In this document: positions 1 through 64,000 of the stretch, piece by piece
Position numbering within the stretch: position 1 is the stretch's first letter
How the letters are laid out: every line of letters starts with the position of its first letter
Origin: a virus
Reading direction: 5' to 3' (one strand)
Length of the DNA: 64,000 bases
IMG/VR virus record: IMGVR_UViG_3300023179_006341
Location: 1-64,000 of that record
Made by a program: the position numbers and the translations under genes
Notes under the pieces: generated by a model
The model's input: the letters and a program-made list of their open reading frames with translations, nothing else
The model's database searches: none
What the model was told of the DNA's origin: nothing

Positions 1-567
1 AACATTGTATTAGGCAATACAGTACCTGCTATATTCAGTAATACAAGTGCTGCCAATGCTGCTAATTTCCAATTTGGTTTAACCACTACAAATATTACAA
101 CAGGCTCAAATGCTACAGCAGGTACAATTACAGGTAATTGGACATTAACAGCGGGTAGTCGTTGGAATGCTACATATGCTGACTTGGCAGAAAGATTTGA
201 AAGTGATGCACCTTATGAGGCAGGTACAGTTGTTGAATTAGGTGGCGAAAAAGAAATTACAGCAGTACGTTATGATTTAAGTGAAGATGTATTTGGCGTA
301 ATTTCTAATACTGCAGGTTACTTAATGAACGCAGGTGCAGGTGATGATTTAACACACCCTGCTGTTGCAGTAAGTGGACGTGTCGAGGTTAATGTGATTG
401 GTAAAGTGAAAAAAGGTCAACGTCTTGTAAGTGCAGGTAATGGTAAAGCTAGAGCAGCACTCAAACATGAAGCTTCACATTTGACAACAATTGGACGTGC
501 ACTACAAGATAAACTTACTGTGGGTGAAGGTAGAGTTTTGGCAGTAGTCAATGCTAAATTGAGTTAA
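1..567 (+). CDS. C-terminal part of tail fibre/spike protein with intramolecular-chaperone (peptidase G2-like) autocleavage domain; 5' end outside the window
   Basis: Frame is open from base 1; ATYADLAERF...GTVVELGGEKEIT...GVIS...PAVAVSGRV motif is typical of phage fibre C-terminal chaperone domains. Confidence 0.8.
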   Translation, partial: NIVLGNTVPAIFSNTSAANAANFQFGLTTTNITTGSNATAGTITGNWTLTAGSRWNATYADLAERFESDAPYEAGTVVELGGEKEITAVRYDLSEDVFGVISNTAGYLMNAGAGDDLTHPAVAVSGRVEVNVIGKVKKGQRLVSAGNGKARAALKHEASHLTTIGRALQDKLTVGEGRVLAVVNAKLS

Positions 568-577
568 TGGTGATACT

Positions 578-1459
578 ATGACATATTCACAAGGTGGTTT
601 AGTCCAAGCATCTGATCACAATAGTCGTGAAACGATTATCGAAGGCATTTGGGGTCCAGGCAGCGGCAGTCGTGGTTGGGGACAATCGTTACTAAGTCCT
701 GTTAGTGCAGGATCACTTGTGTACGCAGGTCCAGGTGGCTCTCCCGTAGAATGGGCAAAACTTATTCAAACCTTGAATTATATATCAATCCATGAAAACG
801 GTTCCTCAACAGGATTAAGTGTACCTACTACAGGTGATATTATTACTTGGTTATCTACTTTTGATGGTCAAATGGATACATTATGTGATACAGGTGCTAC
901 TAATAACCGATTTGGCACGTATGCTGCATTTAGCGATCAAGGTGCGGTATCAGGCTCACATACTTCAACATGGGGAAGTGGTGTACAATCTATTACTAAC
1001 ATTGCTACCGTAACATGGGGTAGTGCAGACCAAGCAAGATACTTTTTCAATGCAGGTGGTAGAGTAAATTTACAAATTTCTTATAGTGGTGGCAGTGGTA
1101 GTCCACAAGATAATAATTGGGCAACTGTTTGTAGCAATGCAGGTACGATGTGGTTACAAGCTGTTGCTGTAGGTGGTACTGCATCAGGCTCGTATGGATA
1201 TTGGCAAAGTGCAGGTAGAATGTACAGCGCAAATGGTTCAGGAGCATATAGCAGTAACACATTAACCGTTGATGTAAGTGGTCAAGGAACATCACAGCTA
1301 TCATTTACTACAGTGTTTACAGATAACCACACAAACGGTCCATGGTTTGATCAAGTGTCAGGTACTTTTACTGTAACGGTTACAGTTCGTCGCCCAACAA
1401 CAAATGGTCCTATCTCTGATACATGGGGCACTGCATCAGTAAGCGTACCAAACTTTTAA
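578..1459 (+). CDS. virion structural (tail-associated) protein
   Basis: G/S/T-rich; ARYFFNAGG motif seen in T4-like tail-region proteins; follows the fibre gene. Confidence 0.55.
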   Translation: MTYSQGGLVQASDHNSRETIIEGIWGPGSGSRGWGQSLLSPVSAGSLVYAGPGGSPVEWAKLIQTLNYISIHENGSSTGLSVPTTGDIITWLSTFDGQMDTLCDTGATNNRFGTYAAFSDQGAVSGSHTSTWGSGVQSITNIATVTWGSADQARYFFNAGGRVNLQISYSGGSGSPQDNNWATVCSNAGTMWLQAVAVGGTASGSYGYWQSAGRMYSANGSGAYSSNTLTVDVSGQGTSQLSFTTVFTDNHTNGPWFDQVSGTFTVTVTVRRPTTNGPISDTWGTASVSVPNF

Positions 1460-1492
1460 TTTTTACCATCAACTATTACATTAAATAGTTGA

Positions 1493-1801
1493 ATGGAAAC
1501 ACAACAAATTATTCAAACCGTAAAGCATCGTTACGATCAACGATTGCATAAAAATTTACTTGAAGAAAAATATAGAAATAAGCTACTTGTAACTGCACAA
1601 AATGGTTATTGGTTATGCTCTCCTACATTAATTGCATTTTTATCAGTAGAATCTTTAGGTAGTGAAATTTATGCTCAAGATGAATATAAAAATGTTTTAC
1701 TCGTCAATCGTGTAGAATTGCTTAATAGCGTGGTTGCTAATTATAATCAAGCTATGACTATGTGGGCAAAAGAATTAGAAGAGCTAAAAACAAAACGATG
1801 A
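1493..1801 (+). CDS. hypothetical protein, first gene of the glycosyltransferase-like operon
   Basis: ORF preceded by TAAATA (1482-1487) 5 nt before ATG; overlaps next start. Confidence 0.7.
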   Translation: METQQIIQTVKHRYDQRLHKNLLEEKYRNKLLVTAQNGYWLCSPTLIAFLSVESLGSEIYAQDEYKNVLLVNRVELLNSVVANYNQAMTMWAKELEELKTKR

Positions 1802-2592
1802 ACCGTGGCATTGTTATCGTAGCTCATGATACAGAATATATTGAGTACACAAAAATTGCAAAGTTTTGTGCTCGACAGGCAGCACATTATCTACAATTAC
1901 CTATAACTTTAATAACAGATAACCCATGCTCGGATCCTATTTTTGATCAAGTTATTACATCAAAAAACGATCATTATCAGTATAGGTCTTTTGGTGCTGA
2001 TGGTAAAAAATGGAAAAATTTTAATCGTTGTAATGTATACGATTTAACACCATATGATCATACATTAATGATTGATTGTGATTATATCATCAATTCAACA
2101 CAACTTAATCAATTATGGAAATTAGATAAAAGTTTTTTATGTCATGGCACAAGCACAGGTATCAGTAAACATATTGGAGCTATAACAGAAAAAGTAGGGC
2201 AATACGATCTTAATCTTGTTTGGGCAACCGTTGTTATGTTTAAAAAAGATGAGTTTTCTAAAGCAATTTTTGATATGTGGAAAATGATTCAACAAAATTA
2301 TGTGTACTATGCAGCACTATTTAAGTTTAACAACCAATTATTTCGCAACGATTATGCACTAAGTATTGCGTTAAATACCGTTACAGGGCATTTGGGATAT
2401 GAAGATTGTCTAATTCAATACCCACTTATCAATGTTTTCCAAGATGTAGATATAAAAAAATCTGATAATGGTTATGAATTTTTTTACGAAAAATCTGTAT
2501 CAAGTATGTATCGTCCATACAAAGTGCAATTAGACAATATAGATTTACATATGATGAATAAAGAAAAGTTGTTGGAGTTAATTAATGAATAA
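1798..2592 (+). CDS. GT-A fold glycosyltransferase-like protein
   Basis: Likely start MNRGIVIV at 1798; YDLTPYDHTLMIDCDY (DxD), WATVVMFKK, RNDYALSIA. Confidence 0.65.
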   Translation: MNRGIVIVAHDTEYIEYTKIAKFCARQAAHYLQLPITLITDNPCSDPIFDQVITSKNDHYQYRSFGADGKKWKNFNRCNVYDLTPYDHTLMIDCDYIINSTQLNQLWKLDKSFLCHGTSTGISKHIGAITEKVGQYDLNLVWATVVMFKKDEFSKAIFDMWKMIQQNYVYYAALFKFNNQLFRNDYALSIALNTVTGHLGYEDCLIQYPLINVFQDVDIKKSDNGYEFFYEKSVSSMYRPYKVQLDNIDLHMMNKEKLLELINE

Positions 2593-3388
2593 AGGTATTG
2601 CTATACTAGCACAGAATAACTCAACAACAAACTATGTACAATGTGCTATTGTTTTGGCAAAAAGTATACGTAAGACCAATCCTACATTACCTATTGCACT
2701 TATCACAAATCACACTGTGACTAATACATGTTTTGATTATGTTATACCGTTACCATATGGTGATGTAGCCACTGAAGAATGGAAATTGTCTAATGATTGG
2801 CAAATATACGAAGCTAGCCCTTTTGATCAAACAATAAAAGTCGAAGCTGATGTACTAATGACTAGAGATATTTCAAATTGGTTTGATATATGTTCAAAAC
2901 AAGATTTAGTTATTGCACAAGGTTGCGTTGATTATAAAAATGAAATATCAACATCTAGGTTTTATCGTCAATTATTTGACAAAAATCAATTACCTGATTT
3001 GTACAATGGCATTACCTATTTCAAAAAATCAAGTACAGCAGAAGAATTTTTTAAATTAGTACGTTATATTTTTGAACATTGGGAAGATTTTAGAAGTACA
3101 TTGAAATATTGTGCCATGAGTGAACCTGCTACAACTGACATTGTTTATGCTATTGCTACATTGTGTATAGGTGAAGAAAAATGTTTATTACCTAACAGTG
3201 TAAATCCACTAAAATGGGCGCATATGAAGCCTAGAATTATTAACACGTTTAGTGATGATTGGACAAAAGAGTGTTTTTTTGAAATATTAAGTAGTGGTCA
3301 AGTGCGTGTTAATAGTTATAGCCAATATTATCCACTCCACTATGTTCATAAGAATTTAGCAAATCATTTTGAGAAGTATTATGACTAG
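2585..3388 (+). CDS. GT-A fold glycosyltransferase-like protein, paralog of the upstream gene
   Basis: KGIAILAQN...YEASPFDQTIKVEAD (ExD), YNGITYFKKS. Confidence 0.65.
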   Translation: MNKGIAILAQNNSTTNYVQCAIVLAKSIRKTNPTLPIALITNHTVTNTCFDYVIPLPYGDVATEEWKLSNDWQIYEASPFDQTIKVEADVLMTRDISNWFDICSKQDLVIAQGCVDYKNEISTSRFYRQLFDKNQLPDLYNGITYFKKSSTAEEFFKLVRYIFEHWEDFRSTLKYCAMSEPATTDIVYAIATLCIGEEKCLLPNSVNPLKWAHMKPRIINTFSDDWTKECFFEILSSGQVRVNSYSQYYPLHYVHKNLANHFEKYYD

Positions 3389-3743
3389 TATTGAAGATAT
3401 TATTGAAGCATTTAAATTAATTAGTGAAGTCCAACCTATACAATATGAGTATAGGTTATATTATGATAAGACAAATGGTGTACCATTAAAATATTCTGTT
3501 GAAGATGAGGGTGGTGATTATATTGTAATTTCTAAAAAAGATTATGAAGAAGCTAGTTTTTTAGTAAAAGTTGTCAATAACAAATTAATAAAACCTGTGC
3601 ACCCAAGATTTTTGATTATGCATGAATCTACAGGTGGTTTTACAGTAGACCCATATGATTGGACAGTATTAGTTGATCCTGATGAACCTCATTTGTTTGT
3701 TGATACCGTTAAAGTTGAAGACATACAATATGACAATCATTGA
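3381..3743 (+). CDS. hypothetical protein
   Basis: ATG at 3381 overlaps the previous stop; EYRLYYD motif; operonic. Confidence 0.65.
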   Translation: MTSIEDIIEAFKLISEVQPIQYEYRLYYDKTNGVPLKYSVEDEGGDYIVISKKDYEEASFLVKVVNNKLIKPVHPRFLIMHESTGGFTVDPYDWTVLVDPDEPHLFVDTVKVEDIQYDNH

Positions 3744-4653
3744 TATTGCAGACTTAGACGTAATATATCTTACCTACGATGAACCACAGAAAGAGGAGTT
3801 TTGGCTTAAGATCAAGCACATGATTCATTGGGCAAAACGAATAGATGGAGTATATGGTAGTGACGCTGCACACAAAGCTGCTGCCATAGCAAGCGAAACA
3901 GAACGTTTTATTCTTATAGATGGCGATAATTTACCACACGAAGATTTTTTTAATTTACAACTTGAATTAGATGAATTTAGTTATTATGCACAATTTCGTT
4001 GGCGAGCAAAAAATAATGTCAATCATTTATATTATGGTAATGGTGGTTTAAGTTGTTGGACAAAAGAACATGTTTTAAACATGAAAACACATGAAAATAC
4101 TGATGGGTCGCATCAAACCATTGTTGAATTTTGTTTTGATCCACTCTATTGGGCAATGCATGATTGTTATAGTACTACTTACATTAATTTCACACCAAAG
4201 CAAGCGTGGCGAGCAGGATTTCGTGAGGGTGTAAAACTTTGTTTAAAAGAAGGCAAAAAACCAAATTCGATTATTGATTTTAATGAACAGGTATGGGCAA
4301 AAAATTTACAAAGTTTAAACATTTGGCAAAATCTTGGACGTGATGTAGACAATGGTTGGTATGCTATGTATGGTGCTAGAATGGGCACATATTACCTAAT
4401 GTTAAAAGATTGGGATTATGCTAACGTGCGTGATTTTAAATATCTTGACGAACTATGGCAAGAAATAAGTGATTGTACCAATGAAGATAGTATAAGATTA
4501 GGTGAAATACTTAAGTATGATTTAGGGTTGGATATTGTTGAACTTAATGGTAATCAAAGTAAATTTTTTAAAAATTATATCAGTCAACATTGGCATAATC
4601 GTGGTTGTATGATTAAAGAAATTGATGTGATTCGTGAAATTGAAGGTTGGTAA
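3730..4653 (+). CDS. GT2-like glycosyltransferase-family phage protein
   Basis: Start MTIIDIAD at 3730; DVIYLTYDEP...RIDGVYGSDAAHKAAA...FILIDGDN (DxD)...YGNGG...AWRAGFREGVKL. Confidence 0.65.
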   Translation: MTIIDIADLDVIYLTYDEPQKEEFWLKIKHMIHWAKRIDGVYGSDAAHKAAAIASETERFILIDGDNLPHEDFFNLQLELDEFSYYAQFRWRAKNNVNHLYYGNGGLSCWTKEHVLNMKTHENTDGSHQTIVEFCFDPLYWAMHDCYSTTYINFTPKQAWRAGFREGVKLCLKEGKKPNSIIDFNEQVWAKNLQSLNIWQNLGRDVDNGWYAMYGARMGTYYLMLKDWDYANVRDFKYLDELWQEISDCTNEDSIRLGEILKYDLGLDIVELNGNQSKFFKNYISQHWHNRGCMIKEIDVIREIEGW

Positions 4654-4668
4654 AAAAGGTGATTGTAA

Positions 4669-5367
4669 ATGTTATTTCCTAAAAGATTATGTATTATTGG
4701 TTTACCTCGTAGTGGTAGCCAATATCTTGTTGAACTATTAAAAAACAATGCTACAAATCGTTATACTGATTTGAAAGAACCATTTACGTATAACTTACCA
4801 CGCATTGTTGTAGATGATAACTTGCAATTATCTATTGAAAGTTTTCCCTCTATCTACGATTTGTACCAAGATCGTGTCATATACACAAATAACGTATTAC
4901 GCAGTGGTGATATTAATCAATCAATTATTATGCGATTGTTTATTGTGCCTGAAATAGAAACTATGCTATACGATACCATACATAATCTAGTGCAAAAAGA
5001 TTTTGCATTTTTTATACTTAAACGTAAAAATGTTATCAATCATATTCTTAGTATAGGTATTGCAGACGCACGTAATCAATATAAATTAATATGGAGTGAA
5101 CCATATGACCATACACCTGTAAAAGTTACAAACTTTCAATTAATGAGATGGTTACACCAAAGTATCAAAAAATATGAAAAATTAATTGAAGAAAATGATA
5201 TCAGTGGACAAGAAATTTTTTATGAAACTGCAATAGAAGATCTTGCTCGCATTTATGATATGCCCATAAATATTTGTTTACCAATAAAAAAACAAGTCAT
5301 TGGTGATCCTTACGATCATATTATTAACAAAGATGAAGTAAAAGAATTTATATTAAACTTAGAATGA
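4669..5367 (+). CDS. sulfotransferase-like protein (Stf0-type, PAPS-binding loop)
   Basis: IIGLPRSGSQYL 5'-PSB loop; LKRKNVINHILS 3'-PB-like motif; IFYE. Confidence 0.65.
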   Translation: MLFPKRLCIIGLPRSGSQYLVELLKNNATNRYTDLKEPFTYNLPRIVVDDNLQLSIESFPSIYDLYQDRVIYTNNVLRSGDINQSIIMRLFIVPEIETMLYDTIHNLVQKDFAFFILKRKNVINHILSIGIADARNQYKLIWSEPYDHTPVKVTNFQLMRWLHQSIKKYEKLIEENDISGQEIFYETAIEDLARIYDMPINICLPIKKQVIGDPYDHIINKDEVKEFILNLE

Positions 5368-6314
5368 AAAAGTATATTAAACTAGTACATAATGAACCAC
5401 ATTGTGAAGATTGGTTTGTTGTAAATTGGTGTATAGGAAATACATGTAATTATTCTTGTAGCTATTGTCCAAGCGGATTACATGATGGCAGTAAAGGATG
5501 GCCTGATCCTAACACCGTAAAACAATTTATTGCAAAAATTGCTGAACAAACATTCCCCAAAAAAATTTATTTTGAATTTACAGGTGGTGAAGTTACACTA
5601 TGGAAACACTTTATTGATATTTGTCAATTTTGCAACGATTTAAATATAAAAATTGGATTGATTAGTAATGGTAGTAGAACAATAAGATATTGGGAAGAAA
5701 ATAAACAATATTTTGATCATATTTGTTTATCGTTTCATCCTGAAGAAGCAGATCCTAAACATTTTATGGAAGTCATTAAAACAGTTCATAAAGATTTGCG
5801 AACTCATGTTAATATCATGATGAGTCCTGATAAGTTTGATGAATGTTATGTTTTAGCTACTAAGATTAAGGATTTAGGTGATTTAAGTATGGCATTGCAG
5901 CCATTGATTCATGATTTTGGTGATACATTGTATGACTATACTCCAACTCAAAATAAGATATTTGAAAAGCAATATGACTTAATTGTCAAACCTATTAAGT
6001 TTACCAAGCATTTTGACTTTTATCGTGGTGTTATGAAAAAGATTTATACTGATCAATCAGAAGAAGTTATTTCAGGGCATCGATGTATAGTTGAAAAAAG
6101 TAATAATTGGTTTAATTGGGATTGTTACGCAGGAGTAGAACAAATCGTGGTTGATATGGATGGTGAAATATTTCGTGGATGGTGCAAAGAAGGTGGTTCA
6201 CTAGGTCATATTAGTGATAGAGACTTTCATATACCACGTGACCCTGTTATATGTGGTAAAACAATGTGCCATTGTAATTTTGATATTATGTGCACAAAAG
6301 AATTAGTAGAATGA
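5364..6314 (+). CDS. radical SAM protein with C-terminal twitch/SPASM-like Fe-S domain
   Basis: CNYSCSYC, FTGGEVT, ISNGSR; C-terminal CYAG...WC...ICGKTMCHC. Confidence 0.9.
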   Translation: MKKYIKLVHNEPHCEDWFVVNWCIGNTCNYSCSYCPSGLHDGSKGWPDPNTVKQFIAKIAEQTFPKKIYFEFTGGEVTLWKHFIDICQFCNDLNIKIGLISNGSRTIRYWEENKQYFDHICLSFHPEEADPKHFMEVIKTVHKDLRTHVNIMMSPDKFDECYVLATKIKDLGDLSMALQPLIHDFGDTLYDYTPTQNKIFEKQYDLIVKPIKFTKHFDFYRGVMKKIYTDQSEEVISGHRCIVEKSNNWFNWDCYAGVEQIVVDMDGEIFRGWCKEGGSLGHISDRDFHIPRDPVICGKTMCHCNFDIMCTKELVE

Positions 6315-7468
6315 GTGATAAACGATTTTGCCCACTACCATGGATAAATTTATCACTTGACGTAAATGGTAGCACTAGACCATGCTGTCGTTATCACCAA
6401 CCTAATAGACAACAAGAATATAAACTACCATTTATTAAAGAAGATAAGCTAGATCGTTTATACAATAATCAACAATGGCAAAATTTGCGACAAGCATTTA
6501 TTGATGGTGTCGAACCATCTGAGTGTAAAATGTGTTGGGATGATGAAGCAGGTGGTGTAAAAAGCTATCGACAAAATTTTGTTGAGTCTAAAAACATTGA
6601 TATCACCAATGTCAATTTTAATTCAACCACTGTGCAATCTCCTATTACCCTAGATTTAAAATTAAACAATGTTTGTAACTTAAAGTGCCGTATTTGCGGC
6701 CCACAAGCTAGCTCAACATACGCAAAAGAACATAAGATATTATACCCTGCTAATTTATTAGACTATGATTATTGGACACAAGATAAAATAACAAATACTA
6801 CACATGAAGAAGTATTGGTTGATTGGGCAAATCATATTCAACACATTGAAATGACAGGTGGTGAACCAATGAATAGCCCAGAAAATGTAAAAGTGTTAAA
6901 ATTAATCAATGACGCATCAACACTATCAGACAAAACAATGTTGATTAATACTAACGTCACACAATGGAATCAATCATTGATTAATTATTTACTTAAGTTT
7001 AAGAAAAGCACCTTATGCTTAAGCGTGGATGATTTATATGAACGACAAGAATATCATCGTTTCCCAAGCAAATGGCAAGATATTACAAAAAACGTTGATA
7101 AATTTATATCATTAACACAACAGTACAATAATATAGAAGTTATACTATTTTGCACAGTAAGCGTGTTTAATGTATATTTTTTGAATGAGTATCAAGAATG
7201 GGCAGATAGTAAAGGCTTAACAGTGTATTATAATTTGTTACATACCCATGAGAAGTATTGTATACGAAATTTACCTAATCCTGCTAAAAAAGAAGTTGAA
7301 AGTAAGCTAAACAATACTTTTACTAAAGTGATTAATTTTTTACAATTACCAAGGAATGAATATTATTGGCAGCAGTTTTGTGATGAAGTAGAAAACTTAG
7401 ATGAATTTCGTGAGCAAAATTTTGTAAACACTTACCCACAATGGAGTAAAATTTTAGGAATCATGTAA
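6311..7468 (+). CDS. radical SAM protein with N-terminal twitch-like domain
   Basis: Start MSDKRFCPLPW; RPCC, CKMCW; CNLKCRIC; TGGEP; NTN. Confidence 0.9.
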   Translation: MSDKRFCPLPWINLSLDVNGSTRPCCRYHQPNRQQEYKLPFIKEDKLDRLYNNQQWQNLRQAFIDGVEPSECKMCWDDEAGGVKSYRQNFVESKNIDITNVNFNSTTVQSPITLDLKLNNVCNLKCRICGPQASSTYAKEHKILYPANLLDYDYWTQDKITNTTHEEVLVDWANHIQHIEMTGGEPMNSPENVKVLKLINDASTLSDKTMLINTNVTQWNQSLINYLLKFKKSTLCLSVDDLYERQEYHRFPSKWQDITKNVDKFISLTQQYNNIEVILFCTVSVFNVYFLNEYQEWADSKGLTVYYNLLHTHEKYCIRNLPNPAKKEVESKLNNTFTKVINFLQLPRNEYYWQQFCDEVENLDEFREQNFVNTYPQWSKILGIM

Positions 7469-7470
7469 AA

Positions 7471-8823
7471 TCAATCAATCCATTGAGCAAATTCAGGAAA
7501 TAACGATAGGAAGTCTGTATTTCTGCGTTGGTCTAAGGTACTAAAGTATACATAAATTTCTTCTGCTGTATCTTTACATTGTATCATAGTAGGATTTTTT
7601 TCAATGCCATCACGTGTTGTTATTAAGAAATCTCTAAAATCACACCAATTAGTGTATGATTTATGGTTACGATAAAGGTCGTTATTAATCAGTTCATCAA
7701 ATACTTTAATAGGTTGGTCTAAAAACCTAGCAAATTCTTTAGGTGCTTTAAGCGGACTTTGCTCTTTGGGCCAAGTTACAATATTACGATGTATTTCAAA
7801 AGGATAATATTGTTCTACACATTCTTTAAAATAATTAAGATAATTTATAAATGATGGTAAACCAAGCAAGTTTAAACATGGCATAAAGTTAATTGTTACC
7901 ATGTCAGGCATTTGCAACAATGTTTCTAAATTATGTTTAAATCGTTTCCATTTTACACCGTATCTTATGTATTCAAGTTCATCCCCAATATTTTCACCAC
8001 TTACTTGTATAATGATATCAAAATGTTCACGTAATTTTGGTAGATAATTTAAAAACTTTTTAAAGTAAGCTTCGGGAGTGTTTAAATTGGTTGTAATACA
8101 TAATTCAATTTTTGGATAATAGTCATCATTTAGTATATTGTGAAATGGTTCAGTACGTGGATATTTGGTGTGTATGTTAATTAATTCTTCAAAGCATTCG
8201 TAAATTAAATCAGTTATAAGCGGTTCACCACCTATAAAACCAAACCTAAGTAATTGCTTCATACCTATATTTTTGTACCATTCCCAAAAAAGTTTTTCAA
8301 CTTCAGGGTTGCGTGAACCAATTTGACTACTTTCTCTAGTCATTGGTATATTAAATTTTTTCTTTTCTGCATACCATTGTGTGCTATAATGTTCACTACA
8401 ATAAGTGCATTTTGCATCACATGTATTGTTTAAGACTATCTCAATAATATTGGAATATGAACTTAATTGTAAGGTTGGGTTAGTTAAGTCTTGTTTTGAT
8501 TTTGGTGTGATTTGAACATTTCTGTGCATGTATTGCTCAAATTTTGTGTCATTTCTTGCACTTTTAAAACCTTTATTTTCTATGCTCCAACATGTATTAC
8601 AATCACTATGTTGCTCATTGTTAAGTAAACTTTTTCTTCGTTCTTGATGTTTGGGTAAGTTAGAAAATAAATCATAACCTAATGTGTGATATATTTCGGG
8701 GGTAATCTTGGTACGTTCTGTTCTGCAACAATAAGTAAAGCTTGGTTCACTGATATAGAACATCAAGTAGTCCCAAGCATAATTACACAGTGTATTAGGA
8801 CGTTCAGGATAGATTGGTATCAT
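7471..8823 (-). CDS. radical SAM protein with N-terminal twitch-like domain
   Basis: CNYAW...YCC...CNTCW; CDAKCTYC; IGGEP; TTN. Confidence 0.9.
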   Translation of the reverse strand: MIPIYPERPNTLCNYAWDYLMFYISEPSFTYCCRTERTKITPEIYHTLGYDLFSNLPKHQERRKSLLNNEQHSDCNTCWSIENKGFKSARNDTKFEQYMHRNVQITPKSKQDLTNPTLQLSSYSNIIEIVLNNTCDAKCTYCSEHYSTQWYAEKKKFNIPMTRESSQIGSRNPEVEKLFWEWYKNIGMKQLLRFGFIGGEPLITDLIYECFEELINIHTKYPRTEPFHNILNDDYYPKIELCITTNLNTPEAYFKKFLNYLPKLREHFDIIIQVSGENIGDELEYIRYGVKWKRFKHNLETLLQMPDMVTINFMPCLNLLGLPSFINYLNYFKECVEQYYPFEIHRNIVTWPKEQSPLKAPKEFARFLDQPIKVFDELINNDLYRNHKSYTNWCDFRDFLITTRDGIEKNPTMIQCKDTAEEIYVYFSTLDQRRNTDFLSLFPEFAQWID

Positions 8824-9887
8824 TTACGATCACCGAACAAAACAAAATGTTCAGGTGCGTAGCCTTCCATAATTTCCTCCCAATTTTTTGTAATTTTAGA
8901 TTGGTCAGGTGTTGCAAATTTATTTTGCATACTACCACGAATAGGCACAAATGCCCATGTACATAATTCAGTAAAATGTGCAATACTTTTAAGTTCTTCT
9001 TCTAAGCTAAGAGCTTCATCCACAAATTGTGGTGGCATCATAAATTTCACTTCTAAATGTCCAACATTGCGATTACCATGTTTTGATTTTTCGCTAGCAA
9101 TAGCTTCAACTACTTTAACAAATTTTGGTCTATCATAAAACTCAAAATGCACTGATAAATTAAGGTCACCAAAATGTATAAGTTCACGATAATAATCAGG
9201 TTTTCTTGAACCATTACTATGTAAACTAATGTGATGACCAAATGCGTTAAGGTAACGTAACCAATCTATAAAATCTTTGTTAGTAGTAGGTTCACCACCA
9301 CTTATAATAAAGTTAACACTTTCACCTTTAATAAACTTTTCTTCTAATAAATTAGTTGCTTTGATTAAGTCTGCTAATGGTTTGTGTGGGTCAGTATTAT
9401 TGTGTATCCAAGGCCAACAATAAGAACAATCATAATTACAACGTCTACCAATTTCCCAATAAATTTGTTTTTGACTACTAACATGTGTGCGTTCTAATGC
9501 AACAAATTCTGTTAGTGTTGGATCATTCTTATCCATTTGAGTGGGTAATTCTGCACTTTGTCGTAGTAAGAATATTGTTTTTTCATTGGTTGCTTTTGGT
9601 ATGAATAAATCTGCGCCACATGAACACACATTTTGTGTACAATCAATCCAAGTATTTGGTACATTAAATGTATTCCATACACTACCTAGTTTGCCACCTA
9701 CTCTACAGCTTGCAGTCCAAACATAACCATCCATGTCGATAAACAAGCTATCTACACCTGCGCCACACTTCCATCCTAATAAATGGTTAAGTTTAGCTCC
9801 AACAAGTTCGTCTGTGCTCCAATCTCTCCAATGTCCTAGTTCATTATATGTTCTAATCGGTTTACCCGCAGTTTTGTGTAATGTCAT
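8820..9887 (-). CDS. radical SAM protein with the SPASM/twitch domain at the N-terminus (permuted relative to 5364..6314)
   Basis: WKCGAG...ASC...CTQNVCSC precedes CNYDCSYC, ISGGEP, HSNGSR. Confidence 0.9.
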   Translation of the reverse strand: MTLHKTAGKPIRTYNELGHWRDWSTDELVGAKLNHLLGWKCGAGVDSLFIDMDGYVWTASCRVGGKLGSVWNTFNVPNTWIDCTQNVCSCGADLFIPKATNEKTIFLLRQSAELPTQMDKNDPTLTEFVALERTHVSSQKQIYWEIGRRCNYDCSYCWPWIHNNTDPHKPLADLIKATNLLEEKFIKGESVNFIISGGEPTTNKDFIDWLRYLNAFGHHISLHSNGSRKPDYYRELIHFGDLNLSVHFEFYDRPKFVKVVEAIASEKSKHGNRNVGHLEVKFMMPPQFVDEALSLEEELKSIAHFTELCTWAFVPIRGSMQNKFATPDQSKITKNWEEIMEGYAPEHFVLFGDRK

Positions 9888-9892
9888 AGCAA

Positions 9893-9924
9893 TATTTATT
9901 GATGTAAACCCACATAATTAAATA
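9893..9924. promoter_or_regulatory. back-to-back T4-type late promoters
   Basis: TAAATA on the minus strand at 9893-9898 (5 nt from ATG 9887) and on the plus strand at 9919-9924 (4 nt from ATG 9929). Confidence 0.75.
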
Positions 9925-9928
9925 ATAG

Positions 9929-12304
9929 ATGGATGATGACGAGCTTCATGAACACTATTATGAATTGTGGAAACGTGGTTATTGGGAAATTCCAAGCGAT
10001 ATTGATGTAAATAATTTTGATTTTAATTGGAGACCACATTCATACCTAAAACCATCAATACATGTTTTTGGTACACAATGGCAACGTAGTGGTGGTCCGA
10101 AATTTATTGTTCCTGAACATGATGATATCATTTTTCATTCATTTCAAAAAGTTGTAAAACTAGAAAACAAAACTAATTTTCATATACCTGACTCAAGCTT
10201 GTTATTTGACTTTAGTTGGCATCATGATGAATACGATGCTAATTATCATTTCCAATGGAAAAATGGTATTAGCTACATTAACCCACAAGCCAATGAAACA
10301 ATTTACTTAACTGAATACAACAATGTTGACATACCCATCATTGGTAAACATATAGGGAACATTGATGAATTAGTCAATAAAGTTAATTATAATTTTTATG
10401 TTGTATCGCAATATATAGATTATTCAATTTGTGACTTTTTGTGGAAACCAAAATGTGTTGATGACATGTTGCACGTTAATGTTTTTAAAACTGAGCAACA
10501 TCAAAATACGCAAACTATGTTTATTAACACAGAAATGTATAAGCGTGGTTATCGTAATAGAAAATACATAGAAAATGAATTCTTAAAAGTTACATTTATA
10601 CCAAGTTTGTTTTTTGTTGACCATGGTAATAAACAATCAGAAAATAATTTCACTAAACTAAAACAAAGATTTCCTACTATACAAAAAATTAGGTTTTTTG
10701 ATAATTGGGTTGATACAATACAACGATGTGTAAGTAAAGCAACTACGCCAATTATTTGGGTTGTAGATAGTCATTATAATTACGACACTTTTGATTTTGG
10801 TTACTATCCTAATTTATGGGATGAAAAATACATTCATGTATTTGGTAATCAATGGAATGAATGGGGTAAAACATTTTTAATTAATGTTGATGAATACAAA
10901 AAAGTTAATACGTTAAAAAAAGATATTGAATTACTTAACCCAATTAAGCTAGTTGACCAAAAAGCTAACATTGAGTGTTCCAAATTTGATAAGTTAATGA
11001 TACATTTTGGTAATGAAAATAGTTTAGAAACAAAATATAAAGTTGCATATCAGGGAAGTTATTTGGCTACTATTGATTATTGGATTAGTCAACACCATTA
11101 TATTATGGGGTATAAAAATTATACTATATGGGTATGTAGTTCAATATGTGAATATTCAGAGTTTGATTTTACTTACGAGCCTAACCCATTTGATTATAAA
11201 CAATTACATGTTTTTTCTAGTAGTTATCATGGAATCATTGAAAAATTTGGTGACACATTTTTACTTAATGTTCATGAATATATTAAAGTGCGGAATGAAT
11301 TTGATTCATTACAACGATATAAATCAGGTATGAAATATATTGATAATATTACTGTACCAAGAAAAGACCACCCTGTTTATCCATTTATTGAAAGTTATGT
11401 TCATACTATACAACAAATTGAAGATGAAACTTTTCCTTATGTTGAAATTCGAAATAGTGATACTGAATATCCTAATCTTTTAAAATTATGGGATACAAAA
11501 CACATTGTATCTAACATGGATGGCAATGCTATATATTTTCCTATGGTTGCAAAAAGTATGATTAAAAATCAGTTGTATGATTATCCACACATTGAAAAAC
11601 CGTTAAAGTTTTATGGTAAACCGTTAGATATTGTGTTTATAAGCAATGGTGAACCCAATGCAGATGCACATTGGGATCATTTAAATAATTCATTAATAAA
11701 CAATAAAGCTACAAATAGAGTAGTGCGAGTAGATGGTATCAATGGTAGGGTAGCAGCGTATCATCGTGCTGCAGAAGAAAGTAAAACAAGATGGTTTTTT
11801 GCGGTTTTTGCTAAATTACGGGTTAATACTAAATTTGATTGGTCTTGGCAACCTGATTTGTTAGTACCTGATAAACATTATATTTTTACTGCGGTAAATC
11901 CTGTAAATCGTTTAAGCTATGGTCATCAAGCCATGATTGCCTATAATAAAAAACTAGTACTATCTAATAATGGTGTTGGTTTAGATTTTACGTTAGATGA
12001 TCCACATGATGTTATTAATCTTAATAGTGGTATTGCTTTTTATAACATTGATGCTTGGACAACTTGGCGAACAGCTTTTAGAGAGGCTATAAAGTTACAA
12101 GATTTGGTTGTCAAATACAATGATACAGATGCAATCTATAGATTAGGACGTTGGTGTGGTGCAGGTATAGGAGAGCATGCTGACTATAGTCAACGTGGTG
12201 CAAATGATGGTGTTGCATACTATAATGAAGTTAATGGTGATTTTAATAAACTGAAATTAAGTTATGAATGGGATTGGTTACGTAGACGTTTTGACTCATT
12301 ATAA
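9929..12304 (+). CDS. large repeat protein built from degenerate glycosyltransferase-like modules
   Basis: About six FDFxWxP...HVF units; C-terminal domain aligns with 3730..4653 (DIVFISNGEP, RVDGINGRVAAYHRAA, WRTAFREAIKL). Confidence 0.6.
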   Translation: MDDDELHEHYYELWKRGYWEIPSDIDVNNFDFNWRPHSYLKPSIHVFGTQWQRSGGPKFIVPEHDDIIFHSFQKVVKLENKTNFHIPDSSLLFDFSWHHDEYDANYHFQWKNGISYINPQANETIYLTEYNNVDIPIIGKHIGNIDELVNKVNYNFYVVSQYIDYSICDFLWKPKCVDDMLHVNVFKTEQHQNTQTMFINTEMYKRGYRNRKYIENEFLKVTFIPSLFFVDHGNKQSENNFTKLKQRFPTIQKIRFFDNWVDTIQRCVSKATTPIIWVVDSHYNYDTFDFGYYPNLWDEKYIHVFGNQWNEWGKTFLINVDEYKKVNTLKKDIELLNPIKLVDQKANIECSKFDKLMIHFGNENSLETKYKVAYQGSYLATIDYWISQHHYIMGYKNYTIWVCSSICEYSEFDFTYEPNPFDYKQLHVFSSSYHGIIEKFGDTFLLNVHEYIKVRNEFDSLQRYKSGMKYIDNITVPRKDHPVYPFIESYVHTIQQIEDETFPYVEIRNSDTEYPNLLKLWDTKHIVSNMDGNAIYFPMVAKSMIKNQLYDYPHIEKPLKFYGKPLDIVFISNGEPNADAHWDHLNNSLINNKATNRVVRVDGINGRVAAYHRAAEESKTRWFFAVFAKLRVNTKFDWSWQPDLLVPDKHYIFTAVNPVNRLSYGHQAMIAYNKKLVLSNNGVGLDFTLDDPHDVINLNSGIAFYNIDAWTTWRTAFREAIKLQDLVVKYNDTDAIYRLGRWCGAGIGEHADYSQRGANDGVAYYNEVNGDFNKLKLSYEWDWLRRRFDSL

Positions 12305-12356
12305 ACGGGTACTAAGTTTGCTGTAAAATAAGTAAATAATTAATAGGAGGTACATT

Positions 12357-12680
12357 ATGAAATATTTTTTAATTGGAATTATGGCTGCAATAGGTTTAAC
12401 ATTTAGCACAACAGTTAATGCACATATGAATGGTGGGCATAGAATGCATGTGCAACAAAGACATTTTCATCATCACCCACATCATTTTCATCGTTATCAT
12501 TGGGTAGCACCTGCCATAATAGGTGGAGCAGTAACGTATGCTATAACAAGACCATATATTGTTGACCAACCTGTTGTTGTGCAGCAAGTGCCACAATCTC
12601 CTGTTGTACACTGTACTGAATGGAAAGAAGTATTACAACCTAATGGAACCATTGTACAAGAACGTACATGTAATCAATAA
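12357..12680 (+). CDS. secreted/membrane His-rich protein
   Basis: Signal peptide ending VNA; HHHPHHFH tract; WVAPAIIGGAV; strong RBS aggagg. Confidence 0.6.
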   Translation: MKYFLIGIMAAIGLTFSTTVNAHMNGGHRMHVQQRHFHHHPHHFHRYHWVAPAIIGGAVTYAITRPYIVDQPVVVQQVPQSPVVHCTEWKEVLQPNGTIVQERTCNQ

Positions 12681-13078
12681 TGAAAAAGTTATTAATTTTA
12701 TTATCCATAGTTGGATGTAGTATAAGTTATGCACAAAACTATGGACAAGATGTTGCTATTGTTGTAGCAAAGCAACCAAGGTATAACACAATTTATCAGC
12801 AAGTATGTACACAATATCCTGTAGAGCGTAAGTCACAAGGTGGCAGTGTATTAGGTGCTATTGCGGGAGCAGCAATTGGTAATCAAATTGGTGGTGGTAG
12901 TGGTCGTGATATTGCTACTGCTGCGGGTGCTGTCATTGGTAGTCAATTAGGTGGTCAAAGTGATGGCAGTGTTGTTGAAATGCAAACAAGATGTAGTCAA
13001 CAACCTATGCAAGTACAAGCAGGTGAGGTGGTTACTTTTGAATATCGTGGACGTAGATTTACACAAGTTTTCCATTAA
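12680..13078 (+). CDS. glycine-zipper 2TM envelope protein (YcfJ-like)
   Basis: Signal peptide; GSVLGAIAGAAIGNQIGGGSGRDIATAAGAVIG; VTFEYRG. Confidence 0.75.
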   Translation: MKKLLILLSIVGCSISYAQNYGQDVAIVVAKQPRYNTIYQQVCTQYPVERKSQGGSVLGAIAGAAIGNQIGGGSGRDIATAAGAVIGSQLGGQSDGSVVEMQTRCSQQPMQVQAGEVVTFEYRGRRFTQVFH

Positions 13079-13108
13079 TATTATTATAAATATATGGATA
13101 TAAAGGTT

Positions 13109-14029
13109 TTTTCAATATGTCATTTACTATAACAGGTGGGTTACAATTATTAGGTGGGATGCAAGCAATTACTCCACCACCATCAGGACAGGCAGAATAT
13201 ATAGTACCTGGGACATACACATGGGTTGCACCCACAGGGGTAAGCTCAGTAAGTGCAGTTGCTATTGGAGCAGGGGGTGGTGGTGCAACTAATACAATTT
13301 TTGTAGTAGGTGGAGGTGGAGCTGGTCTTGGTTATGCGAATATTAGTGTAACATCGGGAAATCCTTATACTGTAGTTGTAGGGCAAAGAGGTCCACAAGG
13401 AGATGCTGGCTCTCCAGGAGGGCAAAGTTATTTTTCTGCGAATACTGTATTAGCAGGAAATGGTGGTGGAGGTGGGTCTGCAACTTCAAACCCTAGTAAT
13501 AAACCAGGCGGAACGGGTGGGGGATACGTAGGAAATGGTGGTGGTTTTGGTGGTAATGGAGGAAATAATTCAGGTCTAGGTGGTTCAGGAGGTGGTGGTG
13601 CAGGTGGTTATTCAGGAAATGGTGGAATTGGTGGTGTAGTAGGTAGTAGTGGAGCAACAGGCACTGGCGGGGCAGCAGGTGGAGGTGGAGGCGGTCAATC
13701 TAATTATTATAACGGTTCAGGTGGTGGGGGTACAGGAATATATGGGGCAGGAAGTAGCGGTTCAGGTGGACCTGTCCAAACAGGTGGAAACGGTGGGTCG
13801 GGTGGAACTCAAGGTGGAGCAGGAGGTTATGGATATCATAGCGCAGGAGGGGGTGGTGGAACTTATGGTGGTGGAGCAGGTGGTTCTATATCAACAAACC
13901 CAACAGGTTTAGGAGGAAATGGTGCTGTAAGAATAATTTGGGGAAGTGGAAGACATTATCCGTCCACAGGCACAGCAAACGTATAATATAAAAAAGGGTT
14001 TTCAATATGTCATTTACTATAACAGGTGG
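13109..14029 (+). repeat. 31-bp direct repeat (13109-13139 and 13999-14029) covering the start of the glycine-rich gene
   Basis: ttttcaatatgtcatttactataacaggtgg occurs twice. Confidence 0.9.
13117..13986 (+). CDS. glycine-rich virion accessory protein
   Basis: GTYTWVAPTGVSSVSAVAIGAGGGG...GGNGAVRIIWG glycine-rich domain; TATAAATA upstream. Confidence 0.7.
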   Translation: MSFTITGGLQLLGGMQAITPPPSGQAEYIVPGTYTWVAPTGVSSVSAVAIGAGGGGATNTIFVVGGGGAGLGYANISVTSGNPYTVVVGQRGPQGDAGSPGGQSYFSANTVLAGNGGGGGSATSNPSNKPGGTGGGYVGNGGGFGGNGGNNSGLGGSGGGGAGGYSGNGGIGGVVGSSGATGTGGAAGGGGGGQSNYYNGSGGGGTGIYGAGSSGSGGPVQTGGNGGSGGTQGGAGGYGYHSAGGGGGTYGGGAGGSISTNPTGLGGNGAVRIIWGSGRHYPSTGTANV

Positions 14030-14078
14030 TATAAGTTTTACAGGTTGCATACAAAGTAAAACGCTTTACCAACTTTAG
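14007..14078 (+). pseudogene. 23-aa stub MSFTITGGISFTGCIQSKTLYQL, N-terminal motif only of a paralog of 13117..13986
   Basis: Same first 8 residues as the upstream gene, then an early TAG. Confidence 0.6.
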
Positions 14079-14222
14079 AAACTATACTAAGAGCAAATGC
14101 AGCAATGTGCCACATCGACCAATAAAAAAAATAGAATTGACATATTCTACTTATTATCCAAAATACTTTACTACAGTTTTCAGGTATGTTAAATAGAATT
14201 ACTTTTTAAAAGGAACAATTCT

Positions 14223-15350
14223 ATGATTTTAACAAAAAGAAAACTTGTTAGTATGACAGTTGCTGCAATTACAGCACTTACTTTAGCAAGTTGCAGCAAA
14301 AAAGAAGAAGCTAAAGCACCTGCTGAACCACCTAAAGCAGCAGAACCATTAAAAGTTGGCTTCGTATATGTTGGTCCCGTAGGTGATGCAGGTTGGACAT
14401 TTGCACATGATAATGGTCGCAAACACATTGAAAGCAAGTTTGGTGATAAAATTAAAACTACATTTGTAGAAAAAGTACCTGAAGGTGCTGATGCTGAACG
14501 TGTTATTCGTGATTTAGTTAGCCAAGGTAATAAGCTAATTTTCGCTACATCATTTGGTTTTGGTGATGCTATGGAAAAAGTAGCAAAAGATCATCCTGAT
14601 GTTAAGTTTGAACATGCAACAGGTTATAAAACATCAGAAAATTTACGTGTATATGAAGCAAGATTCTATGAAGATGCTTATATGGCAGGTATTGTAGCAG
14701 GTAGTATGACAAAAACTAATACACTAGGATTTGTTGCTAGTTTTCCAATTCCTGAAGTATTGCGTAACATCAATGCATTTACAATGGGTGCAAGAAGTGT
14801 TAATCCTAAAGTTACTACCAAAGTTGTATGGGTGAATACTTGGTTCGATCCACCTAAAGAAGGTGAAGCAGCACAAGCATTAATTAATCAAAAAGCAGAC
14901 GTATTGTTACAAAATACAGATTCTACTGCAGTACTATTAACAGCAGAAAAGAATGGCAAATTTGCCTTTGGTTGGGATAGTGACATGAGCGCATTTGCTC
15001 CAAAAGCACATCTAGGTTCTGCCATCGTAAATTGGGGACCATACTACGAAAAAGCTGTTAACGATGTATTAAATGGTACATGGAAAACAAGTGATACCAA
15101 ATGGGGAACCAAAGAAGGTACTAATGATTTAGTGAAGATTAATGATGTCGTATCTGATGCTGCTAAGAAAAAAGTTGATGAAGTTAAATCATCATTAAAA
15201 GCAGGTACATTTGCAGTGTTTAAAGGACCACTTAAAGACAACACAGGTAAAGTTGTATTGGAAAAAGATGTGGTTGGTGATGATGCATGGAAGGGTAGGA
15301 TTAACTTTTATGTTGAAGGTGTAGAAGGTAAGATTCCTTCAGGTAAGTAA
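14223..15350 (+). CDS. BMP-family (PnrA-like) ABC transporter substrate-binding lipoprotein
   Basis: Lipobox LASC; KVGFVYVGPVGDAGWTFAHDNGR; FATSFGF; VNTWFDPPKE. Confidence 0.92.
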   Translation: MILTKRKLVSMTVAAITALTLASCSKKEEAKAPAEPPKAAEPLKVGFVYVGPVGDAGWTFAHDNGRKHIESKFGDKIKTTFVEKVPEGADAERVIRDLVSQGNKLIFATSFGFGDAMEKVAKDHPDVKFEHATGYKTSENLRVYEARFYEDAYMAGIVAGSMTKTNTLGFVASFPIPEVLRNINAFTMGARSVNPKVTTKVVWVNTWFDPPKEGEAAQALINQKADVLLQNTDSTAVLLTAEKNGKFAFGWDSDMSAFAPKAHLGSAIVNWGPYYEKAVNDVLNGTWKTSDTKWGTKEGTNDLVKINDVVSDAAKKKVDEVKSSLKAGTFAVFKGPLKDNTGKVVLEKDVVGDDAWKGRINFYVEGVEGKIPSGK

Positions 15351-15544
15351 TGTTTAATTCAGCCAATACAAGGTTATCACAAATTGCAAAACGTGCAGGG
15401 GTAGAATATACGGAAAGCATTGAGTTATTTGCTGAAATGATAGCTGAAGAATGTGCTGAAATTGCGGATACAGCGTGGCAGGTAAATTTATCTGCTGCGC
15501 CTGTTATTCGTAGACATTTTAATTTAATTGAGCCTAAAAAATGA
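15350..15544 (+). CDS. small hypothetical phage protein
   Basis: FAEMIAEECAEIA motif common in phage small proteins; coupled start/stop. Confidence 0.6.
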   Translation: MFNSANTRLSQIAKRAGVEYTESIELFAEMIAEECAEIADTAWQVNLSAAPVIRRHFNLIEPKK

Positions 15545-15690
15545 ATAACATTTCTAAAGATAATTTATTTATTGGTGTGTTTGTAGCATCATTAGTGTTG
15601 ATAGGTATATTTTTTGATATTGGAGAAACATGCATGATAGGATGGAACCCAATGTTAGGTGAATGTTCTGATATTGTTAAACCTAAATAA
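15541..15690 (+). CDS. 49-aa single-TM protein (not in the ORF track)
   Basis: ATGA overlap with the previous stop; LFIGVFVASLVLIGIFF. Confidence 0.55.
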   Translation: MNNISKDNLFIGVFVASLVLIGIFFDIGETCMIGWNPMLGECSDIVKPK

Positions 15691-15694
15691 CGTG

Positions 15695-15787
15695 ATGGAT
15701 TGGTACACACTAGGTTTACTTTTGTTTGTATGTATTGCAGTGTGGATTATAGAAGATATAATTTTACCAAAGTATCAAAATAAATAA
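15695..15787 (+). CDS. 30-aa membrane peptide MDWYTLGLLLFVCIAVWIIEDIILPKYQNK
   Basis: TAAATA (15684-15689) 5 nt before ATG; hydrophobic core. Confidence 0.55.
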   Translation: MDWYTLGLLLFVCIAVWIIEDIILPKYQNK

Positions 15788-15789
15788 TA

Positions 15790-16138
15790 GTATTGTTGTA
15801 TGAAGTTGATGGAAAAGTGCTGCGGACGAGGGTTCGAATCCCTCCCACTCCACCATAAATAGATTGAATGACTGAAGAAGAGATTAATAAAAGAAATTTT
15901 AAAATTAATGTTGTAATAATTTTATTAGTTTATGTAATAGGTATTACTGTTAATATAGTCTTTTTATGATGGGGTGGTATTAGGTTTCGACGGGGTAACA
16001 AGTACGGATATGGACAACACGATAGGCGAAGAACGTAATTCTAGCAAATCAAATAATCGCAAATGACGATTACTTTGGAGAAGTTCGCTTAGCTGCGTAA
16101 CCTCCACGAGGTAGGAAAGACCTTGTAACCAAACTACC
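15790..16138 (+). ncRNA. ssrA: circularly permuted (two-piece) tmRNA: acceptor piece about 15790-15855, intervening segment 15856-15970, coding piece from 15971
   Basis: T-arm GAGGG-TTCGAAT-CCCTC then CCACTCC-ACCA (15828-15855) lies upstream of GGGGTGG (15971). The two form a 7-bp acceptor stem with G3.U70. Tag frame 16059-16100 reads ANDDYFGEVRLAA*. Terminator follows. Outer ends approximate. Confidence 0.93.
15868..15969 (+). CDS. 33-aa membrane peptide inside the tmRNA intervening segment (MTEEEINKRNFKINVVIILLVYVIGITVNIVFL)
   Basis: Open frame fills the intervening segment; TAAATA at 15856-15861 6 nt before ATG; charged N-terminus plus TM helix. Confidence 0.55.
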   Translation: MTEEEINKRNFKINVVIILLVYVIGITVNIVFL

Positions 16139-16165
16139 TAGGGGCATTTGTGCCCCTATTTTTTT
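16139..16165 (+). terminator. rho-independent terminator after tmRNA
   Basis: taggggca-tttg-tgccccta then T-run. Confidence 0.85.
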
Positions 16166-16191
16166 ATAAATATCTTATAAGGGAGATATTT

Positions 16192-16617
16192 ATGTACATA
16201 TATCGTTGTAGAATAAACAAGGTTGTAGATGGTGATACGGTTGAAATTGATTTAGATTTAGGTTTTAACATCATTTTAGCTAATCAAAAAGTTCGTATGG
16301 CAGGTATAGATACCCCTGAAAGTAGAACATCTATTGCTGAAGAAAAAGTACGTGGTATGCTATCAAAGAAAAAATTAGCAGAAAAGTTGCCTGTAGGTAG
16401 TTGGCAAAGCATACAAACAATGAAAGCTGACAATAATGATGATAAATTCGGACGCATACTTGGTGTATTCATTATGGAAGATGGTTCTAGTTTAAATCAA
16501 TGGATGATTGATAATAACTATGCTGTACTGTATCAAGGTGAAAATAAAGAATTAGTACAAGAAGGTCATCGTTACAATAAACAAAAGTTGATTGAGCGTG
16601 GTGAGCTAAAAGCATAA
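16192..16617 (+). CDS. thermonuclease (SNase-like) family nuclease
   Basis: KVVDGDTV, VRMAGIDTPE, DKFGRILG; ATG 16192 with RBS ggag. Confidence 0.9.
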   Translation: MYIYRCRINKVVDGDTVEIDLDLGFNIILANQKVRMAGIDTPESRTSIAEEKVRGMLSKKKLAEKLPVGSWQSIQTMKADNNDDKFGRILGVFIMEDGSSLNQWMIDNNYAVLYQGENKELVQEGHRYNKQKLIERGELKA

Positions 16618-16627
16618 ATACATAATC

Positions 16628-17281
16628 ATGCTTACAAGAGAGTTCATTCAAGAAGGTGTCAACGATCCTAATATTTTTAAAGCTGTGTTTATGGCAGGTG
16701 GGCCTGGCTCAGGTAAGAGTTTTGTCGCACGTCAGTTAGGATTACAAGCAGCAGGGTTACGCACCATCAATAGTGATGATGCATTTGAGTACCTACTAAG
16801 AAAACATCAACTTGACCCTAAAATGCCACCTGAAGAACAGGAAAAACGTGATATTATTAGACAACGTGCTAAAGATATTACTTCTACTAAACGATCACTT
16901 GCCATACAGGGTCGTTTAGGATTAATCATAGATGGTACTGCTAAAAATCCCGAAAAGACAGCATCAGTTAAACAAGGATTAGAAGCACTAGGTTATGACA
17001 CCATGATGATATTTGTTAATACAAGTTTACCTGTTGCTTTAGAGCGCAATCGTATGAGAGCAAGAAGCGTACCTAATGAAGTTGTAAAAAAAGCACATGA
17101 AGAAGTTCAACTAGGCAAAGAAGGATTAGAAAAAGTTTTTGGTAGCAGTTTTGTACAAGTTTTAAATGATATGGAACCTGATTTTAAACCTGCATACAAA
17201 AAATTACAATCATTTTTAAGAAAACCATTATCACCAAATGCCCAAGAATGGGTAAACATGCATACACAGCCCAAAAAATAG
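16628..17281 (+). CDS. P-loop kinase (zeta-toxin/AAA_33-like) with capsid-targeting-like N-terminus
   Basis: MLTREFIQE; AGGPGSGKS; IIDGT; ALERNRMRARSVP. Confidence 0.75.
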   Translation: MLTREFIQEGVNDPNIFKAVFMAGGPGSGKSFVARQLGLQAAGLRTINSDDAFEYLLRKHQLDPKMPPEEQEKRDIIRQRAKDITSTKRSLAIQGRLGLIIDGTAKNPEKTASVKQGLEALGYDTMMIFVNTSLPVALERNRMRARSVPNEVVKKAHEEVQLGKEGLEKVFGSSFVQVLNDMEPDFKPAYKKLQSFLRKPLSPNAQEWVNMHTQPKK

Positions 17282-17346
17282 TAATTTTTTTGTGCAGTTG
17301 CAAAATATAAATATTAGCTTATGTAAGTTTATTATAAGGAACTATT

Positions 17347-18249
17347 ATGACAATTACTACAAAATTAACCATTGCTGACAAAGCTGTGGATACAACTTAC
17401 CAAGATGTAACAGGAACGACAAGTGGTGCAGGTACAGGGGCAAAATTCGATGTAACCAAAACCAATGGTGTATATACAGTAAAATTAGATTCTGCAACAG
17501 CAAGTTCAGGAACAGGTTATGTAGCAGGTGATACTATCACTATCCCAGGCGCAACCCTTGGGGGCACATCAACTAATAACTTGATTGTAACGGTAGCTAC
17601 CGTAGGAACAAGTGGTAAAATTGCAACATTTGGTGCAGTTGGAACAGGACGTGTAGGTGATGGTGACATTGATGTAATGTTTGAAGTAACAGGAAGCAAT
17701 GCCAAAGCTGAAGTATATGCACTAACAGGCAAAAAAGCTGACTTTAGTGTTACAGTTGGTGAGACAGGTGTTGTTACTGTAACACATCCTGATCTTGACA
17801 ATGTTGAACTCACTATGAAAGACATTGAACGTCTATCATTTACAGACTCATCGATTGCTTTTGATGTAAAAGGTAGTGCAGGTGAAGTATACGCTTTATT
17901 ATGCGCAGCACTTGGTAAAAATGATGTTACTCCTGCTTTAGTTGGTAAATATCTTAAGTTGGCTGATTCAGGTATGACAGATACACAGATAGCTGCTGAA
18001 ATACTTTCCTCAAAAGACTATGAACTAGATGCATTAGGTTTAGGTAACGAAACCTTTGTTAAACAAGTATGGAAAAATGTTACAGGTGAATTGCCTAGCT
18101 TAGAAAATCTAAGAGCATTTACTAAAGTTTTAGATGATAAAGTTTATTCTAAAGCAGAATTACTTGAAGCTGCTTCTAACTTAACAGTTTTCCGTGATGA
18201 AGATCATATTGACTTAGTTGGTATGACAAAAATTGATTTTATCCCCTAA
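17347..18249 (+). CDS. surface-protein-like protein with C-terminal DUF4214-like region
   Basis: GTGAKFDV...GTGYVAGDTITIPG N-domain; IERLSFTD..IAFD..G.AGEVY, NETFVKQVWKNVTG. Confidence 0.55.
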   Translation: MTITTKLTIADKAVDTTYQDVTGTTSGAGTGAKFDVTKTNGVYTVKLDSATASSGTGYVAGDTITIPGATLGGTSTNNLIVTVATVGTSGKIATFGAVGTGRVGDGDIDVMFEVTGSNAKAEVYALTGKKADFSVTVGETGVVTVTHPDLDNVELTMKDIERLSFTDSSIAFDVKGSAGEVYALLCAALGKNDVTPALVGKYLKLADSGMTDTQIAAEILSSKDYELDALGLGNETFVKQVWKNVTGELPSLENLRAFTKVLDDKVYSKAELLEAASNLTVFRDEDHIDLVGMTKIDFIP

Positions 18250-18273
18250 AAATTTTGGATAAAATCAATTCCC

Positions 18274-18301
18274 AAAAGGGTAGTGTTTACTACCCTTTTT
18301 T
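18274..18301 (+). terminator. rho-independent terminator
   Basis: aaaagggtagt-gttt-actacccttttt. Confidence 0.85.
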
Positions 18302-18378
18302 ATTGTAACAATATAAATAGTATGTAAATATTACGTCCTAGACAAAAATTTTATTCACACACACAAGGAGAAAATAAA

Positions 18379-18912
18379 ATGAAAACAGTAGGTGATCGAT
18401 TAGAATCCTTTACAATAACAGGTGTAAACCCAAGTAGTGATCAGTTTTTTGATATTACTGAAAAGTCATACGCAGGAAAATGGAAAATTATCGTATACTA
18501 TCCAAAATCTTTTACTTTTGTTTGTCCTACAGAGATTGTTGGATATGACAAATTATATCAAGATTTTGAAGATCGTGATACAGTTCTTCTTACAGGATCC
18601 ACAGATAATGAATTTTGTGTACTAGCTTGGCAAAATAGTCATTCAGATTTAAAAAAAATTAGACATACTCAATTTGCTGATACACAAAGGGGCAACTTAA
18701 GTTTAGTCGAACAACTAGGAATATTTTACGCTCCCGCAGGAGCACCACTTAGAGCAACATTTATTATTGATCCTGACAATGTAATTCAACATGTTACAGT
18801 AAATAACTTAAATGTTGGTCGTAGTCCTGAAGAAACATTACGAATTTTAGATGGATGCCAAACCAATGAACTTTGCGCTTGCAATCGTGCTGTAGGCGGC
18901 GAAACTTTATAA
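18379..18912 (+). CDS. ahpC: peroxiredoxin AhpC
   Basis: YPKSFTFVCPTEI; RATFIIDP; VGRSPEE; ELCACN. Confidence 0.93.
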   Translation: MKTVGDRLESFTITGVNPSSDQFFDITEKSYAGKWKIIVYYPKSFTFVCPTEIVGYDKLYQDFEDRDTVLLTGSTDNEFCVLAWQNSHSDLKKIRHTQFADTQRGNLSLVEQLGIFYAPAGAPLRATFIIDPDNVIQHVTVNNLNVGRSPEETLRILDGCQTNELCACNRAVGGETL

Positions 18913-18952
18913 ATCAGTAGGGCAGACATAAATACTCTAAAAAGGAGTGTTT

Positions 18953-19702
18953 ATGTCTCAAAGAATACCTTATACATATTATGTCTTTCATAAACCAACA
19001 GGTTTAAAATACTATGGTTCAAAGTATGGAAAAAATGCTGATCCTAATAGTTTTTGGAAACCTAATGGATACTATACTTCTTCAAAAAAAGTTAAAAAGC
19101 TTATTTTAGAATATGGAATTAATTCATTTAATGCCGAGGTGAGGAAAATTTTTGACAGTCCTGAAAAAGCATTGATTTACGAATACAAATTTTTAAAAAA
19201 AGTAAAAGCTTTATCAAAAGATGATTGGTTAAATGATAATTACGGAGGAGAAAAATTTAGAAATATTGGTCCTGCTAGCGAAAAAACTTTGCAAGCACAA
19301 AAAAATAAAAAACAATCACCTGAAAGTAATATAAAAAGATCTAATTCTTTAAAAGGCAGAATTATTTCTGATGAAACAAGAAAAAAAATGTCAGAAGTTC
19401 AAAAAAATAGATCTGAAGAAAATGAAATGCTTAGGCGAGACAAAATTAGACAACATGCTTTAGGAAGAAATCAAAGTGAAAAAGTTAAAAAACAATTGTC
19501 TCATATAGTTAGTAACACAAGATGGGTTCATAATGGCAAAATGCAAAAAAAAGTTGGTAAAGATGAGTTACAAATATATATAGATAATGGTTGGCATAAT
19601 GGTAGAATTTTGTCTATAGTTACTTGTCCACATTGTGATCAAAGTGGTGTAAAACATAATATAGCTAGAAAACACTTTGATAAATGCCAATCTAAAAAAT
19701 AG
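18953..19702 (+). mobile_element. free-standing Seg-like (GIY-YIG type) homing endonuclease with NUMOD3-like repeats
   Basis: PYTYYV...KYYGS...YYTSS; SDETRKKMSE; RWVHNG...GWHNGR; CPHC...HFDKC. Confidence 0.75.
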
Positions 19703-19718
19703 CAAAGGTTGGTTAATA

Positions 19719-20894
19719 ATGAGTAATATATTATTGATAATTGCAGCCATGGTTTTTATACCATGGCTGTTTTTAAAGTTAACTAAGCTAGACAAACATA
19801 TACCACTGCCAATGGCTCAGATTGCTTTTGGTATATGCTTTGGTCCTAGCGCATTAGGTTCAGCATTTCCTGAATTATGGTCAAACGTTTTTACGCAACC
19901 TGTTCGATTTGGTTTAGACGCTATACAAATATTAGCGATTAGCGTATTTGCATTTATTGCAGGTATTGAATTAAAACCAAAAGAAATTATTGAACGTGAA
20001 GGTCATGCAATATGGAAACAAGCATTTCATGTCATACTCATACCTATTCTTTTGGCAGGTTTAAGTTTCATCGTATTTTTTGATGATCCAATTTGGCATA
20101 ATCCTGATATACCATTTTGGAAATATGCATGGACAATGGGTGTAGCAACTTGTATTACTGCTATGCCTATGTTGGTAGTTGCATGTAAATCAATGGGTAT
20201 ATGGGGCACACATACTGCTAAAAAATTGCTAGGATTGGTAACTTTTGATGATTTAGTATTATGGTTGACTGTAGCTGTAATTGTCAGTGTAGGCAAATAT
20301 GCTGTAAATGCATCTATATTTTTTGCAGTATTGGTAGCATTATGGTATCTTTGGCCTAAGATATTACAAGTCGCAGGTGAAAATGCTTATCCAACCTTGA
20401 CTGTTGCTTTAGCTTTAATCATGGCAAGTTTTAGTCATTGGGCAGGATTGCATTATGTTTTAGGTGCATTTTTTGCAGGTATGATTACGCCAAGACATGC
20501 TATTAAATGGAATGAAGGCATGGAACTTCAACAAATGTATTGGTTGATGCCTGTATTTTTTATTTGGACAGGATTGAAATCACAATGGACATTAGACTTT
20601 GAAGTAATCCTTATGGGTGCATTGGGTATGTTTGTTGTTGCCATAATAACAAAATTTGTAGGTGTATGGTTGGCTTATCGTGAACAAGGTATGCGACTAG
20701 TGTGCTTTAAAACTGCACTACTTCAAAATAAAGGGTTAATGGAAATATTTTTAGTATCCATGTTATTGAGTGCAGGAATTATTAGTGATAATATGTTTGC
20801 TGCGGTGGTTATTATGAGTTTAATGAGCACTATTGTTGCTGTGCCTTTAGCAAAACTCTTTTACAAACCTGAATACATTGAACACAAAATTTAA
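19719..20894 (+). CDS. cation:proton antiporter (CPA2/Kef family)
   Basis: Many TM helices; GICFGPSALG, FIAGIEL, TFDD, LGAFFAG, NKGLME. Confidence 0.85.
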   Translation: MSNILLIIAAMVFIPWLFLKLTKLDKHIPLPMAQIAFGICFGPSALGSAFPELWSNVFTQPVRFGLDAIQILAISVFAFIAGIELKPKEIIEREGHAIWKQAFHVILIPILLAGLSFIVFFDDPIWHNPDIPFWKYAWTMGVATCITAMPMLVVACKSMGIWGTHTAKKLLGLVTFDDLVLWLTVAVIVSVGKYAVNASIFFAVLVALWYLWPKILQVAGENAYPTLTVALALIMASFSHWAGLHYVLGAFFAGMITPRHAIKWNEGMELQQMYWLMPVFFIWTGLKSQWTLDFEVILMGALGMFVVAIITKFVGVWLAYREQGMRLVCFKTALLQNKGLMEIFLVSMLLSAGIISDNMFAAVVIMSLMSTIVAVPLAKLFYKPEYIEHKI

Positions 20895-20903
20895 GGAGCT
20901 AAT

Positions 20904-21038
20904 ATGTTTAACTATGAAACAATTTGGGATGTTTATGAAGTTAAATTCGTAATATTTTTTATTTCAGTTGTTTTAGCTATCGTTCTTACTACTTGGTTAT
21001 ACGATAAGAAAAAAGACAAGGATGTAGATAATGATTGA
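20904..21038 (+). CDS. 44-aa single-TM protein (not in the ORF track)
   Basis: RBS aaggag; FVIFFISVVLAIVLTTWLY then KKKDKD. Confidence 0.6.
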   Translation: MFNYETIWDVYEVKFVIFFISVVLAIVLTTWLYDKKKDKDVDND

Positions 21039-21720
21039 ATTTTTATGGGCACTTGGTGCTATTATTTTAATTGATGTTGTTTTAGGTGGTGAAAATGCAC
21101 TAGTGATTGCTATGGCATCAAAAAATCTACCTGAACATTTGCGCAAACGTGCTATGTTTTGGGGTACTTTTGGTGCAGTAGCTGTACGCTTTGTTTGTGT
21201 GGCAGCATTAACTTACCTGCTGATGATACCTGGGCTAAGGTTGGTGGGTGGATTATTATTAATTTGGATTGCATGGCGACTGACTTCAAATAATAACGAT
21301 CATACTGATATTAAAGCATCTATGACATTTTGGGGTGCTATGGGAACTATTGTCATGGCAGATGCTGTTATGGGACTAGATAATGCTTTAGCTATCGCAG
21401 GAGCAGCAGGTGGTAATTGGACATTAATCATTATTGGGTTGTTAGTCAGTGTTCCAATTATATTGTTTGGTAGCACCATGGTGTCTAAGATTTTAGAAAA
21501 ATATCCTGATACTATTTTTATTGGTGCATTTGTATTATATGCGGTTGCGTTTAAAATGATAACAGGTGAACCATTTGTAGATACTTATATTGACCCTTTA
21601 CATGATTGGTCAGAATATGGTTTACCTTATGTATTAGCTTTAGTATTAACATTGAAGCAATACTATAGAACAAGAATTAGAAAAATTAAAGGAGAAAATA
21701 ACAATGGCACAATGGCTTGA
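21031..21720 (+). CDS. TerC/YjbE family integral membrane protein
   Basis: IILIDVVLGGENALVIAMA; ADAVMGLDNALAIAGAA. Confidence 0.9.
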   Translation: MIEFLWALGAIILIDVVLGGENALVIAMASKNLPEHLRKRAMFWGTFGAVAVRFVCVAALTYLLMIPGLRLVGGLLLIWIAWRLTSNNNDHTDIKASMTFWGAMGTIVMADAVMGLDNALAIAGAAGGNWTLIIIGLLVSVPIILFGSTMVSKILEKYPDTIFIGAFVLYAVAFKMITGEPFVDTYIDPLHDWSEYGLPYVLALVLTLKQYYRTRIRKIKGENNNGTMA

Positions 21721-22219
21721 AGTATTAAAACAGGGTTTACCTGATTATGCAAAAGATATTCGTTTAAATTTAGATGCAGTAATTTTGCGATCAACACTAG
21801 ACCCAATAGTGGCTGAAGGATGTGCACTAGCAGCAACTGTTGCAACAGGTAATGGTGGTATGGTAGGTAGAATTTATCCTGCTATACAAGATGAAGTCGA
21901 ACGTAATGCAGCAATGGCAGCAGCAAGTTTAATGGCTCAAAATAACGTATGGTATCCTTTTGTTGAAATGACAGGTGATGAAAATTTGAAAGGATTACCT
22001 GCACAGTTAAGAATGAATGCTATTACTTCACATGGTGGTACTACTAAAGTACGATTTGAAGCGTATAGTTTATGTGCTAGCATAGTTGGTAAGTGTCATT
22101 TTTGTGTAAAGGCACATTATGAAACATTGAAAAAAGAAGGATACACTGTTGAACAATTGCGGGATATAGGACGTATTGCAGCAGTCATGACAGCAGTGTG
22201 TAAACTTTTGGTGGGTTAG
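21704..22219 (+). CDS. ahpD: alkyl hydroperoxide reductase AhpD
   Basis: LPDYAKDIRLNL; MAQNNVWY; SIVGKCHFCVKAH. Confidence 0.92.
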   Translation: MAQWLEVLKQGLPDYAKDIRLNLDAVILRSTLDPIVAEGCALAATVATGNGGMVGRIYPAIQDEVERNAAMAAASLMAQNNVWYPFVEMTGDENLKGLPAQLRMNAITSHGGTTKVRFEAYSLCASIVGKCHFCVKAHYETLKKEGYTVEQLRDIGRIAAVMTAVCKLLVG

Positions 22220-22486
22220 GTGGATTATAGATCCTTAAAAGAGTGTGATCATTGTGGTACTAATGTTTCAAAGTATCACCCTGTATGCGCTCAGTGCGGT
22301 AGAGATCATTCGGAAGAATGGTTGTATATTCCCCCACCACCCCCACCTCCAATTTATCCCGAAGGTTTTAAATTTCATGATATTCCCCCTTATAAACCTG
22401 AAATAATTCCTGAATGGTTACAAATTGGATTATGTCTTGTGGCAATACCATTTGTTGTTTGGTTTCTTGCTAATCTTATAAATTGA
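22220..22486 (+). CDS. zinc-ribbon, proline-rich, C-terminal TM protein
   Basis: CDHC...CAQC; poly-Pro tract; hydrophobic tail; GTG start. Confidence 0.55.
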   Translation: MDYRSLKECDHCGTNVSKYHPVCAQCGRDHSEEWLYIPPPPPPPIYPEGFKFHDIPPYKPEIIPEWLQIGLCLVAIPFVVWFLANLIN

Positions 22487-22494
22487 AGGATTTT

Positions 22495-23664
22495 ATGAAA
22501 ATCGCAATTATTGGTGCAGGTATAGCAGGAATATTACCTGCTTATTATTTGGCAAAACGTGGTCATGATATTACCATTTACGATCAAGAACATTATGCTG
22601 CTATGCGCACTAGTTATGCTAATGGTGGACAAATTAGTGTAAGCAATAGTGAAGTATGGACAACTTGGGCAAATGTTATAAAGGGTTTAAAATGGTTACT
22701 TAAAAAAGATGCACCATTATTAATTCGTCCCCAACTTGATTATGATCAACTTAAATGGATTGCTAAGTTTTTACACCATACTGCATCTAATGTATATCGC
22801 CAAAATACTATTGATACCATTACATTAGGCTTAGAAAGCAGAACTTTATATCAAGAAATTATTGATGAAGAAAACATAACTTTTGACCATAGTGCATGTG
22901 GTATTCTTCATATTTACAAAAGTGACAAATATTTTCAACCAACCTATGAGGTCAAAGAATTATATGAATCACATGGTTGTAGTTGGCAAATACTAGACAA
23001 TGAACAACAACTACTTGATATTGAACCCAACCTGAAATATTTTAAAAATTTAGTTGGTGGTGGATGGACAGCAGAAGATTGGGTGGGGGATATTCATAAA
23101 TTTTGTAATGAATTGTTAAAAGTATTAGTATCAAAATATTCAGCTTGCGTAAGTTTTAATAATGAAATAAATGATGCAAGACAATTAACAAGCATTCATG
23201 ATGCAGTAATTATTGCTGCGGGTGCAGAAACTACACATTTATCAAAATTATTGGGTGATAGTATTGATGTATACCCTGTAAAAGGTTATAGTATAACAAT
23301 TAATGATTGTCATATTGATGAATTACCCAAAGTAAGTTTACTCGATGATGAATCTAAAATTGTAACTTCAACATTAGGAAATAGGTTAAGAGTGGCAGGT
23401 ACAGCAGAATTGTGTGGGCACAATCGTGATATTACAAGAAGTAGAATTGAACCATTATTAAATTGGGTCAACGAAAATTTCCCACATCTTGATACTAGAA
23501 ATTATAGTAGTTGGGCATGTTTGCGTCCTATGACACCAAACATGATGCCTATTGTTTGTGAAAGTAAAGTAAAAAATATTTACTATCATACAGGACATGG
23601 GCATTTAGGATGGACAATTAGTCCTGCAACATCTAAAAAACTTGTTTCTTTGATTGAAAAATGA
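22495..23664 (+). CDS. dadA: D-amino acid dehydrogenase (DadA-like FAD oxidoreductase)
   Basis: IIGAGIAG; TSYANGGQIS; YPVKGYS; WACLRPMTP; TGHGHLGWT. Confidence 0.9.
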   Translation: MKIAIIGAGIAGILPAYYLAKRGHDITIYDQEHYAAMRTSYANGGQISVSNSEVWTTWANVIKGLKWLLKKDAPLLIRPQLDYDQLKWIAKFLHHTASNVYRQNTIDTITLGLESRTLYQEIIDEENITFDHSACGILHIYKSDKYFQPTYEVKELYESHGCSWQILDNEQQLLDIEPNLKYFKNLVGGGWTAEDWVGDIHKFCNELLKVLVSKYSACVSFNNEINDARQLTSIHDAVIIAAGAETTHLSKLLGDSIDVYPVKGYSITINDCHIDELPKVSLLDDESKIVTSTLGNRLRVAGTAELCGHNRDITRSRIEPLLNWVNENFPHLDTRNYSSWACLRPMTPNMMPIVCESKVKNIYYHTGHGHLGWTISPATSKKLVSLIEK

Positions 23665-23675
23665 TAAATATGTAT

Positions 23676-23933
23676 ATGAGCGAAGAATACGACAAGTTTA
23701 AACATAGTCGTCGTAGGCAGCAAAAAGAAAACTATGTTCATAGACAAGCTGATATTTTAAAAGCATATCATCTTGAGCCAAAGAATGGTCAAGAGCATCG
23801 TTATGCAAAACATAGTTCAATGAACTGTGGTAATCCAAAGTGCATACTATGTTCTAATCCTAGAAAGATTTTTAATGAAAAAAAGATACAAGAGCAACGT
23901 CACGAACAGTCAAAATTATGGGATGAAGAGTAG
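23676..23933 (+). CDS. basic Zn-binding hypothetical protein
   Basis: TAAATA-N5-ATG; CGNPKCILCSNPRK. Confidence 0.65.
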   Translation: MSEEYDKFKHSRRRQQKENYVHRQADILKAYHLEPKNGQEHRYAKHSSMNCGNPKCILCSNPRKIFNEKKIQEQRHEQSKLWDEE

Positions 23934-24044
23934 TATCTATAGTTATTACGTAGTAAACAAGTTTATTTTCAGATAATTTACATCATAAGTAAATATCTAC
24001 GCACACATTTTAATGTGTTTTTTAATTTCTAAGAGGAAAGAAGC

Positions 24045-25064
24045 ATGAAGAAACTTTTATTTGCAACATTATTTGCAACAGCGACAGGGGTAGCAACTGC
24101 ACAAACATCGATTTATGGTTTAGCAGATGCTTTCTACGGTCACTCATCAGGTAAGCAATCTGTAAATCGTGTTGAATCAGGTGGTATGACTACTAGTTAT
24201 ATTGGTATTCGTTCTACTGAAAAACTAGGTGATGTTACAGCATCAGCGGTACTTGAAACATTTTTACGTCCTGACACAGCAGCAAATGGTCGTTTTAATG
24301 GTGATACATTTTATGCACGTAACGCATATGTTAGCTTAGCTAATAAAGCAGGTGAAGTACAAGTTGGTCGTGTAACAACACCAATGTTTATTTCAACCAT
24401 TGCTTTTAATGCGTTAGCTGATAGTTTTGTATTCAGCCCAATGGTTACTGCACGTTATGGTGTTAATAACTTTAACTTAGGTGGGGGTGGTTCAGACACA
24501 GGTTGGAGCAATAGTGTATTAGTTAAAACTAATGCAGGACCTTTAGCGGTAACAGGTGTTTACAGTGCAGGAGTAGCCGATGATGCTGCAGGTACAAAGC
24601 AAGCAGGTAAAAGTGTTGGTGCTATGTATTTTGCAGGACCTGTTGGTTTAACTGCAACATGGCAAGATGTTGAGCAAGGTGCAGGTAAGCCAAGCATGGT
24701 ATCAACGATTGTTGGTGGTTCAGTTGACATGAAAGTAGCAAAGTTTTTTGCACAATGGAATCGTGTTGAGCACAGTGATGCAGTAACTAAAGAAGACAAA
24801 GGTTATAGCATTGGAGCAACTATGCCATTAGGTGGTGGCAACACTGCTATGGTAAGTTATGCTAAGCATGATCATTCATTTGTTAATCGTAAATCAGCAG
24901 AGACAGCATCATGGGCAGTTGGAGTGTCACATGCTTTAAGCAAGCGTACAGACTTGTATGCAGCAGTGCGTGATACAAACTATACTAATGATGGTATTAA
25001 CCGTACAAATGCATCATGGACAGATAGTCGTGTAACAGGTGTTGGTGTACGTCACCGTTTCTAA
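24045..25064 (+). CDS. general outer-membrane porin (Gram-negative, Betaproteobacteria-like)
   Basis: Signal ATA|QTSIYG; RSTEKLG; ARNAYV; HALSKRTDLYA; C-terminal GVRHRF. Confidence 0.92.
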   Translation: MKKLLFATLFATATGVATAQTSIYGLADAFYGHSSGKQSVNRVESGGMTTSYIGIRSTEKLGDVTASAVLETFLRPDTAANGRFNGDTFYARNAYVSLANKAGEVQVGRVTTPMFISTIAFNALADSFVFSPMVTARYGVNNFNLGGGGSDTGWSNSVLVKTNAGPLAVTGVYSAGVADDAAGTKQAGKSVGAMYFAGPVGLTATWQDVEQGAGKPSMVSTIVGGSVDMKVAKFFAQWNRVEHSDAVTKEDKGYSIGATMPLGGGNTAMVSYAKHDHSFVNRKSAETASWAVGVSHALSKRTDLYAAVRDTNYTNDGINRTNASWTDSRVTGVGVRHRF

Positions 25065-25086
25065 TTTATAAAACCTAGAAACAATT

Positions 25087-25110
25087 AAGGGAGCATAGTG
25101 CTCCCTTTTT
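25087..25110. terminator. terminator between convergent porin and LamG genes
   Basis: aagggagca-tag-tgctcccttttt. Confidence 0.8.
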
Positions 25111-25111
25111 A

Positions 25112-26449
25112 TTATGGATTAAATCTACTTTGGAAAGCGTTATAATTTTGTGCAACTTCATTTCCATTTAGTATAGAACTATACATTCTAGCAGCATTTA
25201 TTCTCCCGTTTAAAAAATTTTCAGGTACGCTATAAATTGCACCAATATTTAATTGCCCTGTACCACCATACGGACCCTGTGTTGCCTGATTTTGTAAAAC
25301 ACCGTTTGCATAAAATTGTTTTCTATATGTGGTATGATTATATGTAAACACAAATTGATACCATGTGTTTAAAGTTAACACGTAAGCTGTATCCATATCA
25401 TTAGCAAAAAATGAAAAACTTATATACCGAGTAGGTCCAAAGTACAGTATCTGAAATCCATTGTTGTTGGTTAATGGACCCTGACCAAAATAGCCACTAC
25501 CGTTTGCGGAAGTATAAACCCATATTTCTAAACTCCAATTTCTTAGTAAGTTTAAACTACCCATGTTAACGTATTGATTGCTACCATTAAAGGTAAAATA
25601 TGAGGTTGCTCCTGAACTAGTAAATGTAGGTGAATTTACTAATGTACCATTACTTGTGCCCGTTAAGTCTGTCCAAGTAGTTCCTGAGCCTCCATAACTT
25701 GTACTAATACCTGCGTCCAAGTTAAATAATAAATTACTTGTTACAATATTAGTATATCTACTCTGTAAAGCTGCATAATTTTGTGCAACTTCAGGTGCAG
25801 TTAAAACTGTGCTATACATTCTAGCAGCAGCTATTCTTCCATTGATAGGAGTACTAGCCGAACTGTACGTACCGCCTATGTTAAATTGTCCTGACCCACC
25901 ATATGCAGCACCTGTATTACTATTTTGGAAAACACCATTTGCATAAAATTGTTTTAAATATGTACTATGGCTATATGTAAAAACAAATTGATACCATGTG
26001 TTATAAGTTAATACATATGAGGTATCCAAGTCATTGGCATACATACCAAAAATAATATATCGTCCACCTGATGCTAGATATAAAATATGTAGTCCAACGT
26101 TTGTTGATGTTGTACCTTGCCCAAAAAACCCACTATTGTCTGCTGTAACCCAAGCCCATAGTTCTAACGTCCAAGTACGCTGTAAGTTTAAACTACCCAT
26201 GTTAACGTATTGATTGCTACCATTAAAGGTGAAGTAAGAACTTACTCCTGCATTAGTAAATGTGGGTGTATTGACTAATGTGCCATTACTCGTGCCTGTC
26301 AAATCTGTCCAAGTACTACCTGTACCTGAATAGCTTGCTTTGTTACCTGCGTCTAAATTAAATAGCAAATTACTTGTGACAGGCGAAATAATACTTCTAA
26401 AATTAATGCCACTGCCAAAAGAAATGCCTGGACTAACTGTAAAACCCAT
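25112..26449 (-). CDS. tandem LamG/concanavalin-like lectin domain protein
   Basis: Two 212-aa repeats NLLFNLDAG...SYxGxGxTWTDL...WYQFVFTY...EVAQNY. Confidence 0.85.
   Translation of the reverse strand: MGFTVSPGISFGSGINFRSIISPVTSNLLFNLDAGNKASYSGTGSTWTDLTGTSNGTLVNTPTFTNAGVSSYFTFNGSNQYVNMGSLNLQRTWTLELWAWVTADNSGFFGQGTTSTNVGLHILYLASGGRYIIFGMYANDLDTSYVLTYNTWYQFVFTYSHSTYLKQFYANGVFQNSNTGAAYGGSGQFNIGGTYSSASTPINGRIAAARMYSTVLTAPEVAQNYAALQSRYTNIVTSNLLFNLDAGISTSYGGSGTTWTDLTGTSNGTLVNSPTFTSSGATSYFTFNGSNQYVNMGSLNLLRNWSLEIWVYTSANGSGYFGQGPLTNNNGFQILYFGPTRYISFSFFANDMDTAYVLTLNTWYQFVFTYNHTTYRKQFYANGVLQNQATQGPYGGTGQLNIGAIYSVPENFLNGRINAARMYSSILNGNEVAQNYNAFQSRFNP
25546..26230. repeat. 49-bp identical segment shared by the two LamG repeats (25546-25594 and 26182-26230)
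   Basis: gtaagtttaaactacccatgttaacgtattgattgctaccattaaaggt twice, offset 636 nt. Confidence 0.85.
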
Positions 26450-26451
26450 AA

Positions 26452-27210
26452 TTAATTTCCAAAATATGATTTATAATAATTATAATTACTTAAGCATTCA
26501 CTATCGGTTAAATATTTGTTATACATCATAAAAACAGAAATATCACCCCAATATTGTGAAGCACTTGATGGGTCAGTGTTTCCTTCATGATACGCACCAA
26601 TTGAACCAAAACCTCTATCAAAATTTGCTGATCCGCTTGCAATACTGCCTCTGATGGTGCCTGGGGTATCGTTGTAGGAAATTTGGTAATATGGATCAAA
26701 ATTTTGCCAACGCCAAAATATTACAACCCAATTTGAAGTACCCCAATTTGGCAATTGATATTGATAAAATCCACTTCCTAAAAAACCTGCCCCATCATTA
26801 TCATACATGCCTATTTGATATCCAGCATATTCAATAATTACGTGATGATCGTTAACATAAGATCTTGTTAAGGTTCTCCAATTAGAGGTATCTGCGCTTA
26901 CTCTTGTCCATACACAAAACGTTACTCCTGATGCACTACTAATTGATATATCTGATCCATTTTTGGCACAGCCGTAGCTACCATTAAAATCCATGTATTT
27001 TACTGCACCCGCTGCATTATAAGCTGATGCAAGTATATTAAAATTATTTCCGTTCCCACTTCTGTCATACCAAATTGTTCCTGAACCACTATAACTAGCA
27101 GAATTAGTGGCATCAAGCCAAAGAACTAAATTTGATGGAGCAGCAATTGCATATGAAAATATACCAAGACCCCCTCTAAGGGTTACACCTGTTCCAATAA
27201 TTGAACCCAC
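26452..27210 (-). CDS. LamG-like lectin domain protein
   Basis: NLVLWLDATNSASYSGSGTIWYDRSGNGN; MYNKYLTDSE..NY; GTG start after ggag. Confidence 0.8.
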   Translation of the reverse strand: MGSIIGTGVTLRGGLGIFSYAIAAPSNLVLWLDATNSASYSGSGTIWYDRSGNGNNFNILASAYNAAGAVKYMDFNGSYGCAKNGSDISISSASGVTFCVWTRVSADTSNWRTLTRSYVNDHHVIIEYAGYQIGMYDNDGAGFLGSGFYQYQLPNWGTSNWVVIFWRWQNFDPYYQISYNDTPGTIRGSIASGSANFDRGFGSIGAYHEGNTDPSSASQYWGDISVFMMYNKYLTDSECLSNYNYYKSYFGN

Positions 27211-27280
27211 TTTTAGTTTCTCCTGATTTGTATTTAACTATTTTTAAACTCTTACTTTTTAATGATAGCAATTTACATGT

Positions 27281-27817
27281 TTAATTTAATCCACTTCCAC
27301 GATATCGTATAAAACTATCAATGCTTGTTGTATATGAAAAATCAGAGGTAGCTACCCCAAAAGCAAAATCCCAAGGACCATCGAAATTTCCAAACTGTAT
27401 TCTCAATGCAGTATATGTGCCTTTATACATGTATATTGAATTGGATATTGCACGTGACGCATGTCTGCCACCATTGTTTATAAAAGCATTACCTGTTGTA
27501 AAATTAATTGTCGCCTCAGGCCCTAACCATAGATAACTAGCATCATCTGAAGTTAACGTAAAAGTATATGTATTGCTTTTTGTCGCATACCAATATCCTA
27601 ACCACTGTACACTAAAATCTCCCGTTCTAAATAAGTCATTTGGAAATATTGGGCTAGTATTTGTGTTGGTTGGTACTGATACTGTAGCGGTAGCAAACCA
27701 ATTAGGATCATCTCCAAAATAATTGTTATACTCTGTTCGTCTTAATCCAACTCCTGTCATAGCAGGAAAATCAATAGTCACTCCGCTTACACTAACTCCA
27801 CCGAAAAAACCTGGCAT
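27281..27817 (-). CDS. PA14-domain protein
   Basis: Likely start MPGFFGG; FSVQWLGY, YTFTLTSDDASYLW, NNGGRH. Confidence 0.85.
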   Translation of the reverse strand: MPGFFGGVSVSGVTIDFPAMTGVGLRRTEYNNYFGDDPNWFATATVSVPTNTNTSPIFPNDLFRTGDFSVQWLGYWYATKSNTYTFTLTSDDASYLWLGPEATINFTTGNAFINNGGRHASRAISNSIYMYKGTYTALRIQFGNFDGPWDFAFGVATSDFSYTTSIDSFIRYRGSGLN

Positions 27818-27913
27818 TTTTATATTATCCTCATTTAATATTGTAAAACTATATTGGCAAATAAAAAGCAATTAAAATCATAATTTTTTGTATTAAGTAA
27901 ACCAAAAATATAT

Positions 27914-28432
27914 TTACCCCATCCCATTTCCATACCAAATTAGGTCAGTAAAGTAAATGGTTGCTGAGGTGCCTGGACGGTACCATTTCCAATAAAACTC
28001 TCCTGTGCCTGTATAATTTCCCCATTGAAGTCGTACAGGATAGTAAAAATTTGCTGCAAGGGCTATACTTGCCTCAACTGTTTGCGTTGCGTGTAAACCT
28101 CCATTATTGATTAATGAATTACCTGTTGTAAAACCTCTTACAGCATTGTCACCTATCCACATATAACTAGCATCATCTGAAATTGTTTGAAAAGTATATG
28201 TGGCAGTAACAAGTGGCTTAAACCAACCCAACCATTGATACGAAATACCTTCAGTTGTTGTCCCTGATAGATAAGGGTATACTGTATATACTCCTGTAGG
28301 TGTATTTGATGCAAAGTAATTTACGTTATCAGAAAAATAACCATTGTATATCGAAAGTCTTAAACCTTGGTCTGTTATAGCAGGAAAATCTATGGTAATA
28401 TTTTCTAATGAAAAACCTGTTGCTAATTGCAT
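27914..28432 (-). CDS. PA14-domain protein, paralog of the adjacent gene
   Basis: SYQWLGWF, YTFQTISDDASYMW, NNGGLH, YYPVRLQWG; shares TIDFPA.T..GLR. Confidence 0.85.
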   Translation of the reverse strand: MQLATGFSLENITIDFPAITDQGLRLSIYNGYFSDNVNYFASNTPTGVYTVYPYLSGTTTEGISYQWLGWFKPLVTATYTFQTISDDASYMWIGDNAVRGFTTGNSLINNGGLHATQTVEASIALAANFYYPVRLQWGNYTGTGEFYWKWYRPGTSATIYFTDLIWYGNGMG

Positions 28433-28500
28433 AATTACATCCTTATATACTATTTAACAATTTAATTTAAAATAAAATGCTTTTTAAAATAAGTAATACT

Positions 28501-28758
28501 ATGATACAAAGCACCTATGAATGGGCAGATAAAAGACATGATTTTTTAACGCAAATAAGAAATTTAAATCGTTATTATGCTGATGCGCACGTTTTGTTAA
28601 AAAATATAGATAAACTTGTACGTGAACTAACCATACTAAATGTTGAATACCGTAATCGAGTTACCCCCACTATTAAACAAAAAGAAAAACTGTCGGAAAT
28701 AAACAACGCTATTGATATCTTGGAAAAATGGTTACTTGTCATCACCTTAACCGAATAA
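28501..28758 (+). CDS. hypothetical helical protein
   Basis: TAAGTA 5 nt before ATG 28501. Confidence 0.6.
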   Translation: MIQSTYEWADKRHDFLTQIRNLNRYYADAHVLLKNIDKLVRELTILNVEYRNRVTPTIKQKEKLSEINNAIDILEKWLLVITLTE

Positions 28759-28764
28759 AACCTC

Positions 28765-28793
28765 TTGACAATGGTAGGAATTAGCGTTAATAT
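28765..28793 (+). promoter_or_regulatory. sigma70-type promoter
   Basis: TTGACA-N17-TAATAT. Confidence 0.75.
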
Positions 28794-28843
28794 ACGCTTA
28801 TTGCTTAGGGCAATACACAAGTCAACTTCAAAAGGATTTTGCA

Positions 28844-29998
28844 ATGTCAAAGATTGATACTAGTTTTAGCTTTACGCTTGATGAAGCAGAGGATGCTCTA
28901 CATAGCCTTATCAAGACCAAACTTTCTATGTTTCTATGGGGTCCACCAGGGATCGGTAAATCTGACCTCATTCGTTCTATCGCACGTAAAAATGCTTGGG
29001 CAGTACGTGAAGTGCGCCTTGGTCAAATCGACCCTACAGATATCAAAGGAATTCCATTCTTTAACTCTGATAAGTCATATTATGCGTTTAATGAGCACAC
29101 TAAAGAGTTTGAAGAAACCAAAGGTACTCTAGATTGGGCACCACCATCAGAATTTCCTGATGCCAAATTTGCTGAACAATATGAGCAAGTTATTCTATTT
29201 CTTGATGAAATGAATGTTGCTGCCCCCACTGTTCAAGCTGCTGCTTATCAACTTGTTCTTGATCGTCGTGTTGGTAAATATAAAGTTCCTGAGAACGTAA
29301 TTATCGTTGCTGCAGGTAACCGTGATAGTGATAAAGGTGTAACTTATCGTATGCCATCACCACTATCTAACCGTTTTATCCATATGGATATTCGCCCTGA
29401 TTTCAACGTATGGCAAAATTGGGCAGTACAAAACAATATACACAAAGATGTAGTGGGTTACTTGTCATTCGCTAAAAATGACTTGTATGATTTTGATGGT
29501 CGCAGTAGTGGACACGCATTTGCTACACCACGTAGTTGGTCAGCAGTAAGTAAAATTCTAGAGGATGCACCAACCATTCCAAGTGAATTGTTAACTAAAA
29601 TTATCGCAGGTACTGTTGGTGATGGTCTTTCAGTCAAGTTTATGGCGCACCGTAAGCTTGTTGACAAAATGCCTGATCCTATGGACATTCTACAGGGTAA
29701 AGTCACTGAGCTTGCAGTAAAAGAAGTTAGTGCTATGTACTCACTTACTGTAAGTATGTGCTACGAATTAAAAGACATGAGCGATAGCAAAAAAGTAGAA
29801 GGTAAGAAATTTCACGAAATGTGCGACAATTTCTTCAAATTTATGATGGAAAATTTTGAAACTGAGTTGGTTATTATGGGTGCAAGAATTGCCCTGAAAA
29901 CCTACAAATTGAATATTGATCCTACACAGTTGAAAACTTTGACTGATTTCCATAAGAAGTATGGTAAGTACATTAAGGAAGCCATTAACACTAAGTAA
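28844..29998 (+). CDS. MoxR-like AAA+ ATPase
   Basis: WGPPGIGKS; LFLDE; AAGNR; LSNRF; TPRSW. Confidence 0.9.
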   Translation: MSKIDTSFSFTLDEAEDALHSLIKTKLSMFLWGPPGIGKSDLIRSIARKNAWAVREVRLGQIDPTDIKGIPFFNSDKSYYAFNEHTKEFEETKGTLDWAPPSEFPDAKFAEQYEQVILFLDEMNVAAPTVQAAAYQLVLDRRVGKYKVPENVIIVAAGNRDSDKGVTYRMPSPLSNRFIHMDIRPDFNVWQNWAVQNNIHKDVVGYLSFAKNDLYDFDGRSSGHAFATPRSWSAVSKILEDAPTIPSELLTKIIAGTVGDGLSVKFMAHRKLVDKMPDPMDILQGKVTELAVKEVSAMYSLTVSMCYELKDMSDSKKVEGKKFHEMCDNFFKFMMENFETELVIMGARIALKTYKLNIDPTQLKTLTDFHKKYGKYIKEAINTK

Positions 29999-30008
29999 AA
30001 TGTAGGAA

Positions 30009-30031
30009 AAGTGGGGTGAAATTCCCCACTT
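30009..30031 (+). terminator. stem-loop after the AAA gene
   Basis: aagtgggg...ccccactt; weak U-tract. Confidence 0.55.
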
Positions 30032-30058
30032 GATTAAAAATAGTTATTGTGTTATCAT
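30030..30058 (+). promoter_or_regulatory. sigma70-type promoter
   Basis: TTGATT-N17-TATCAT. Confidence 0.55.
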
Positions 30059-30084
30059 GATGCTATTATATCAAAGGAAAGTTT

Positions 30085-31380
30085 ATGACTATTACCGCTA
30101 ATACCAAAGAAAACAAAAAAATTAAAAAAGAGTTTGAAGATTTGATCGGTCCGTTCGACCCTGTTCTTGATCGTGAAGCACGTGACATTATTACAGGCGC
30201 ACGTGTTGCCCTACTGCTTAAACATTCATTTTTTGGTAACTTAGCTACACGTCTTAAACTAATTAATGGTGATGAGTGGTTACCTACTGCCGCTACTGAT
30301 GGTAAGCGATTCTATTATAATAGTCGTTTTATCAAAAAACTTACACGTGGTGAGGTTGAGTTTCTTGTTGGTCATGAAGTACTTCATGTTGTTTATGATC
30401 ATATTGGTAGGATTGGTCATCGTGATCGTCAAATGTTTAACATTGCCAATGACTATGCTGTTAACGCAGACCTGAAAAAACATAATGTAGGTACGTTTAT
30501 TACTACAGTACCATGCTTATACGAACCCAAATATGAAGGTAAATCATCTGAAGAAATTTATGATGATTTAATGAAAAATATCCAAACCATCAGTATGGAT
30601 GCACTGATCGATAAAATGATCGATGAACACCTTGAAGGTGATAGTGAGGGTGATGAGGGTGATGATGATGGTGATATGGATAAAACAGGACGTAGCAAGA
30701 ACGGTCCTAAGAAAATGACCGATGAAGAACGTGAACAACTTCGCCAAGAAATTAAACAAAATATTATCAATGCAGCACGTAGTAGTGAAGCAGGATCTAT
30801 CCCTAAAGGTGTAGAGCGTTTAATTAAGGATATTACTGATCCTAAAATGCCTTGGAGAGAATTGCTTCAAACCAACATTGTTTCAACGTTGCGTGATGAC
30901 TATACTTTTATACGCCCAAGCAAGCGTGGTTGGCATCTTGATGCTATCTTACCTTCACTGAATTTTAGTGAGCTAATCGACATATGCGTAGCTATTGATA
31001 TGAGTGGCAGTATTAGTGATAAACAAGGCAAAGATTTCTTAAGTGAAATTCAAGGTATCATGGACATGTTTAATAACTACAAGATTCACGTGTTTTCATT
31101 TGATACACGTTGCTACAATTTAAAAGAATTTAATTCTGAAAATATGGATAGTATTGTTGATTATGAACTAAAAGGTGGTGGTGGTACTGACTTTGATGCA
31201 ATTTTTGATTTCTTAAAAAACCAAGCTATCGAACCAAAACGTTTAGTAGTGTTTACTGATGGATATCCTTGTGGATCATGGGGTGATGCAAATTATTGTG
31301 ATACAACGTGGATTATTCATGGTGATTCCAACCCAAACCCACCTTTTGGAACATGGGCAATTTATGATGACCACAAATAA
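30085..31380 (+). CDS. metallopeptidase plus vWA protein (DUF2201-like), MoxR partner
   Basis: TAATDG; HEVLH; NIANDYAVN; IDMSGS; GGGGTDF; VFTDG. Confidence 0.88.
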   Translation: MTITANTKENKKIKKEFEDLIGPFDPVLDREARDIITGARVALLLKHSFFGNLATRLKLINGDEWLPTAATDGKRFYYNSRFIKKLTRGEVEFLVGHEVLHVVYDHIGRIGHRDRQMFNIANDYAVNADLKKHNVGTFITTVPCLYEPKYEGKSSEEIYDDLMKNIQTISMDALIDKMIDEHLEGDSEGDEGDDDGDMDKTGRSKNGPKKMTDEEREQLRQEIKQNIINAARSSEAGSIPKGVERLIKDITDPKMPWRELLQTNIVSTLRDDYTFIRPSKRGWHLDAILPSLNFSELIDICVAIDMSGSISDKQGKDFLSEIQGIMDMFNNYKIHVFSFDTRCYNLKEFNSENMDSIVDYELKGGGGTDFDAIFDFLKNQAIEPKRLVVFTDGYPCGSWGDANYCDTTWIIHGDSNPNPPFGTWAIYDDHK

Positions 31381-31633
31381 TATAATCTATAAATCACAAG
31401 ATATTAATCAGTACAATGTTTATACATCAAGTAATAGCACAGATGAAGTCATTGTTAAAAATTTAAGTCATGGTGCAATTAGTAATTTAAAAACTTGGGT
31501 CTTTAAAAATGAAGACTCAGGTTTAAATATTGATGATTATATTAAATGCAGAGAGTCTGCAAAGTATGATCAGCGTTTAGCAAATTTATTAGATGAACTA
31601 AAAACCATATATCTATTATTGAAAAATGAGTAA
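31364..31633 (+). CDS. hypothetical protein
   Basis: Likely ATG at 31364; operonic overlap. Confidence 0.55.
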   Translation: MMTTNNIIYKSQDINQYNVYTSSNSTDEVIVKNLSHGAISNLKTWVFKNEDSGLNIDDYIKCRESAKYDQRLANLLDELKTIYLLLKNE

Positions 31634-31949
31634 CTATATTGCTAGTTGGGATGAATTTGGTTTAGAAGCGTTGTTCAATGTTACAAACATTGATGAAAAC
31701 AATGTTTGGAAAATCTTAAAAGATGAAAGAACACAAACGGTTCCATTACGTAATTTAATTTTGCGAGCACAATTTAATCCGCAACGTGCATACGAAATAT
31801 ATGCATTTGCATCTGATTTAAGCGAAGATGAAATAGTGTATTGTTTCGAGCATACTCCACAAACTATAGTTGAACAAATTAGGCAAGTTGGTCATAAGTT
31901 TTTTTCTAACTATAATCCACATGATAAAAGTAAAATAAAAATAACATAG
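31626..31949 (+). CDS. hypothetical phage protein
   Basis: WDEFGLE...LRAQFNPQRAYEIY. Confidence 0.65.
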   Translation: MSNYIASWDEFGLEALFNVTNIDENNVWKILKDERTQTVPLRNLILRAQFNPQRAYEIYAFASDLSEDEIVYCFEHTPQTIVEQIRQVGHKFFSNYNPHDKSKIKIT

Positions 31950-31997
31950 GTACATCCTCCTAAATATTTGTGGTAGAAACACGTTTAGGAGAATACC

Positions 31998-32708
31998 ATG
32001 GCAAGATTTATTAAACACGTTGGATTACATGGAGACCGTAAAGTAGCGGTTGTTTTTAGGCAAGTTCCTAATGAGGAGCATATGTGCCTAGTTGTTTATA
32101 CCCAACTGTTAAATCAAAATATTCATGACCCACTAATGGCTACCATTGAAAGTGATATTGGTCAAGTTAGTAAAGAACTCGCAGATGCATTAAATCGTAC
32201 ACATACTCGTGATGGTAAAATTATTTTACAAGTTTTACATAGTGAAGGTATGCTTAAAAAAGTTAACACTGAACAAATTGTAATGACTCCTGCTCCAAGA
32301 CAACATATACGATTAAATGAATTAAATAAGCTGTTAAACGAAATGGAGCAAGGTGAAGCAGCAGTACGTAGATTGGCTGAAATTGATGCTAGTAAGGGCT
32401 TACAAGATCCTGCAGATATTGCCAAACGTATGCGTGGAGAACAACCTGCAGCAGACCGTATGTTTGGTGCTAAGGATGCATTAGGTGATAATGAATTAGC
32501 AAATAATTTACGTCAACAAGCAGCTAAAATGAGTGCTGAGGCTAAAGGATTGCTTGCTGAGGCTGATCGTTTAATAAAAGAAGCTGCAAGCATGGAAGGG
32601 GTAATGATTGAAGAACCTGCACCAAAGGCAAAAGCAACCAAGAAAACTGCTACAAAAGCACCTGCAAAAAAATCAACTCGTTCTAAAGTGAGCCAACTAG
32701 TAAGCTAA
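31998..32708 (+). CDS. conserved phage protein with coiled coil and Lys/Ala-rich tail
   Basis: RBS aggaga; TAAATA upstream; FIKHVG N-terminus. Confidence 0.7.
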   Translation: MARFIKHVGLHGDRKVAVVFRQVPNEEHMCLVVYTQLLNQNIHDPLMATIESDIGQVSKELADALNRTHTRDGKIILQVLHSEGMLKKVNTEQIVMTPAPRQHIRLNELNKLLNEMEQGEAAVRRLAEIDASKGLQDPADIAKRMRGEQPAADRMFGAKDALGDNELANNLRQQAAKMSAEAKGLLAEADRLIKEAASMEGVMIEEPAPKAKATKKTATKAPAKKSTRSKVSQLVS

Positions 32709-32712
32709 TATT

Positions 32713-33009
32713 ATGTCTCCCGAAGTATTCAAGAAGTGGGAAGAAATTGTTGATGATGTTGACAAAATAAAAATACCTGTTGAGTTTATTAAGAAAATAA
32801 TCATCAAAATGGAAGGTCGTAGGCAACGAACGTTAAACATACAATCGTTGGTACGATCAGGACATGATAATGATGAAATTGAAGAAATCATAGCATCTAA
32901 GTTAAAAGAACTTGATGATGAAATGATTAGTATAGAATTTATACTAGATATTGAAAACATTGCAGAAACAGTTCAACCCACAACCGATCATCTATTAAGA
33001 AAATTATAA
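32713..33009 (+). CDS. hypothetical protein
   Basis: Operonic ORF; KWEEIVDDVDK..IP. Confidence 0.65.
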   Translation: MSPEVFKKWEEIVDDVDKIKIPVEFIKKIIIKMEGRRQRTLNIQSLVRSGHDNDEIEEIIASKLKELDDEMISIEFILDIENIAETVQPTTDHLLRKL

Positions 33010-33026
33010 AACTAGATAAACTCATG

Positions 33027-33055
33027 TTGATTTTATAGAATTTTGCTAGTATGAT
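33027..33055 (+). promoter_or_regulatory. sigma70-type promoter upstream of thyX
   Basis: TTGATT-N17-TATGAT. Confidence 0.6.
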
Positions 33056-33076
33056 TGCACCATTTAAGGAATCAAC

Positions 33077-33766
33077 ATGAATGTAACGTTATTATCTTAC
33101 TCACAACCAACCAAAGATTTTAGAAAACTTGGTATAGAGGATGCACAAGACTTAATTGCATATTGCGCTAGAGTAAGTAATCCATCTAACCAACTCAATA
33201 TTGAAACTAGCCAAAAACTCATACGCTATCTTATTAAAAACGCACATTGGTCACCATTAGAAATGGTCAGTGCATGTATGGAAATCACAACCACACGTGA
33301 TATTGCTAGACAAATATTGCGTCATCGTTCTTTTTCATTCCAAGAGTTTTCACAACGTTACGCTGACCCAACTAAAGATTTAAATTTTTTAGTGCGTGAA
33401 GCACGTTTGCAAGACCCAAAAAATCGTCAAAATAGTATTGAATTAGATAATACGGTTGAACATGGCATAATGCAAGAAGAATGGGCACTTAAACAACTAG
33501 AAGTCATTGTCTCAGCAAAAAATGCTTATACATGGGCAGTTAAGAATGGTATTGCTAAAGAACAAGCACGTGCTGTACTTCCTGAAGGATTGATAGAAAG
33601 CAAACTTTATGTCAACGGAACAATTAGGTCATGGGTACATTTTATTCAACTACGAAGCGGTAATGGTACACAAAAAGAGCACCAATTAATCGCACTAGAA
33701 TGTGCAAAGGTTATCGCAAATGTCTTTCCTATGGCAACAGAATTGGTCAACAACACCAATGATTAA
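33077..33766 (+). CDS. thyX: FAD-dependent thymidylate synthase
   Basis: HWSPLE; QILRHRSFSFQEFSQRY; EQARAVLP; TQKEH. Confidence 0.96.
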   Translation: MNVTLLSYSQPTKDFRKLGIEDAQDLIAYCARVSNPSNQLNIETSQKLIRYLIKNAHWSPLEMVSACMEITTTRDIARQILRHRSFSFQEFSQRYADPTKDLNFLVREARLQDPKNRQNSIELDNTVEHGIMQEEWALKQLEVIVSAKNAYTWAVKNGIAKEQARAVLPEGLIESKLYVNGTIRSWVHFIQLRSGNGTQKEHQLIALECAKVIANVFPMATELVNNTND

Positions 33767-34052
33767 AAACTTACTTTACCCTACTAATGGTACAGTACCG
33801 CACCTTATGCAAAATGTAACCTATGTTGAGGTTTGCAATTTTAGGATGGGTGATGTAGAAGATCCTGAATTATATGCATCAATACCATTAGGTGAATGGT
33901 TAACCACGGAAAAAGGTAAGTGGGTAAAAGACTATAGTAGCGACATGGTATACGCAATAATGGTTGATGTTGAATCTTATGGTTATCGTTGTGTTGTACG
34001 TGCAGCATTTGATGAAGCAACATTAAATTTATATATTTTAAAGTGGAAATAA
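33759..34052 (+). CDS. hypothetical phage protein
   Basis: FRMGDVEDPELYA...EKGKWV...LKWK. Confidence 0.65.
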   Translation: MIKNLLYPTNGTVPHLMQNVTYVEVCNFRMGDVEDPELYASIPLGEWLTTEKGKWVKDYSSDMVYAIMVDVESYGYRCVVRAAFDEATLNLYILKWK

Positions 34053-34053
34053 T

Positions 34054-35022
34054 ATGATTTTTGTAACAGGTGGATTAGGGTTTATAGGACATAATGTAGT
34101 AAGACAATTAGAGAAACGTAAGCATGAAGTACGCATTATTGATAATTGTACTAATTATGGTTTTGTGCCTAAAGACGAACTTTCTTATCTTGTAAAAGAA
34201 CGTAAAAAACAGTTTAGTTCTATTCTACACAATTTTCACGTTGCTGATTCAAGGTTGCACATGGTGTTTAGCACACTTAAACCTAAAACTGTTATACATC
34301 TTGCTTCGATGCCTAGAGCAAAAATTGTAAACAATACTCCTACTATAGCAGCACGTACTATGATTGAAGGATTACTTAACTTACTTGAATTATGTACAAA
34401 CAACAATGTCAAAAGATTTGTCTATGTTAGTAGTAGTATGGTATATGGTGATTGGGATGGTATTATTGATGAACATTACCCATGTAACCCAAAAGATATC
34501 TATGGCACACTAAAACTTACAGGTGAAAAATTAGTTGAAATATGGGCACGTGATAACAACCGTGAATATAGTATATTGCGACCAAGTGCGGTGTACGGTC
34601 CGTTAGACGTAGAGGATAGAGTGCTCAGTAAATTCTTACTCAATGCAATGCGTGGACAAGATATTGTGGTAAAAGGAGAACAGGAAGTTTTAGATTTTAC
34701 CTATGTTGAAGATGTTGCTTGGGGTATAACCAATGCAGCATTAAGTAATGTAGCAGTAAATAAAATTTATAATGTTACAAGAAATCAAGCAGATAGATGT
34801 ACATTGCTAGATGTTGCAAATATGGTGGTAGAAATGGTAGGAAAAGGTAATGTACGTGTTGAACCAAAAGACCCACGCTATCCAAGTCGTGGCAAGCTAA
34901 ATTCAGAATTAGCTAAACAAGATTTTAATTTTAATCCTTATGTTGACATTGAAAACGGTTTGGAATGCTATTACAAGTGGCTCACAGAAAGCACCTATTG
35001 GCAATCAAAACTTAGCAAATAG
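34054..35022 (+). CDS. NAD-dependent epimerase/dehydratase
   Basis: VTGGLGFIG; SSSMVYG; YGTLK; LDFTYVED. Confidence 0.92.
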   Translation: MIFVTGGLGFIGHNVVRQLEKRKHEVRIIDNCTNYGFVPKDELSYLVKERKKQFSSILHNFHVADSRLHMVFSTLKPKTVIHLASMPRAKIVNNTPTIAARTMIEGLLNLLELCTNNNVKRFVYVSSSMVYGDWDGIIDEHYPCNPKDIYGTLKLTGEKLVEIWARDNNREYSILRPSAVYGPLDVEDRVLSKFLLNAMRGQDIVVKGEQEVLDFTYVEDVAWGITNAALSNVAVNKIYNVTRNQADRCTLLDVANMVVEMVGKGNVRVEPKDPRYPSRGKLNSELAKQDFNFNPYVDIENGLECYYKWLTESTYWQSKLSK

Positions 35023-36157
35023 TATACCATTTCATCGTTTAGACAGACAGTATGATTTGATAAAGGATGAGTTATTGTATGTCACCAATGAAGTATTAAA
35101 AAGTGGCAAGCTAGTCAATGGTAGGTACAAGTTTGACTTAGAAGAATACTTTAGTAATTACTTAAATTTTAAACATGTATATGCAGTGCACAGTGGCACA
35201 CAAGCCTTAGAAATTATTGCTGAGGCTAATAAATTAGCTACATCATACAGAAAACATGAATATCATATTCTTATACCTGATGTTAGCTATAAAGCTACAT
35301 TACATGCTTTTGTCAGACATGGTTATAAAGTTACATTAGTTGATGTTGACGCATATGGTATGATGAAGTGGGATGAAGTAACCAAAATAGTTGAATCTAA
35401 TCCTGATACCATTTATGATATTTGTATTGTGGGGTTATATGGAGCAAAACCATACTATAATAATTATAAAGAAAGTGAGTTACGATTTAAAGCATTAAGC
35501 ACAATTAGTATACGTGGTGGTAAAATATTTGAAGATGGTGCGCAACATTGGTTAAGTGGTAGAAATGAAATGTCCACTGCTATGGCAATAAGTTTAGATC
35601 CTACAAAAAACCTAAATGCTAGTGGTAATGGTGGTGTAATTTGTACTAGCTATGATAGTTTAGCGCATCATATTGAATCAATTTGTAAAAATGGTTCAGA
35701 AAATAATATACTTGCTACGCAGATAGGAACTAATAGTAAGTTAAGTGAAATTGATTGCGCACACGTTTTAGTACGTTCTAAGTATATTGAAGCATGGCAA
35801 CAACGCAGAAAAGATATTGCTGCATACTATATGCGTGAATTTACTAAGCATGATATTGAAAACCTATGTGAATCTAAAGAAGAGCGTATGTATGCTTATC
35901 ACAGCGTAAATAAGTTTGCCATTAGTATAGAAAATCGTGACCGTTTACAAGAATACCTTACATTAAATGGTATAGAGACTAAAATACATTATAAACGAAA
36001 CTTATCAAGATATAGACTAGCTTATAATAATTGTTCTTTGTTAGAAAATTCTTGGCAATTTTGTGCGCATACATTATCTTTACCAATCTATCCTGAATTA
36101 ACTGATGGTGAAGTTGAGCACATAGTGCAAACAATTATTAAGTTCTTGTATAAATAA
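34940..36157 (+). CDS. DegT/DnrJ/EryC1/StrS sugar aminotransferase (start uncertain)
   Basis: IPF..L.RQY; SGTQALE; EDGAQ; SLDPTKNL...GNGG; LSLPIYPEL. Confidence 0.9.
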   Translation: MLTLKTVWNAITSGSQKAPIGNQNLANSIPFHRLDRQYDLIKDELLYVTNEVLKSGKLVNGRYKFDLEEYFSNYLNFKHVYAVHSGTQALEIIAEANKLATSYRKHEYHILIPDVSYKATLHAFVRHGYKVTLVDVDAYGMMKWDEVTKIVESNPDTIYDICIVGLYGAKPYYNNYKESELRFKALSTISIRGGKIFEDGAQHWLSGRNEMSTAMAISLDPTKNLNASGNGGVICTSYDSLAHHIESICKNGSENNILATQIGTNSKLSEIDCAHVLVRSKYIEAWQQRRKDIAAYYMREFTKHDIENLCESKEERMYAYHSVNKFAISIENRDRLQEYLTLNGIETKIHYKRNLSRYRLAYNNCSLLENSWQFCAHTLSLPIYPELTDGEVEHIVQTIIKFLYK

Positions 36158-36161
36158 CAAT

Positions 36162-36668
36162 ATGTGGATATTATCTCTTTTACCTGAGTGGGCTATTCAT
36201 GCAATATTTGCTGCGGGAGCAGTTGGTATCATTCTAGGATTTGTACTAGGATTCATTCCATTCGTAAATAAATACAAACTTCCTATACAGATTATAAGCA
36301 TTTTAGTATTTGCTTTTGGTGTATATCTTGAAGGTGGGTATGCAAATGAAATGATTTGGCAAATGAAAGTCAAAGAAATGGAAGTAAAAATTAAAGAAGC
36401 TGAAGTAAAAGCAGCACAAAAGAATGTAGAAATTCAAGAAAAAGTAGTCACTCAAACTCAAATTGTAAAAGAAAAAGGTCAAGATATTATTAAATATGTG
36501 GATAGGTATAGAGACCGTGAAATTCTCAAAACAGTAGAAGGACCTGAACGTGTTAAGATTGAAGAAGTCATTAAGTTTGTAGAAAATTGTCCTATTCCAC
36601 AAGATATAATTGATGCGCATAATACTGCTGCCAAAATGAATGAAGCAGCAAAAGGTGATAAAAAATGA
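36162..36668 (+). CDS. putative i-spanin (Rz-like)
   Basis: N-terminal TMs, coiled coil, CPIP near C-terminus; TAAATA-N5-ATG; followed by a lipoprotein. Confidence 0.65.
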   Translation: MWILSLLPEWAIHAIFAAGAVGIILGFVLGFIPFVNKYKLPIQIISILVFAFGVYLEGGYANEMIWQMKVKEMEVKIKEAEVKAAQKNVEIQEKVVTQTQIVKEKGQDIIKYVDRYRDREILKTVEGPERVKIEEVIKFVENCPIPQDIIDAHNTAAKMNEAAKGDKK

Positions 36669-36973
36669 CAATCTCCAATGATGTTCGTTTTTTGATTGCT
36701 GTATGTTTTATCATGTTATTGATTACTTTAGGTGGATGTTCACTATTTGAAAAGCAACCTATCCCTGTAAAACGTGAATTTCCACAAGCCACGCCTGAAT
36801 TAATGAAAAAATGTGAGCAACTTAAAACCATACAAGGTGACAAAGTTGCTATTACAGAAATGTTAAAAACTGTAGTAGAAAATTATACGTTATATTATCA
36901 ATGCTCAACTAAAGTAGAAGGTTGGCAAGAATGGTATACAGAACAGAAAAAGATTTTTGATGAAGTAAAATAA
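36665..36973 (+). CDS. putative o-spanin (Rz1-like lipoprotein)
   Basis: Lipobox LGGC; FP..TPELMKKC; NYTLYYQC. Confidence 0.65.
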   Translation: MTISNDVRFLIAVCFIMLLITLGGCSLFEKQPIPVKREFPQATPELMKKCEQLKTIQGDKVAITEMLKTVVENYTLYYQCSTKVEGWQEWYTEQKKIFDEVK

Positions 36974-36982
36974 GGACATAAA

Positions 36983-37237
36983 ATGAACAAATTACTAGTT
37001 ATTGGTGCAGTAGTTTTGTTAGCAGGATGTGCATCAAGCAAAGATCAACTATACTATGATGCTGCTAAAGCTATTAGCAAAGACAATACCATGAGTCAAA
37101 CTGCTTGTTGGGCAGCTATTTCAGATATTGCCAAAGGTGGTGGTGAAGGTGCTAAAGTTGGTGCAATTAGTCTTGCTGACAAGTGCAAGAACGAAACCAT
37201 GAAGATTGAACGTCCTAGAAATTGGATTGGATTATAA
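36983..37237 (+). CDS. small lipoprotein
   Basis: Lipobox LAGC; RBS aagga. Confidence 0.75.
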   Translation: MNKLLVIGAVVLLAGCASSKDQLYYDAAKAISKDNTMSQTACWAAISDIAKGGGEGAKVGAISLADKCKNETMKIERPRNWIGL

Positions 37238-37993
37238 TAGTTTAGCTATTTGTATAGCTAGTTCATCATTACGTGGTGCATCAGGTAAATCGTTATCGTT
37301 AATATCACGATATCCAATGATTGGAAACTCTACGTTTTCATTTCTAATAAATCGTTGTATTAGTTCTTTTGGTGCAGCAATACCATCAGCATCCATTAAT
37401 TGACCATTAGGCAATTCTAACACAGCATGATCTGCACGTTTGCCATACGGTGTGTCTGCAATTAGTACAACCACTTTACCGCCATATTTTTTCTGTAGTG
37501 CTTGGGCAAAAACTACACACCCACCGTCAAACGGTCCGCTATCCGTGTGGTGTACTAATAATGTATATATTTTGTTCTTATTTTTAAATGGAAATTTACC
37601 TTCATGTATGATTTTTCTAGCTATTATACCATGACCAACAGGATATTCTTTATTAAACCTAATAGGTTGTAGCATAGGGTATAGGTATTTTGTTGTACCA
37701 CATTGTATATCAAACTTAGAACCACGTGGTACAAGGTGTTTACGCTCTAGTTTTCTAAATGTTTCTTCATCTACAACAATAGGTTCGCCAACAATGACTG
37801 AACCTATAGCAACTGCCTTACCTGTACCTGTACGAACGATGCCAACACGTTTACCTATGTATGGGTTTAAAGATGGTCCACGCCTACTTTCGTAATACTT
37901 TTTACCATCTACAATAAGATCAGCATAGTGTATATCACCATCGCTACGTATGTTTATGCCAATGGATGGTATATCAAACTCATTAAACTTCAT
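37232..37993 (-). CDS. two-domain protein: ASCH/PUA-like domain plus papain/transglutaminase-like Cys-His-Asp domain
   Basis: YADLIVDGKKYYESR (ASCH GxKxxExR); GGCVVFAQAL...HAV...MDADG. Confidence 0.6.
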   Translation of the reverse strand: MKFNEFDIPSIGINIRSDGDIHYADLIVDGKKYYESRRGPSLNPYIGKRVGIVRTGTGKAVAIGSVIVGEPIVVDEETFRKLERKHLVPRGSKFDIQCGTTKYLYPMLQPIRFNKEYPVGHGIIARKIIHEGKFPFKNKNKIYTLLVHHTDSGPFDGGCVVFAQALQKKYGGKVVVLIADTPYGKRADHAVLELPNGQLMDADGIAAPKELIQRFIRNENVEFPIIGYRDINDNDLPDAPRNDELAIQIAKLL

Positions 37994-38013
37994 TTATTAT
38001 AGCTTTCGTTTTA

Positions 38014-38874
38014 TTAAATTACAAATATTTTACCAACACTAGAGTTTAAAACGTCATCAAACATATAATTCATATCATTAGCTAATCGTTCAGATGCTTC
38101 CTTTCGTTCATTTTCATCACGATATTCAGGTTTAATATTTAAATACTGTGTTGGATTACCAAAAACTTTACGTCCATATCCTAGGTTAGTTGGTAAGGGA
38201 TTTAGTGTTACAGTGCCTGTACCTAAATATTGTGCAAATAATTCATACAAAAATTCATAAGGTCTACGAATTTGTCCTGTGCGACTACTGCGCTGTGTAC
38301 CAATAGCATTGAATAATGCATTGTATTCAGGAGTTAATTCTAAACTAAAGTTAGTATTAAATCTTGCTGATATCCTGCTGTAGTATTCTGCGAGCATATT
38401 GTTTACAGCACTAAAAAAATGCTTTTCAGCTTCTGACCAAGTACTCCATCCTCTATTGTTTCTTGTACCTGCTTGTATAGCATGTCCAAAACGATGTGCC
38501 ATTATCCATGGTGTAAGCATCACTCTAGCATCACCTTTATTACCAACAAAGACTACGGTTATTGCGTCATCACTTCCATCAATGATTTGATCAGATTGCT
38601 TTCCAAAAATAGTTCTAATTTGATCAGTTGTCATTGGGCCATATTCTATATATTTGCCTGTGCCACTGATGTTACTAAAAAATAATCTAAAATCATATGG
38701 AGTTTTTTCAAAAAACTTTTGTGTTTTTAACTTATTAGTAGGATGTGGAACTAATCTTCTATCAACAGGATTAAATGGTCCTGATTTTGCAAAATCCCCC
38801 ATCGGTTGGTAAGTGGACAATGCCATTTCATCAATGTCATCACTTGATTCAGTAATAAATTCAGTAGCTCTCAT
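38014..38874 (-). CDS. putative internal head protein with a zincin-like HRxxH motif
   Basis: MRATEFITE; WIMAHRFGHA; YEFLYELFAQY; TAAATA-N5-ATG on the minus strand. Confidence 0.55.
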   Translation of the reverse strand: MRATEFITESSDDIDEMALSTYQPMGDFAKSGPFNPVDRRLVPHPTNKLKTQKFFEKTPYDFRLFFSNISGTGKYIEYGPMTTDQIRTIFGKQSDQIIDGSDDAITVVFVGNKGDARVMLTPWIMAHRFGHAIQAGTRNNRGWSTWSEAEKHFFSAVNNMLAEYYSRISARFNTNFSLELTPEYNALFNAIGTQRSSRTGQIRRPYEFLYELFAQYLGTGTVTLNPLPTNLGYGRKVFGNPTQYLNIKPEYRDENERKEASERLANDMNYMFDDVLNSSVGKIFVI

Positions 38875-38906
38875 TTATATATTTATGAACAACGCTAAAT
38901 ATTATA

Positions 38907-40370
38907 ATGGATAAAAAGCACAAAAAATTACTAAAGTTTACTGATTGGGTTATTGGTCGTTTAGGCATAAAAAATAAACCACAGATACGCTTTAGTGATG
39001 ACAAATCGGAAGTTACCAAACATAGAACATTTGGTTCGACCACCCCTAATAATACCATATGGGTGCATGTTGGTGACCGTAATACAGCAGATGTTATGCG
39101 TACATTATGCCATGAATTAGTACATGCAAAACAATTTGAAATTGGTACCGCTAAAGCAAAGATGGCTCCAAAGCGTGAACAAGGCATAGAAGATGAGGCC
39201 AATGCAGTAGCAGGACGTATGATGCGTAAGTATGGTAAGATGGATGCCACCATTTATGAGAGTAAAGAACGTGCATGTTGTGCAGAATTACGTCAAGGTT
39301 TACTTAAGTTAGAAAAGACTGATTACGATACGATTGATCGTTTAATGAAGAAAATAGCCAAAAAGCATAACATTACTCCAAAACAATTACATGATTACTT
39401 TGTTGAAACACATGGTGTTATACCTGATACATGGATTAAAAACAAGAAGAAAGAGTTAAAAGAAAGTGATTTAGGCGAATATAAAATTGTTAATATTCCT
39501 GAATTTAGGATACAGGAGTTGATTAAAAGCGGTAATGAACACAAAGATACGATGAAAATTATTAAATCACCTGTAAGTGATTTATTTAGAGTGAGATTAG
39601 ATATAGAACATCCATATCGTGATTATTTTTTATATGATAAGAAAAATGATGTGTGTGTTGGTGCAGTATCTATTGAAACTGTTACTTCAATCCCAAGAAA
39701 AGCTTTTAATGCTATATTAAAAACTAATGTAGCTGTTGTTAGCCCACATATTGTATTGGATAAAGCATACCGTCAAAGTGGGTTAGGCAGTAGAATATAT
39801 TCTAGTTTTTTATATAGTAAAAATTGGGTGTTTATTACGGATAGACATACTGAAGCAGCATCTAAGTTATGGAATGCTTTAAGTAGTAAAAATGGTTTTG
39901 TGACATTATTTTATGATGTTGTCCAACAGAAAGTAGTTAATGATGTAAACGAAAATACCTTTCGTTTAATTGGTGCACCTGAACATTTTAAAATTAAGTT
40001 ATCAGAAAGTCGTGAAGGGTCATTAACGCATGAAGTAGCAGATAGTTTACCACATGCTTATGTATTACCTGACATTAATAGTGGTAATCCATATTTACAA
40101 TACAAGTTTGGGGTGGCTATTGCTTCAGCACGTGGCGCACAATCACGTAAAGATGATAATATTAACCCATTTGATGAAAACGGTATGACAGACGTATTTT
40201 CAGATAAAGAATTTGTAGTAAGTTTTGACCCACATATTGATGAAATTATTACTGCAGCATTGAAAAAAATTGGTATGCCTAATAACAAAAAGCAAGTTGG
40301 GGTAAAAGGTAGTAAAGAAAGCAATGATGTTGCCAAAGTAAGCCCTGTTATAGGATTTAAGGGGTTCTAA
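38907..40370 (+). CDS. multidomain protein: HExxH metallopeptidase, small domain, GNAT-like domain, and a C-terminal domain shared with 41490..41861
   Basis: RTLCHELVH...EDEANA; LDKAYRQSGLGSRIY...TEAASKLW; ends SPVIGFKGF. Confidence 0.6.
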   Translation: MDKKHKKLLKFTDWVIGRLGIKNKPQIRFSDDKSEVTKHRTFGSTTPNNTIWVHVGDRNTADVMRTLCHELVHAKQFEIGTAKAKMAPKREQGIEDEANAVAGRMMRKYGKMDATIYESKERACCAELRQGLLKLEKTDYDTIDRLMKKIAKKHNITPKQLHDYFVETHGVIPDTWIKNKKKELKESDLGEYKIVNIPEFRIQELIKSGNEHKDTMKIIKSPVSDLFRVRLDIEHPYRDYFLYDKKNDVCVGAVSIETVTSIPRKAFNAILKTNVAVVSPHIVLDKAYRQSGLGSRIYSSFLYSKNWVFITDRHTEAASKLWNALSSKNGFVTLFYDVVQQKVVNDVNENTFRLIGAPEHFKIKLSESREGSLTHEVADSLPHAYVLPDINSGNPYLQYKFGVAIASARGAQSRKDDNINPFDENGMTDVFSDKEFVVSFDPHIDEIITAALKKIGMPNNKKQVGVKGSKESNDVAKVSPVIGFKGF

Positions 40371-40371
40371 A

Positions 40372-41046
40372 ATGAAAATCGTAGAAATTATTAATGAAGA
40401 TACAGTTAATGAAATAAATTGGCGTAAAGCTGCTGCTACAGGTGCAACCGCATTGGCTGCGATGGGTGCATTAGGCAAAGCAGATGCAAGCGACAATACT
40501 AGAAGGGTAAGTCCACAAGCAGATGGCTCAATGAGCCAAAGTTTTGCACAGCAAGTTGCTGCAAACGCACCGAAGATACAAGTAGTTAAACCATTAGCCA
40601 ATGATTTTGAACAAATTGTCTATAAAGATACACATAGTAATAGATTTCTTAATGGGGTAAGAGATACTGCAGATGGTACTATTATATTACAAAGTGGTGC
40701 TGATAGTTTTCAAATTATAAGAGTTGCTAATGGTAAGGAAACAATTGATTATGTTAGTTCTAGAGTTTTGGGAAATGATACAAAAGCAGCTTTACAATCA
40801 ATAGCTAACAAATCAGATTCACAGCCAATGGCTCAACCTACTCAAAATGTTTCAGTTAAAGGAAATACACTAAGCTACAATGGAAAAGACTATAACATTG
40901 TTAGAATTAACAAAGATGGTTTACAGCCAAGGATAAGCAGGTTTGATGCTAAAGTATTAGTAGCATATCCTGATTTAGGAATTAGAAGCTTAGGATCTGC
41001 TAATGCAACTTTAGCAGGTGATACTGCTTACGTTTATATGGACTAA
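40372..41046 (+). CDS. putative internal head protein with a signal-peptide-like segment after the N-terminal leader
   Basis: MKIVEIINEDTVNE then INWRKAAATGATALAAMGALGKADA. Confidence 0.55.
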   Translation: MKIVEIINEDTVNEINWRKAAATGATALAAMGALGKADASDNTRRVSPQADGSMSQSFAQQVAANAPKIQVVKPLANDFEQIVYKDTHSNRFLNGVRDTADGTIILQSGADSFQIIRVANGKETIDYVSSRVLGNDTKAALQSIANKSDSQPMAQPTQNVSVKGNTLSYNGKDYNIVRINKDGLQPRISRFDAKVLVAYPDLGIRSLGSANATLAGDTAYVYMD

Positions 41047-41047
41047 C

Positions 41048-41482
41048 ATGAGAATATACGAAATATTAAAAGAAGATGCGGAAGACCGCCCACATTTATC
41101 AAAAGATCAGCTTGATGCGGTTGAACGTTTTGCTGATAAGTTATGGGAAAAATTAGGTATCGATGTAAAATTTGGTAGTCATTTTTTAGAACGATTATAT
41201 CGTCGTGAAAATGATCCACCCATTTCAGGGGCAGAATTAGTTCGTTTATTTAAACAAGAGTATCAAAAATATGGTAAAGAGATTGCATCATTACCACCTG
41301 AAACTGAAGGTGTGTTTATGGATTTATTGACTAACGTAAACTTACCCTTTGTTATTAAGCAACGTGACGAAGATGAACCAAAGAAAATATTAGGGCAAAC
41401 GATTATGCGTAAACCTAGTAATACAGTAAAGGGTGAATTTGTGCCTAAAGGTAAACCTTATAAAATTGGTAGAACGGATTAA
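41048..41482 (+). CDS. putative internal head protein
   Basis: MRIYEILKE; VERFADKLW..LGIDVKFGSHFLER. Confidence 0.55.
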   Translation: MRIYEILKEDAEDRPHLSKDQLDAVERFADKLWEKLGIDVKFGSHFLERLYRRENDPPISGAELVRLFKQEYQKYGKEIASLPPETEGVFMDLLTNVNLPFVIKQRDEDEPKKILGQTIMRKPSNTVKGEFVPKGKPYKIGRTD

Positions 41483-41489
41483 ATACAAT

Positions 41490-41861
41490 ATGCGAGCAAA
41501 AGAATTTATAACAGAACAAAACAGTATTGGCGAACCACCTGTTCGTGCAAAAGAAGCTTCACGTGGTTTACATAAATTTCGTGACTTAGAAGGTATGGAT
41601 CGTATTTACGAACTTAACCGTGTGATGATGGCAGTTGCCTGTACTGATGGAACTAAACCCGTAACGCTAGATTCTGAAAGTTATACAGGGCGTTACAATA
41701 CTGCACATCCTTATACAAAACAAGAACAAGATATGTTAAAAGTGGCATATGCTGCCGTAGGGTCAGATATGCATGATTTTAATGATGGTGATATGCGTAG
41801 TTTAGAAGTTAAAGATACAAATAAAACAAGCCCAATTCAGTCATTCAAAGGCTTCAAGTAA
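41490..41861 (+). CDS. putative internal head protein
   Basis: MRAKEFITE; TAAATA 4 nt before ATG; ends SPIQSFKGFK. Confidence 0.6.
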   Translation: MRAKEFITEQNSIGEPPVRAKEASRGLHKFRDLEGMDRIYELNRVMMAVACTDGTKPVTLDSESYTGRYNTAHPYTKQEQDMLKVAYAAVGSDMHDFNDGDMRSLEVKDTNKTSPIQSFKGFK

Positions 41862-41911
41862 AAAATTATCTCCGTCATGCAACAGCATAAGTAGTTACAC
41901 AGAGGACTACT

Positions 41912-42607
41912 ATGAAAAATATTGATATTAACAAAACAATCGATGGTGTTAAATTAAAATGGTACCATGAATGGTTAGCTACTCATATCTATGATGAAGG
42001 TGAAAGTGGCTTTCATGAACAACTTACAAGACAGGTTGTAACAAAGTATGTTGACCCTATTCAATTACCTAAAGATGCTAAAATTTTAGACATGGGCTGT
42101 GGTCCAGGCTACTTTATGAACGAAATGAAGCAACGTGGTTATACCAATTACCTTGGTATTACCTTAAGTCAAGGTGATATTGATATATGTAATAAAAATG
42201 GACATAAAGTTGAGTCATACGATTTGAGCTTTTTACCTCAAGAAAAGGGATATATAGATGAGTCAGTTGATTTTATCTTTTGTCGCCATGCATTAGAACA
42301 TAGCCCATATCCATTGTTTACTTTGGTTGAATATAATCGTGTGCTAAAACAAGGTTCTAAATTATATATTGAAGTACCCGCACCTGATTGTGAACGTATG
42401 CATGAATTTAACATTAATCACTATAGCATTTTTGGTGAACGTATGTTAGCAGCTTTACTACAGCGTACAGGATTTACAATTAATTTGTTTGAAAATTTAG
42501 AATTTGATCTTAATATGGGTCAAAATGAAGATGGTACACCACGTGCAGTACGTGAAAAGTTTTACTGTATCGTTGCTACAAAGGCTAGACCACTCGATTT
42601 AAAATAA
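41912..42607 (+). CDS. class I SAM-dependent methyltransferase
   Basis: ILDMGCGPG; DFIFCRHALEH; RVLKQG..YIEVP. Confidence 0.9.
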   Translation: MKNIDINKTIDGVKLKWYHEWLATHIYDEGESGFHEQLTRQVVTKYVDPIQLPKDAKILDMGCGPGYFMNEMKQRGYTNYLGITLSQGDIDICNKNGHKVESYDLSFLPQEKGYIDESVDFIFCRHALEHSPYPLFTLVEYNRVLKQGSKLYIEVPAPDCERMHEFNINHYSIFGERMLAALLQRTGFTINLFENLEFDLNMGQNEDGTPRAVREKFYCIVATKARPLDLK

Positions 42608-42624
42608 CACTCATAAATATCTTT

Positions 42625-42819
42625 ATGAGTGATTTAGATGATTTAAGAAAATTGGCAGGTATTACCCTGCCAAATTCTTCTGATTATGGTGCAGCGATTA
42701 GTATGTCTGCTACCCAAAAAGCGCAAATAATGCGAGAGAAAAATATTAGGCCTGGCGATCCTGCATGGTTTAAGTTATGGTTTTCCCAAACACATCTAAC
42801 AGGAGAAAAACCAATTTAG
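42625..42819 (+). CDS. small conserved phage protein
   Basis: LRKLAGI; NIRPGDPAWFKLWF; TAAATA-N5-ATG. Confidence 0.7.
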   Translation: MSDLDDLRKLAGITLPNSSDYGAAISMSATQKAQIMREKNIRPGDPAWFKLWFSQTHLTGEKPI

Positions 42820-42845
42820 ATAAATAAATTAATAGAGAAACTATT

Positions 42846-44687
42846 ATGGCAGAACCTAATCCATCAAATGTAGCCCCATGGTATTTACGTAATATCAATC
42901 AAGCACTAGCTTTAGATGAAGATAGTGGAAATGTTTTTGTAAGAACGGGATTTCAGGGTAATATAATTATTTCAGGTAATGTAAATATTCCTGGCACTGT
43001 TACGGTAGATAGTTCTCCCGAAGATCCTGTGCATGTTCACTTAGATGAAATCGGAACATCGGGTATTCTTAATGTACCTTATATGCCAATCGGAGGTAAT
43101 GTAGTAGTAACATCAGGCAATGTCAACGCTAATGTATCGGGAAATGTAGGTATTACAGGTAATGTTAACATCGGTACTATGCCAAATGTTAACGCAAACA
43201 TTACTAGTAATGTAACAGTAGTTGATGGAGGTGGTAGTTTAACAGTTGATGGTAATGTAGGTATTACAGGCAATGTTAATATTGGTACAATGCCAAATGT
43301 TAATGCTTTAGTAACAGGAAATGTAACTTCCACATTAAGTGGCAATTTAGCAGGTATTACAGGAAATGTAACAGTAGTTGATGGAGGTGGTAGTTTAACA
43401 GTTGATGGTAATGTTGGTGTGACAGGTAATGTCAATATAGGCACCATGCCTAATGTTAATGCCAGCGTATCAGGCAATGTAAGCATAACTAACAATGCTA
43501 ATGTAGTATTAGGTGGTACTAATTTAGACGCATTTGGTCGTTTGCGTGTAAGTAATCCTGTTACATTATTTGATTCTCAGAATCGTTACTTAGATGGTCA
43601 ACAATTTAGCACTATAACTGCAGGTGGTGGCTTAAGAACTTATGTTCAAAATGAGAGTAGTTTTAATTTAGCAGTGGGAACTGCCAATGGTGATAGTGTT
43701 ATCACGCAATCATATACAACACAAGCGTATCAACCTGGTAAAAGTTTATTAGCACTCAATACATTTGCGTTTGCTAGTGCTAAACCAAATTTAAGACAAC
43801 GAGTGGGATATTTTACAAGTCAAAATGGTGTATTTTTTGAACAAGATGGTAGCACATTGTATATGGTAGTTAGAAGTTATACTACAGGTGCTGCTGTAGA
43901 CACTAGAGTAGCACAAAGTAGTTGGAACGGTGATGCACTAGATGGAAATGGTCCTAGCGGAATTACATTAGATCCTACACTTGTTCAAATATTTTGGTTA
44001 GACATTGAGTGGTTGGGTGTAGGCAACGTACGCACAGGCTTTGTGATAAATGGACAATTTATAGTTTGCCATACATTTACACATGCTAATGTCGTAGGAA
44101 ATACAAAAGTATACATGACAACTGCTACTCTGAACCCAAGATATGAAATTACTAATACAGGAATAACAGGTAGTGCTAGTACGATGAAGCAAATCTGTAG
44201 CACAGTAATGAGCGAAGGTGGCTATAATCCTAGCGTAAGCATACAATATAGCACCAATGGCACAAATGTAACTAGAGTATCAGGGTCAAATACGTTAACA
44301 AGTTTGACAAGCATAAGATTGAACCCTAGTTATCCTGATGCAGTTGTACTTCCTGCGCAAGTTGATTTATTATTAATTGATACAAGGTATGGGCAGTTTC
44401 AATTGATCGAAAATGCTACATTAGGTAATGCAGTATGGAGCAATGCTAGTGCCACAAGTGTAGTTCAAACTAGCGTTACTACCGATATAATAACTAATGG
44501 TAATGTAGTTTATGCAGGGCTTACTAGTAGTAGAGACAGCCTTGAGATCAGCGAGGACATAGCAAAAAGATTACAATTAAAAAGGTATGCGAACGGTAGT
44601 CCTATAACATTGACATTAGCCGTTTCTTATACAGGGACTAATACTGATGTACTATGGAAGCTAGGTTGGGAAGAAATTACTAATTGA
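42846..44687 (+). CDS. virion structural protein with N-terminal GNV-rich repeats
   Basis: Repeated GNVGITGNVNIGTMPNVNA; DAFGRLRVS, YQPGKS, DIEWLGVG C-terminal domain. Confidence 0.7.
   Translation: MAEPNPSNVAPWYLRNINQALALDEDSGNVFVRTGFQGNIIISGNVNIPGTVTVDSSPEDPVHVHLDEIGTSGILNVPYMPIGGNVVVTSGNVNANVSGNVGITGNVNIGTMPNVNANITSNVTVVDGGGSLTVDGNVGITGNVNIGTMPNVNALVTGNVTSTLSGNLAGITGNVTVVDGGGSLTVDGNVGVTGNVNIGTMPNVNASVSGNVSITNNANVVLGGTNLDAFGRLRVSNPVTLFDSQNRYLDGQQFSTITAGGGLRTYVQNESSFNLAVGTANGDSVITQSYTTQAYQPGKSLLALNTFAFASAKPNLRQRVGYFTSQNGVFFEQDGSTLYMVVRSYTTGAAVDTRVAQSSWNGDALDGNGPSGITLDPTLVQIFWLDIEWLGVGNVRTGFVINGQFIVCHTFTHANVVGNTKVYMTTATLNPRYEITNTGITGSASTMKQICSTVMSEGGYNPSVSIQYSTNGTNVTRVSGSNTLTSLTSIRLNPSYPDAVVLPAQVDLLLIDTRYGQFQLIENATLGNAVWSNASATSVVQTSVTTDIITNGNVVYAGLTSSRDSLEISEDIAKRLQLKRYANGSPITLTLAVSYTGTNTDVLWKLGWEEITN
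43209..43414 (+). repeat. 50-bp identical intragenic direct repeat (43209-43258 and 43365-43414)
   Basis: aatgtaacagtagttgatggaggtggtagtttaacagttgatggtaatgt, offset 156 nt. Confidence 0.85.
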
Positions 44688-44693
44688 CTGTAA

Positions 44694-45626
44694 ATGAATC
44701 ATTCAAACACTGTAAAATTAATTAAAAATCCATACGAAGCAACAGTTTTTAAAAACGACAACGAATTACAAGATTTTATAAAATGTTGTGACCCACAAAC
44801 AGGTTATCTATATTTTATGGATAATTTCTTTATTATTCAACACCCAACCAAAGGTAGTATGAATTATCATCCGTGGTCATATCAAAAACGATTAATAGAA
44901 ACTTATCATAATTATAGATATTCAATAGCGTTGATGCCACGTCAAAGTGGTAAAAGTACAAGTGCAGCAGGTTATCTTTTATGGTATGCAATGTTTGTTC
45001 CTGATAGCACAATTTTAATAGCTGCACATAAGTATGCAGGTTCACAAGAAATTATGCAACGTATACGATATGGTTATGAAAATTGTCCATTACACATTAA
45101 AGCAGGGGTTGTTACATATAATAAAGGATCACTAGATTTTGAAAATGGCAGTAGGATTATTTCCGCTACTACAACAGAAACTACAGGTCGTGGTCTCTCA
45201 ATATCATTATTATACTTAGATGAGTTTGCGTTCGTAAGACCAAGCATTGCTAAAGAATTTTGGACTTCTATTGCACCAACCTTAGCAACAGGTGGTAAAG
45301 CAATCATAACAAGCACACCAAATAGTGATGAAGATCAATTTGCTATAATTTGGAAAGGTGCAAATAAAACACAAGATGAATATGGTAATACAACAGAATT
45401 GGGAGTAAATGGATTTAAAGCATATAAAGCACATTGGAGCGAACAACCAGGTCGTGACACCGCTTGGGCTGACAACATGAAAGCACAATTAGGTGAAGAA
45501 CGTTTCAGACGAGAAATTGGGTGTTTTTCGGGTAAGACAAATATAAGACTTAAAGACTCAACAGGTAAAATATTTACAACAACCATGGAAGAATTAGAAA
45601 AAATGTTAGCAATTCGTAATAGCTGA
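44694..45626 (+). CDS. terL: terminase large subunit, N-terminal ATPase part, fused to a 34-aa N-intein (45522-45623)
   Basis: PRQSGKST; GRGLSISLLYLDEFAF; ITSTPN; RFRREIG|CFSGKTNIRL. Confidence 0.95.
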   Translation: MNHSNTVKLIKNPYEATVFKNDNELQDFIKCCDPQTGYLYFMDNFFIIQHPTKGSMNYHPWSYQKRLIETYHNYRYSIALMPRQSGKSTSAAGYLLWYAMFVPDSTILIAAHKYAGSQEIMQRIRYGYENCPLHIKAGVVTYNKGSLDFENGSRIISATTTETTGRGLSISLLYLDEFAFVRPSIAKEFWTSIAPTLATGGKAIITSTPNSDEDQFAIIWKGANKTQDEYGNTTELGVNGFKAYKAHWSEQPGRDTAWADNMKAQLGEERFRREIGCFSGKTNIRLKDSTGKIFTTTMEELEKMLAIRNS

Positions 45627-45647
45627 TGAAATAGTATAAATAAATAT

Positions 45648-46469
45648 ATGTTACAAAATAAATATCAAAAATGGTATATGAAAATAATATATCATGCTAC
45701 AAATCAAAAAAGACCACAAAAAGGTCATGAAATGCATCATATCATCCCAAAATGTATGGGTGGTTTAAACAAAAAAGAAAATTTAGTTAGACTTACATTA
45801 CGAGAACATTATATTTGTCATTTGTTATTGCCAAAGTTTACAACAGGCGATGACCAAAGAAAATTAAAATTTGCTCTTTGGTGTTTTATTAATAAGTGGG
45901 GAAGAAAATCTTGCAAATTTAAAATGAATAGTAAAATGTACGAAAAATTAAAGATTGAAATTTCTGATCAAATTTCTAAACTTAACAAAGGTAAAATTAA
46001 CCCCCCTTTAAGCGTGGAAATGATTAAAAAATTTTCTGAACGAATGAGAGGTGATTCTAACCCCATGTATGGAAAATTGGGTTCTGAAAATCCAAATTTT
46101 GGTAAGAAACGGCCTGGTATAGGTGGTAGAAAAAAAGGCACTACATGGTCAGACGAAGAGCGTTCTATACATCTTAAGATACGATCAGAAATAGGATATT
46201 ATAATTATTTAAAAGATCCGAAAAGAGGAGAAAAAATAAGTAATTCACAACGAGGAAGAATTGGGACAGCTTTGGGAAAAGTTTGGTATAACGATGGTAT
46301 TAATGAATACTATGGAAATCAAGTTCCTATAGGATTTAATAAAGGTAGATTGATTTCAAATTCTTCTAAAAAAGGCATGAAATGGTTTACTAATGGGGTA
46401 GTAAGTAAACAGTTTAAAGAAGATATGCAACCACAGGATTTTATTCGTGGAAGAATTATTAAAAAATAA
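45648..46469 (+). mobile_element. HNH homing endonuclease between the split-intein halves
   Basis: EMHHIIPKCMGG...NLVRLTLREHYICHLLL; NPMYGK, NPNFGK; WYNDG/WFTNG...GR repeats; own TATAAATA at 45635. Confidence 0.92.
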
Positions 46470-47532
46470 CTTAGGGCTACAAATACTTACTGATACAGGT
46501 TGGCAATCTTTTAGCGGCATTGTCAAAAAAGGTATTAAACACACTATAACTATAGAATTAGAAAATATCTCAGTAACTTTAACACCCGATCATAATGTTT
46601 TTTTGGAAAATTTGACAAAAATACCTGCGAACAACCTTAGAAAGGGTGACAGTGTTTGTACATTAAATGGGCCGCAAATTGTAAAAAATATTTATGAGCA
46701 TTGTTTAGAAGTTGTTTACGATATAGTTAATGCAGGTTCCAATAAAAGATTTTATGCAGATGATATACTTTGTTCAAACTGTGAATTTATTATTGGTGAT
46801 GAAACACTTATTAATCCTCTTATATTGAATACTCTTGAAGGTATTGAACCAATTGAAAGAATGGGTCAAGTACGTTGGTTTTCTAAACCGCAAAAGGGTA
46901 ATATTTATTGTGTAGGATTAGATCCAAGTTTAGGTACAGGAAGTGATCCTGCTGCAATACAAATATTTGAGGCTAATACAACTAAACAAGTTGGTGAATG
47001 GAAACATAATCGTACTACAATACCTGAACAAATTAAATTATTAGCTAAGATCATTGATTATATTGTAGATATCACAAAAGAACCAAATAATTTATATTAT
47101 AGTTTAGAAAATAATACTATAGGTGAAGCAGCATTGATCTCATTAGCAGAATATGGTGAAGAAAACATCAAGGGAACAATGTTAAGTGAACCTAAACAAG
47201 TAGGATCGACTAGAAGATATCGTAAAGGATTTAATACCACACAAAAAAGTAAATTAGCAGCATGTTCAAAGTTAAAAAATTTAATTGAAAGTGGAAAAAT
47301 GTCACTTAAGAGTAATGCTTTGATATCTGAATTAAAGTCATTTGTTGCTGCAGAAGGTAGTTATGCTGCTAAAATTGGAGAAACTGATGATTTAGTTATG
47401 GCAACATTATTAGTTGTAAGAATATTTCAACATTTACAAAACTATCATAGTGATTTAGACACGCATCTTAAAGATCATAGTGAATATATTGAACCAATGC
47501 CTTTTATAATGACATTAAGTTCTGTAAGCTGA
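46447..47532 (+). CDS. terL: 111-aa C-intein (46447-46779) plus terminase large subunit nuclease domain
   Basis: ILTDTGW; block B TPDH; block F VYDI; block G ILCSN|CEF; then VGLDPSLGTGSD, LENNTIG, TDDLVMA. Confidence 0.93.
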   Translation: MEELLKNNLGLQILTDTGWQSFSGIVKKGIKHTITIELENISVTLTPDHNVFLENLTKIPANNLRKGDSVCTLNGPQIVKNIYEHCLEVVYDIVNAGSNKRFYADDILCSNCEFIIGDETLINPLILNTLEGIEPIERMGQVRWFSKPQKGNIYCVGLDPSLGTGSDPAAIQIFEANTTKQVGEWKHNRTTIPEQIKLLAKIIDYIVDITKEPNNLYYSLENNTIGEAALISLAEYGEENIKGTMLSEPKQVGSTRRYRKGFNTTQKSKLAACSKLKNLIESGKMSLKSNALISELKSFVAAEGSYAAKIGETDDLVMATLLVVRIFQHLQNYHSDLDTHLKDHSEYIEPMPFIMTLSSVS

Positions 47533-47559
47533 TAAATACACTATAAAAGTGGATTTATC

Positions 47560-49863
47560 ATGCCAAAAAATAACGATTTAATTAATGTAGATTTAGAAAA
47601 ATTTCTTGATGCTAATAATTTAAATGCTATTCCATATGATAGTAGTGGAAAACAAGTACCCATTCCCGATGAAGCAGAATTATTTCAATTTAAATTTGCT
47701 TCCAATGGTGATGAAAAAGGTACAGCTACTGTATCGATTGATGGTACAAAAACTTTAAATGTTTATTACGATGATGCAATTATGACAGAAAACAATGCCT
47801 CTGACGATTGGTTTGATTTTATTAAACGATTAAAACGATTTGCAATGACGCATCAGTTAGATTTTAAAACTAAAAATATGGATAGGTTAGCTACTGATAT
47901 GAAAAAACGTGAACATCAAAAAAAATTAGATGAAGGTTATTATGGGACACGCCATACTAGTTATAGCGATAAAAACCCAGGCACCGTCAAAATGATTCTT
48001 AAACACAATCGCCCACTTGAAGAAACTGATGCAAGATTTAGAAACATTCAAAAGATTTTTTTAGAAACTGATACAGGAGAACGTTTTTTACTTGATACAA
48101 AAAAGCCAAATATAGCTAGAGCATTTGCAAGACATTTAGCTGAAGGTGGTCGTTATAATGATGAAAGATGGAATCATATTACTCAAATAGCTGAAGATAT
48201 TAATCGTTTAGGTGGTTTTGTACGTGCTACACGTAATAAACAATTTAATGAAAGTGCAGTAAAATTAGTTAATGAAGCACAAAATCATTATCAATCTTTG
48301 CGTGAAACAATAAAACAAATACAAGGTTCACGAGGATATAACAAATATTTTGAAAGTTGGAAACCGACTTTAAATGAAGATGATCATGATAATTCAATAT
48401 CAGAAATGTTTTTAACACAGAGACTTGATCCACGAGTTGAAAGTGCAATACCTGTATTAAATCGTTTATCAAAAAATATAACAGAAATGTCTGAAGTAAA
48501 TGAATTTACTGAATGGGCAAGTAATATAGTTCATGAAGTATTACATCCAACTGCAGAAGGTTCACTTGATGATTTAGTAGATTTAGTTGGTGCTGATAGT
48601 GAGTTTATGACTCTTGGTCCTGATGGAAAAAATGCAATCAATGAAATAGAAGGTATTATTAATGAACCTGCATTAAATTCACGCTTACAAAAAGCGGGAA
48701 TGAGTAAACCTGATCAAGACGCACGTCCTATAATTATTGGTTGGATGCAAGAAAATGCCAAGGATAAACATTATGAAGAAATTTTGGCTAAAATTGAAAC
48801 TGAGCAACCTGCACCTAAAATAACTAAACCTGCACCCCAACCTAAAAAAGAAACCCCACCTGATATACCTCCACCCCCACCTCCTGAAGTAGCTAGGGAA
48901 GACTATGATCCACGTTTATCACAAAAAACACAGATTGCAGGTACATTGCCAACATATCGCCACGCTAAAGCTGTACTAGACAAGTTAAACGGTGTTGAAG
49001 GTAAAACACTTGACTTTGGTGCAGGACTTGGTTTAGGTTCAGCAGAAATTGGTGCAGATAGTTATGAAATGCATCCTAAAGCAGGGTTCAAACCTAATTT
49101 TGATCGTGTAGATTCTATTCCCGATGAATCATATGCTAAAATTGTCTCGCTAAATGTTCTTAATGTCATACCAAATGACAAGGGATGGCGTGACGCAGCA
49201 GTTAAAGATATTGGTCGTATTTTGATGCCAAATGGTACTGCCTTAATTACTACTCGTGGCAAAGATGTATTAGCTGCAAAAGGTGAACCACAAGATGAAC
49301 CAAATAGTATTATCACAAGTGCAGGAACTTTCCAAAAAGGATTTACTCCACAAGAGTTAGCAAGTTATGTACAAAATGTATTAGGTAGTGGGTTTAAAGT
49401 TAAAGCAGTTAAAGTTGGTAGCGCACCTGCTGCTATCTTAGTTACAAAAGGTGGAGAACAAGTTAACGAACTCAAGGGTAAATTACCAACACCTGATGAA
49501 ATGAGAACATTGTTACAAAAACAAAAGAAACGCTTTGATGATCAAGGTTTTGTACGTGCTGCTGATGATACAGATAAATTAGCAAAAACTTTTTATAAGC
49601 CTGAACCATCTAAAAAAATAGATACAATAATGAAAGAATTTGCTGAATCATTAGATGAAGCTAAGGATAAAGAACCATCTGTGAAAATACGTAATCCTGT
49701 AGCAAAAAATGCTATGGCAGGTATTGGGGGTGGTGCGGCAGGACAACATAAAGATAAGAAAAAAGCTGATCAACGTGGTGATGTAAAGCATAAAAAAGAT
49801 AGAATCCCAATGGATCTTGATGAAGGTTCACTTGATAGGATCAGAAAACTATCAGGGTTATAA
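47560..49863 (+). CDS. large T4-like head-associated protein carrying an internal SAM-dependent methyltransferase domain (about 48901-49470)
   Basis: GERF, ARAFARH; Pro-rich linker; TLDFGAGLG, NVLNVI, GTFQKGFTPQEL; ends LDRIRKLSGL. Confidence 0.6.
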   Translation: MPKNNDLINVDLEKFLDANNLNAIPYDSSGKQVPIPDEAELFQFKFASNGDEKGTATVSIDGTKTLNVYYDDAIMTENNASDDWFDFIKRLKRFAMTHQLDFKTKNMDRLATDMKKREHQKKLDEGYYGTRHTSYSDKNPGTVKMILKHNRPLEETDARFRNIQKIFLETDTGERFLLDTKKPNIARAFARHLAEGGRYNDERWNHITQIAEDINRLGGFVRATRNKQFNESAVKLVNEAQNHYQSLRETIKQIQGSRGYNKYFESWKPTLNEDDHDNSISEMFLTQRLDPRVESAIPVLNRLSKNITEMSEVNEFTEWASNIVHEVLHPTAEGSLDDLVDLVGADSEFMTLGPDGKNAINEIEGIINEPALNSRLQKAGMSKPDQDARPIIIGWMQENAKDKHYEEILAKIETEQPAPKITKPAPQPKKETPPDIPPPPPPEVAREDYDPRLSQKTQIAGTLPTYRHAKAVLDKLNGVEGKTLDFGAGLGLGSAEIGADSYEMHPKAGFKPNFDRVDSIPDESYAKIVSLNVLNVIPNDKGWRDAAVKDIGRILMPNGTALITTRGKDVLAAKGEPQDEPNSIITSAGTFQKGFTPQELASYVQNVLGSGFKVKAVKVGSAPAAILVTKGGEQVNELKGKLPTPDEMRTLLQKQKKRFDDQGFVRAADDTDKLAKTFYKPEPSKKIDTIMKEFAESLDEAKDKEPSVKIRNPVAKNAMAGIGGGAAGQHKDKKKADQRGDVKHKKDRIPMDLDEGSLDRIRKLSGL

Positions 49864-49864
49864 T

Positions 49865-51766
49865 ATGTCAGAACTAATATTGTTGGAATCATCTAAACCA
49901 TCTGTTGGTCGTGAATTCCAACACTTAGAGGATCTTATATACATTGAAGGTAAACGTGGTATTAAACGTGTACTAGAATGTATAGCAGGTATTATTAAGC
50001 GTCAACCACTTGAAGTAAAATGGGATGGAAGTCCTGCAATATTATTCGGTAGAACTGATAATGGGCGTTTTCATTTTGGTGACAAGTATAGTCGTGATAT
50101 TGTAGATAATCCACGTGCAGTATATGAGCAATATATTGGACGCAAGCCTAAAAAAACATTTGAGCGTGAACAATTTGCACGTGATATGGCTGCATTGTTT
50201 GAAGTATATGAAGCAGCAACACCAAAAGATTTTCGTGGTTTTTTAGAAGCAGGATTATTATATAAGAATTCACCTGCACTAACTGAAGATTGTTTTCAAT
50301 GTAATCCAAACACAGTAATTTACAAAATTAATAACAGTAGTAACTTGGGTAAGCGTGTTGCCAATAGTAAGAGTGGATGTGCGGCTACAGCATATTTTCA
50401 ACATTTACCTGCCACAGGTGGTAGAAGATATCCTGTAGGCGATCATTCCAATCATTTTAATAGTAATGATGTAGTTATTATACCACCTTTGCACACAAGT
50501 GATACGGTGAGATTAGACCGTAGCATGTTAGAAAAATTATGGAATTTTGCTAAACAAAAACAACATAGTATTGATCAGTTTGTTGGACCACAAAACATTA
50601 AAAAAATGATTTATGAGTATGTAAATAGTCAAGTAAGTGAAAATGAATTAAGTGCATTACATAATTTAGGTGATAATTTTACAAGATGGTCACGTGATAG
50701 TTTATCTGCAAAAGAACAAAATATATTGGCTGAACATTTAAAACAACACATAGATGGTGCCAATGATACGTTTAGGTTAGTACGTGCAACAATGAAATTA
50801 AAAGATATGATTGTTGACCAATTAGAAGAATCGACATTAAGTAAAATTGGTATACAAGCAGAATTACCTGATGGACAACGTGGTGGTGAAGGATTTGTCT
50901 ATGATATTAATGAAGGTATTAATCCTATCAAATTAGTTAAACGTGGATCATTTACACGAGCAAATAAATTTAAGAATGAGTCAAAATATTTAAAAGAGTC
51001 ATTAAGTAGAAGTGGTAAAAGTGATCGTGCTGTCATTACTTTTGGTCGTTGTATGGGTCATCGTGGACATATGTATTTGGCTAATAGTGTGTTTACAACT
51101 GCTAAAGAACAAGGTGCAGATCCATATATTATTGTAAGTCGTACATTGGGTGATGATGATCCACTGACTCCGAATGAAAAATTATCTATCTATCATAAAG
51201 TATTTCCAAATCATAAGCATTGTTTTCAAGCTTCAGACGATAGTATGCCAACATTAATGAGTGCCTTAAAGAAATTAAATGAATTAGGATACAAGCATAT
51301 TACTGCTATCTTTGGTAATGATCGTGCTGATAGTATGAGTCATATTAAAGAATATAATGGGCGCAGTTATCAATTTGAAACATTAAACGTAATAAGTCGT
51401 CAACAAACTAATGATCCATACCGTAATATAAATGGACCACGTGGTACGGATATGCGTAATGTATTAAATAATCCAAATTTATCTGAAAAAGAAAAATTTG
51501 GATATTGGCGTAAATGTATGAGTCCACAATTAAGTGATGATGATGTACAATATATAATGGATATAGTAAAAAAACGTATTGGACATAATTTAAATGAAGC
51601 AGATAATCCAATGTATATTGGTGGTAACACTAATAGCCCCATCCCAGGCACCCCTGAAGATTTAGCCGATACTAGAACACCTGAACAAAAACGCAAAGAT
51701 GCCAAGCGAGCGATTAAGCAGGCACGAGAATTACGCAAATTTATGGGTCATAATGAAGTTCGTTAA
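49865..51766 (+). CDS. fusion of a KxDG ligase-like (DUF6267-like) domain and a cytidylyltransferase-like domain
   Basis: HLEDL, VKWDGSPA, GGEGFV..KLVKR..F; then VITFGR..GHRGH, DPL, FGNDR. Confidence 0.65.
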   Translation: MSELILLESSKPSVGREFQHLEDLIYIEGKRGIKRVLECIAGIIKRQPLEVKWDGSPAILFGRTDNGRFHFGDKYSRDIVDNPRAVYEQYIGRKPKKTFEREQFARDMAALFEVYEAATPKDFRGFLEAGLLYKNSPALTEDCFQCNPNTVIYKINNSSNLGKRVANSKSGCAATAYFQHLPATGGRRYPVGDHSNHFNSNDVVIIPPLHTSDTVRLDRSMLEKLWNFAKQKQHSIDQFVGPQNIKKMIYEYVNSQVSENELSALHNLGDNFTRWSRDSLSAKEQNILAEHLKQHIDGANDTFRLVRATMKLKDMIVDQLEESTLSKIGIQAELPDGQRGGEGFVYDINEGINPIKLVKRGSFTRANKFKNESKYLKESLSRSGKSDRAVITFGRCMGHRGHMYLANSVFTTAKEQGADPYIIVSRTLGDDDPLTPNEKLSIYHKVFPNHKHCFQASDDSMPTLMSALKKLNELGYKHITAIFGNDRADSMSHIKEYNGRSYQFETLNVISRQQTNDPYRNINGPRGTDMRNVLNNPNLSEKEKFGYWRKCMSPQLSDDDVQYIMDIVKKRIGHNLNEADNPMYIGGNTNSPIPGTPEDLADTRTPEQKRKDAKRAIKQARELRKFMGHNEVR

Positions 51767-51911
51767 GAATATATATTTTTTGCGTATGTGGTTATCCTAA
51801 ATACTTTTATCACAGAAAGAAATAAAGTAATATTCAATCTGTGTGTTGTTCTCACAATTACACTTAGGTCTCAATTTAGCTACACTTTTAACTTTATAAG
51901 GAGAATACAAA

Positions 51912-52883
51912 ATGTCACTAGCTGCTATTCGTGCAAAATTGGCTGCACAAGAAGCCAAATCAAATTCCCAAGCAACAAATATAGGCGATAATGCCATATA
52001 TCCATTTTGGAACATGGAAGAAAACACAACAACAACGGTTCGTTTTTTACCTGACGCTGATGGACTAAATGATTATTTTTGGGCTGAACGTAATTTAATT
52101 ACGTTAGAATTTAGTGGAATAAAGGGTCAATCATCATCAAACAAAGTATTTGTAAAAGTACCTTGTGTTGAGATGTTTGGTGAAAACTGTCCTATTTTAT
52201 CTGAAGTACGAACATGGTATAAAGATGCGTCATTAAAAGAAATTGCAAACAAGTATTGGAAAAAGCGCACTTATATTTTTCAAGGATTTGTACGAGATAG
52301 TAAAATGAAAGAAGATATTTTACCTGAAAATTCAATTCGCAGATTTATTATTTCACCACAAATTTATGGTGTTATTAAAAATAGTTTAATGGATCCTGAT
52401 ATTGAAGAAATTCCCACACATTATTTGCGTGGTTTAGACTTTAAAATTATTAAATCATCAAAAGGTGGTTATGCAGATTACAGTACAAGTGGGTGGTCAC
52501 GTAAAGAATCCGCATTAACTGAATCTGAACAAGCTGCCATTGAAAAATATGGATTATTTAACTTAAAAGAATTTTTACCGAAGAAACCTAGTGAAAGCGA
52601 ACTACGTGTAATGAAAGAAATGTTCGATGCTAGTGTTAATGGTGAAGAATATGATACCGATAAGTGGGGAGCATATTTTCGTCCACGTGGTGTACAGTCA
52701 ACTAGTAATGCTGACCACGATGATGATACATATGTATCACCAAGACAAGTTTCAACTCCTGTCGTGGATGAGGATGACGAGCCTGTTGTGACTTCCGAAG
52801 TTAAAGTTACAACACCTCAAACCTCTGATTCAACTGCTAATATTCTTGCTATGATTCGTAGTAAGAAAACATCGCAAGCGTAA
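51912..52883 (+). CDS. single-stranded DNA-binding protein (T4 gp32-like)
   Basis: VRFLPD; CPIL; YWKKR; GLDFKI.K..KGGYADYSTS; acidic tail. Confidence 0.9.
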   Translation: MSLAAIRAKLAAQEAKSNSQATNIGDNAIYPFWNMEENTTTTVRFLPDADGLNDYFWAERNLITLEFSGIKGQSSSNKVFVKVPCVEMFGENCPILSEVRTWYKDASLKEIANKYWKKRTYIFQGFVRDSKMKEDILPENSIRRFIISPQIYGVIKNSLMDPDIEEIPTHYLRGLDFKIIKSSKGGYADYSTSGWSRKESALTESEQAAIEKYGLFNLKEFLPKKPSESELRVMKEMFDASVNGEEYDTDKWGAYFRPRGVQSTSNADHDDDTYVSPRQVSTPVVDEDDEPVVTSEVKVTTPQTSDSTANILAMIRSKKTSQA

Positions 52884-52897
52884 ATAACAGTGCTAAA

Positions 52898-52920
52898 AGT
52901 GGTGGAATTTTTCCACCACT
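52898..52920 (+). terminator. stem-loop after the SSB gene
   Basis: agtggtggaa-ttt-ttccaccact; no clear U-tract. Confidence 0.55.
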
Positions 52921-52939
52921 AACACTTAAGGAGAACACA

Positions 52940-53173
52940 ATGACATTACCTGATGAAAGATACAGGGCATTAAAACAAGGTAAAAAATTGTTGGAAGAGT
53001 TATGCGATCCTGGTCGCACCCCACGTGTACCAAGTTCAGTACGTGATCGAGCTAGAGCAACACTAAAACATTTCCCAAATGATTTTGATATTGATTGTCT
53101 TGCTGATTCAGCACCAACAATTTTAGATAAACAGTTATTTAAAGTATATACAAATAATACAATTGCAAAGTGA
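52940..53173 (+). CDS. BPSL0761-like small protein
   Basis: MTLPDERYRA...PRVP..VR.RA...LKHFP. Confidence 0.75.
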   Translation: MTLPDERYRALKQGKKLLEELCDPGRTPRVPSSVRDRARATLKHFPNDFDIDCLADSAPTILDKQLFKVYTNNTIAK

Positions 53174-53179
53174 TAAGCT

Positions 53180-54244
53180 ATGGGAAAACCATTCGACCTC
53201 AGTAAGTTTCGTAAAGACGTTACAAAAAGTATAGACGGTATTAGTATAGGATTTCATGATCCCACTGATTGGATTTCAACAGGTAATTATGCCCTTAATT
53301 ATCTTATCAGTGGTGATTTTAATAAAGGTGTACCACTTGGAAAAGTTACTGTATTTGCAGGTGAAAGTGGTAGCGGCAAATCATATATTTGCAGCGGTAA
53401 CATCGTAAAAAATGCACAAGAACAAGGCATATTTGTTGTTCTTATTGATAGCGAAAATGCATTAGATGAAAGTTGGTTACGTGCGCTTGGTGTTGATACA
53501 AGTGAAGATAAACTATTGAAATTAAACATGGCAATGATTGATGATGTTGCTAAAACTATTTCAACTTTTATGAAGGATTATAAAGAAACACCTGCAGCAG
53601 ATAGACCAAAAGTGTTATTTGTTATTGATAGTCTTGGTATGTTGATGAGTCCAACTGAAGTTAATCAATTCGATAGTGGTGATATGAAAGGTGATATGGG
53701 GCGTAAAGCCAAAGCACTTAAAGCACTTGTTACAAATTGTGTAAACATGTTTGGTTCATATAATGTAGGATTAATTGCTACTAACCATACCTATGCATCA
53801 CAAGATCCATACAATCCTGATCCTAATGTAAGTGGTGGACAAGGATTTGTATTTGCTAGCAGCATTCTTGTTGCAATGAAAAGATTAAAACTAAAAGAGG
53901 ATGAAGAAGGTAATAAAACATCTGATGTACTAGGTATACGTGCAGGATGTAAAGTTATGAAAACACGTTTTGCTAAACCATTTGAAGATGTTGAAGTACA
54001 AATACCCTATACAACAGGTATGAATCCTTATAGTGGATTTTTTGATTTAATTGAGAAAAAAGGATTTGTAACAAGAGAAGGAAATCGTTATCTTTATACA
54101 GACTTGAACGGTGAAGTGCATCGTTATTTTAGAAAAGAATGGTCTAAGAACGAAAATGGTATTATGGATTTGGTGATGAATGAATTCAACCAACGTGAAA
54201 AACAAGTAAATACTGAGTTAGCGGAGGAAGAACAAAATGCTTGA
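53180..54244 (+). CDS. uvsX: UvsX/RecA-like recombinase
   Basis: ISTGNYALN; AGESGSGKS; IDSENA; VIDSLG; TNHTY. Confidence 0.93.
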   Translation: MGKPFDLSKFRKDVTKSIDGISIGFHDPTDWISTGNYALNYLISGDFNKGVPLGKVTVFAGESGSGKSYICSGNIVKNAQEQGIFVVLIDSENALDESWLRALGVDTSEDKLLKLNMAMIDDVAKTISTFMKDYKETPAADRPKVLFVIDSLGMLMSPTEVNQFDSGDMKGDMGRKAKALKALVTNCVNMFGSYNVGLIATNHTYASQDPYNPDPNVSGGQGFVFASSILVAMKRLKLKEDEEGNKTSDVLGIRAGCKVMKTRFAKPFEDVEVQIPYTTGMNPYSGFFDLIEKKGFVTREGNRYLYTDLNGEVHRYFRKEWSKNENGIMDLVMNEFNQREKQVNTELAEEEQNA

Positions 54245-54491
54245 TACAGTAGCAGCAGTTTATGAAGTATTTAAACGATACGTTAGTGCTAGTGATATGC
54301 GTGATGCAGCAGAGGATGTGCTCAATGTTTTAATTGACCATGATTTTAGCCATGATGAATTAAAAGAAGCTTTTAGTGGTGAAAAAGAAATGGTAAACGC
54401 ATTGAAAGCATATGATGAAGAAATAGAATGGGATGATGATGAGGACTTCGCAGATGAAGAAGCTTATGATGATTGGAACGATGATGAGTAA
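54237..54491 (+). CDS. acidic hypothetical protein
   Basis: Between uvsX and uvsY; D/E-rich tail. Confidence 0.7.
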   Translation: MLDTVAAVYEVFKRYVSASDMRDAAEDVLNVLIDHDFSHDELKEAFSGEKEMVNALKAYDEEIEWDDDEDFADEEAYDDWNDDE

Positions 54492-54494
54492 ATC

Positions 54495-54956
54495 ATGGCA
54501 TGGTTTAGTAAAATAACGCAAGATATCTCATCATTACCTGAATTTATCGAACATTACCAAACGGAACTTAACCAAGCAAAATATGAAGTAAAAATTATTA
54601 AAGGTGAGCGTGTTGAAAAAATGCTTGCAACGCTCCCAGGCGTCACAGAGCATCGTTTCAATCAACTACAAGAAATAGAAGCTGTACTAGATTATATGAA
54701 TGGACAACTTCGTAAAACACGTAGTATCGCCTTTAAAAAATATTTAGAAAACTATCCACGTCAATTAACATCACGGGATGCTGAACGATATTCTGATGCT
54801 GAACAAGATGTTATTGATATGGAAACATTAGTTAATGAAATTGCGTTAGTTCGTAATCAATGGTTAGGTATCATGAAAGCATTAGAAAGTAAAAACTTCA
54901 TGCTTGGGCATATCGTGCGTCTACGTGTTGCAGGTATGGAAGATATTACCATTTAG
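54495..54956 (+). CDS. uvsY: recombination mediator UvsY-like
   Basis: RFNQLQEIEA; YLENY.R.L.SRDAE.Y; LRVAGMED; synteny with uvsX. Confidence 0.8.
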   Translation: MAWFSKITQDISSLPEFIEHYQTELNQAKYEVKIIKGERVEKMLATLPGVTEHRFNQLQEIEAVLDYMNGQLRKTRSIAFKKYLENYPRQLTSRDAERYSDAEQDVIDMETLVNEIALVRNQWLGIMKALESKNFMLGHIVRLRVAGMEDITI

Positions 54957-54972
54957 CAAAAACACAACATGC

Positions 54973-55001
54973 TTGACACATATCCTAATTTTTGTTAATA
55001 T
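54973..55001 (+). promoter_or_regulatory. early sigma70-type promoter
   Basis: TTGACA-N17-TAATAT with TG extension. Confidence 0.8.
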
Positions 55002-55031
55002 ATGTCTATGGTAAAAATTCAGGAGCAAGAG

Positions 55032-55262
55032 ATGACCAAGCAATACACTGTATATATGACAAACTTTGGGTTGAACAAGGGAAGCTTTCCTACGCTTGAA
55101 GAAGCGATTGCTCATGCAAAAGCTTTGGGGTTCGAGTGCTCGATCAATGTTAAAGAGGAAAGTAAACGTCCTCTCCATGTTTGTAGGGTTAGACCTTATA
55201 TTACTGAAGCATTAAAAATTGACCACACAGTGCGTCATGTTTGTAATGTAACCCCATACTAG
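55032..55262 (+). CDS. hypothetical early protein
   Basis: RBS aggag before ATG 55032. Confidence 0.65.
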   Translation: MTKQYTVYMTNFGLNKGSFPTLEEAIAHAKALGFECSINVKEESKRPLHVCRVRPYITEALKIDHTVRHVCNVTPY

Positions 55263-55270
55263 GAATAATC

Positions 55271-55468
55271 ATGAAACTAAATGGTCGTAAAGTTGTTGAT
55301 GCACAAGTTGATGGTATCGATGCTAGTGATTACCCTGACTTCTGCGATGCTTATTTTTCTTACGCTGTATTTCTTGATACAGGTGTAGAACTTACTGAAT
55401 TTGAACTTGACAAACTTACTGAAAAATATCCTGATGTAATCTATGAAAAAGCTGTACAATTTTGCTAA
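55271..55468 (+). CDS. hypothetical phage protein
   Basis: VDGID..DYPDFCDAY motif. Confidence 0.7.
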   Translation: MKLNGRKVVDAQVDGIDASDYPDFCDAYFSYAVFLDTGVELTEFELDKLTEKYPDVIYEKAVQFC

Positions 55469-55668
55469 TAAATATTGGAGATATTGTGAATTATCTTAAA
55501 CTAGCTCAGGTTTATGTTGATGAACGCAATGATACCGATTGGTTTTCCTTACATTATACCAATGCTCGTGAATGGTTTAATGTACAGGATTCAGTTTACA
55601 AAGTGTTAACTTTTTTGTATAATGAAAATGTTGCAAAAAAGCTATTAGAACTTTCAAAAAAGAGTTGA
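55462..55668 (+). CDS. hypothetical protein (start uncertain)
   Basis: ORF fills the gap between genes. Confidence 0.4.
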   Translation: MLINIGDIVNYLKLAQVYVDERNDTDWFSLHYTNAREWFNVQDSVYKVLTFLYNENVAKKLLELSKKS

Positions 55669-55693
55669 TTTAAATTTATCTTTGATATATAAT
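55665..55693 (+). promoter_or_regulatory. early sigma70-type promoter
   Basis: TTGATT-N17-TATAAT. Confidence 0.75.
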
Positions 55694-55724
55694 AGCTGTA
55701 TAGTGAATAACAAGGAGCTACAAA

Positions 55725-56435
55725 ATGCAACTTAGCGCACATGATACCGAGTTGATGATTTTTGTACGGTCTTTAATCAAGTATTCTAACGGTGCCTTTA
55801 AAACTACAGGTCAACGTTGGTTCTATATGGATCGTACTAAAGACCTTACTGAAAAAGAAGATGGTGTTACTCCCTACGGTGTAACCTTCAAAAAAGGTGA
55901 GCGTATCATTTCAATCGATGGTATTGTGTCATGGGCAGGTTATGGTGTACGTAGCCAAATGCCTGTTGTTCATGTTGCCATTCTTGACCGTGTTGGTGTA
56001 CGTGCTTTCTACAAGCTAGGTGGTCGTGGTAACCTGCGTGATGGATGGGGACCTGATCCCAAGAAAACAAAATTAATTTGGGAGCGTCCTGCTCATGTTG
56101 TAGGATTGCCTGAAGAAGTTAAAGTAGAGACCAAATCCTCAAAAGTAGGTGAAGTTGGTGAAGCGATTACTGTAGAAGGTACGGTAATCAAATATGAATT
56201 AGTTACTACTCCATACGGTACTGCTCATAAGTTTGTTATTAAAGATAGTGCTGATAACTTGTACATGTATCGTGGTACAAAATACTTAACTGAGCGTGGT
56301 GGATATGTTAAGTTAGAGACTAAAGTAAAAGATCACTTTGAAATGGGTACAGATTCGGGTAGTTGGATGACTATCTTAGGTGGTAAGGGTAAAAACTCAA
56401 TGAACGTTATTATTGCGGAGAATTTTAAATTATGA
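55725..56435 (+). CDS. early protein with probable C-terminal OB fold
   Basis: RBS aaggag; VGEVGEAITVEGTV...YGTA...KD..DN...KVKDH. Confidence 0.6.
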   Translation: MQLSAHDTELMIFVRSLIKYSNGAFKTTGQRWFYMDRTKDLTEKEDGVTPYGVTFKKGERIISIDGIVSWAGYGVRSQMPVVHVAILDRVGVRAFYKLGGRGNLRDGWGPDPKKTKLIWERPAHVVGLPEEVKVETKSSKVGEVGEAITVEGTVIKYELVTTPYGTAHKFVIKDSADNLYMYRGTKYLTERGGYVKLETKVKDHFEMGTDSGSWMTILGGKGKNSMNVIIAENFKL

Positions 56436-56575
56436 AATTGTTAATAAAAAATAATAAATTTACATGGTTAGGGTTATTCCTAGCCTTACTTTTTGCCGCA
56501 TTATATATACCCATTTGGGCATTGTTTCACCCCAAAGAATTTCTTGTAGAATGTAAGAAAGCATGGTTTAGATGA
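56432..56575 (+). CDS. 47-aa TM protein (not in the ORF track)
   Basis: ATGA overlaps at both ends; WLGLFLALLFAALYIPIWALF. Confidence 0.6.
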   Translation: MKLLIKNNKFTWLGLFLALLFAALYIPIWALFHPKEFLVECKKAWFR

Positions 56576-56784
56576 ATGACCATTTAAGAAATATAGCGAC
56601 TAAAGCGAGTCGTGACGTTGACCTAGTATATATGGGTGATGCCTATGCTAGGTCATTGACAAAAGCTATTATTAAAGACCTTACTGATGATCTTAGTAAG
56701 ATTAAGTGGGTAGGCGATGATGATGGATGGAATAAAGCTATTGATGCAGTCAAGGCTGAGTTAAAAAAACGTTATGGTGTTTGA
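56572..56784 (+). CDS. hypothetical protein
   Basis: Coupled to the upstream ORF; GWNKAI. Confidence 0.6.
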   Translation: MNDHLRNIATKASRDVDLVYMGDAYARSLTKAIIKDLTDDLSKIKWVGDDDGWNKAIDAVKAELKKRYGV

Positions 56785-56897
56785 ATTTGTTCAGATAATT
56801 CATTATACATTTTTATAATTTCTAACTTTGTTGGGTCGTGTTTATCATCATAGGGAACAGGGGTATCTTGCCATTAAATTAAATTGGAGATGTTATT

Positions 56898-57035
56898 ATG
56901 TTCAATTTGTTTGTAAGTATGTGTTGTTTGCTGATAGCAACTAATGATTTTAAAGAGGGTTCTAATAAAGCAGGGTGGTTTGGTCTTATTGTGTCTGCTT
57001 GCAACTTTTCTGTATTCTTATTTAATTTTTTCTAA
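56898..57035 (+). CDS. 45-aa hydrophobic protein (not in the ORF track)
   Basis: RBS ggaga; two hydrophobic segments. Confidence 0.5.
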   Translation: MFNLFVSMCCLLIATNDFKEGSNKAGWFGLIVSACNFSVFLFNFF

Positions 57036-57043
57036 ATACGAAC

Positions 57044-57178
57044 ATGGGCAATTTTATTTGGATGTTATTGTGTGCTTTATTATGTATCCTACTAGGATTT
57101 ATTATTGGATTTTGGATTGAAGTTTTTACATATTCACCATTAACAAAGGGTTTTTACGAATGCAAAGGATGTTGGTAA
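57044..57178 (+). CDS. 44-aa TM protein (not in the ORF track)
   Basis: TAAATA-N5-ATG; IWMLLCALLCILLGFIIGFWI; ends CKGCW. Confidence 0.55.
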   Translation: MGNFIWMLLCALLCILLGFIIGFWIEVFTYSPLTKGFYECKGCW

Positions 57179-57179
57179 A

Positions 57180-57407
57180 ATGAAAATGTTTAATACGTTT
57201 GAAGTTGTAGAAGAGATGAAATCATGTGTGAAACGACCAATTGTTGTTCATGCTGTACAAGTTAATGAAGAATTCAGAGTAAATAGTTTAGAGGGTGATT
57301 ATGCACAAGGTAAGGCAGGTGATTATCTTATGCGTGGTATAAAAGGTGAACTTTATATTTGTGATAAAGAAATCTTTGAACAGACCTATGATTTTATTGA
57401 AAACTAA
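57180..57407 (+). CDS. conserved small phage protein
   Basis: SLEG...GKAGDYLMRGIKGELYIC..EIFEQTY. Confidence 0.75.
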   Translation: MKMFNTFEVVEEMKSCVKRPIVVHAVQVNEEFRVNSLEGDYAQGKAGDYLMRGIKGELYICDKEIFEQTYDFIEN

Positions 57408-57415
57408 ATACTAAA

Positions 57416-57580
57416 ATGAAACCCGTACTAATCCAATCATTAATTAGGCATAATCAAAGACGTAAAGCATTAAAAGAACACGATGTAGATCATGCTCATG
57501 GTGGTCATAAGGATCGTTCAGGTTTTATTGTAATGTTAATATTAGTAATATGTGTAATACTTGCAATGGGTTTTAGTTAG
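57416..57580 (+). CDS. 54-aa His-rich protein with C-terminal TM (not in the ORF track)
   Basis: TAAATA-N5-ATG; HDVDHAHGGH; FIVMLILVICVILAMGF. Confidence 0.55.
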   Translation: MKPVLIQSLIRHNQRRKALKEHDVDHAHGGHKDRSGFIVMLILVICVILAMGFS

Positions 57581-57586
57581 AACAAT

Positions 57587-57823
57587 ATGAGCGATAAATT
57601 AAACGAAATAATCAAACGTGCAGGATTTAGTAGTACATATGAAATAGTGCGTCTTGAACGTTTGATATGGCTAACTGCTTTAGAAATTAGCCCATTGTTA
57701 TCTGCTGAGGATTGGGCAAAAGTTAAGGAATTATTAAAAATTCCTGATGATGCGTTACAACGTAAAAACTTTAATTATTTGACAAAATTAAAGCAAGAAC
57801 AACCTGAAGAATACATGAAATAG
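57587..57823 (+). CDS. hypothetical protein
   Basis: ORF in the gene run. Confidence 0.6.
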   Translation: MSDKLNEIIKRAGFSSTYEIVRLERLIWLTALEISPLLSAEDWAKVKELLKIPDDALQRKNFNYLTKLKQEQPEEYMK

Positions 57824-57838
57824 TTGTTAAAATACAAC

Positions 57839-57867
57839 TTGACAATATATCTAATTTTTACTATAAT
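57839..57867 (+). promoter_or_regulatory. consensus sigma70 early promoter
   Basis: TTGACA-N17-TATAAT. Confidence 0.9.
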
Positions 57868-57896
57868 ATCTTTATAGTCAGATATAGGAGATTGTT

Positions 57897-58250
57897 ATGC
57901 CACTAGTTCAATACATGGATCATACCCACCCTGATGCATTCGTTGATTTTCCTGAAAAACTTGAACCCATGCATGGTTACACCAAACCATGCCCTATGTG
58001 TCAGTGCTACGGTGGTTGGAATCTTAAACTCCACGCATATCCACTCCATTATCCAAACACCCCCGAAAATCGTCATCGGTACTCCCATTTTCGTTCTAAC
58101 TGCTCACATTGTAACGGATGGGGTTACACACTACCTACCGAAACCTGCGATGGACATGAGTGGGAGAAAAAGTACAATCTTGGTAAATGTTTAAATTTGT
58201 ACGTGTGTAAAAAATGCAACAAGAATTGGGAAGTTGATTCTAGCGATTGA
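57897..58250 (+). CDS. Cys-rich zinc-finger early protein
   Basis: CPMC..YG, CSHC.G.G, C.GH.W, CKKC; RBS aggag. Confidence 0.7.
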   Translation: MPLVQYMDHTHPDAFVDFPEKLEPMHGYTKPCPMCQCYGGWNLKLHAYPLHYPNTPENRHRYSHFRSNCSHCNGWGYTLPTETCDGHEWEKKYNLGKCLNLYVCKKCNKNWEVDSSD

Positions 58251-58268
58251 CAAATAATTGAGGTAAAA

Positions 58269-58496
58269 ATGAAAGTACACTCCGTAGGTTCAGTAGATTC
58301 AAGTAATACTCGCAACGTCATGATGGAGTTATGGCGTATGACCATGACTCAACGTGTTCAACATGATTTACAGCAACGTGTATCAGGTAGAAAAGTTGAT
58401 CCTGAACCACGTAGGGTAGAACCTGCTGTAAAAGTTGAAATTAGTGATTCAGCACGTTATATTTTAGCAACACAAGCAGTTGACAAAAATCATTAA
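58269..58496 (+). CDS. hypothetical protein
   Basis: RBS gaggt; VKVEISDSAR. Confidence 0.6.
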   Translation: MKVHSVGSVDSSNTRNVMMELWRMTMTQRVQHDLQQRVSGRKVDPEPRRVEPAVKVEISDSARYILATQAVDKNH

Positions 58497-58508
58497 TATT
58501 GATAAACT
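58480..58508 (+). promoter_or_regulatory. early sigma70-type promoter
   Basis: TTGACA-N17-TAAACT with TG extension. Confidence 0.7.
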
Positions 58509-58606
58509 TATTTCTATCAGATAACTAGTGAGGAATAAATGACTGAAACTCAAATGCACGATGCCATTATTAGCTAGTAAATTTTAAATTTTTATGGATT
58601 AAAATA

Positions 58607-58807
58607 ATGCAAGAAAAAATTACACTAAATTTTAATGACTTGAACACTATTATGGAAGTATTGAAAGAATTTGAAATTAATCACTTTACAATTATCAAAA
58701 ATGGTGATAGTGGTATTGGTTACGATGTTGATTTACAATTTACCGCAGATTTTAAGGGTAAAATGGCAACAATTTGTATCCCAATTACAACAACTGATAA
58801 TTGGTAA
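58607..58807 (+). CDS. hypothetical phage protein
   Basis: DSGIGY...W C-terminus. Confidence 0.65.
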   Translation: MQEKITLNFNDLNTIMEVLKEFEINHFTIIKNGDSGIGYDVDLQFTADFKGKMATICIPITTTDNW

Positions 58808-58815
58808 AAAAGTAC

Positions 58816-58844
58816 TTGACATGATGTCCTAATTCATTTATAAT
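58816..58844 (+). promoter_or_regulatory. consensus sigma70 early promoter
   Basis: TTGACA-N17-TATAAT. Confidence 0.9.
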
Positions 58845-58883
58845 TATTTCTGTAGTGATTGATAAACATCTTGGAGAAAAAAC

Positions 58884-59291
58884 ATGGCATACATGAGTCA
58901 GGAAAAGAAAGCAAAGTTAGCCCCTGCAATCAAATATATAATGAAAAAATATGGTGTCAAGGGTACGCTTGCAGTGAATCATTACTCGACTTTGGTGCTT
59001 AATATTAAGTCGGGTAAGATTGATTTTCTTAAATCCTACAATGAAACATGCGGTTTCCGCCCTAGCTATGTAGAAGCAGGGTTTAAGCCTCGTGTTGACT
59101 ATGTTGATGTAAATCCTTATTGGTACCATGAACACTTTGATGGTGTAGCAAAAGAATTCCTAACAGAAATTTTTGAAGCAATGAATGTTGGTAATCATGA
59201 TAGAAGCGACGCTCAGATTGATTACTATGATGTAGGTTGGTACGTAGATGTTAATATCGGTAAGTGGAATAAACCATACCAACTAGCGTAG
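58884..59291 (+). CDS. early protein resembling polyvalent-protein-associated LPD25/LPD29 domains
   Basis: NHDRSDAQIDYYDVGWY...IGKWNKPY; RBS ggag. Confidence 0.55.
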   Translation: MAYMSQEKKAKLAPAIKYIMKKYGVKGTLAVNHYSTLVLNIKSGKIDFLKSYNETCGFRPSYVEAGFKPRVDYVDVNPYWYHEHFDGVAKEFLTEIFEAMNVGNHDRSDAQIDYYDVGWYVDVNIGKWNKPYQLA

Positions 59292-59349
59292 TAAATTTAA
59301 ATTTAAATCACTTTGGGGCGTAATGCCCCTACAATTTTATGGAGAAATT

Positions 59350-59568
59350 ATGGAAGAAAACCCAAATAAAACTAGTACACTTCCCCCTTATTATACTCGT
59401 TATATTCGCAATGAAAATGGTAAGTTAGTGCTTGATCCTGAATGTGTAGCATTAGCAAAAAAATATTATTGGAAAGATAGACCTGCTTATGATCCTAATG
59501 ATCGACGAGTTATGATTGGACGATATGATGAAAATGGTACACTAATTCCTTTTTCTAAACCAAGATGA
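59350..59568 (+). CDS. hypothetical protein
   Basis: RBS ggaga before ATG 59350. Confidence 0.55.
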   Translation: MEENPNKTSTLPPYYTRYIRNENGKLVLDPECVALAKKYYWKDRPAYDPNDRRVMIGRYDENGTLIPFSKPR

Positions 59569-59912
59569 GTGGGTATAGTTTAGTTAAAAGAATACATTCT
59601 TTAGAAGAAGAATGTGTTAAATTAGGTTTTACTATGTGTTATGCTAAACAATATCACAATACTTTTGGGGATGTGGTTGCTATAAAACCAAAAGACCAAG
59701 ATAGCCTACCTGTTTACAGCAGAGATGCTGAGTTATTTGTTGGAACCTTAGATGGTTTAGAACAATGGCTAAAAGGGATTGAGTGGGCTAGAAGATATGA
59801 TACAATGTTATTCGGTTCTAAACATAATGAGCGCAGGATAAAGAAAGAGCAAGAGCATAGAAACGTTGAAATTTTTAATATTATTAAGAATGAAAGGAAA
59901 GAGGAATTATGA
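59565..59912 (+). CDS. hypothetical phage protein
   Basis: LPVYSRDAELFVG...GIEWAR.YD. Confidence 0.7.
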   Translation: MSGYSLVKRIHSLEEECVKLGFTMCYAKQYHNTFGDVVAIKPKDQDSLPVYSRDAELFVGTLDGLEQWLKGIEWARRYDTMLFGSKHNERRIKKEQEHRNVEIFNIIKNERKEEL

Positions 59913-60418
59913 TTACGTTAAAAGAATTTATGGAAGTCAATGACTACAAAGTGACAGAAGGTAACGACTATCTTTGGGATAGTTTTGGTCGTAATGCTTA
60001 TATGTTATCTTATTGGAATGGTAGCCATGATGGGTTTAATATGTCCATTCTCTTTGATACTGAAACACAAGTTGTCTACAAAGTAGAAGTATGTGATTAT
60101 AAGAATGAACGTGCTTATCGTTTGATTAATCCTGAATACAAACAAGGTTACATGGATGAAGCAAAACGTAAAAATGTTAAGCATGATGAAGCTTGGGATA
60201 ATGTAAATTATGTTGACCTTGAAACTTCTGAGGATTGGATAGTAAAAGCAGTTGCAATCAAAGAAGGAAAAGTGTATGATACTAGGGTGCAACTACCTAT
60301 TGAATTAAGTGATGAAGAATTCGCCACTATTGCTAGAATGGCGCATGATCGTGATATCACCTTTAACCAAATGGTTGAGCAAATTCTTATGCAATTTATT
60401 GAATCTCAAAAGGAATAA
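59909..60418 (+). CDS. hypothetical phage protein with a possible C-terminal ribbon-helix-helix-like segment
   Basis: YKVTEG..Y.W; AWD.V.Y.DLE; MAHDRDITFNQMVE. Confidence 0.7.
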   Translation: MITLKEFMEVNDYKVTEGNDYLWDSFGRNAYMLSYWNGSHDGFNMSILFDTETQVVYKVEVCDYKNERAYRLINPEYKQGYMDEAKRKNVKHDEAWDNVNYVDLETSEDWIVKAVAIKEGKVYDTRVQLPIELSDEEFATIARMAHDRDITFNQMVEQILMQFIESQKE

Positions 60419-60420
60419 AC

Positions 60421-61755
60421 ATGCTAGAATCATGGGTTTATAAGTTAAATGAAAGCAATAGCCGTTTACATAAAGAATCAGTATTGCAAGAAGTACTTAA
60501 TTTAGAAACATTGGGAGATGAAAATTGTAAAATGTTTTTAAAATTAATTCATTTGACTTATAACCCATTTTTTACTTTTGGAGTAACTACATCACAAATT
60601 ACTCAAGGAGTTGAAAACGAAGAAAATCCTTGGGATGATTTTGTTAGTATGCTATCTTTACTTAACGGTAGAAATTTAACAGGTAATGCAGCACATAGTG
60701 CAATTCAAACAATGAGCTATCGTTTTAATAGTTCGACATGGAATGATTTTTGTGTAAATGTCATTAACAAAGATTTGCGCTGTGGAATTAGCGATAAAAC
60801 AATTAATAAAATTGTTAAAAATACCAAGTATGAAATTCCTATGTTTGGATGCCAACTTGCTACTGATAGCGAGGGTCGTCCTGAAATGTGTGGTAGAAAA
60901 CGTCTAGAACCAAAGCTTGATGGTGTACGTGTGCTGATGATATGTACTCCAACTGATGTAGGAGTCACAGTTACAAGCTATAGTCGTAACGGTAAAGTAT
61001 TCGAAAACTTTAGCCATATTGAAAACCAAATTAAAGGTAATTGGAATCAAATAGTACGCAATATTGCATCAAGTAATGTTAGCATGGGATTAGTACTTGA
61101 TGGTGAAGTTATGGGTGAATCATTTCAAGCACTGATGCGACAAGCAAGAAGAAAAGAAAATGCGAATGCTTCAGACAGTGTTTACCATATATTTGATTTA
61201 ATTCCACTCAATGATTTTAACCGTGGATATTGGAACGCACAATTGTTTAAACGTATTAATATGTTAAATGATATTAGGGAAATTATTGATACAATGCCTA
61301 ATGTTGAATTATTACCTAGTATTAAAGTAGATTTAGATTTGGCTGAAGGAGTTGATCAATTACATCGTTATGCAAATGATTGTGTTGCCCAAGGATACGA
61401 GGGTATCATGATTAAAAGCCTAGATGCACCATACGAATGTAAACGTAATCGTTTTTGGTTAAAATGGAAACCAACTATCACAGTGGATTTGGAGGTGATC
61501 GGTGTTGAAGAAGGTACGGGAAGAAATGTTGGACGCTTGGGAGCATTGGTTTGCCAAGGAATCGACAACGAGAGAGAAATTACAGTCAATGTGGGTAGTG
61601 GTTTTAGTGACATTGATAGAAATGAGTTTTATATTAATCGTAATATTATCATTGGTCGCACTGTAGAAATTCTTTCTGATGCAATAACACAAAATCAAGA
61701 TGGTTCATATTCGTTGAGATTTCCAAGATTTTTGAGGTTTAGAGATGATAAATGA
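60421..61755 (+). CDS. ATP-dependent DNA ligase
   Basis: EPKLDGVR; LDGE; FD; EGIMIK; WLKWK; VGSGFSD; SLRFPRF..FR.DK. Confidence 0.96.
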   Translation: MLESWVYKLNESNSRLHKESVLQEVLNLETLGDENCKMFLKLIHLTYNPFFTFGVTTSQITQGVENEENPWDDFVSMLSLLNGRNLTGNAAHSAIQTMSYRFNSSTWNDFCVNVINKDLRCGISDKTINKIVKNTKYEIPMFGCQLATDSEGRPEMCGRKRLEPKLDGVRVLMICTPTDVGVTVTSYSRNGKVFENFSHIENQIKGNWNQIVRNIASSNVSMGLVLDGEVMGESFQALMRQARRKENANASDSVYHIFDLIPLNDFNRGYWNAQLFKRINMLNDIREIIDTMPNVELLPSIKVDLDLAEGVDQLHRYANDCVAQGYEGIMIKSLDAPYECKRNRFWLKWKPTITVDLEVIGVEEGTGRNVGRLGALVCQGIDNEREITVNVGSGFSDIDRNEFYINRNIIIGRTVEILSDAITQNQDGSYSLRFPRFLRFRDDK

Positions 61756-61997
61756 TGGTGAAATTATTCTATCCTCCTGTACGTGAATGGTTTATGGAAC
61801 ATCATTTTAAAGAATTTTGTATATTTGAAAATGAAACGTTTAAAAATTCAACACAAAGTCTATTTAACTTAGCATTAGAAATTAGGTTTAGGGATTATTT
61901 TGATCAATTTAATTATCCTATTGAATTGATTGATGGTGAAATATGTATTAATATGCCCGAATCTGAATTAACTTATATAAATTTAAAATACACTTAA
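61752..61997 (+). CDS. hypothetical protein
   Basis: ATGA overlap; ends LKY. Confidence 0.6.
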   Translation: MMVKLFYPPVREWFMEHHFKEFCIFENETFKNSTQSLFNLALEIRFRDYFDQFNYPIELIDGEICINMPESELTYINLKYT

Positions 61998-62009
61998 AGG
62001 AATAATATT

Positions 62010-63227
62010 ATGGTAATGGTTGTTAAAAGCGAATGGCATCAAGTTGAACGAAGAGATGGTATTGACATTGATGTTGATATTTTACAGGAAATTTATCCTG
62101 ATTATGATGAAGAACAAATTCAAGAAATTTTAGATGGTCTTGAATCAGGAGAGCATGATATTGATGAAATTATTAGTGATGCATTTGATAATGATGTTGA
62201 ACTAGATTGGCAATATCTTAACCAAGATGATTGGTGGACTGATCGAAAAGGTGGATATGAGATTACATATAAGGTTGAAGATTGGGAATATCGTAAAGAA
62301 TATGAATCACCAAAAACACATAAATGTACTAAGTGTCGTTGGACAGGTACTAGATGGGAAACTCGTACACTTCATTTAAATGAAGATGGTTCTATACATC
62401 AAGAAGATGATTTAGAATTTGATTCAACTAAAGATGTTTGTCCAATGTGCGATAGTGATGTTGAGCTTACACCTGAAGGTATTGAAATCCAAGAAAAAAG
62501 CAATAAGTTAAGCAAAGAATTAGACGAAATGTATCCTGACGAAGCAGATGAATCTGAACAGGTTGAAGAAACTGTAGAAACTACTTACCAACGTGTACAT
62601 CCTGCGGGTGAATATACCATTCGTATATGGGGTCGTACATTAGAAGCAGGAATCGGTAATATCACTGAAGCGCAATATGAGTATTGGAGCGATGATGATC
62701 ACATGTATGACTTAAGTGATGCGTTAGATGGTAGTTATGATTACGAAGAAAATAAAGCACCTGAAGATGCAAAGTTTGAGTGTGAAGGGTATTATGATTT
62801 TAATGATGTAGCTGATTTTTATGGATACGAAGAAGATGATGTTCTTATAACCATTACAGATTCAAATAATAATGAAATTTATAGAGGTAATTTTTCAGGT
62901 ATTTTTGAACTTGGTCATGGTGATGAGGATACTTATTGGGATTGTAGTGAAGAGGTTGATGAAATGTATCCTAATTCATACGGTAATGGATTTTTCCTCA
63001 TGTACAAACAAGGTGGAAAGGGATCTTGTATGCAACATACTATTACTGTAACAGAGGAATTTGATTTAGCTAAATTTAAGATCCATACGGTTGATGTAGA
63101 TGGAATTAGTCATGTAAAAACTGTTTTTTATGGTGATGAAGAACTTGATGATCAAGGTATGGATTCTGAGCATGATAATTGGCGTGGACAGTGGTCTGAT
63201 TTTCAAGTTCATAAAATCAACAGATAA
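62010..63227 (+). CDS. highly acidic protein with a central Zn ribbon
   Basis: CTKC...CPMC; extreme D/E content. Confidence 0.7.
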   Translation: MVMVVKSEWHQVERRDGIDIDVDILQEIYPDYDEEQIQEILDGLESGEHDIDEIISDAFDNDVELDWQYLNQDDWWTDRKGGYEITYKVEDWEYRKEYESPKTHKCTKCRWTGTRWETRTLHLNEDGSIHQEDDLEFDSTKDVCPMCDSDVELTPEGIEIQEKSNKLSKELDEMYPDEADESEQVEETVETTYQRVHPAGEYTIRIWGRTLEAGIGNITEAQYEYWSDDDHMYDLSDALDGSYDYEENKAPEDAKFECEGYYDFNDVADFYGYEEDDVLITITDSNNNEIYRGNFSGIFELGHGDEDTYWDCSEEVDEMYPNSYGNGFFLMYKQGGKGSCMQHTITVTEEFDLAKFKIHTVDVDGISHVKTVFYGDEELDDQGMDSEHDNWRGQWSDFQVHKINR

Positions 63228-63284
63228 TTATTAATTGTATTAAAAGATGGTTATATAACCACCTTATTATTTTAGGGCTAAAAA

Positions 63285-63536
63285 ATGGGATCGTTTAATC
63301 GTAAAATTGTTGAATCGTTAGATTTACTAAACAAAATATTAGCAGCAATTTTTTTTGTTATGGCTATTACTACCCTTTATGGTGAAATGTTTGATAATTT
63401 TACAACAGCAGTAATTTCTGCTCTTGGTATACTTGTTGTTGGAATTGTTACTTGTGGATACACTGCAATCCTTATTAACGTTAATCAAAACATAGAAGCA
63501 ATACGTGAACATTTTACTCCATCCGAAAAGGAATAA
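63285..63536 (+). CDS. two-TM membrane protein
   Basis: Two hydrophobic helices; ININQNIEAIR-type tail. Confidence 0.65.
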   Translation: MGSFNRKIVESLDLLNKILAAIFFVMAITTLYGEMFDNFTTAVISALGILVVGIVTCGYTAILINVNQNIEAIREHFTPSEKE

Positions 63537-63538
63537 TA

Positions 63539-63781
63539 ATGCGTAAATATGTTGATTTTTTAATTTGGCAAGTTAGTCAATTTGATAAAATTACTTGGGT
63601 ATTTTGGTTGACTTTTACACCTGCTATTATAGCTATGCTATTCGGTGAAATTGTTATTGGAACAGTTCTTGTAACAGGTTTTCTTTTAGTTGCAAGTGGT
63701 GCAATGCTTACTGAACGTATTAAAAGCAATTACGAAAAGTATAAACGTATTAAAGATGCTACTGAACAAAGTCCTTTCTAA
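63539..63781 (+). CDS. two-TM membrane protein
   Basis: Hydrophobic core; RBS aagga. Confidence 0.6.
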   Translation: MRKYVDFLIWQVSQFDKITWVFWLTFTPAIIAMLFGEIVIGTVLVTGFLLVASGAMLTERIKSNYEKYKRIKDATEQSPF

Positions 63782-64000
63782 TGAGCGAAACAATTTATAA
63801 AAAAGTTGGTAGGAAATATGTACCAATCAAAGAATTTGACTCTGCATACAATGCAGGATTCCCAAAAGGATGTCATCTTGTTATTTGCGAACCAGGCAAA
63901 CATCTTTACAAATACAATATAGAACCTGAACTCGCTCCACTGATAGCAGCATCAACCTATGCTAGAGAGGCAATAAGCAAAACTATACAAGAATCATTAG
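63781..64000 (+). CDS. hypothetical phage protein, 3' end outside the window
   Basis: MSETIYKKVGRKYVP...GCHLVICEPG open to the window end. Confidence 0.6.
   Translation, partial: MSETIYKKVGRKYVPIKEFDSAYNAGFPKGCHLVICEPGKHLYKYNIEPELAPLIAASTYAREAISKTIQESL

Follow-up and report, generated by a model that had tools for sequence, protein, structure and literature searches.

Introduction

Permuted two-piece tmRNA genes occur in Alpha- and Betaproteobacteria and in Cyanobacteria (Keiler et al. 2000, as cited in PMC9004378). Two-piece tmRNAs are also known from phages and are common in those of aquatic and marine habitats, phage Melnitz being one example (PMC9004378). Cargo has been described within tmRNA genes, namely a tRNA-Ala gene or a repetitive element in the intervening sequence, as well as group I introns in the T-loop, some of them with homing-endonuclease genes (PMC11915505). 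The 2025 tmRNA database paper that reports these cases lists no protein gene in a spacer (PMC11915505), and a study of the Sinorhizobium small proteome concerns only the tag peptide (PMC10117765). In line with the initial annotation of the locus described below, which knew of no description of such an arrangement, our full-text literature search found no account of a protein gene in a tmRNA spacer.

The window that we analyzed is a stretch of 64,000 nucleotides at the start of an IMG/VR virus contig of 79.5 kb. This contig is estimated to be 23% complete and thus comes from a large phage, and the window encodes virion structural proteins and further phage genes. Its source is a large uncultured freshwater phage. 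The locus is present in lake, river and aquaculture metagenomes (12 studies), and a blastn search in distant mode of the phage GenBank collection gave no match to it. Our comparative analysis suggests that the spacer of its tmRNA precursor very probably also serves as a messenger.

Organization of the locus

According to ARAGORN, a single permuted tmRNA lies at 15763-16191; its tag is ANDDYFGEVRLAA. The Rfam model of permuted tmRNAs (RF04321, tmRNA_permuted) is matched over its full positions 1-213 with 108.7 bits, against a gathering score of 47. The best subtype model is that of the betaproteobacterial type (RF01850), yet it stays below its threshold (76.2 bits vs 84). The unit comprises the following features.

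15780-15786, + strand: ATAAATA late-promoter-like box just upstream of the pre-tmRNA (putative function)
15794-15855, + strand: tmRNA acceptor piece with T-arm, 3' acceptor strand CCACUCC, discriminator A and CCA (RF04321 alignment, ARAGORN)
15854-15866, + strand: 5' strand of a 13-bp helix extending the acceptor stem (closing helix); holds the ORF leader and ATAAATA/ATAAAGA
15856-15970, + strand: intervening segment (IVS) of 115 nt between CCA and G1, presumably removed on maturation
15868-15969, + strand: 33-codon ORF, ATG to TGA, MTEEEINKRNFKINVVIILLVYVIGITVNIVFL, stop UGA at 15967-15969
15956-15968, + strand: 3' strand of the closing helix, formed by the last codons (V F L) and part of the stop
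15971-16165, + strand: tmRNA coding piece with 5' acceptor strand GGGGUGG, G1 being 15971
16059-16100, + strand: tag frame ANDDYFGEVRLAA, ending in LAA and then the stop
16139-16158, + strand: terminator hairpin with T run, the unit ending at about 16165

The 5' end of the acceptor piece (15794) is the start of the model rather than a mapped end, and in our reading of the sequence the piece is closed by the CCA at 15853-15855. The acceptor stem has 7 bp, in which CCACUCC-A-CCA (15845-15855) pairs with GGGGUGG (15971-15977), G3 lying opposite a U. A 159-nt contig of the riverine metatranscriptome X19 covers 15983-16134 with 0 mismatches and leaves the flanking protein genes uncovered, which is compatible with an expressed tmRNA. 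In the same data set, 31-mers end exactly at 15855, a weak sign because contigs cannot show RNA ends or levels. None of the assembled RNA contigs of X19 and X20 lies over 15856-15970, and this uncovered part is uninformative either way.

On the upstream side, a gene for a lipoprotein-like substrate-binding protein of ABC transporters of the Bmp/PnrA family is found at 14223-15350 (+ strand; PF02608, E 3.6e-57). It is kept beside the tmRNA in relatives and resembles an auxiliary metabolic gene that serves the uptake of nucleosides. Between this gene and the tmRNA, three small ORFs are packed within about 440 bp (15338-15777), and two further genes follow the tmRNA.

15350-15544: small ORF of 64 aa, upstream of the tmRNA
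15541-15690: small ORF of 49 aa with one hydrophobic helix, upstream of the tmRNA
15659-15787: small ORF of 42 aa (GTG) or 31 aa (ATG 15694) with one hydrophobic helix
16192-16617, + strand: staphylococcal-nuclease-like gene (PF00565), directly 3' of the tmRNA terminator
16628-17281, + strand: zeta-toxin/AAA_33-like kinase gene (PF06414, PF13671), downstream of the tmRNA terminator

The block 15338-15777 is absent from relatives, the stop of the Bmp gene being followed directly by the tmRNA in L123, L243, L244 and L246. In DNA contigs of runs X10 and X18, 15337 is likewise linked to 15778 through 7 letters of another sequence. We found no tmRNA remnant in the three-ORF block (15350-15787), not even a partial match at E up to 10.

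A reading frame under selection in the intervening segment

The initial annotation had claimed that a 33-codon ORF takes up almost all of the 115-nt segment, and both the sequence and the list of open reading frames confirm it. An ORF of such length arises in only 3 of 200 dinucleotide shuffles of the window's spacer, and the ORF interior is open in only 1.6% of composition-matched shuffles. In the peptide, a charged head (MTEEEINKRNFK) is followed by one hydrophobic helix that extends to the C-terminus. Its best 19-residue hydrophobicity (2.95) is higher than that of 99.85% of the open composition-matched shuffles (P=0.0015). The ORF agrees with its earlier description, the charged N-terminus and single transmembrane helix included. 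The product is thus predicted to be a small single-pass membrane peptide, and its orientation is taken to be N-in, C-out. Because no known family was matched, its role can only be guessed: it might be a membrane-active accessory of the host-takeover or lysis-timing kind. Upstream of the ATG, the window's leader UAAAUAGAUUGA lacks a Shine-Dalgarno motif, and nothing beyond AAGAG stands there in the relatives; GGAG, GAGG or AGGA stands upstream in only 23 of the 71 long ORFs of the window. The UGA stop is conserved and lies one base before the presumed RNase P site (G1 = 15971).

Pattern scans of viral and metagenome contigs yielded five further sequences with the same 115-nt IVS (L122/L124, L123, L243, L244 and L246). 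Together with the window they make up the six closely related sequences on which the comparison of this ORF family, termed family A, is based. A HMMER scan of 1.84 billion representative proteins returned a single match, P0001 (JGI/IMG, 44 aa). This entry is the family A ORF read through its TGA into the tmRNA (MTEEE...IVFLWWGGIRFRRGK), the gene caller having translated the TGA as an amino acid, and family A has left no other trace among these representatives; exact family A peptides are absent from the protein collection. Matches in PHROGs, Pfam and the ESM Atlas are at chance level, the best of them (E 0.04 and cosine 0.80) being to the small E. coli membrane proteins YniD and YkgR.

We then come to selection. 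Frame conservation and dN/dS in the spacers of relatives, the check suggested along with the initial annotation, speak for a gene: the 33-codon frame is kept with zero indels in all six sequences, and the summed pN/pS is 0.13 in the ORF frame against 1.28 and 3.83 off frame. Variable columns are distributed 6/2/13 over the three codon positions (chi-square p=0.012; six sequences) and minimum changes 6/2/16 (p=0.0015; six sequences). Between the window and L122, 12 of the 17 changes are synonymous (binomial p=1.1e-5). Across family A, Arg9 is encoded by AGA, CGG, CGA and CGT, and Thr2 by ACT, ACA and ACG. The pN of the ORF is 0.04-0.08, with replacements of the V/I, I/L and K/R type plus one L/S.

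Its pS, 0.3-0.6, is lower than that of the neighboring Bmp gene (pS 0.75 and pN 0.08 between the window and L123), which is saturated at synonymous sites. These values of the Bmp gene indicate that the genomes are far apart and not near-identical, and the lower pS of the ORF suggests that a constraint at the RNA level overlaps the coding constraint. In addition, the IVS is 83-97% identical and gap-free among the six relatives, whereas in the tmRNA coding piece of the same relatives identity falls to 52-81% and as many as 60 columns contain gaps. A discarded spacer that is better conserved than the adjoining functional RNA is under a constraint of its own, and the description of the spacer as a neutral landing pad for small genes loses its word "neutral" here.

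Altogether, we consider it likely from these comparisons that the IVS contains a real protein gene kept by selection, and it is from this selection that we infer translation of the ORF. The frame-specific purifying selection seen in six sequences thus upholds the proposal of a protein gene within the spacer that is otherwise thrown away.

The closing helix and a scheme for expression

The ends of the IVS had been noted to pair with each other through G.U pairs and one mismatch. This helix is real in the comparison: CAUAAAUAGAUUG (15854-15866) pairs with UAGUCUUUUUAUG (15956-15968), with G.U pairs and one U.U mismatch, stacked on the acceptor stem and constant across the relatives. In these it is perfect, a T of the window making the sole mismatch, and one of its pairs (47-141 of alignment A1) is U.G in three sequences and C-G in three. 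The AUG is located at the top of the helix and, in the relatives, its U and G also pair with CUGUUA 80 nt downstream. A start beside or within a stable helix counts against translation, as does the window's leader devoid of a Shine-Dalgarno motif. A helix of the IVS ends is found in every phage permuted tmRNA that we parsed, including ORF-less spacers of 16-90 nt, with a shared design of (A/U)AA(A/G) and so on after CCA and UUUU(A)UGAU before G1. The TAAATA and the ORF stop therefore lie within a conserved precursor helix.

We tentatively propose a co-transcriptional mechanism, to which we would grant not quite an even chance. A single transcript would be made from the ATAAATA box (15780), starting at about 15794 and running to the terminator at about 16165. 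Ribosomes would load the AUG at 15868 during transcription, before the 3' strand of the closing helix exists; the peptide would be made and the ribosomes would halt at the UGA, one base before G1. Thereupon the two ends of the IVS would close up as the 13-bp helix that stacks on the acceptor stem. The two tmRNA pieces would be freed by RNase P and 3' trimming, with the RNase P cut one base past the stop, and the excised IVS would be left with its leader paired (in the relatives its start codon too) and largely silent. In this manner a precursor of a stable RNA would double as a messenger, and peptide output would be tied to tmRNA transcription. RNase P is established for tmRNA 5' ends, and the enzymes of the scheme are borrowed from established tmRNA and tRNA maturation, while we infer the transcript ends, the timing of translation and the location and role of the peptide.

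The promoter question

The box at 15780-15786 is likely the promoter of the whole unit, judging from its position and from the ATAAATA box that also precedes the tmRNA in L123, L243, L244, L246 and L124. A different reading would accept the gene but give it a T4-type late promoter of its own, the ATAAATA at 15855-15861, from which a leaderless mRNA would start near the AUG at 15868. ATAAATA is depleted in the window (25 found vs 48.5 expected) and stands mostly at gene junctions. At six other ORF starts of the window, the box precedes the ATG by 5-7 nt, the distance being 6 nt in the IVS, so that the earlier remark about an own TAAATA box with the spacing of late genes has substance. The same remark fails when extended to a promoter of the family. 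All five relatives read ATAAAGA at this site, inside the conserved closing helix, and yet their ORF is kept under selection. A T4-type late promoter would combine a TATAAATA-like box with short spacing and conservation in relatives, and the box of the IVS is unconserved. Moreover, the motif is the 5' strand of the helix, ORF-less spacers are similar at this place (TAAACATA, AAAGCAT), the window's T is the only mismatch of the helix, and several of the short-gap boxes, whose promoter role is putative, overlap an upstream stop codon. The own box therefore cannot explain expression in the family, and we regard this reading as rather unlikely, although an internal promoter specific to the window's lineage is possible.

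The boxes elsewhere in the window fall into two classes. In the short-gap class, ATAAATA lies 5-7 nt before the ATG with no Shine-Dalgarno motif (16614, 36150, 42613 and 45636 on the + strand; 38886 and 9899 on the - strand); these might give leaderless late transcripts. In the second class, the box lies 18-24 nt upstream and is accompanied by a Shine-Dalgarno motif (13086, 16166, 18928, 42820 and 47532).

Spacers of other phages and of bacteria

Viral contigs were scanned with a pattern consisting of CTCCACCA, then 85-115 nt, then TTTWTGAT-GGGG, which gave at least 119 loci. From the matches listed, 89 permuted tmRNAs were parsed into 72 unique spacers, 61 of which have at least 90 nt. No overall frequency is given since the pattern, through its length and end motif, biases what is sampled. 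Among the matches listed, a forward ATG ORF of at least 24 codons is present in 29 of the 61 spacers of at least 90 nt, vs 3 on the reverse strand, and 24 of the 61 beat 95% of their own shuffles where 3 would be expected. The ORFs in these listed matches belong to at least a dozen unrelated families, the majority of which code for a single hydrophobic helix. Their ATG follows 7-20 nt behind the CCA, their starts and stops fall at the same positions in unrelated families, and the ORF-bearing spacers have a lower GC content (0.31 vs 0.41; all among the matches listed). Within the same list, an SD-like AAGGAG/AAGGA is found in 16 of 27 ORF-bearing leaders vs 9 of 34 ORF-less ones, and in ORF-bearing spacers other than the window's it commonly stands 5-9 nt before the ATG. 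The frames end either with a UGA one base before G1 or, in another frame, inside the tmRNA 5' end. In families D, E and F, pN/pS is lower in frame than off frame; in family B it is not.

Genes that flank these viral tmRNAs are phage genes, coding for a gp32-like SSB, an exonuclease and a polynucleotide kinase. Among the matches listed, the tmRNAs nearest to that of the window outside family A carry unrelated spacers, and the tag ANDEKFALAA is paired with four spacer types. Family A was not found outside tmRNA spacers, either in pattern scans of contigs or among the 1.84 billion representative proteins. When the same pattern was applied to one genome for each of 185,579 prokaryote species, it gave 110 loci with seven permuted tmRNAs, none with such an ORF. 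The many analogous ORF families in other spacers agree with the remaining part of the landing-pad idea, that of a slot for small genes.

The frame of families E, F and G continues past G1. Cleavage at G1 would leave such a message without a stop codon, and it would thus be a natural substrate of trans-translation. Read-through ORFs into the tmRNA 5' end are seen in L135, L136, L162, L177, L184 and L197 (family E), in L191, L217 and L140 (family F), and in L144 and L206; these frames cross UGAU-GGGG and have endings ...SLFDGD... or ...VFMMGVK. A wider hypothesis would be that the IVS of phage two-piece tmRNAs is a general expression slot for small, mostly membrane, peptides that arise in it or are exchanged. 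Translation would be mechanically coupled to tmRNA biogenesis, since with leader and stop in the closing stem the precursor would be translated only before folding. The fate of the peptide would depend on the ribosome rescue encoded by the same unit, because the message ends 1 nt past the stop or, in some families, is stopless. We hold this generalization to be possible but doubtful.

One would also wonder whether translation of the IVS could act mainly in cis, the ribosome holding the helix open and timing RNase P cleavage or folding, with the peptide being secondary. A processed message with almost nothing past its stop would be a near-natural trans-translation substrate. Such a role could account for a stop 1 nt from the RNase P site, for the final four sense codons and part of the stop serving as a helix strand, for starts and stops at the same positions across unrelated families, and for the families E, F and G, in which the processed IVS would be stopless. 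It accounts poorly for the conservation of the amino-acid sequence itself, as seen from the low pN of the ORF and its V/I, I/L, K/R and single L/S replacements, and the hydrophobic helix that most families encode would be of no use to a frame acting purely in cis. We find it improbable and retain the reading of a peptide-coding messenger.

Is the intervening segment conserved only as RNA?

A further hypothesis takes the ORF to be an incidental by-product: conservation of the IVS would then reflect solely a role of its RNA in guiding how the tmRNA pieces fold or are processed. The presence of the closing helix in all the phage permuted tmRNAs seen, short ORF-less spacers included, would fit with it, as would the reduced pS of the ORF relative to the neighboring gene. 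The last 27 nt of the ORF are invariant save one synonymous AAT/AAC site, and RNAalifold can draw a long rod through the IVS. On the other hand, this rod finds no support in the changes themselves. Not one pair inside the IVS is compensated, predicted pairs are disrupted by wobble changes, and the covariation term has a positive sign. From one relative to another the minimum-energy interior folds vary and the closing helix stays the same, and on its own the window's IVS has no folding advantage over shuffles (z = -0.14). For these reasons, interior structure was rejected as the cause of conservation. Moreover, the changes fall mostly on third codon positions, the signal appears only in the ORF frame and a single arginine is written with four codons. 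Unrelated ORFs also occupy the same place elsewhere, far above the reverse-strand and shuffle controls. We consider an incidental ORF very improbable.

With no compensated pair, differing folds and no excess of folding over shuffles, the alignments indicate that the interior of the IVS is constrained as protein and its ends both as protein and as RNA. A group I intron with a homing-endonuclease ORF was rejected, as no intron family matched in the locus even at E up to 10 and the insert lies between CCA and G1 and not in the T-loop.

Implications and comparison with known systems

Spacers from the precursors of stable RNAs are treated as waste and annotation never looks there for genes, so that a 33-codon ORF within an RNA gene is doubly masked. 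If the proposed reading is true, such spacers conceal a class of small phage proteins, most of them membrane-active. The locus would then be a compact natural case in which folding, processing and translation compete on one transcript, and a tractable place to study the birth of small genes in transcribed DNA that is rich in A and T. Another question would then be whether infection involves joint action of the ribosome-rescue RNA and the peptide.

The locus shares with the known permuted tmRNAs (RF04321, RF01850) the succession of acceptor piece, CCA, IVS and coding piece, the G3.U70 pair and a tag that ends in LAA. In the two-piece tmRNAs as described in PMC9004378, the IVS is a discarded RNA and no ORF is mentioned, whereas here it appears to carry a selected gene. 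The cargo reviewed in PMC11915505 is, like ours, extra genetic material nested in a tmRNA gene and removed from the mature RNA; it consists there of an RNA gene, a repeat or a selfish intron, and here of a 33-residue putative membrane peptide with no link to mobility. The seven bacterial permuted tmRNAs found in our scan differ as well, their spacers being of similar size and with the same end motif but without an ORF.

A parallel can be drawn with transcripts outside the tmRNA field. Type I toxin mRNAs, such as hok, tisB, fst and others, also encode hydrophobic single-helix peptides of about 30 residues and also have their start in a long-range 5'-3' pairing, by which translation would be restricted; there is no sequence similarity to them, and the comparison is made by peptide size and hydrophobicity alone. 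Co-transcripts of tRNA and mRNA are split by RNase P or RNase E, as in the tyrU-tufB operon of E. coli. There as, in our scheme, here, an ORF and tRNA-like RNAs depend on one promoter and are parted by tRNA-processing enzymes. However, the ORF stands beside complete tRNAs in that operon, whereas it lies here between two pairing halves of one RNA gene, and only here are the last codons and the stop shared with the processing helix. Finally, dual-function RNAs such as SgrS/SgrT, RNAIII/delta-haemolysin and SR1/SR1P encode a small protein, and there, as very probably here, one transcript is a functional RNA as well as a messenger for a small, often membrane-active peptide. A single mature molecule does both in these RNAs, while in the phage tmRNA the coding part would be excised and is enclosed by the stem that joins the two pieces. 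We thus rate the arrangement as akin to the known dual-function transcripts and tRNA-mRNA co-transcripts, in a form that makes use of a tmRNA spacer and for which our literature search gave no precedent.

What the first reader, a model, noticed from the sequence alone, without database searches (positions are those of the whole stretch)
37232..51766. Candidate capsid-cargo system: many proteins with T4-like capsid-targeting leaders and enzyme domains separated by xxE sites
Seen: unrelated proteins begin MRATEFITE (38874 minus), MRAKEFITE (41490), MRIYEILKE (41048), MKIVEIINE (40372), MKFNEF (37993 minus), MSELILLE (49865) and, elsewhere, MLTREFIQE (16628). Domain boundaries within 38907, 37232, 47560 and 49865 coincide with IYE, LKE, LSE, IHE, VNE, LDE and LNE. 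Established: T4 internal proteins use the leader MKTYQEFIAE, are cut by the gp21 protease after (I/L)-x-E and are injected with the DNA. Inference: this phage packages a large, modular set of enzymes (kinase, peptidases, GNAT, ASCH, methyltransferase, nucleotidyltransferase) as polyproteins released at head maturation for day-zero host takeover or anti-defence.
Basis: partly seen in the sequence, partly recalled or inferred. Interest (0 to 1): 0.8.

Follow-up and report, generated by a model that had tools for sequence, protein, structure and literature searches.

The report
Phage capsid-cargo leaders and jointed polyproteins
A fragment of an uncultured freshwater jumbo phage puts a short T4-like "load into the head, cut here" peptide on a swappable set of proteins and joins enzyme modules at the same cut motif, so its injected protein payload can probably be read from sequence; no cutting or packaging has been measured.

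Summary
The strict leader M[KR]xxE[FIL][ILV]xE occurs 4 times in the 79.5-kb contig. All four are gene starts between 38.8 and 41.5 kb; codon-permuted genomes give 0.015.

The window is about 23% of a roughly 345-kb phage, and its head genes lie off the contig. A near-identical relative has a T4-type head module (gp20 portal, S77/gp21 protease, gp23 capsid protein). So do all five large contigs that carry the leader.

MRAxEFITE aligns with the T4 capsid-targeting sequence MKTYQEFIAE. In IMG/VR it heads at least 19 unrelated families, including SLT, GH19 and NUDIX enzymes. It is conserved at the amino-acid level, and conservation stops at Glu9.

In three multidomain families (the 487-, 633- and 767-aa proteins), hydrophobic-x-Glu sites sit at module joints. 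Relatives gain or lose modules exactly there.

Two further candidate signals emerged. One is an S-x-E…SPVxxFKGY tail. The other is an …RIKKLSGL tail shared with the scaffold protein.

The best reading is head-packaged cargo processed by the prohead protease, a new variant of the T4 internal-protein system. Cleavage, packaging and injection are all inferred. MKFNEF is not a convincing leader. This scan has reported the same theme in other uncultured T4-like phages.

The parts
16628..17281 (+). 217-aa Zeta-toxin/AAA_33-type P-loop kinase with the leader variant MLTREFIQE (leader 16628-16654).
   Evidence: TAAATA lies 7 nt upstream of the ATG.
37232..37993 (-). 253-aa ASCH-domain protein. MKFNEF is not a convincing leader. 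It has a single [IL]xE site (IHE131) between the ASCH part and the C-terminal part. Membership of the system is uncertain.
   Evidence: Conserved at 97% in all close relatives.
38014..38874 (-). 286-aa protein of unknown function with the leader MRATEFITE (38848-38874). It is an accessory cassette.
   Evidence: L057 and L106 are homologues with the same leader. Present at 99% identity in L133/L134 and absent from L129, L131 and L132. TAAATA lies upstream. No cultured-phage homologue. An Atlas lead to ATLF zincins is weak.
38907..40370 (+). 487-aa four-module protein. Modules: zincin-like peptidase aa 1-118, ending in an invariant IYE (nt 38907-39260); helical module aa 119-186, ending LKE (39261-39464); variable module aa 187-367, ending LSE (39465-40007); internal-protein-like module aa 368-487 with an S-K-E…SPVIGFKGF tail (40008-40367).
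   Evidence: Alignment A2. A relative lacks exactly aa 187-367. AF2 shows pLDDT dips at 111-120 and after 186. Weak fold matches to IrrE and minigluzincins.
40372..41046 (+). 224-aa protein with the leader MKIVEIINE (40372-40398), followed by an Ala-rich hydrophobic segment. It is an accessory cassette.
   Evidence: Absent from L129-L132, present in L133/L134. The IINE|D motif is also found at the N-termini of the scaffold and the acidic head protein of the close relative.
41048..41482 (+). 144-aa protein with the leader MRIYEILKE (41048-41074). Present in all close relatives.
   Evidence: phrog_23027 matches the C-terminal part.
41490..41861 (+). 123-aa member of the commonest leader-bearing family. 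It has the leader MRAKEFITE (41490-41516), a small helical core, an invariant S-x-E (SLE106) and the tail …TSPIQSFKGFK.
   Evidence: AF2 pLDDT 77 with residues 8-11 below 50. TAAATA lies upstream.
42625..42819 (+). 64-aa protein that starts MSDLDDLRKLAGI, the same motif as the scaffold and 767-aa tails. It heads the transcription unit of the 613-aa virion protein.
42846..44687 (+). 613-aa virion structural protein (context: late/structural neighbourhood).
   Evidence: phrog_1645, E 2.5e-101. Annotated as a virion structural protein in cyanophages and HMO-2011.
47560..49863 (+). 767-aa carrier protein. It consists of a conserved roughly 430-aa virion-protein domain, a Pro-rich linker, a methyltransferase-like module (about aa 451-640, followed by VNE), a spacer ending LDE700, and a tail ending LDE755|GSLDRIRKLSGL.
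   Evidence: The PA5oct homologue gp278 is marked ESI-MS/MS in its record, and the phAPEC6-type homologue is annotated as a structural protein; both lie next to TerL.
49865..51766 (+). 633-aa protein. It has the leader MSELILLE (49865-49888), a DUF6267 domain with a ligase-like KxDG motif (aa 19-367), the joint YLKE378|S, a cytidylyltransferase-like domain (aa 370-578), LNE578 and a C-terminal tail.

Best explanation
The window belongs to an uncultured freshwater jumbo phage, about 345 kb, with a T4-type head. A short N-terminal peptide marks proteins for incorporation into the prohead core. Its consensus is MRAxEFITE, with variants MRIYEILKE, MKIVEIINE, MLTREFIQE and MSELILLE. It is removed after the final Glu by the phage's gp21-type (S77) prohead protease, as the T4 capsid-targeting sequence MKTYQEFIAE is.

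Larger proteins (487, 633 and 767 aa) are strings of modules joined by the same hydrophobic-x-Glu motif. They would be cut into separate pieces inside the head. New modules are gained and lost by recombination at these joints.

Two C-terminal peptides probably act as further anchoring or propeptide signals: S-x-E…SPVxxFKGY, and [VLM]xE…RIKKLSGL, which is shared with the scaffold protein.

The cargo would then leave the head with the DNA.

Shown here: the motifs, their portability, their conservation at joints, cassette exchange, and the presence of the protease in the lineage.

Inferred: targeting, cleavage, packaging, injection and any role in the host.
For: 1. Enrichment. There are 4 strict leaders, all at gene starts, against 0.015 expected.

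2. Portability.
- The 123 complete proteins among them fall into 19 unrelated clusters. Cargo includes SLT, GH19 and NUDIX enzymes.

3. Peptide-level selection. Position 3 was left unspecified in the pattern, yet it is Ala in 113 of 122 hits, using all four Ala codons. Synonymous codons occur at every position, and conservation ends at Glu9.

4. The protease.
- An S77/gp21-type protease is present in 5 of 5 large leader-bearing contigs.
- It is also present in G006, a relative whose 487-aa protein is 93% identical to the window's. There it sits in a module confirmed by Pfam as Portal_T4, Peptidase_S77 and Gp23.
- Each large genome has 3-5 leader genes and none with the reversed control pattern.
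- The same loose pattern finds ipII and ipIII in T4.

5. Head proteins of the relative carry matching sites: MCP MSKVLLE|S…ALLE|G…LLQE|S; scaffold …GIINE|D; acidic protein …LIINE|D.

6. Equivalence of the leader and internal sites. The C-terminal module of the 487-aa protein is homologous to free-standing proteins of about 125 aa. Where those carry MRAxEFITE, the fused form carries KLSE.

7. Joints.
- In A2 only three x-x-E columns are conserved: IYE118 (23 of 24 sequences; in the 24th, P0021, IYE is kept but an inserted module ending VKE|S fills that column), [LMV]xE367 (18/19) and SxE471 (18/18). The first two lie at module boundaries; the third heads the C-terminal tail.
- In the DUF6267-to-cytidylyltransferase linker, 41 of 41 distinct linkers hold [ILMV]xE, against 9.1±2.6 in shuffles. 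Extra modules are inserted right after it.
- In close relatives of the 767-aa protein, cassettes are inserted at LDE700 and are bounded by I/L/V-x-E.

8. Cassette mosaicism among six close relatives. One relative lacks exactly the stretch between LKE|S and LSE|S.

9. DUF6267 homologues carry MRAYQFITE, MKIAEIITE or MxxLLE directly before the conserved core. The T4-like cyanophage homologues have no leader.

10. AF2 models. The leader is partly disordered (residues 8-11 below pLDDT 50; mean 48 over 1-10) in the 123-aa model. IYE118 and LKE186 fall at pLDDT dips between domains.

11. Late-type TAAATA lies 4-10 nt before the ATG of 16628, 38874, 38907, 41490 and 42625.

12. The N-domain of the 767-aa protein is homologous to PA5oct gp278, which its GenBank record marks as a virion structural protein detected by ESI-MS/MS.

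13. Literature. gp21 cuts after L/I-x-E. CTS residues 4 and 7 target and residues 8 and 10 are needed for processing. Alt is cut at both ends (PMC9026906). The CTS sequence is quoted in bioRxiv 10.1101/2021.01.19.427310.
Against: - No proteomic, biochemical or genetic data exist for this lineage. The leader-bearing proteins have no homologues in cultured phages.
- The window's own contig lacks the head module, so the protease is inferred from a near-identical relative.
- Hydrophobic-x-Glu is a short, common motif. Homologues are phylogenetically related, so the joint statistics overstate independence.
- The small family is not basic (median pI 6.5), unlike the T4 internal proteins.
- The tail sites are S-x-E, which is not the T4 rule.
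- In the window's 767-aa protein the site before the methyltransferase reads VARE, not V-x-E.
- The 487-aa protein itself lacks the N-terminal leader that most of its homologues have.
Confidence: 0.62

Rival explanations
1. The leader and the joint motifs are conserved for reasons other than head targeting and proteolysis. Examples are an N-terminal element that helps translation of short-leader late mRNAs, a docking peptide for another late complex, or simple linker and helix-cap preferences. On this reading the proteins act uncut in the infected cell.
For: - No cleavage or packaging data exist.
- Several genes have TAAATA only 4-10 nt before the ATG, so 5' leaders would be very short.
- The cyanophage homologues of the DUF6267 and cytidylyltransferase genes lack leaders and carry no virion-protein annotation in the record.
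Against: - Conservation is at the amino-acid level, with free synonymous variation and an unspecified Ala kept in 93% of hits.
- The same position is filled by an internal KLSE in fused homologues, which a translation-start element cannot explain.
- The motif aligns with the experimentally defined T4 CTS and co-occurs with S77 in 5/5 large contigs.
- Cargo such as SLT and GH19 fits virion-borne proteins.
Confidence: 0.17
2. The multidomain proteins are classical polyvalent proteins. They are cut by their own embedded zincin-like metallopeptidase before packaging or after injection, not by the prohead protease.
For: - The 487-aa family has an invariant HELxH…EDEANA zincin-like domain, and the invariant IYE lies directly at its end.
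- One relative of the 767-aa protein carries an HExxH cassette.
- Iyer et al. propose such self-processing (PMC5512222).
Against: - The DUF6267-cytidylyltransferase family and most of the 767-aa family have the same joints but no metallopeptidase.
- Single-domain leader proteins need a protease acting in trans.
- Cutting after Glu with a hydrophobic P3 residue is the gp21 rule (PMC9026906).
Confidence: 0.12
3. The leader is a tag for the phage's own ClpXP/ClpS proteolysis system or another degradation or secretion route.
For: The same contig encodes ClpX, ClpP and ClpS-like proteins beyond the window.
Against: - A complete 338-kb genome with 5 leader genes has no ClpP, while S77 is present in 5/5.
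- The residue exposed after Glu9 is variable and mostly not an N-degron type.
- The leader is acidic, not signal-peptide-like.
Confidence: 0.04

Closest known systems
Phage T4 internal proteins IPI/IPII/IPIII with the capsid-targeting sequence (MKTYQEFIAE), processed by the gp21 prohead protease
   Same: - A leader of about 9-10 aa that shares E-F-I-(A/T)-E and ends in I-x-E.
- The leader is portable across unrelated proteins.
- The loci are hypervariable.
- A gp21-type S77 protease and a gp20/gp23 head are present in the lineage.
- There are a few leader genes per genome.
   Different: - The host clade is an uncultured jumbo phage of about 345 kb.
- The consensus is MRAxEFITE.
- The cargo is mostly enzymes and is not basic.
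- Leaders also head multi-module proteins with internal cut motifs.
- There are extra C-terminal tails.
- Nothing has been shown experimentally.
T4 Alt (ADP-ribosyltransferase packaged in the head, cut by gp21 at both termini)
   Same: It is an enzyme cargo with propeptides at both ends (PMC9026906). The small family here likewise has a conserved N-leader and a C-terminal S-x-E…FKGY peptide.
   Different: There is no sequence relationship. The C-terminal site here is S-x-E, and its cleavage is only a guess.
Polyvalent proteins of phages and conjugative elements (Iyer, Burroughs, Anand, de Souza, Aravind 2017; PMC5512222)
   Same: - Several unrelated enzymatic domains in one polypeptide.
- A zincin-like metallopeptidase as a hub domain.
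- Predicted packaging in the capsid and delivery on invasion.
   Different: - The proteins here are small (2-4 modules).
- They are addressed by a T4-type leader or tail.
- They are punctuated by a conserved prohead-protease-type motif at every joint. That motif is not part of the published definition.
Propeptides of head and ejection proteins in phiKZ, 201phi2-1 and SPN3US, cut at S/A/G-x-E or A-x-E by distant gp21 homologues
   Same: - Giant phages with a gp21-related protease that cuts after Glu.
- N-terminal propeptides thought to target proteins to the prohead (PMC5694885).
- The S-x-E and A-x-E columns here resemble those rules.
   Different: - Their propeptides are mostly longer than 100 aa.
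- No shared short leader across many families has been reported.
- The head genes here match the T4 Pfam families directly.
C-terminal coat-binding peptides of scaffolding proteins and cargo-loading peptides of encapsulins (from general knowledge, not tested here)
   Same: A short conserved C-terminal peptide (…IKRLAGL on the scaffold, …RIKKLSGL on the 767-aa family) could dock cargo to the shell interior.
   Different: This rests on motif sharing only. No binding evidence exists.

Membership tests
T4-type capsid-targeting sequence / internal-protein system | N-terminal peptide of about 10 aa that ends in L/I-x-E and resembles MKTYQEFIAE | tested here: met
   MRATEFITE, MRAKEFITE, MRIYEILKE, MKIVEIINE, MLTREFIQE and MSELILLE. 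EFI(T/A)E aligns with the T4 CTS (sequence from bioRxiv 10.1101/2021.01.19.427310). The same pattern retrieves T4 ipII and ipIII.
T4-type capsid-targeting sequence / internal-protein system | The same phage encodes a gp21-type (Peptidase_S77) prohead protease and a T4-type head | tested here: inconclusive
   Absent from the 79.5-kb fragment, which is 23% complete. Present in the near-identical relative G006 together with Portal_T4 and Gp23, and in 5/5 large leader-bearing contigs.
T4-type capsid-targeting sequence / internal-protein system | The leader is portable: the same peptide sits on unrelated mature proteins | tested here: met
   19 unrelated clusters among 123 proteins. No paralogy among the window's leader proteins.
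T4-type capsid-targeting sequence / internal-protein system | The leader is cut after Glu, and the mature protein is found inside the virion and ejected | not testable with these tools
   No cultured relative of these proteins and no proteome.
T4-type capsid-targeting sequence / internal-protein system | Small, highly basic DNA-associated internal proteins | tested here: not met
   Median pI of the small family after leader removal is 6.5; for o41490 it is 6.3. The cargo is mostly enzymes.
Polyvalent proteins (Iyer et al. 2017) | Two or more unrelated effector-type domains in one polypeptide of a phage or plasmid | tested here: met
   487 aa: zincin-like, helical, variable and C-terminal modules. 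633 aa: DUF6267 plus cytidylyltransferase. 767 aa: virion-protein domain plus methyltransferase-like module.
Polyvalent proteins (Iyer et al. 2017) | Zincin-like metallopeptidase domain (HExxH plus a downstream Glu) | tested here: met
   H69, E70, H73, E95 and D96 are invariant in 24 homologues. Fold matches to IrrE and minigluzincins are weak, at probability 0.8-0.85 and E>0.03. This applies to the 487-aa family only.
phiKZ/SPN3US-type long propeptides | N-terminal propeptides of about 80-130 aa removed at S/A/G-x-E | tested here: not met
   The leaders here are 8-9 aa. S-x-E is conserved only in the C-terminal tails.

The most novel reading that the evidence does not exclude
Freshwater jumbo phages with T4-type heads use a three-part address code:
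- an N-terminal MRAxEFITE leader;
- a C-terminal S-x-E…SPVxxFKGY peptide;
- a C-terminal [VLM]xE…RIKKLSGL peptide that copies the scaffold protein's own tail.

Together with protease-cut joints, this code would load and then release a freely swappable set of enzymes. The injected proteome of uncultured phages could then be predicted from sequence alone. The roughly 115-aa FKGY family would be a new class of major internal head protein.
Probability: 0.33. Interest if true: 0.8.

Novelty: new variant of a known kind. Interest (0 to 1): 0.62.

Why it matters
If the reading is right, a nine-residue tag and a three-residue joint identify which proteins an uncultured giant phage carries into the cell at the start of infection. 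Such proteins are otherwise found only by virion proteomics of cultured phages.

It would extend the T4 capsid-targeting principle from three small basic proteins to a broad, modular enzyme payload. That payload includes a ligase-like/cytidylyltransferase fusion, a Zeta-type kinase, NUDIX, cell-wall hydrolases, a zincin peptidase and a methyltransferase.

It would also show how new cargo is plugged in by recombination at protease sites. And it would offer natural tags for loading foreign proteins into large capsids.

The papers searched here describe the T4 CTS, phiKZ/SPN3US propeptides and polyvalent proteins. None describes this leader family or protease-punctuated cassette exchange.

Tried and rejected
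- Complex prediction of MCP + scaffold (from G006) + the 123-aa protein gave no verdict. It is not used as evidence either way.
- Foldseek of the 123-aa model against BFVD found nothing beyond one uncharacterised phage protein. The function of the small family stays unknown.
- Foldseek of the 487-aa model against PDB gave only weak rows.
- tblastn of the 286-aa and 123-aa proteins against cultured phages found nothing. Megablast of the region also found nothing.
- A DNA-level repeat or promoter cassette as the cause of the shared N-termini was rejected: upstream DNA is not conserved and the codons differ.
- A ClpXP/ClpS degron was rejected, because ClpP is absent from a complete genome that has leader genes.
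- MKFNEF as a leader was rejected. It has no closing I/L-x-E and lies at the ASCH domain edge.
- PA5oct gp213 (MKIKEIILE, next to the head protease) was considered as a cultured example. Its record carries no MS mark and it has no clear family relationship.
- The LSGL tail was looked for in the cultured homologues (PA5oct gp278, phAPEC6-type). It is absent there, so the tail is specific to this clade.
- A 2nd-order Markov control timed out and was replaced by codon permutation.
Full report
**What the DNA is.** The window is the first 64 kb of a 79.5-kb IMG/VR viral fragment. CheckV rates it 23% complete, which implies a genome of about 345 kb. Around the finding the gene order is as follows:
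- a lysis cassette;
- the leader cluster;
- a 613-aa virion protein (phrog_1645);
- a T4-type large terminase interrupted by a split intein and an HNH gene;
- a 767-aa protein, then a 633-aa protein;
- a 323-aa protein that looks gp32-like by eye (Pfam found nothing), and a RecA/UvsX-type recombinase.

The arrangement terminase → structural protein → RecA is shared with the jumbo phages PA5oct and phAPEC6-type Asteriusvirus. The contig has no gp21 or gp23 homologue, so the head module lies elsewhere in the genome.

**Check of the observation.** All quoted N-termini are present. The strict pattern M[KR]xxE[FIL][ILV]xE occurs four times in the six-frame translation of the contig. Each occurrence is the start of an ORF between 38.8 and 41.5 kb. 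In 200 codon-permuted genomes the mean is 0.015 and the maximum 1. A looser pattern adds MLTREFIQE at 16628. The proteins behind the leaders are not paralogues. Upstream DNA is not conserved, and the leaders differ by synonymous codons.

**The leader is a widespread, portable peptide.**
Nearly all are at the start of an open reading frame.
- The third codon was left free in the pattern. It encodes Ala in 113 of 122 distinct hits and uses all four Ala codons. Every fixed position uses several synonymous codons, and conservation stops at Glu9.
- The 123 complete proteins fall into 19 unrelated clusters.
- Representatives include an SLT lytic transglycosylase, a GH19 hydrolase and a NUDIX enzyme.
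- In the window, the leader variant at 16628 heads a Zeta-toxin/AAA_33-type kinase.

**Link to a T4-type head protease.**
- Five of five large leader-bearing contigs (191-353 kb, three of them complete) encode a Peptidase_S77 (gp21) homologue.
- Each has 3-5 leader genes and none with the reversed control pattern.
- A near-identical relative of the window (G006) has a 487-aa protein 93% identical to the window's. It carries a head module that Pfam confirms as Portal_T4, Peptidase_S77 and Gp23, with a coiled-coil scaffold gene between protease and capsid genes.
- Its head proteins show matching sites: MCP MSKVLLE|S…ALLE|G…VILE|N…LLQE|SSAG; scaffold …NGIINE|D; an acidic core-like protein …LIINE|D. 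Compare the window's MSELILLE|S and MKIVEIINE|D.
- As a positive control, the same loose pattern finds exactly three sites in T4. Two are ipII and ipIII, which carry the experimentally defined CTS.
- The literature gives the gp21 rule as L/I-x-E. CTS residues 4 and 7 are needed for targeting and residues 8 and 10 for processing (PMC9026906). The sequence MKTYQEFIAE is quoted in bioRxiv 10.1101/2021.01.19.427310.
- Aligned on EFI(A/T)E, the Phe, Ile and Glu of the new leader fall on T4 residues 7, 8 and 10.

**Polyprotein joints.** Three families were examined.

*The 487-aa protein.* There are 24 homologues of 305-487 aa.
- Most begin MR[ILF]xE[ILV]; the window's copy does not.
- The zincin-like domain (invariant HELxH…EDEANA) ends in an invariant I-Y-E. 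After that point the sequences diverge into different modules.
- The C-terminal module is always preceded by [LMV]-x-E.
- Across the alignment only three x-x-E columns are conserved: IYE118 (23 of 24; in P0021 IYE is kept but an inserted module ending VKE|S fills that column), position 367 (18/19) and S-x-E471 (18/18). The first two are module boundaries and the third heads the C-terminal tail. The other [IL]xE sites in the window protein are not conserved.
- A close relative lacks exactly residues 187-367, the stretch between LKE|S and LSE|S. The two junctions share TTAnnnGAAAGT.
- AF2 gives confident domains at 1-115 and 121-185, with pLDDT dips at 111-120 and after 186.

*The 633-aa protein.*
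- Homologues carry MRAYQFITE, MRAHNFITE, MKIAEIITE, MKITEVILE, MSTSILLE or MxxLLE directly before the conserved VGREFQH core.
- The split homologues in the T4-like cyanophage P-HM1 have no leader.
- All 41 distinct short linkers between the DUF6267 and cytidylyltransferase domains contain [ILMV]xE. Shuffled linkers give 9.1±2.6, with a maximum of 18.
- Larger relatives have extra modules inserted right after this site. One of those modules ends …EIFITE|N.

*The 767-aa protein.*
- Homologues range from 442 to 1306 aa.
- They share the N-terminal domain of about 430 aa. This domain is homologous to PA5oct gp278, which its record marks as detected by ESI-MS/MS.
- They also share the extreme C-terminus …L.RI[KR][KR]LSGL, usually preceded by [VLM]xE.
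- Variable modules lie between these two parts: methyltransferase-like here, ferritin-like or HExxH elsewhere.
- Eight close relatives differ by cassettes inserted at the window's LDE700. The cassettes are bounded by IDE|A, LDE|N, VKE|A and LEE|A.

**Equivalence of leader and internal site.** The C-terminal module of the 487-aa protein aligns along its length with free-standing proteins of about 125 aa. Compare …KLSE|SREGSLTHEVADSLPHAYVLP…PYLQYKFGVAIA… with MRAREFITE|VAMGRTGSLQQDIALALPGAWKIP…PYLQYRFGVAIA…. The leader Glu and the joint Glu therefore occupy the same place before the same mature sequence. This is what one protease making one product would predict.

**Two further candidate signals.**
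- *The FKGY tail.* The commonest leader-bearing family (69 of 123 proteins, often in tandem pairs) includes the window's 123-aa protein. It ends in an invariant S-x-E followed by about 16 residues, …SP[VI]xxFKGY. The 487-aa family has the same tail. The AF2 model (pLDDT 77) shows a small helical core, with residues 8-11 below pLDDT 50. It has no structural relatives.
- *The LSGL tail.* The 767-aa family's tail matches the C-terminus of the scaffold protein, …NVIxIKRLAGL, in 6 of 6 genomes examined. It also matches the N-terminus of the 64-aa protein at 42625.

Whether either peptide docks cargo to the shell or the core is a guess.

**Accessory nature and timing.** Among six close relatives, three elements are present or absent in independent combinations: the 286-aa MRATEFITE gene, the 224-aa MKIVEIINE gene and the middle module of the 487-aa protein. 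The 286-aa gene is 99% identical between genomes whose flanking genes are about 83% identical. TAAATA lies 4-10 nt before the ATG of 16628, 38874, 38907, 41490 and 42625. This resembles the T4 late promoter core, so late expression is an inference.

**Rivals.**
- A translation-start or DNA-level element does not fit the synonymous variation or the internal equivalent.
- Self-processing by the embedded zincin, as in the polyvalent-protein model (PMC5512222), could apply to the 487-aa family. It cannot explain the same joints in families without a peptidase.
- A link to the phage's ClpXP is unlikely. A complete genome with five leader genes lacks ClpP.

**Limits.** Nothing here shows cleavage, packaging or injection. 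The protease is inferred from relatives. The motif is short. The statistics on homologues are not phylogenetically independent. The small family is not basic, unlike the T4 internal proteins. S-x-E is not the T4 rule. MKFNEF at 37993 is not supported as a leader, and the leaderless methyltransferase at 41912 has no evidence of membership.

**Verdict.** The most likely explanation is a T4-type capsid-targeting and prohead-protease system extended to a modular, exchangeable enzyme payload in an uncultured jumbo-phage clade. That makes it a new variant of a known kind. Earlier entries of this scan report the same theme on other uncultured T4-like phages. I did not use them as evidence.

Noticed in passing
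window 44694-47532: The large terminase is interrupted. The N-part ends in an intein-like CFSGK… stretch of 34 aa. A free-standing HNH-type gene follows (45648-46469). The next ORF then begins with the rest of an intein, ending …DDILCSN|CEF, before the nuclease domain. This looks like a split intein with a homing-endonuclease gene between the halves.
   Followed up: no
L139 (T4 NC_000866 18966-19130, gene 61.1): The loose leader pattern also hits T4 gp61.1, a 54-aa hypothetical protein that starts MKTFKEFIKE. This is a CTS-like N-terminus on a protein the T4 record annotates only as hypothetical.
   Followed up: partly
L128:3382-3768 (-) and L127:1462-2910 (PA5oct gp213, gp279): PA5oct gp213 lies divergent to the head maturation protease. 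It reads MKIKEIILE five codons after its annotated start. gp279, a structural protein marked as MS-detected and lying next to TerL, starts MKLFEVFTLYE|D. These may be leader-like peptides in a cultured jumbo phage.
   Followed up: partly
L136:5507-7123 (-) in relative G006: A 538-aa ORF lies just downstream of the major capsid gene. By eye it looks like a subtilisin-type (S8) serine protease; this was not checked against Pfam. If so, it is a second protease in the head neighbourhood, and it could matter for the S-x-E tail sites.
   Followed up: no
window 39456-39470 and 39999-40013: The 181-aa variable module of the 487-aa protein is flanked by the short direct repeat TTAnnnGAAAGT, which encodes L-x-E-S. 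The cut motif may therefore also serve as microhomology for cassette exchange.
   Followed up: partly
genome beyond the window, about 66-76 kb of the contig (G000:C1 67826-75341): This stretch holds ClpX-like, bS21-like, IscU-like, Hsp20-like, ClpS-like and ClpP-like ORFs, all identified by eye. The gene set resembles the bS21-encoding freshwater huge phages of Bacteroidetes described in PMC9723584.
   Followed up: no
proteins P0220, P0225 (homologues of window 47560-49863): Some members of the 767-aa carrier family have a ferritin-like domain (PF00210) as their variable C-terminal module. P0037 and P0015, from one 225-kb contig, share a module between two different polyproteins.
   Followed up: no
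window 40372-41046: After the MKIVEIINE leader comes a basic stretch and then an Ala-rich hydrophobic segment (WRKAAATGATALAAMGALGKADA). It resembles a signal peptide or membrane anchor that removal of the leader would expose. SPN3US gp47 has a comparable transmembrane helix after its propeptide (PMC5694885).
   Followed up: no
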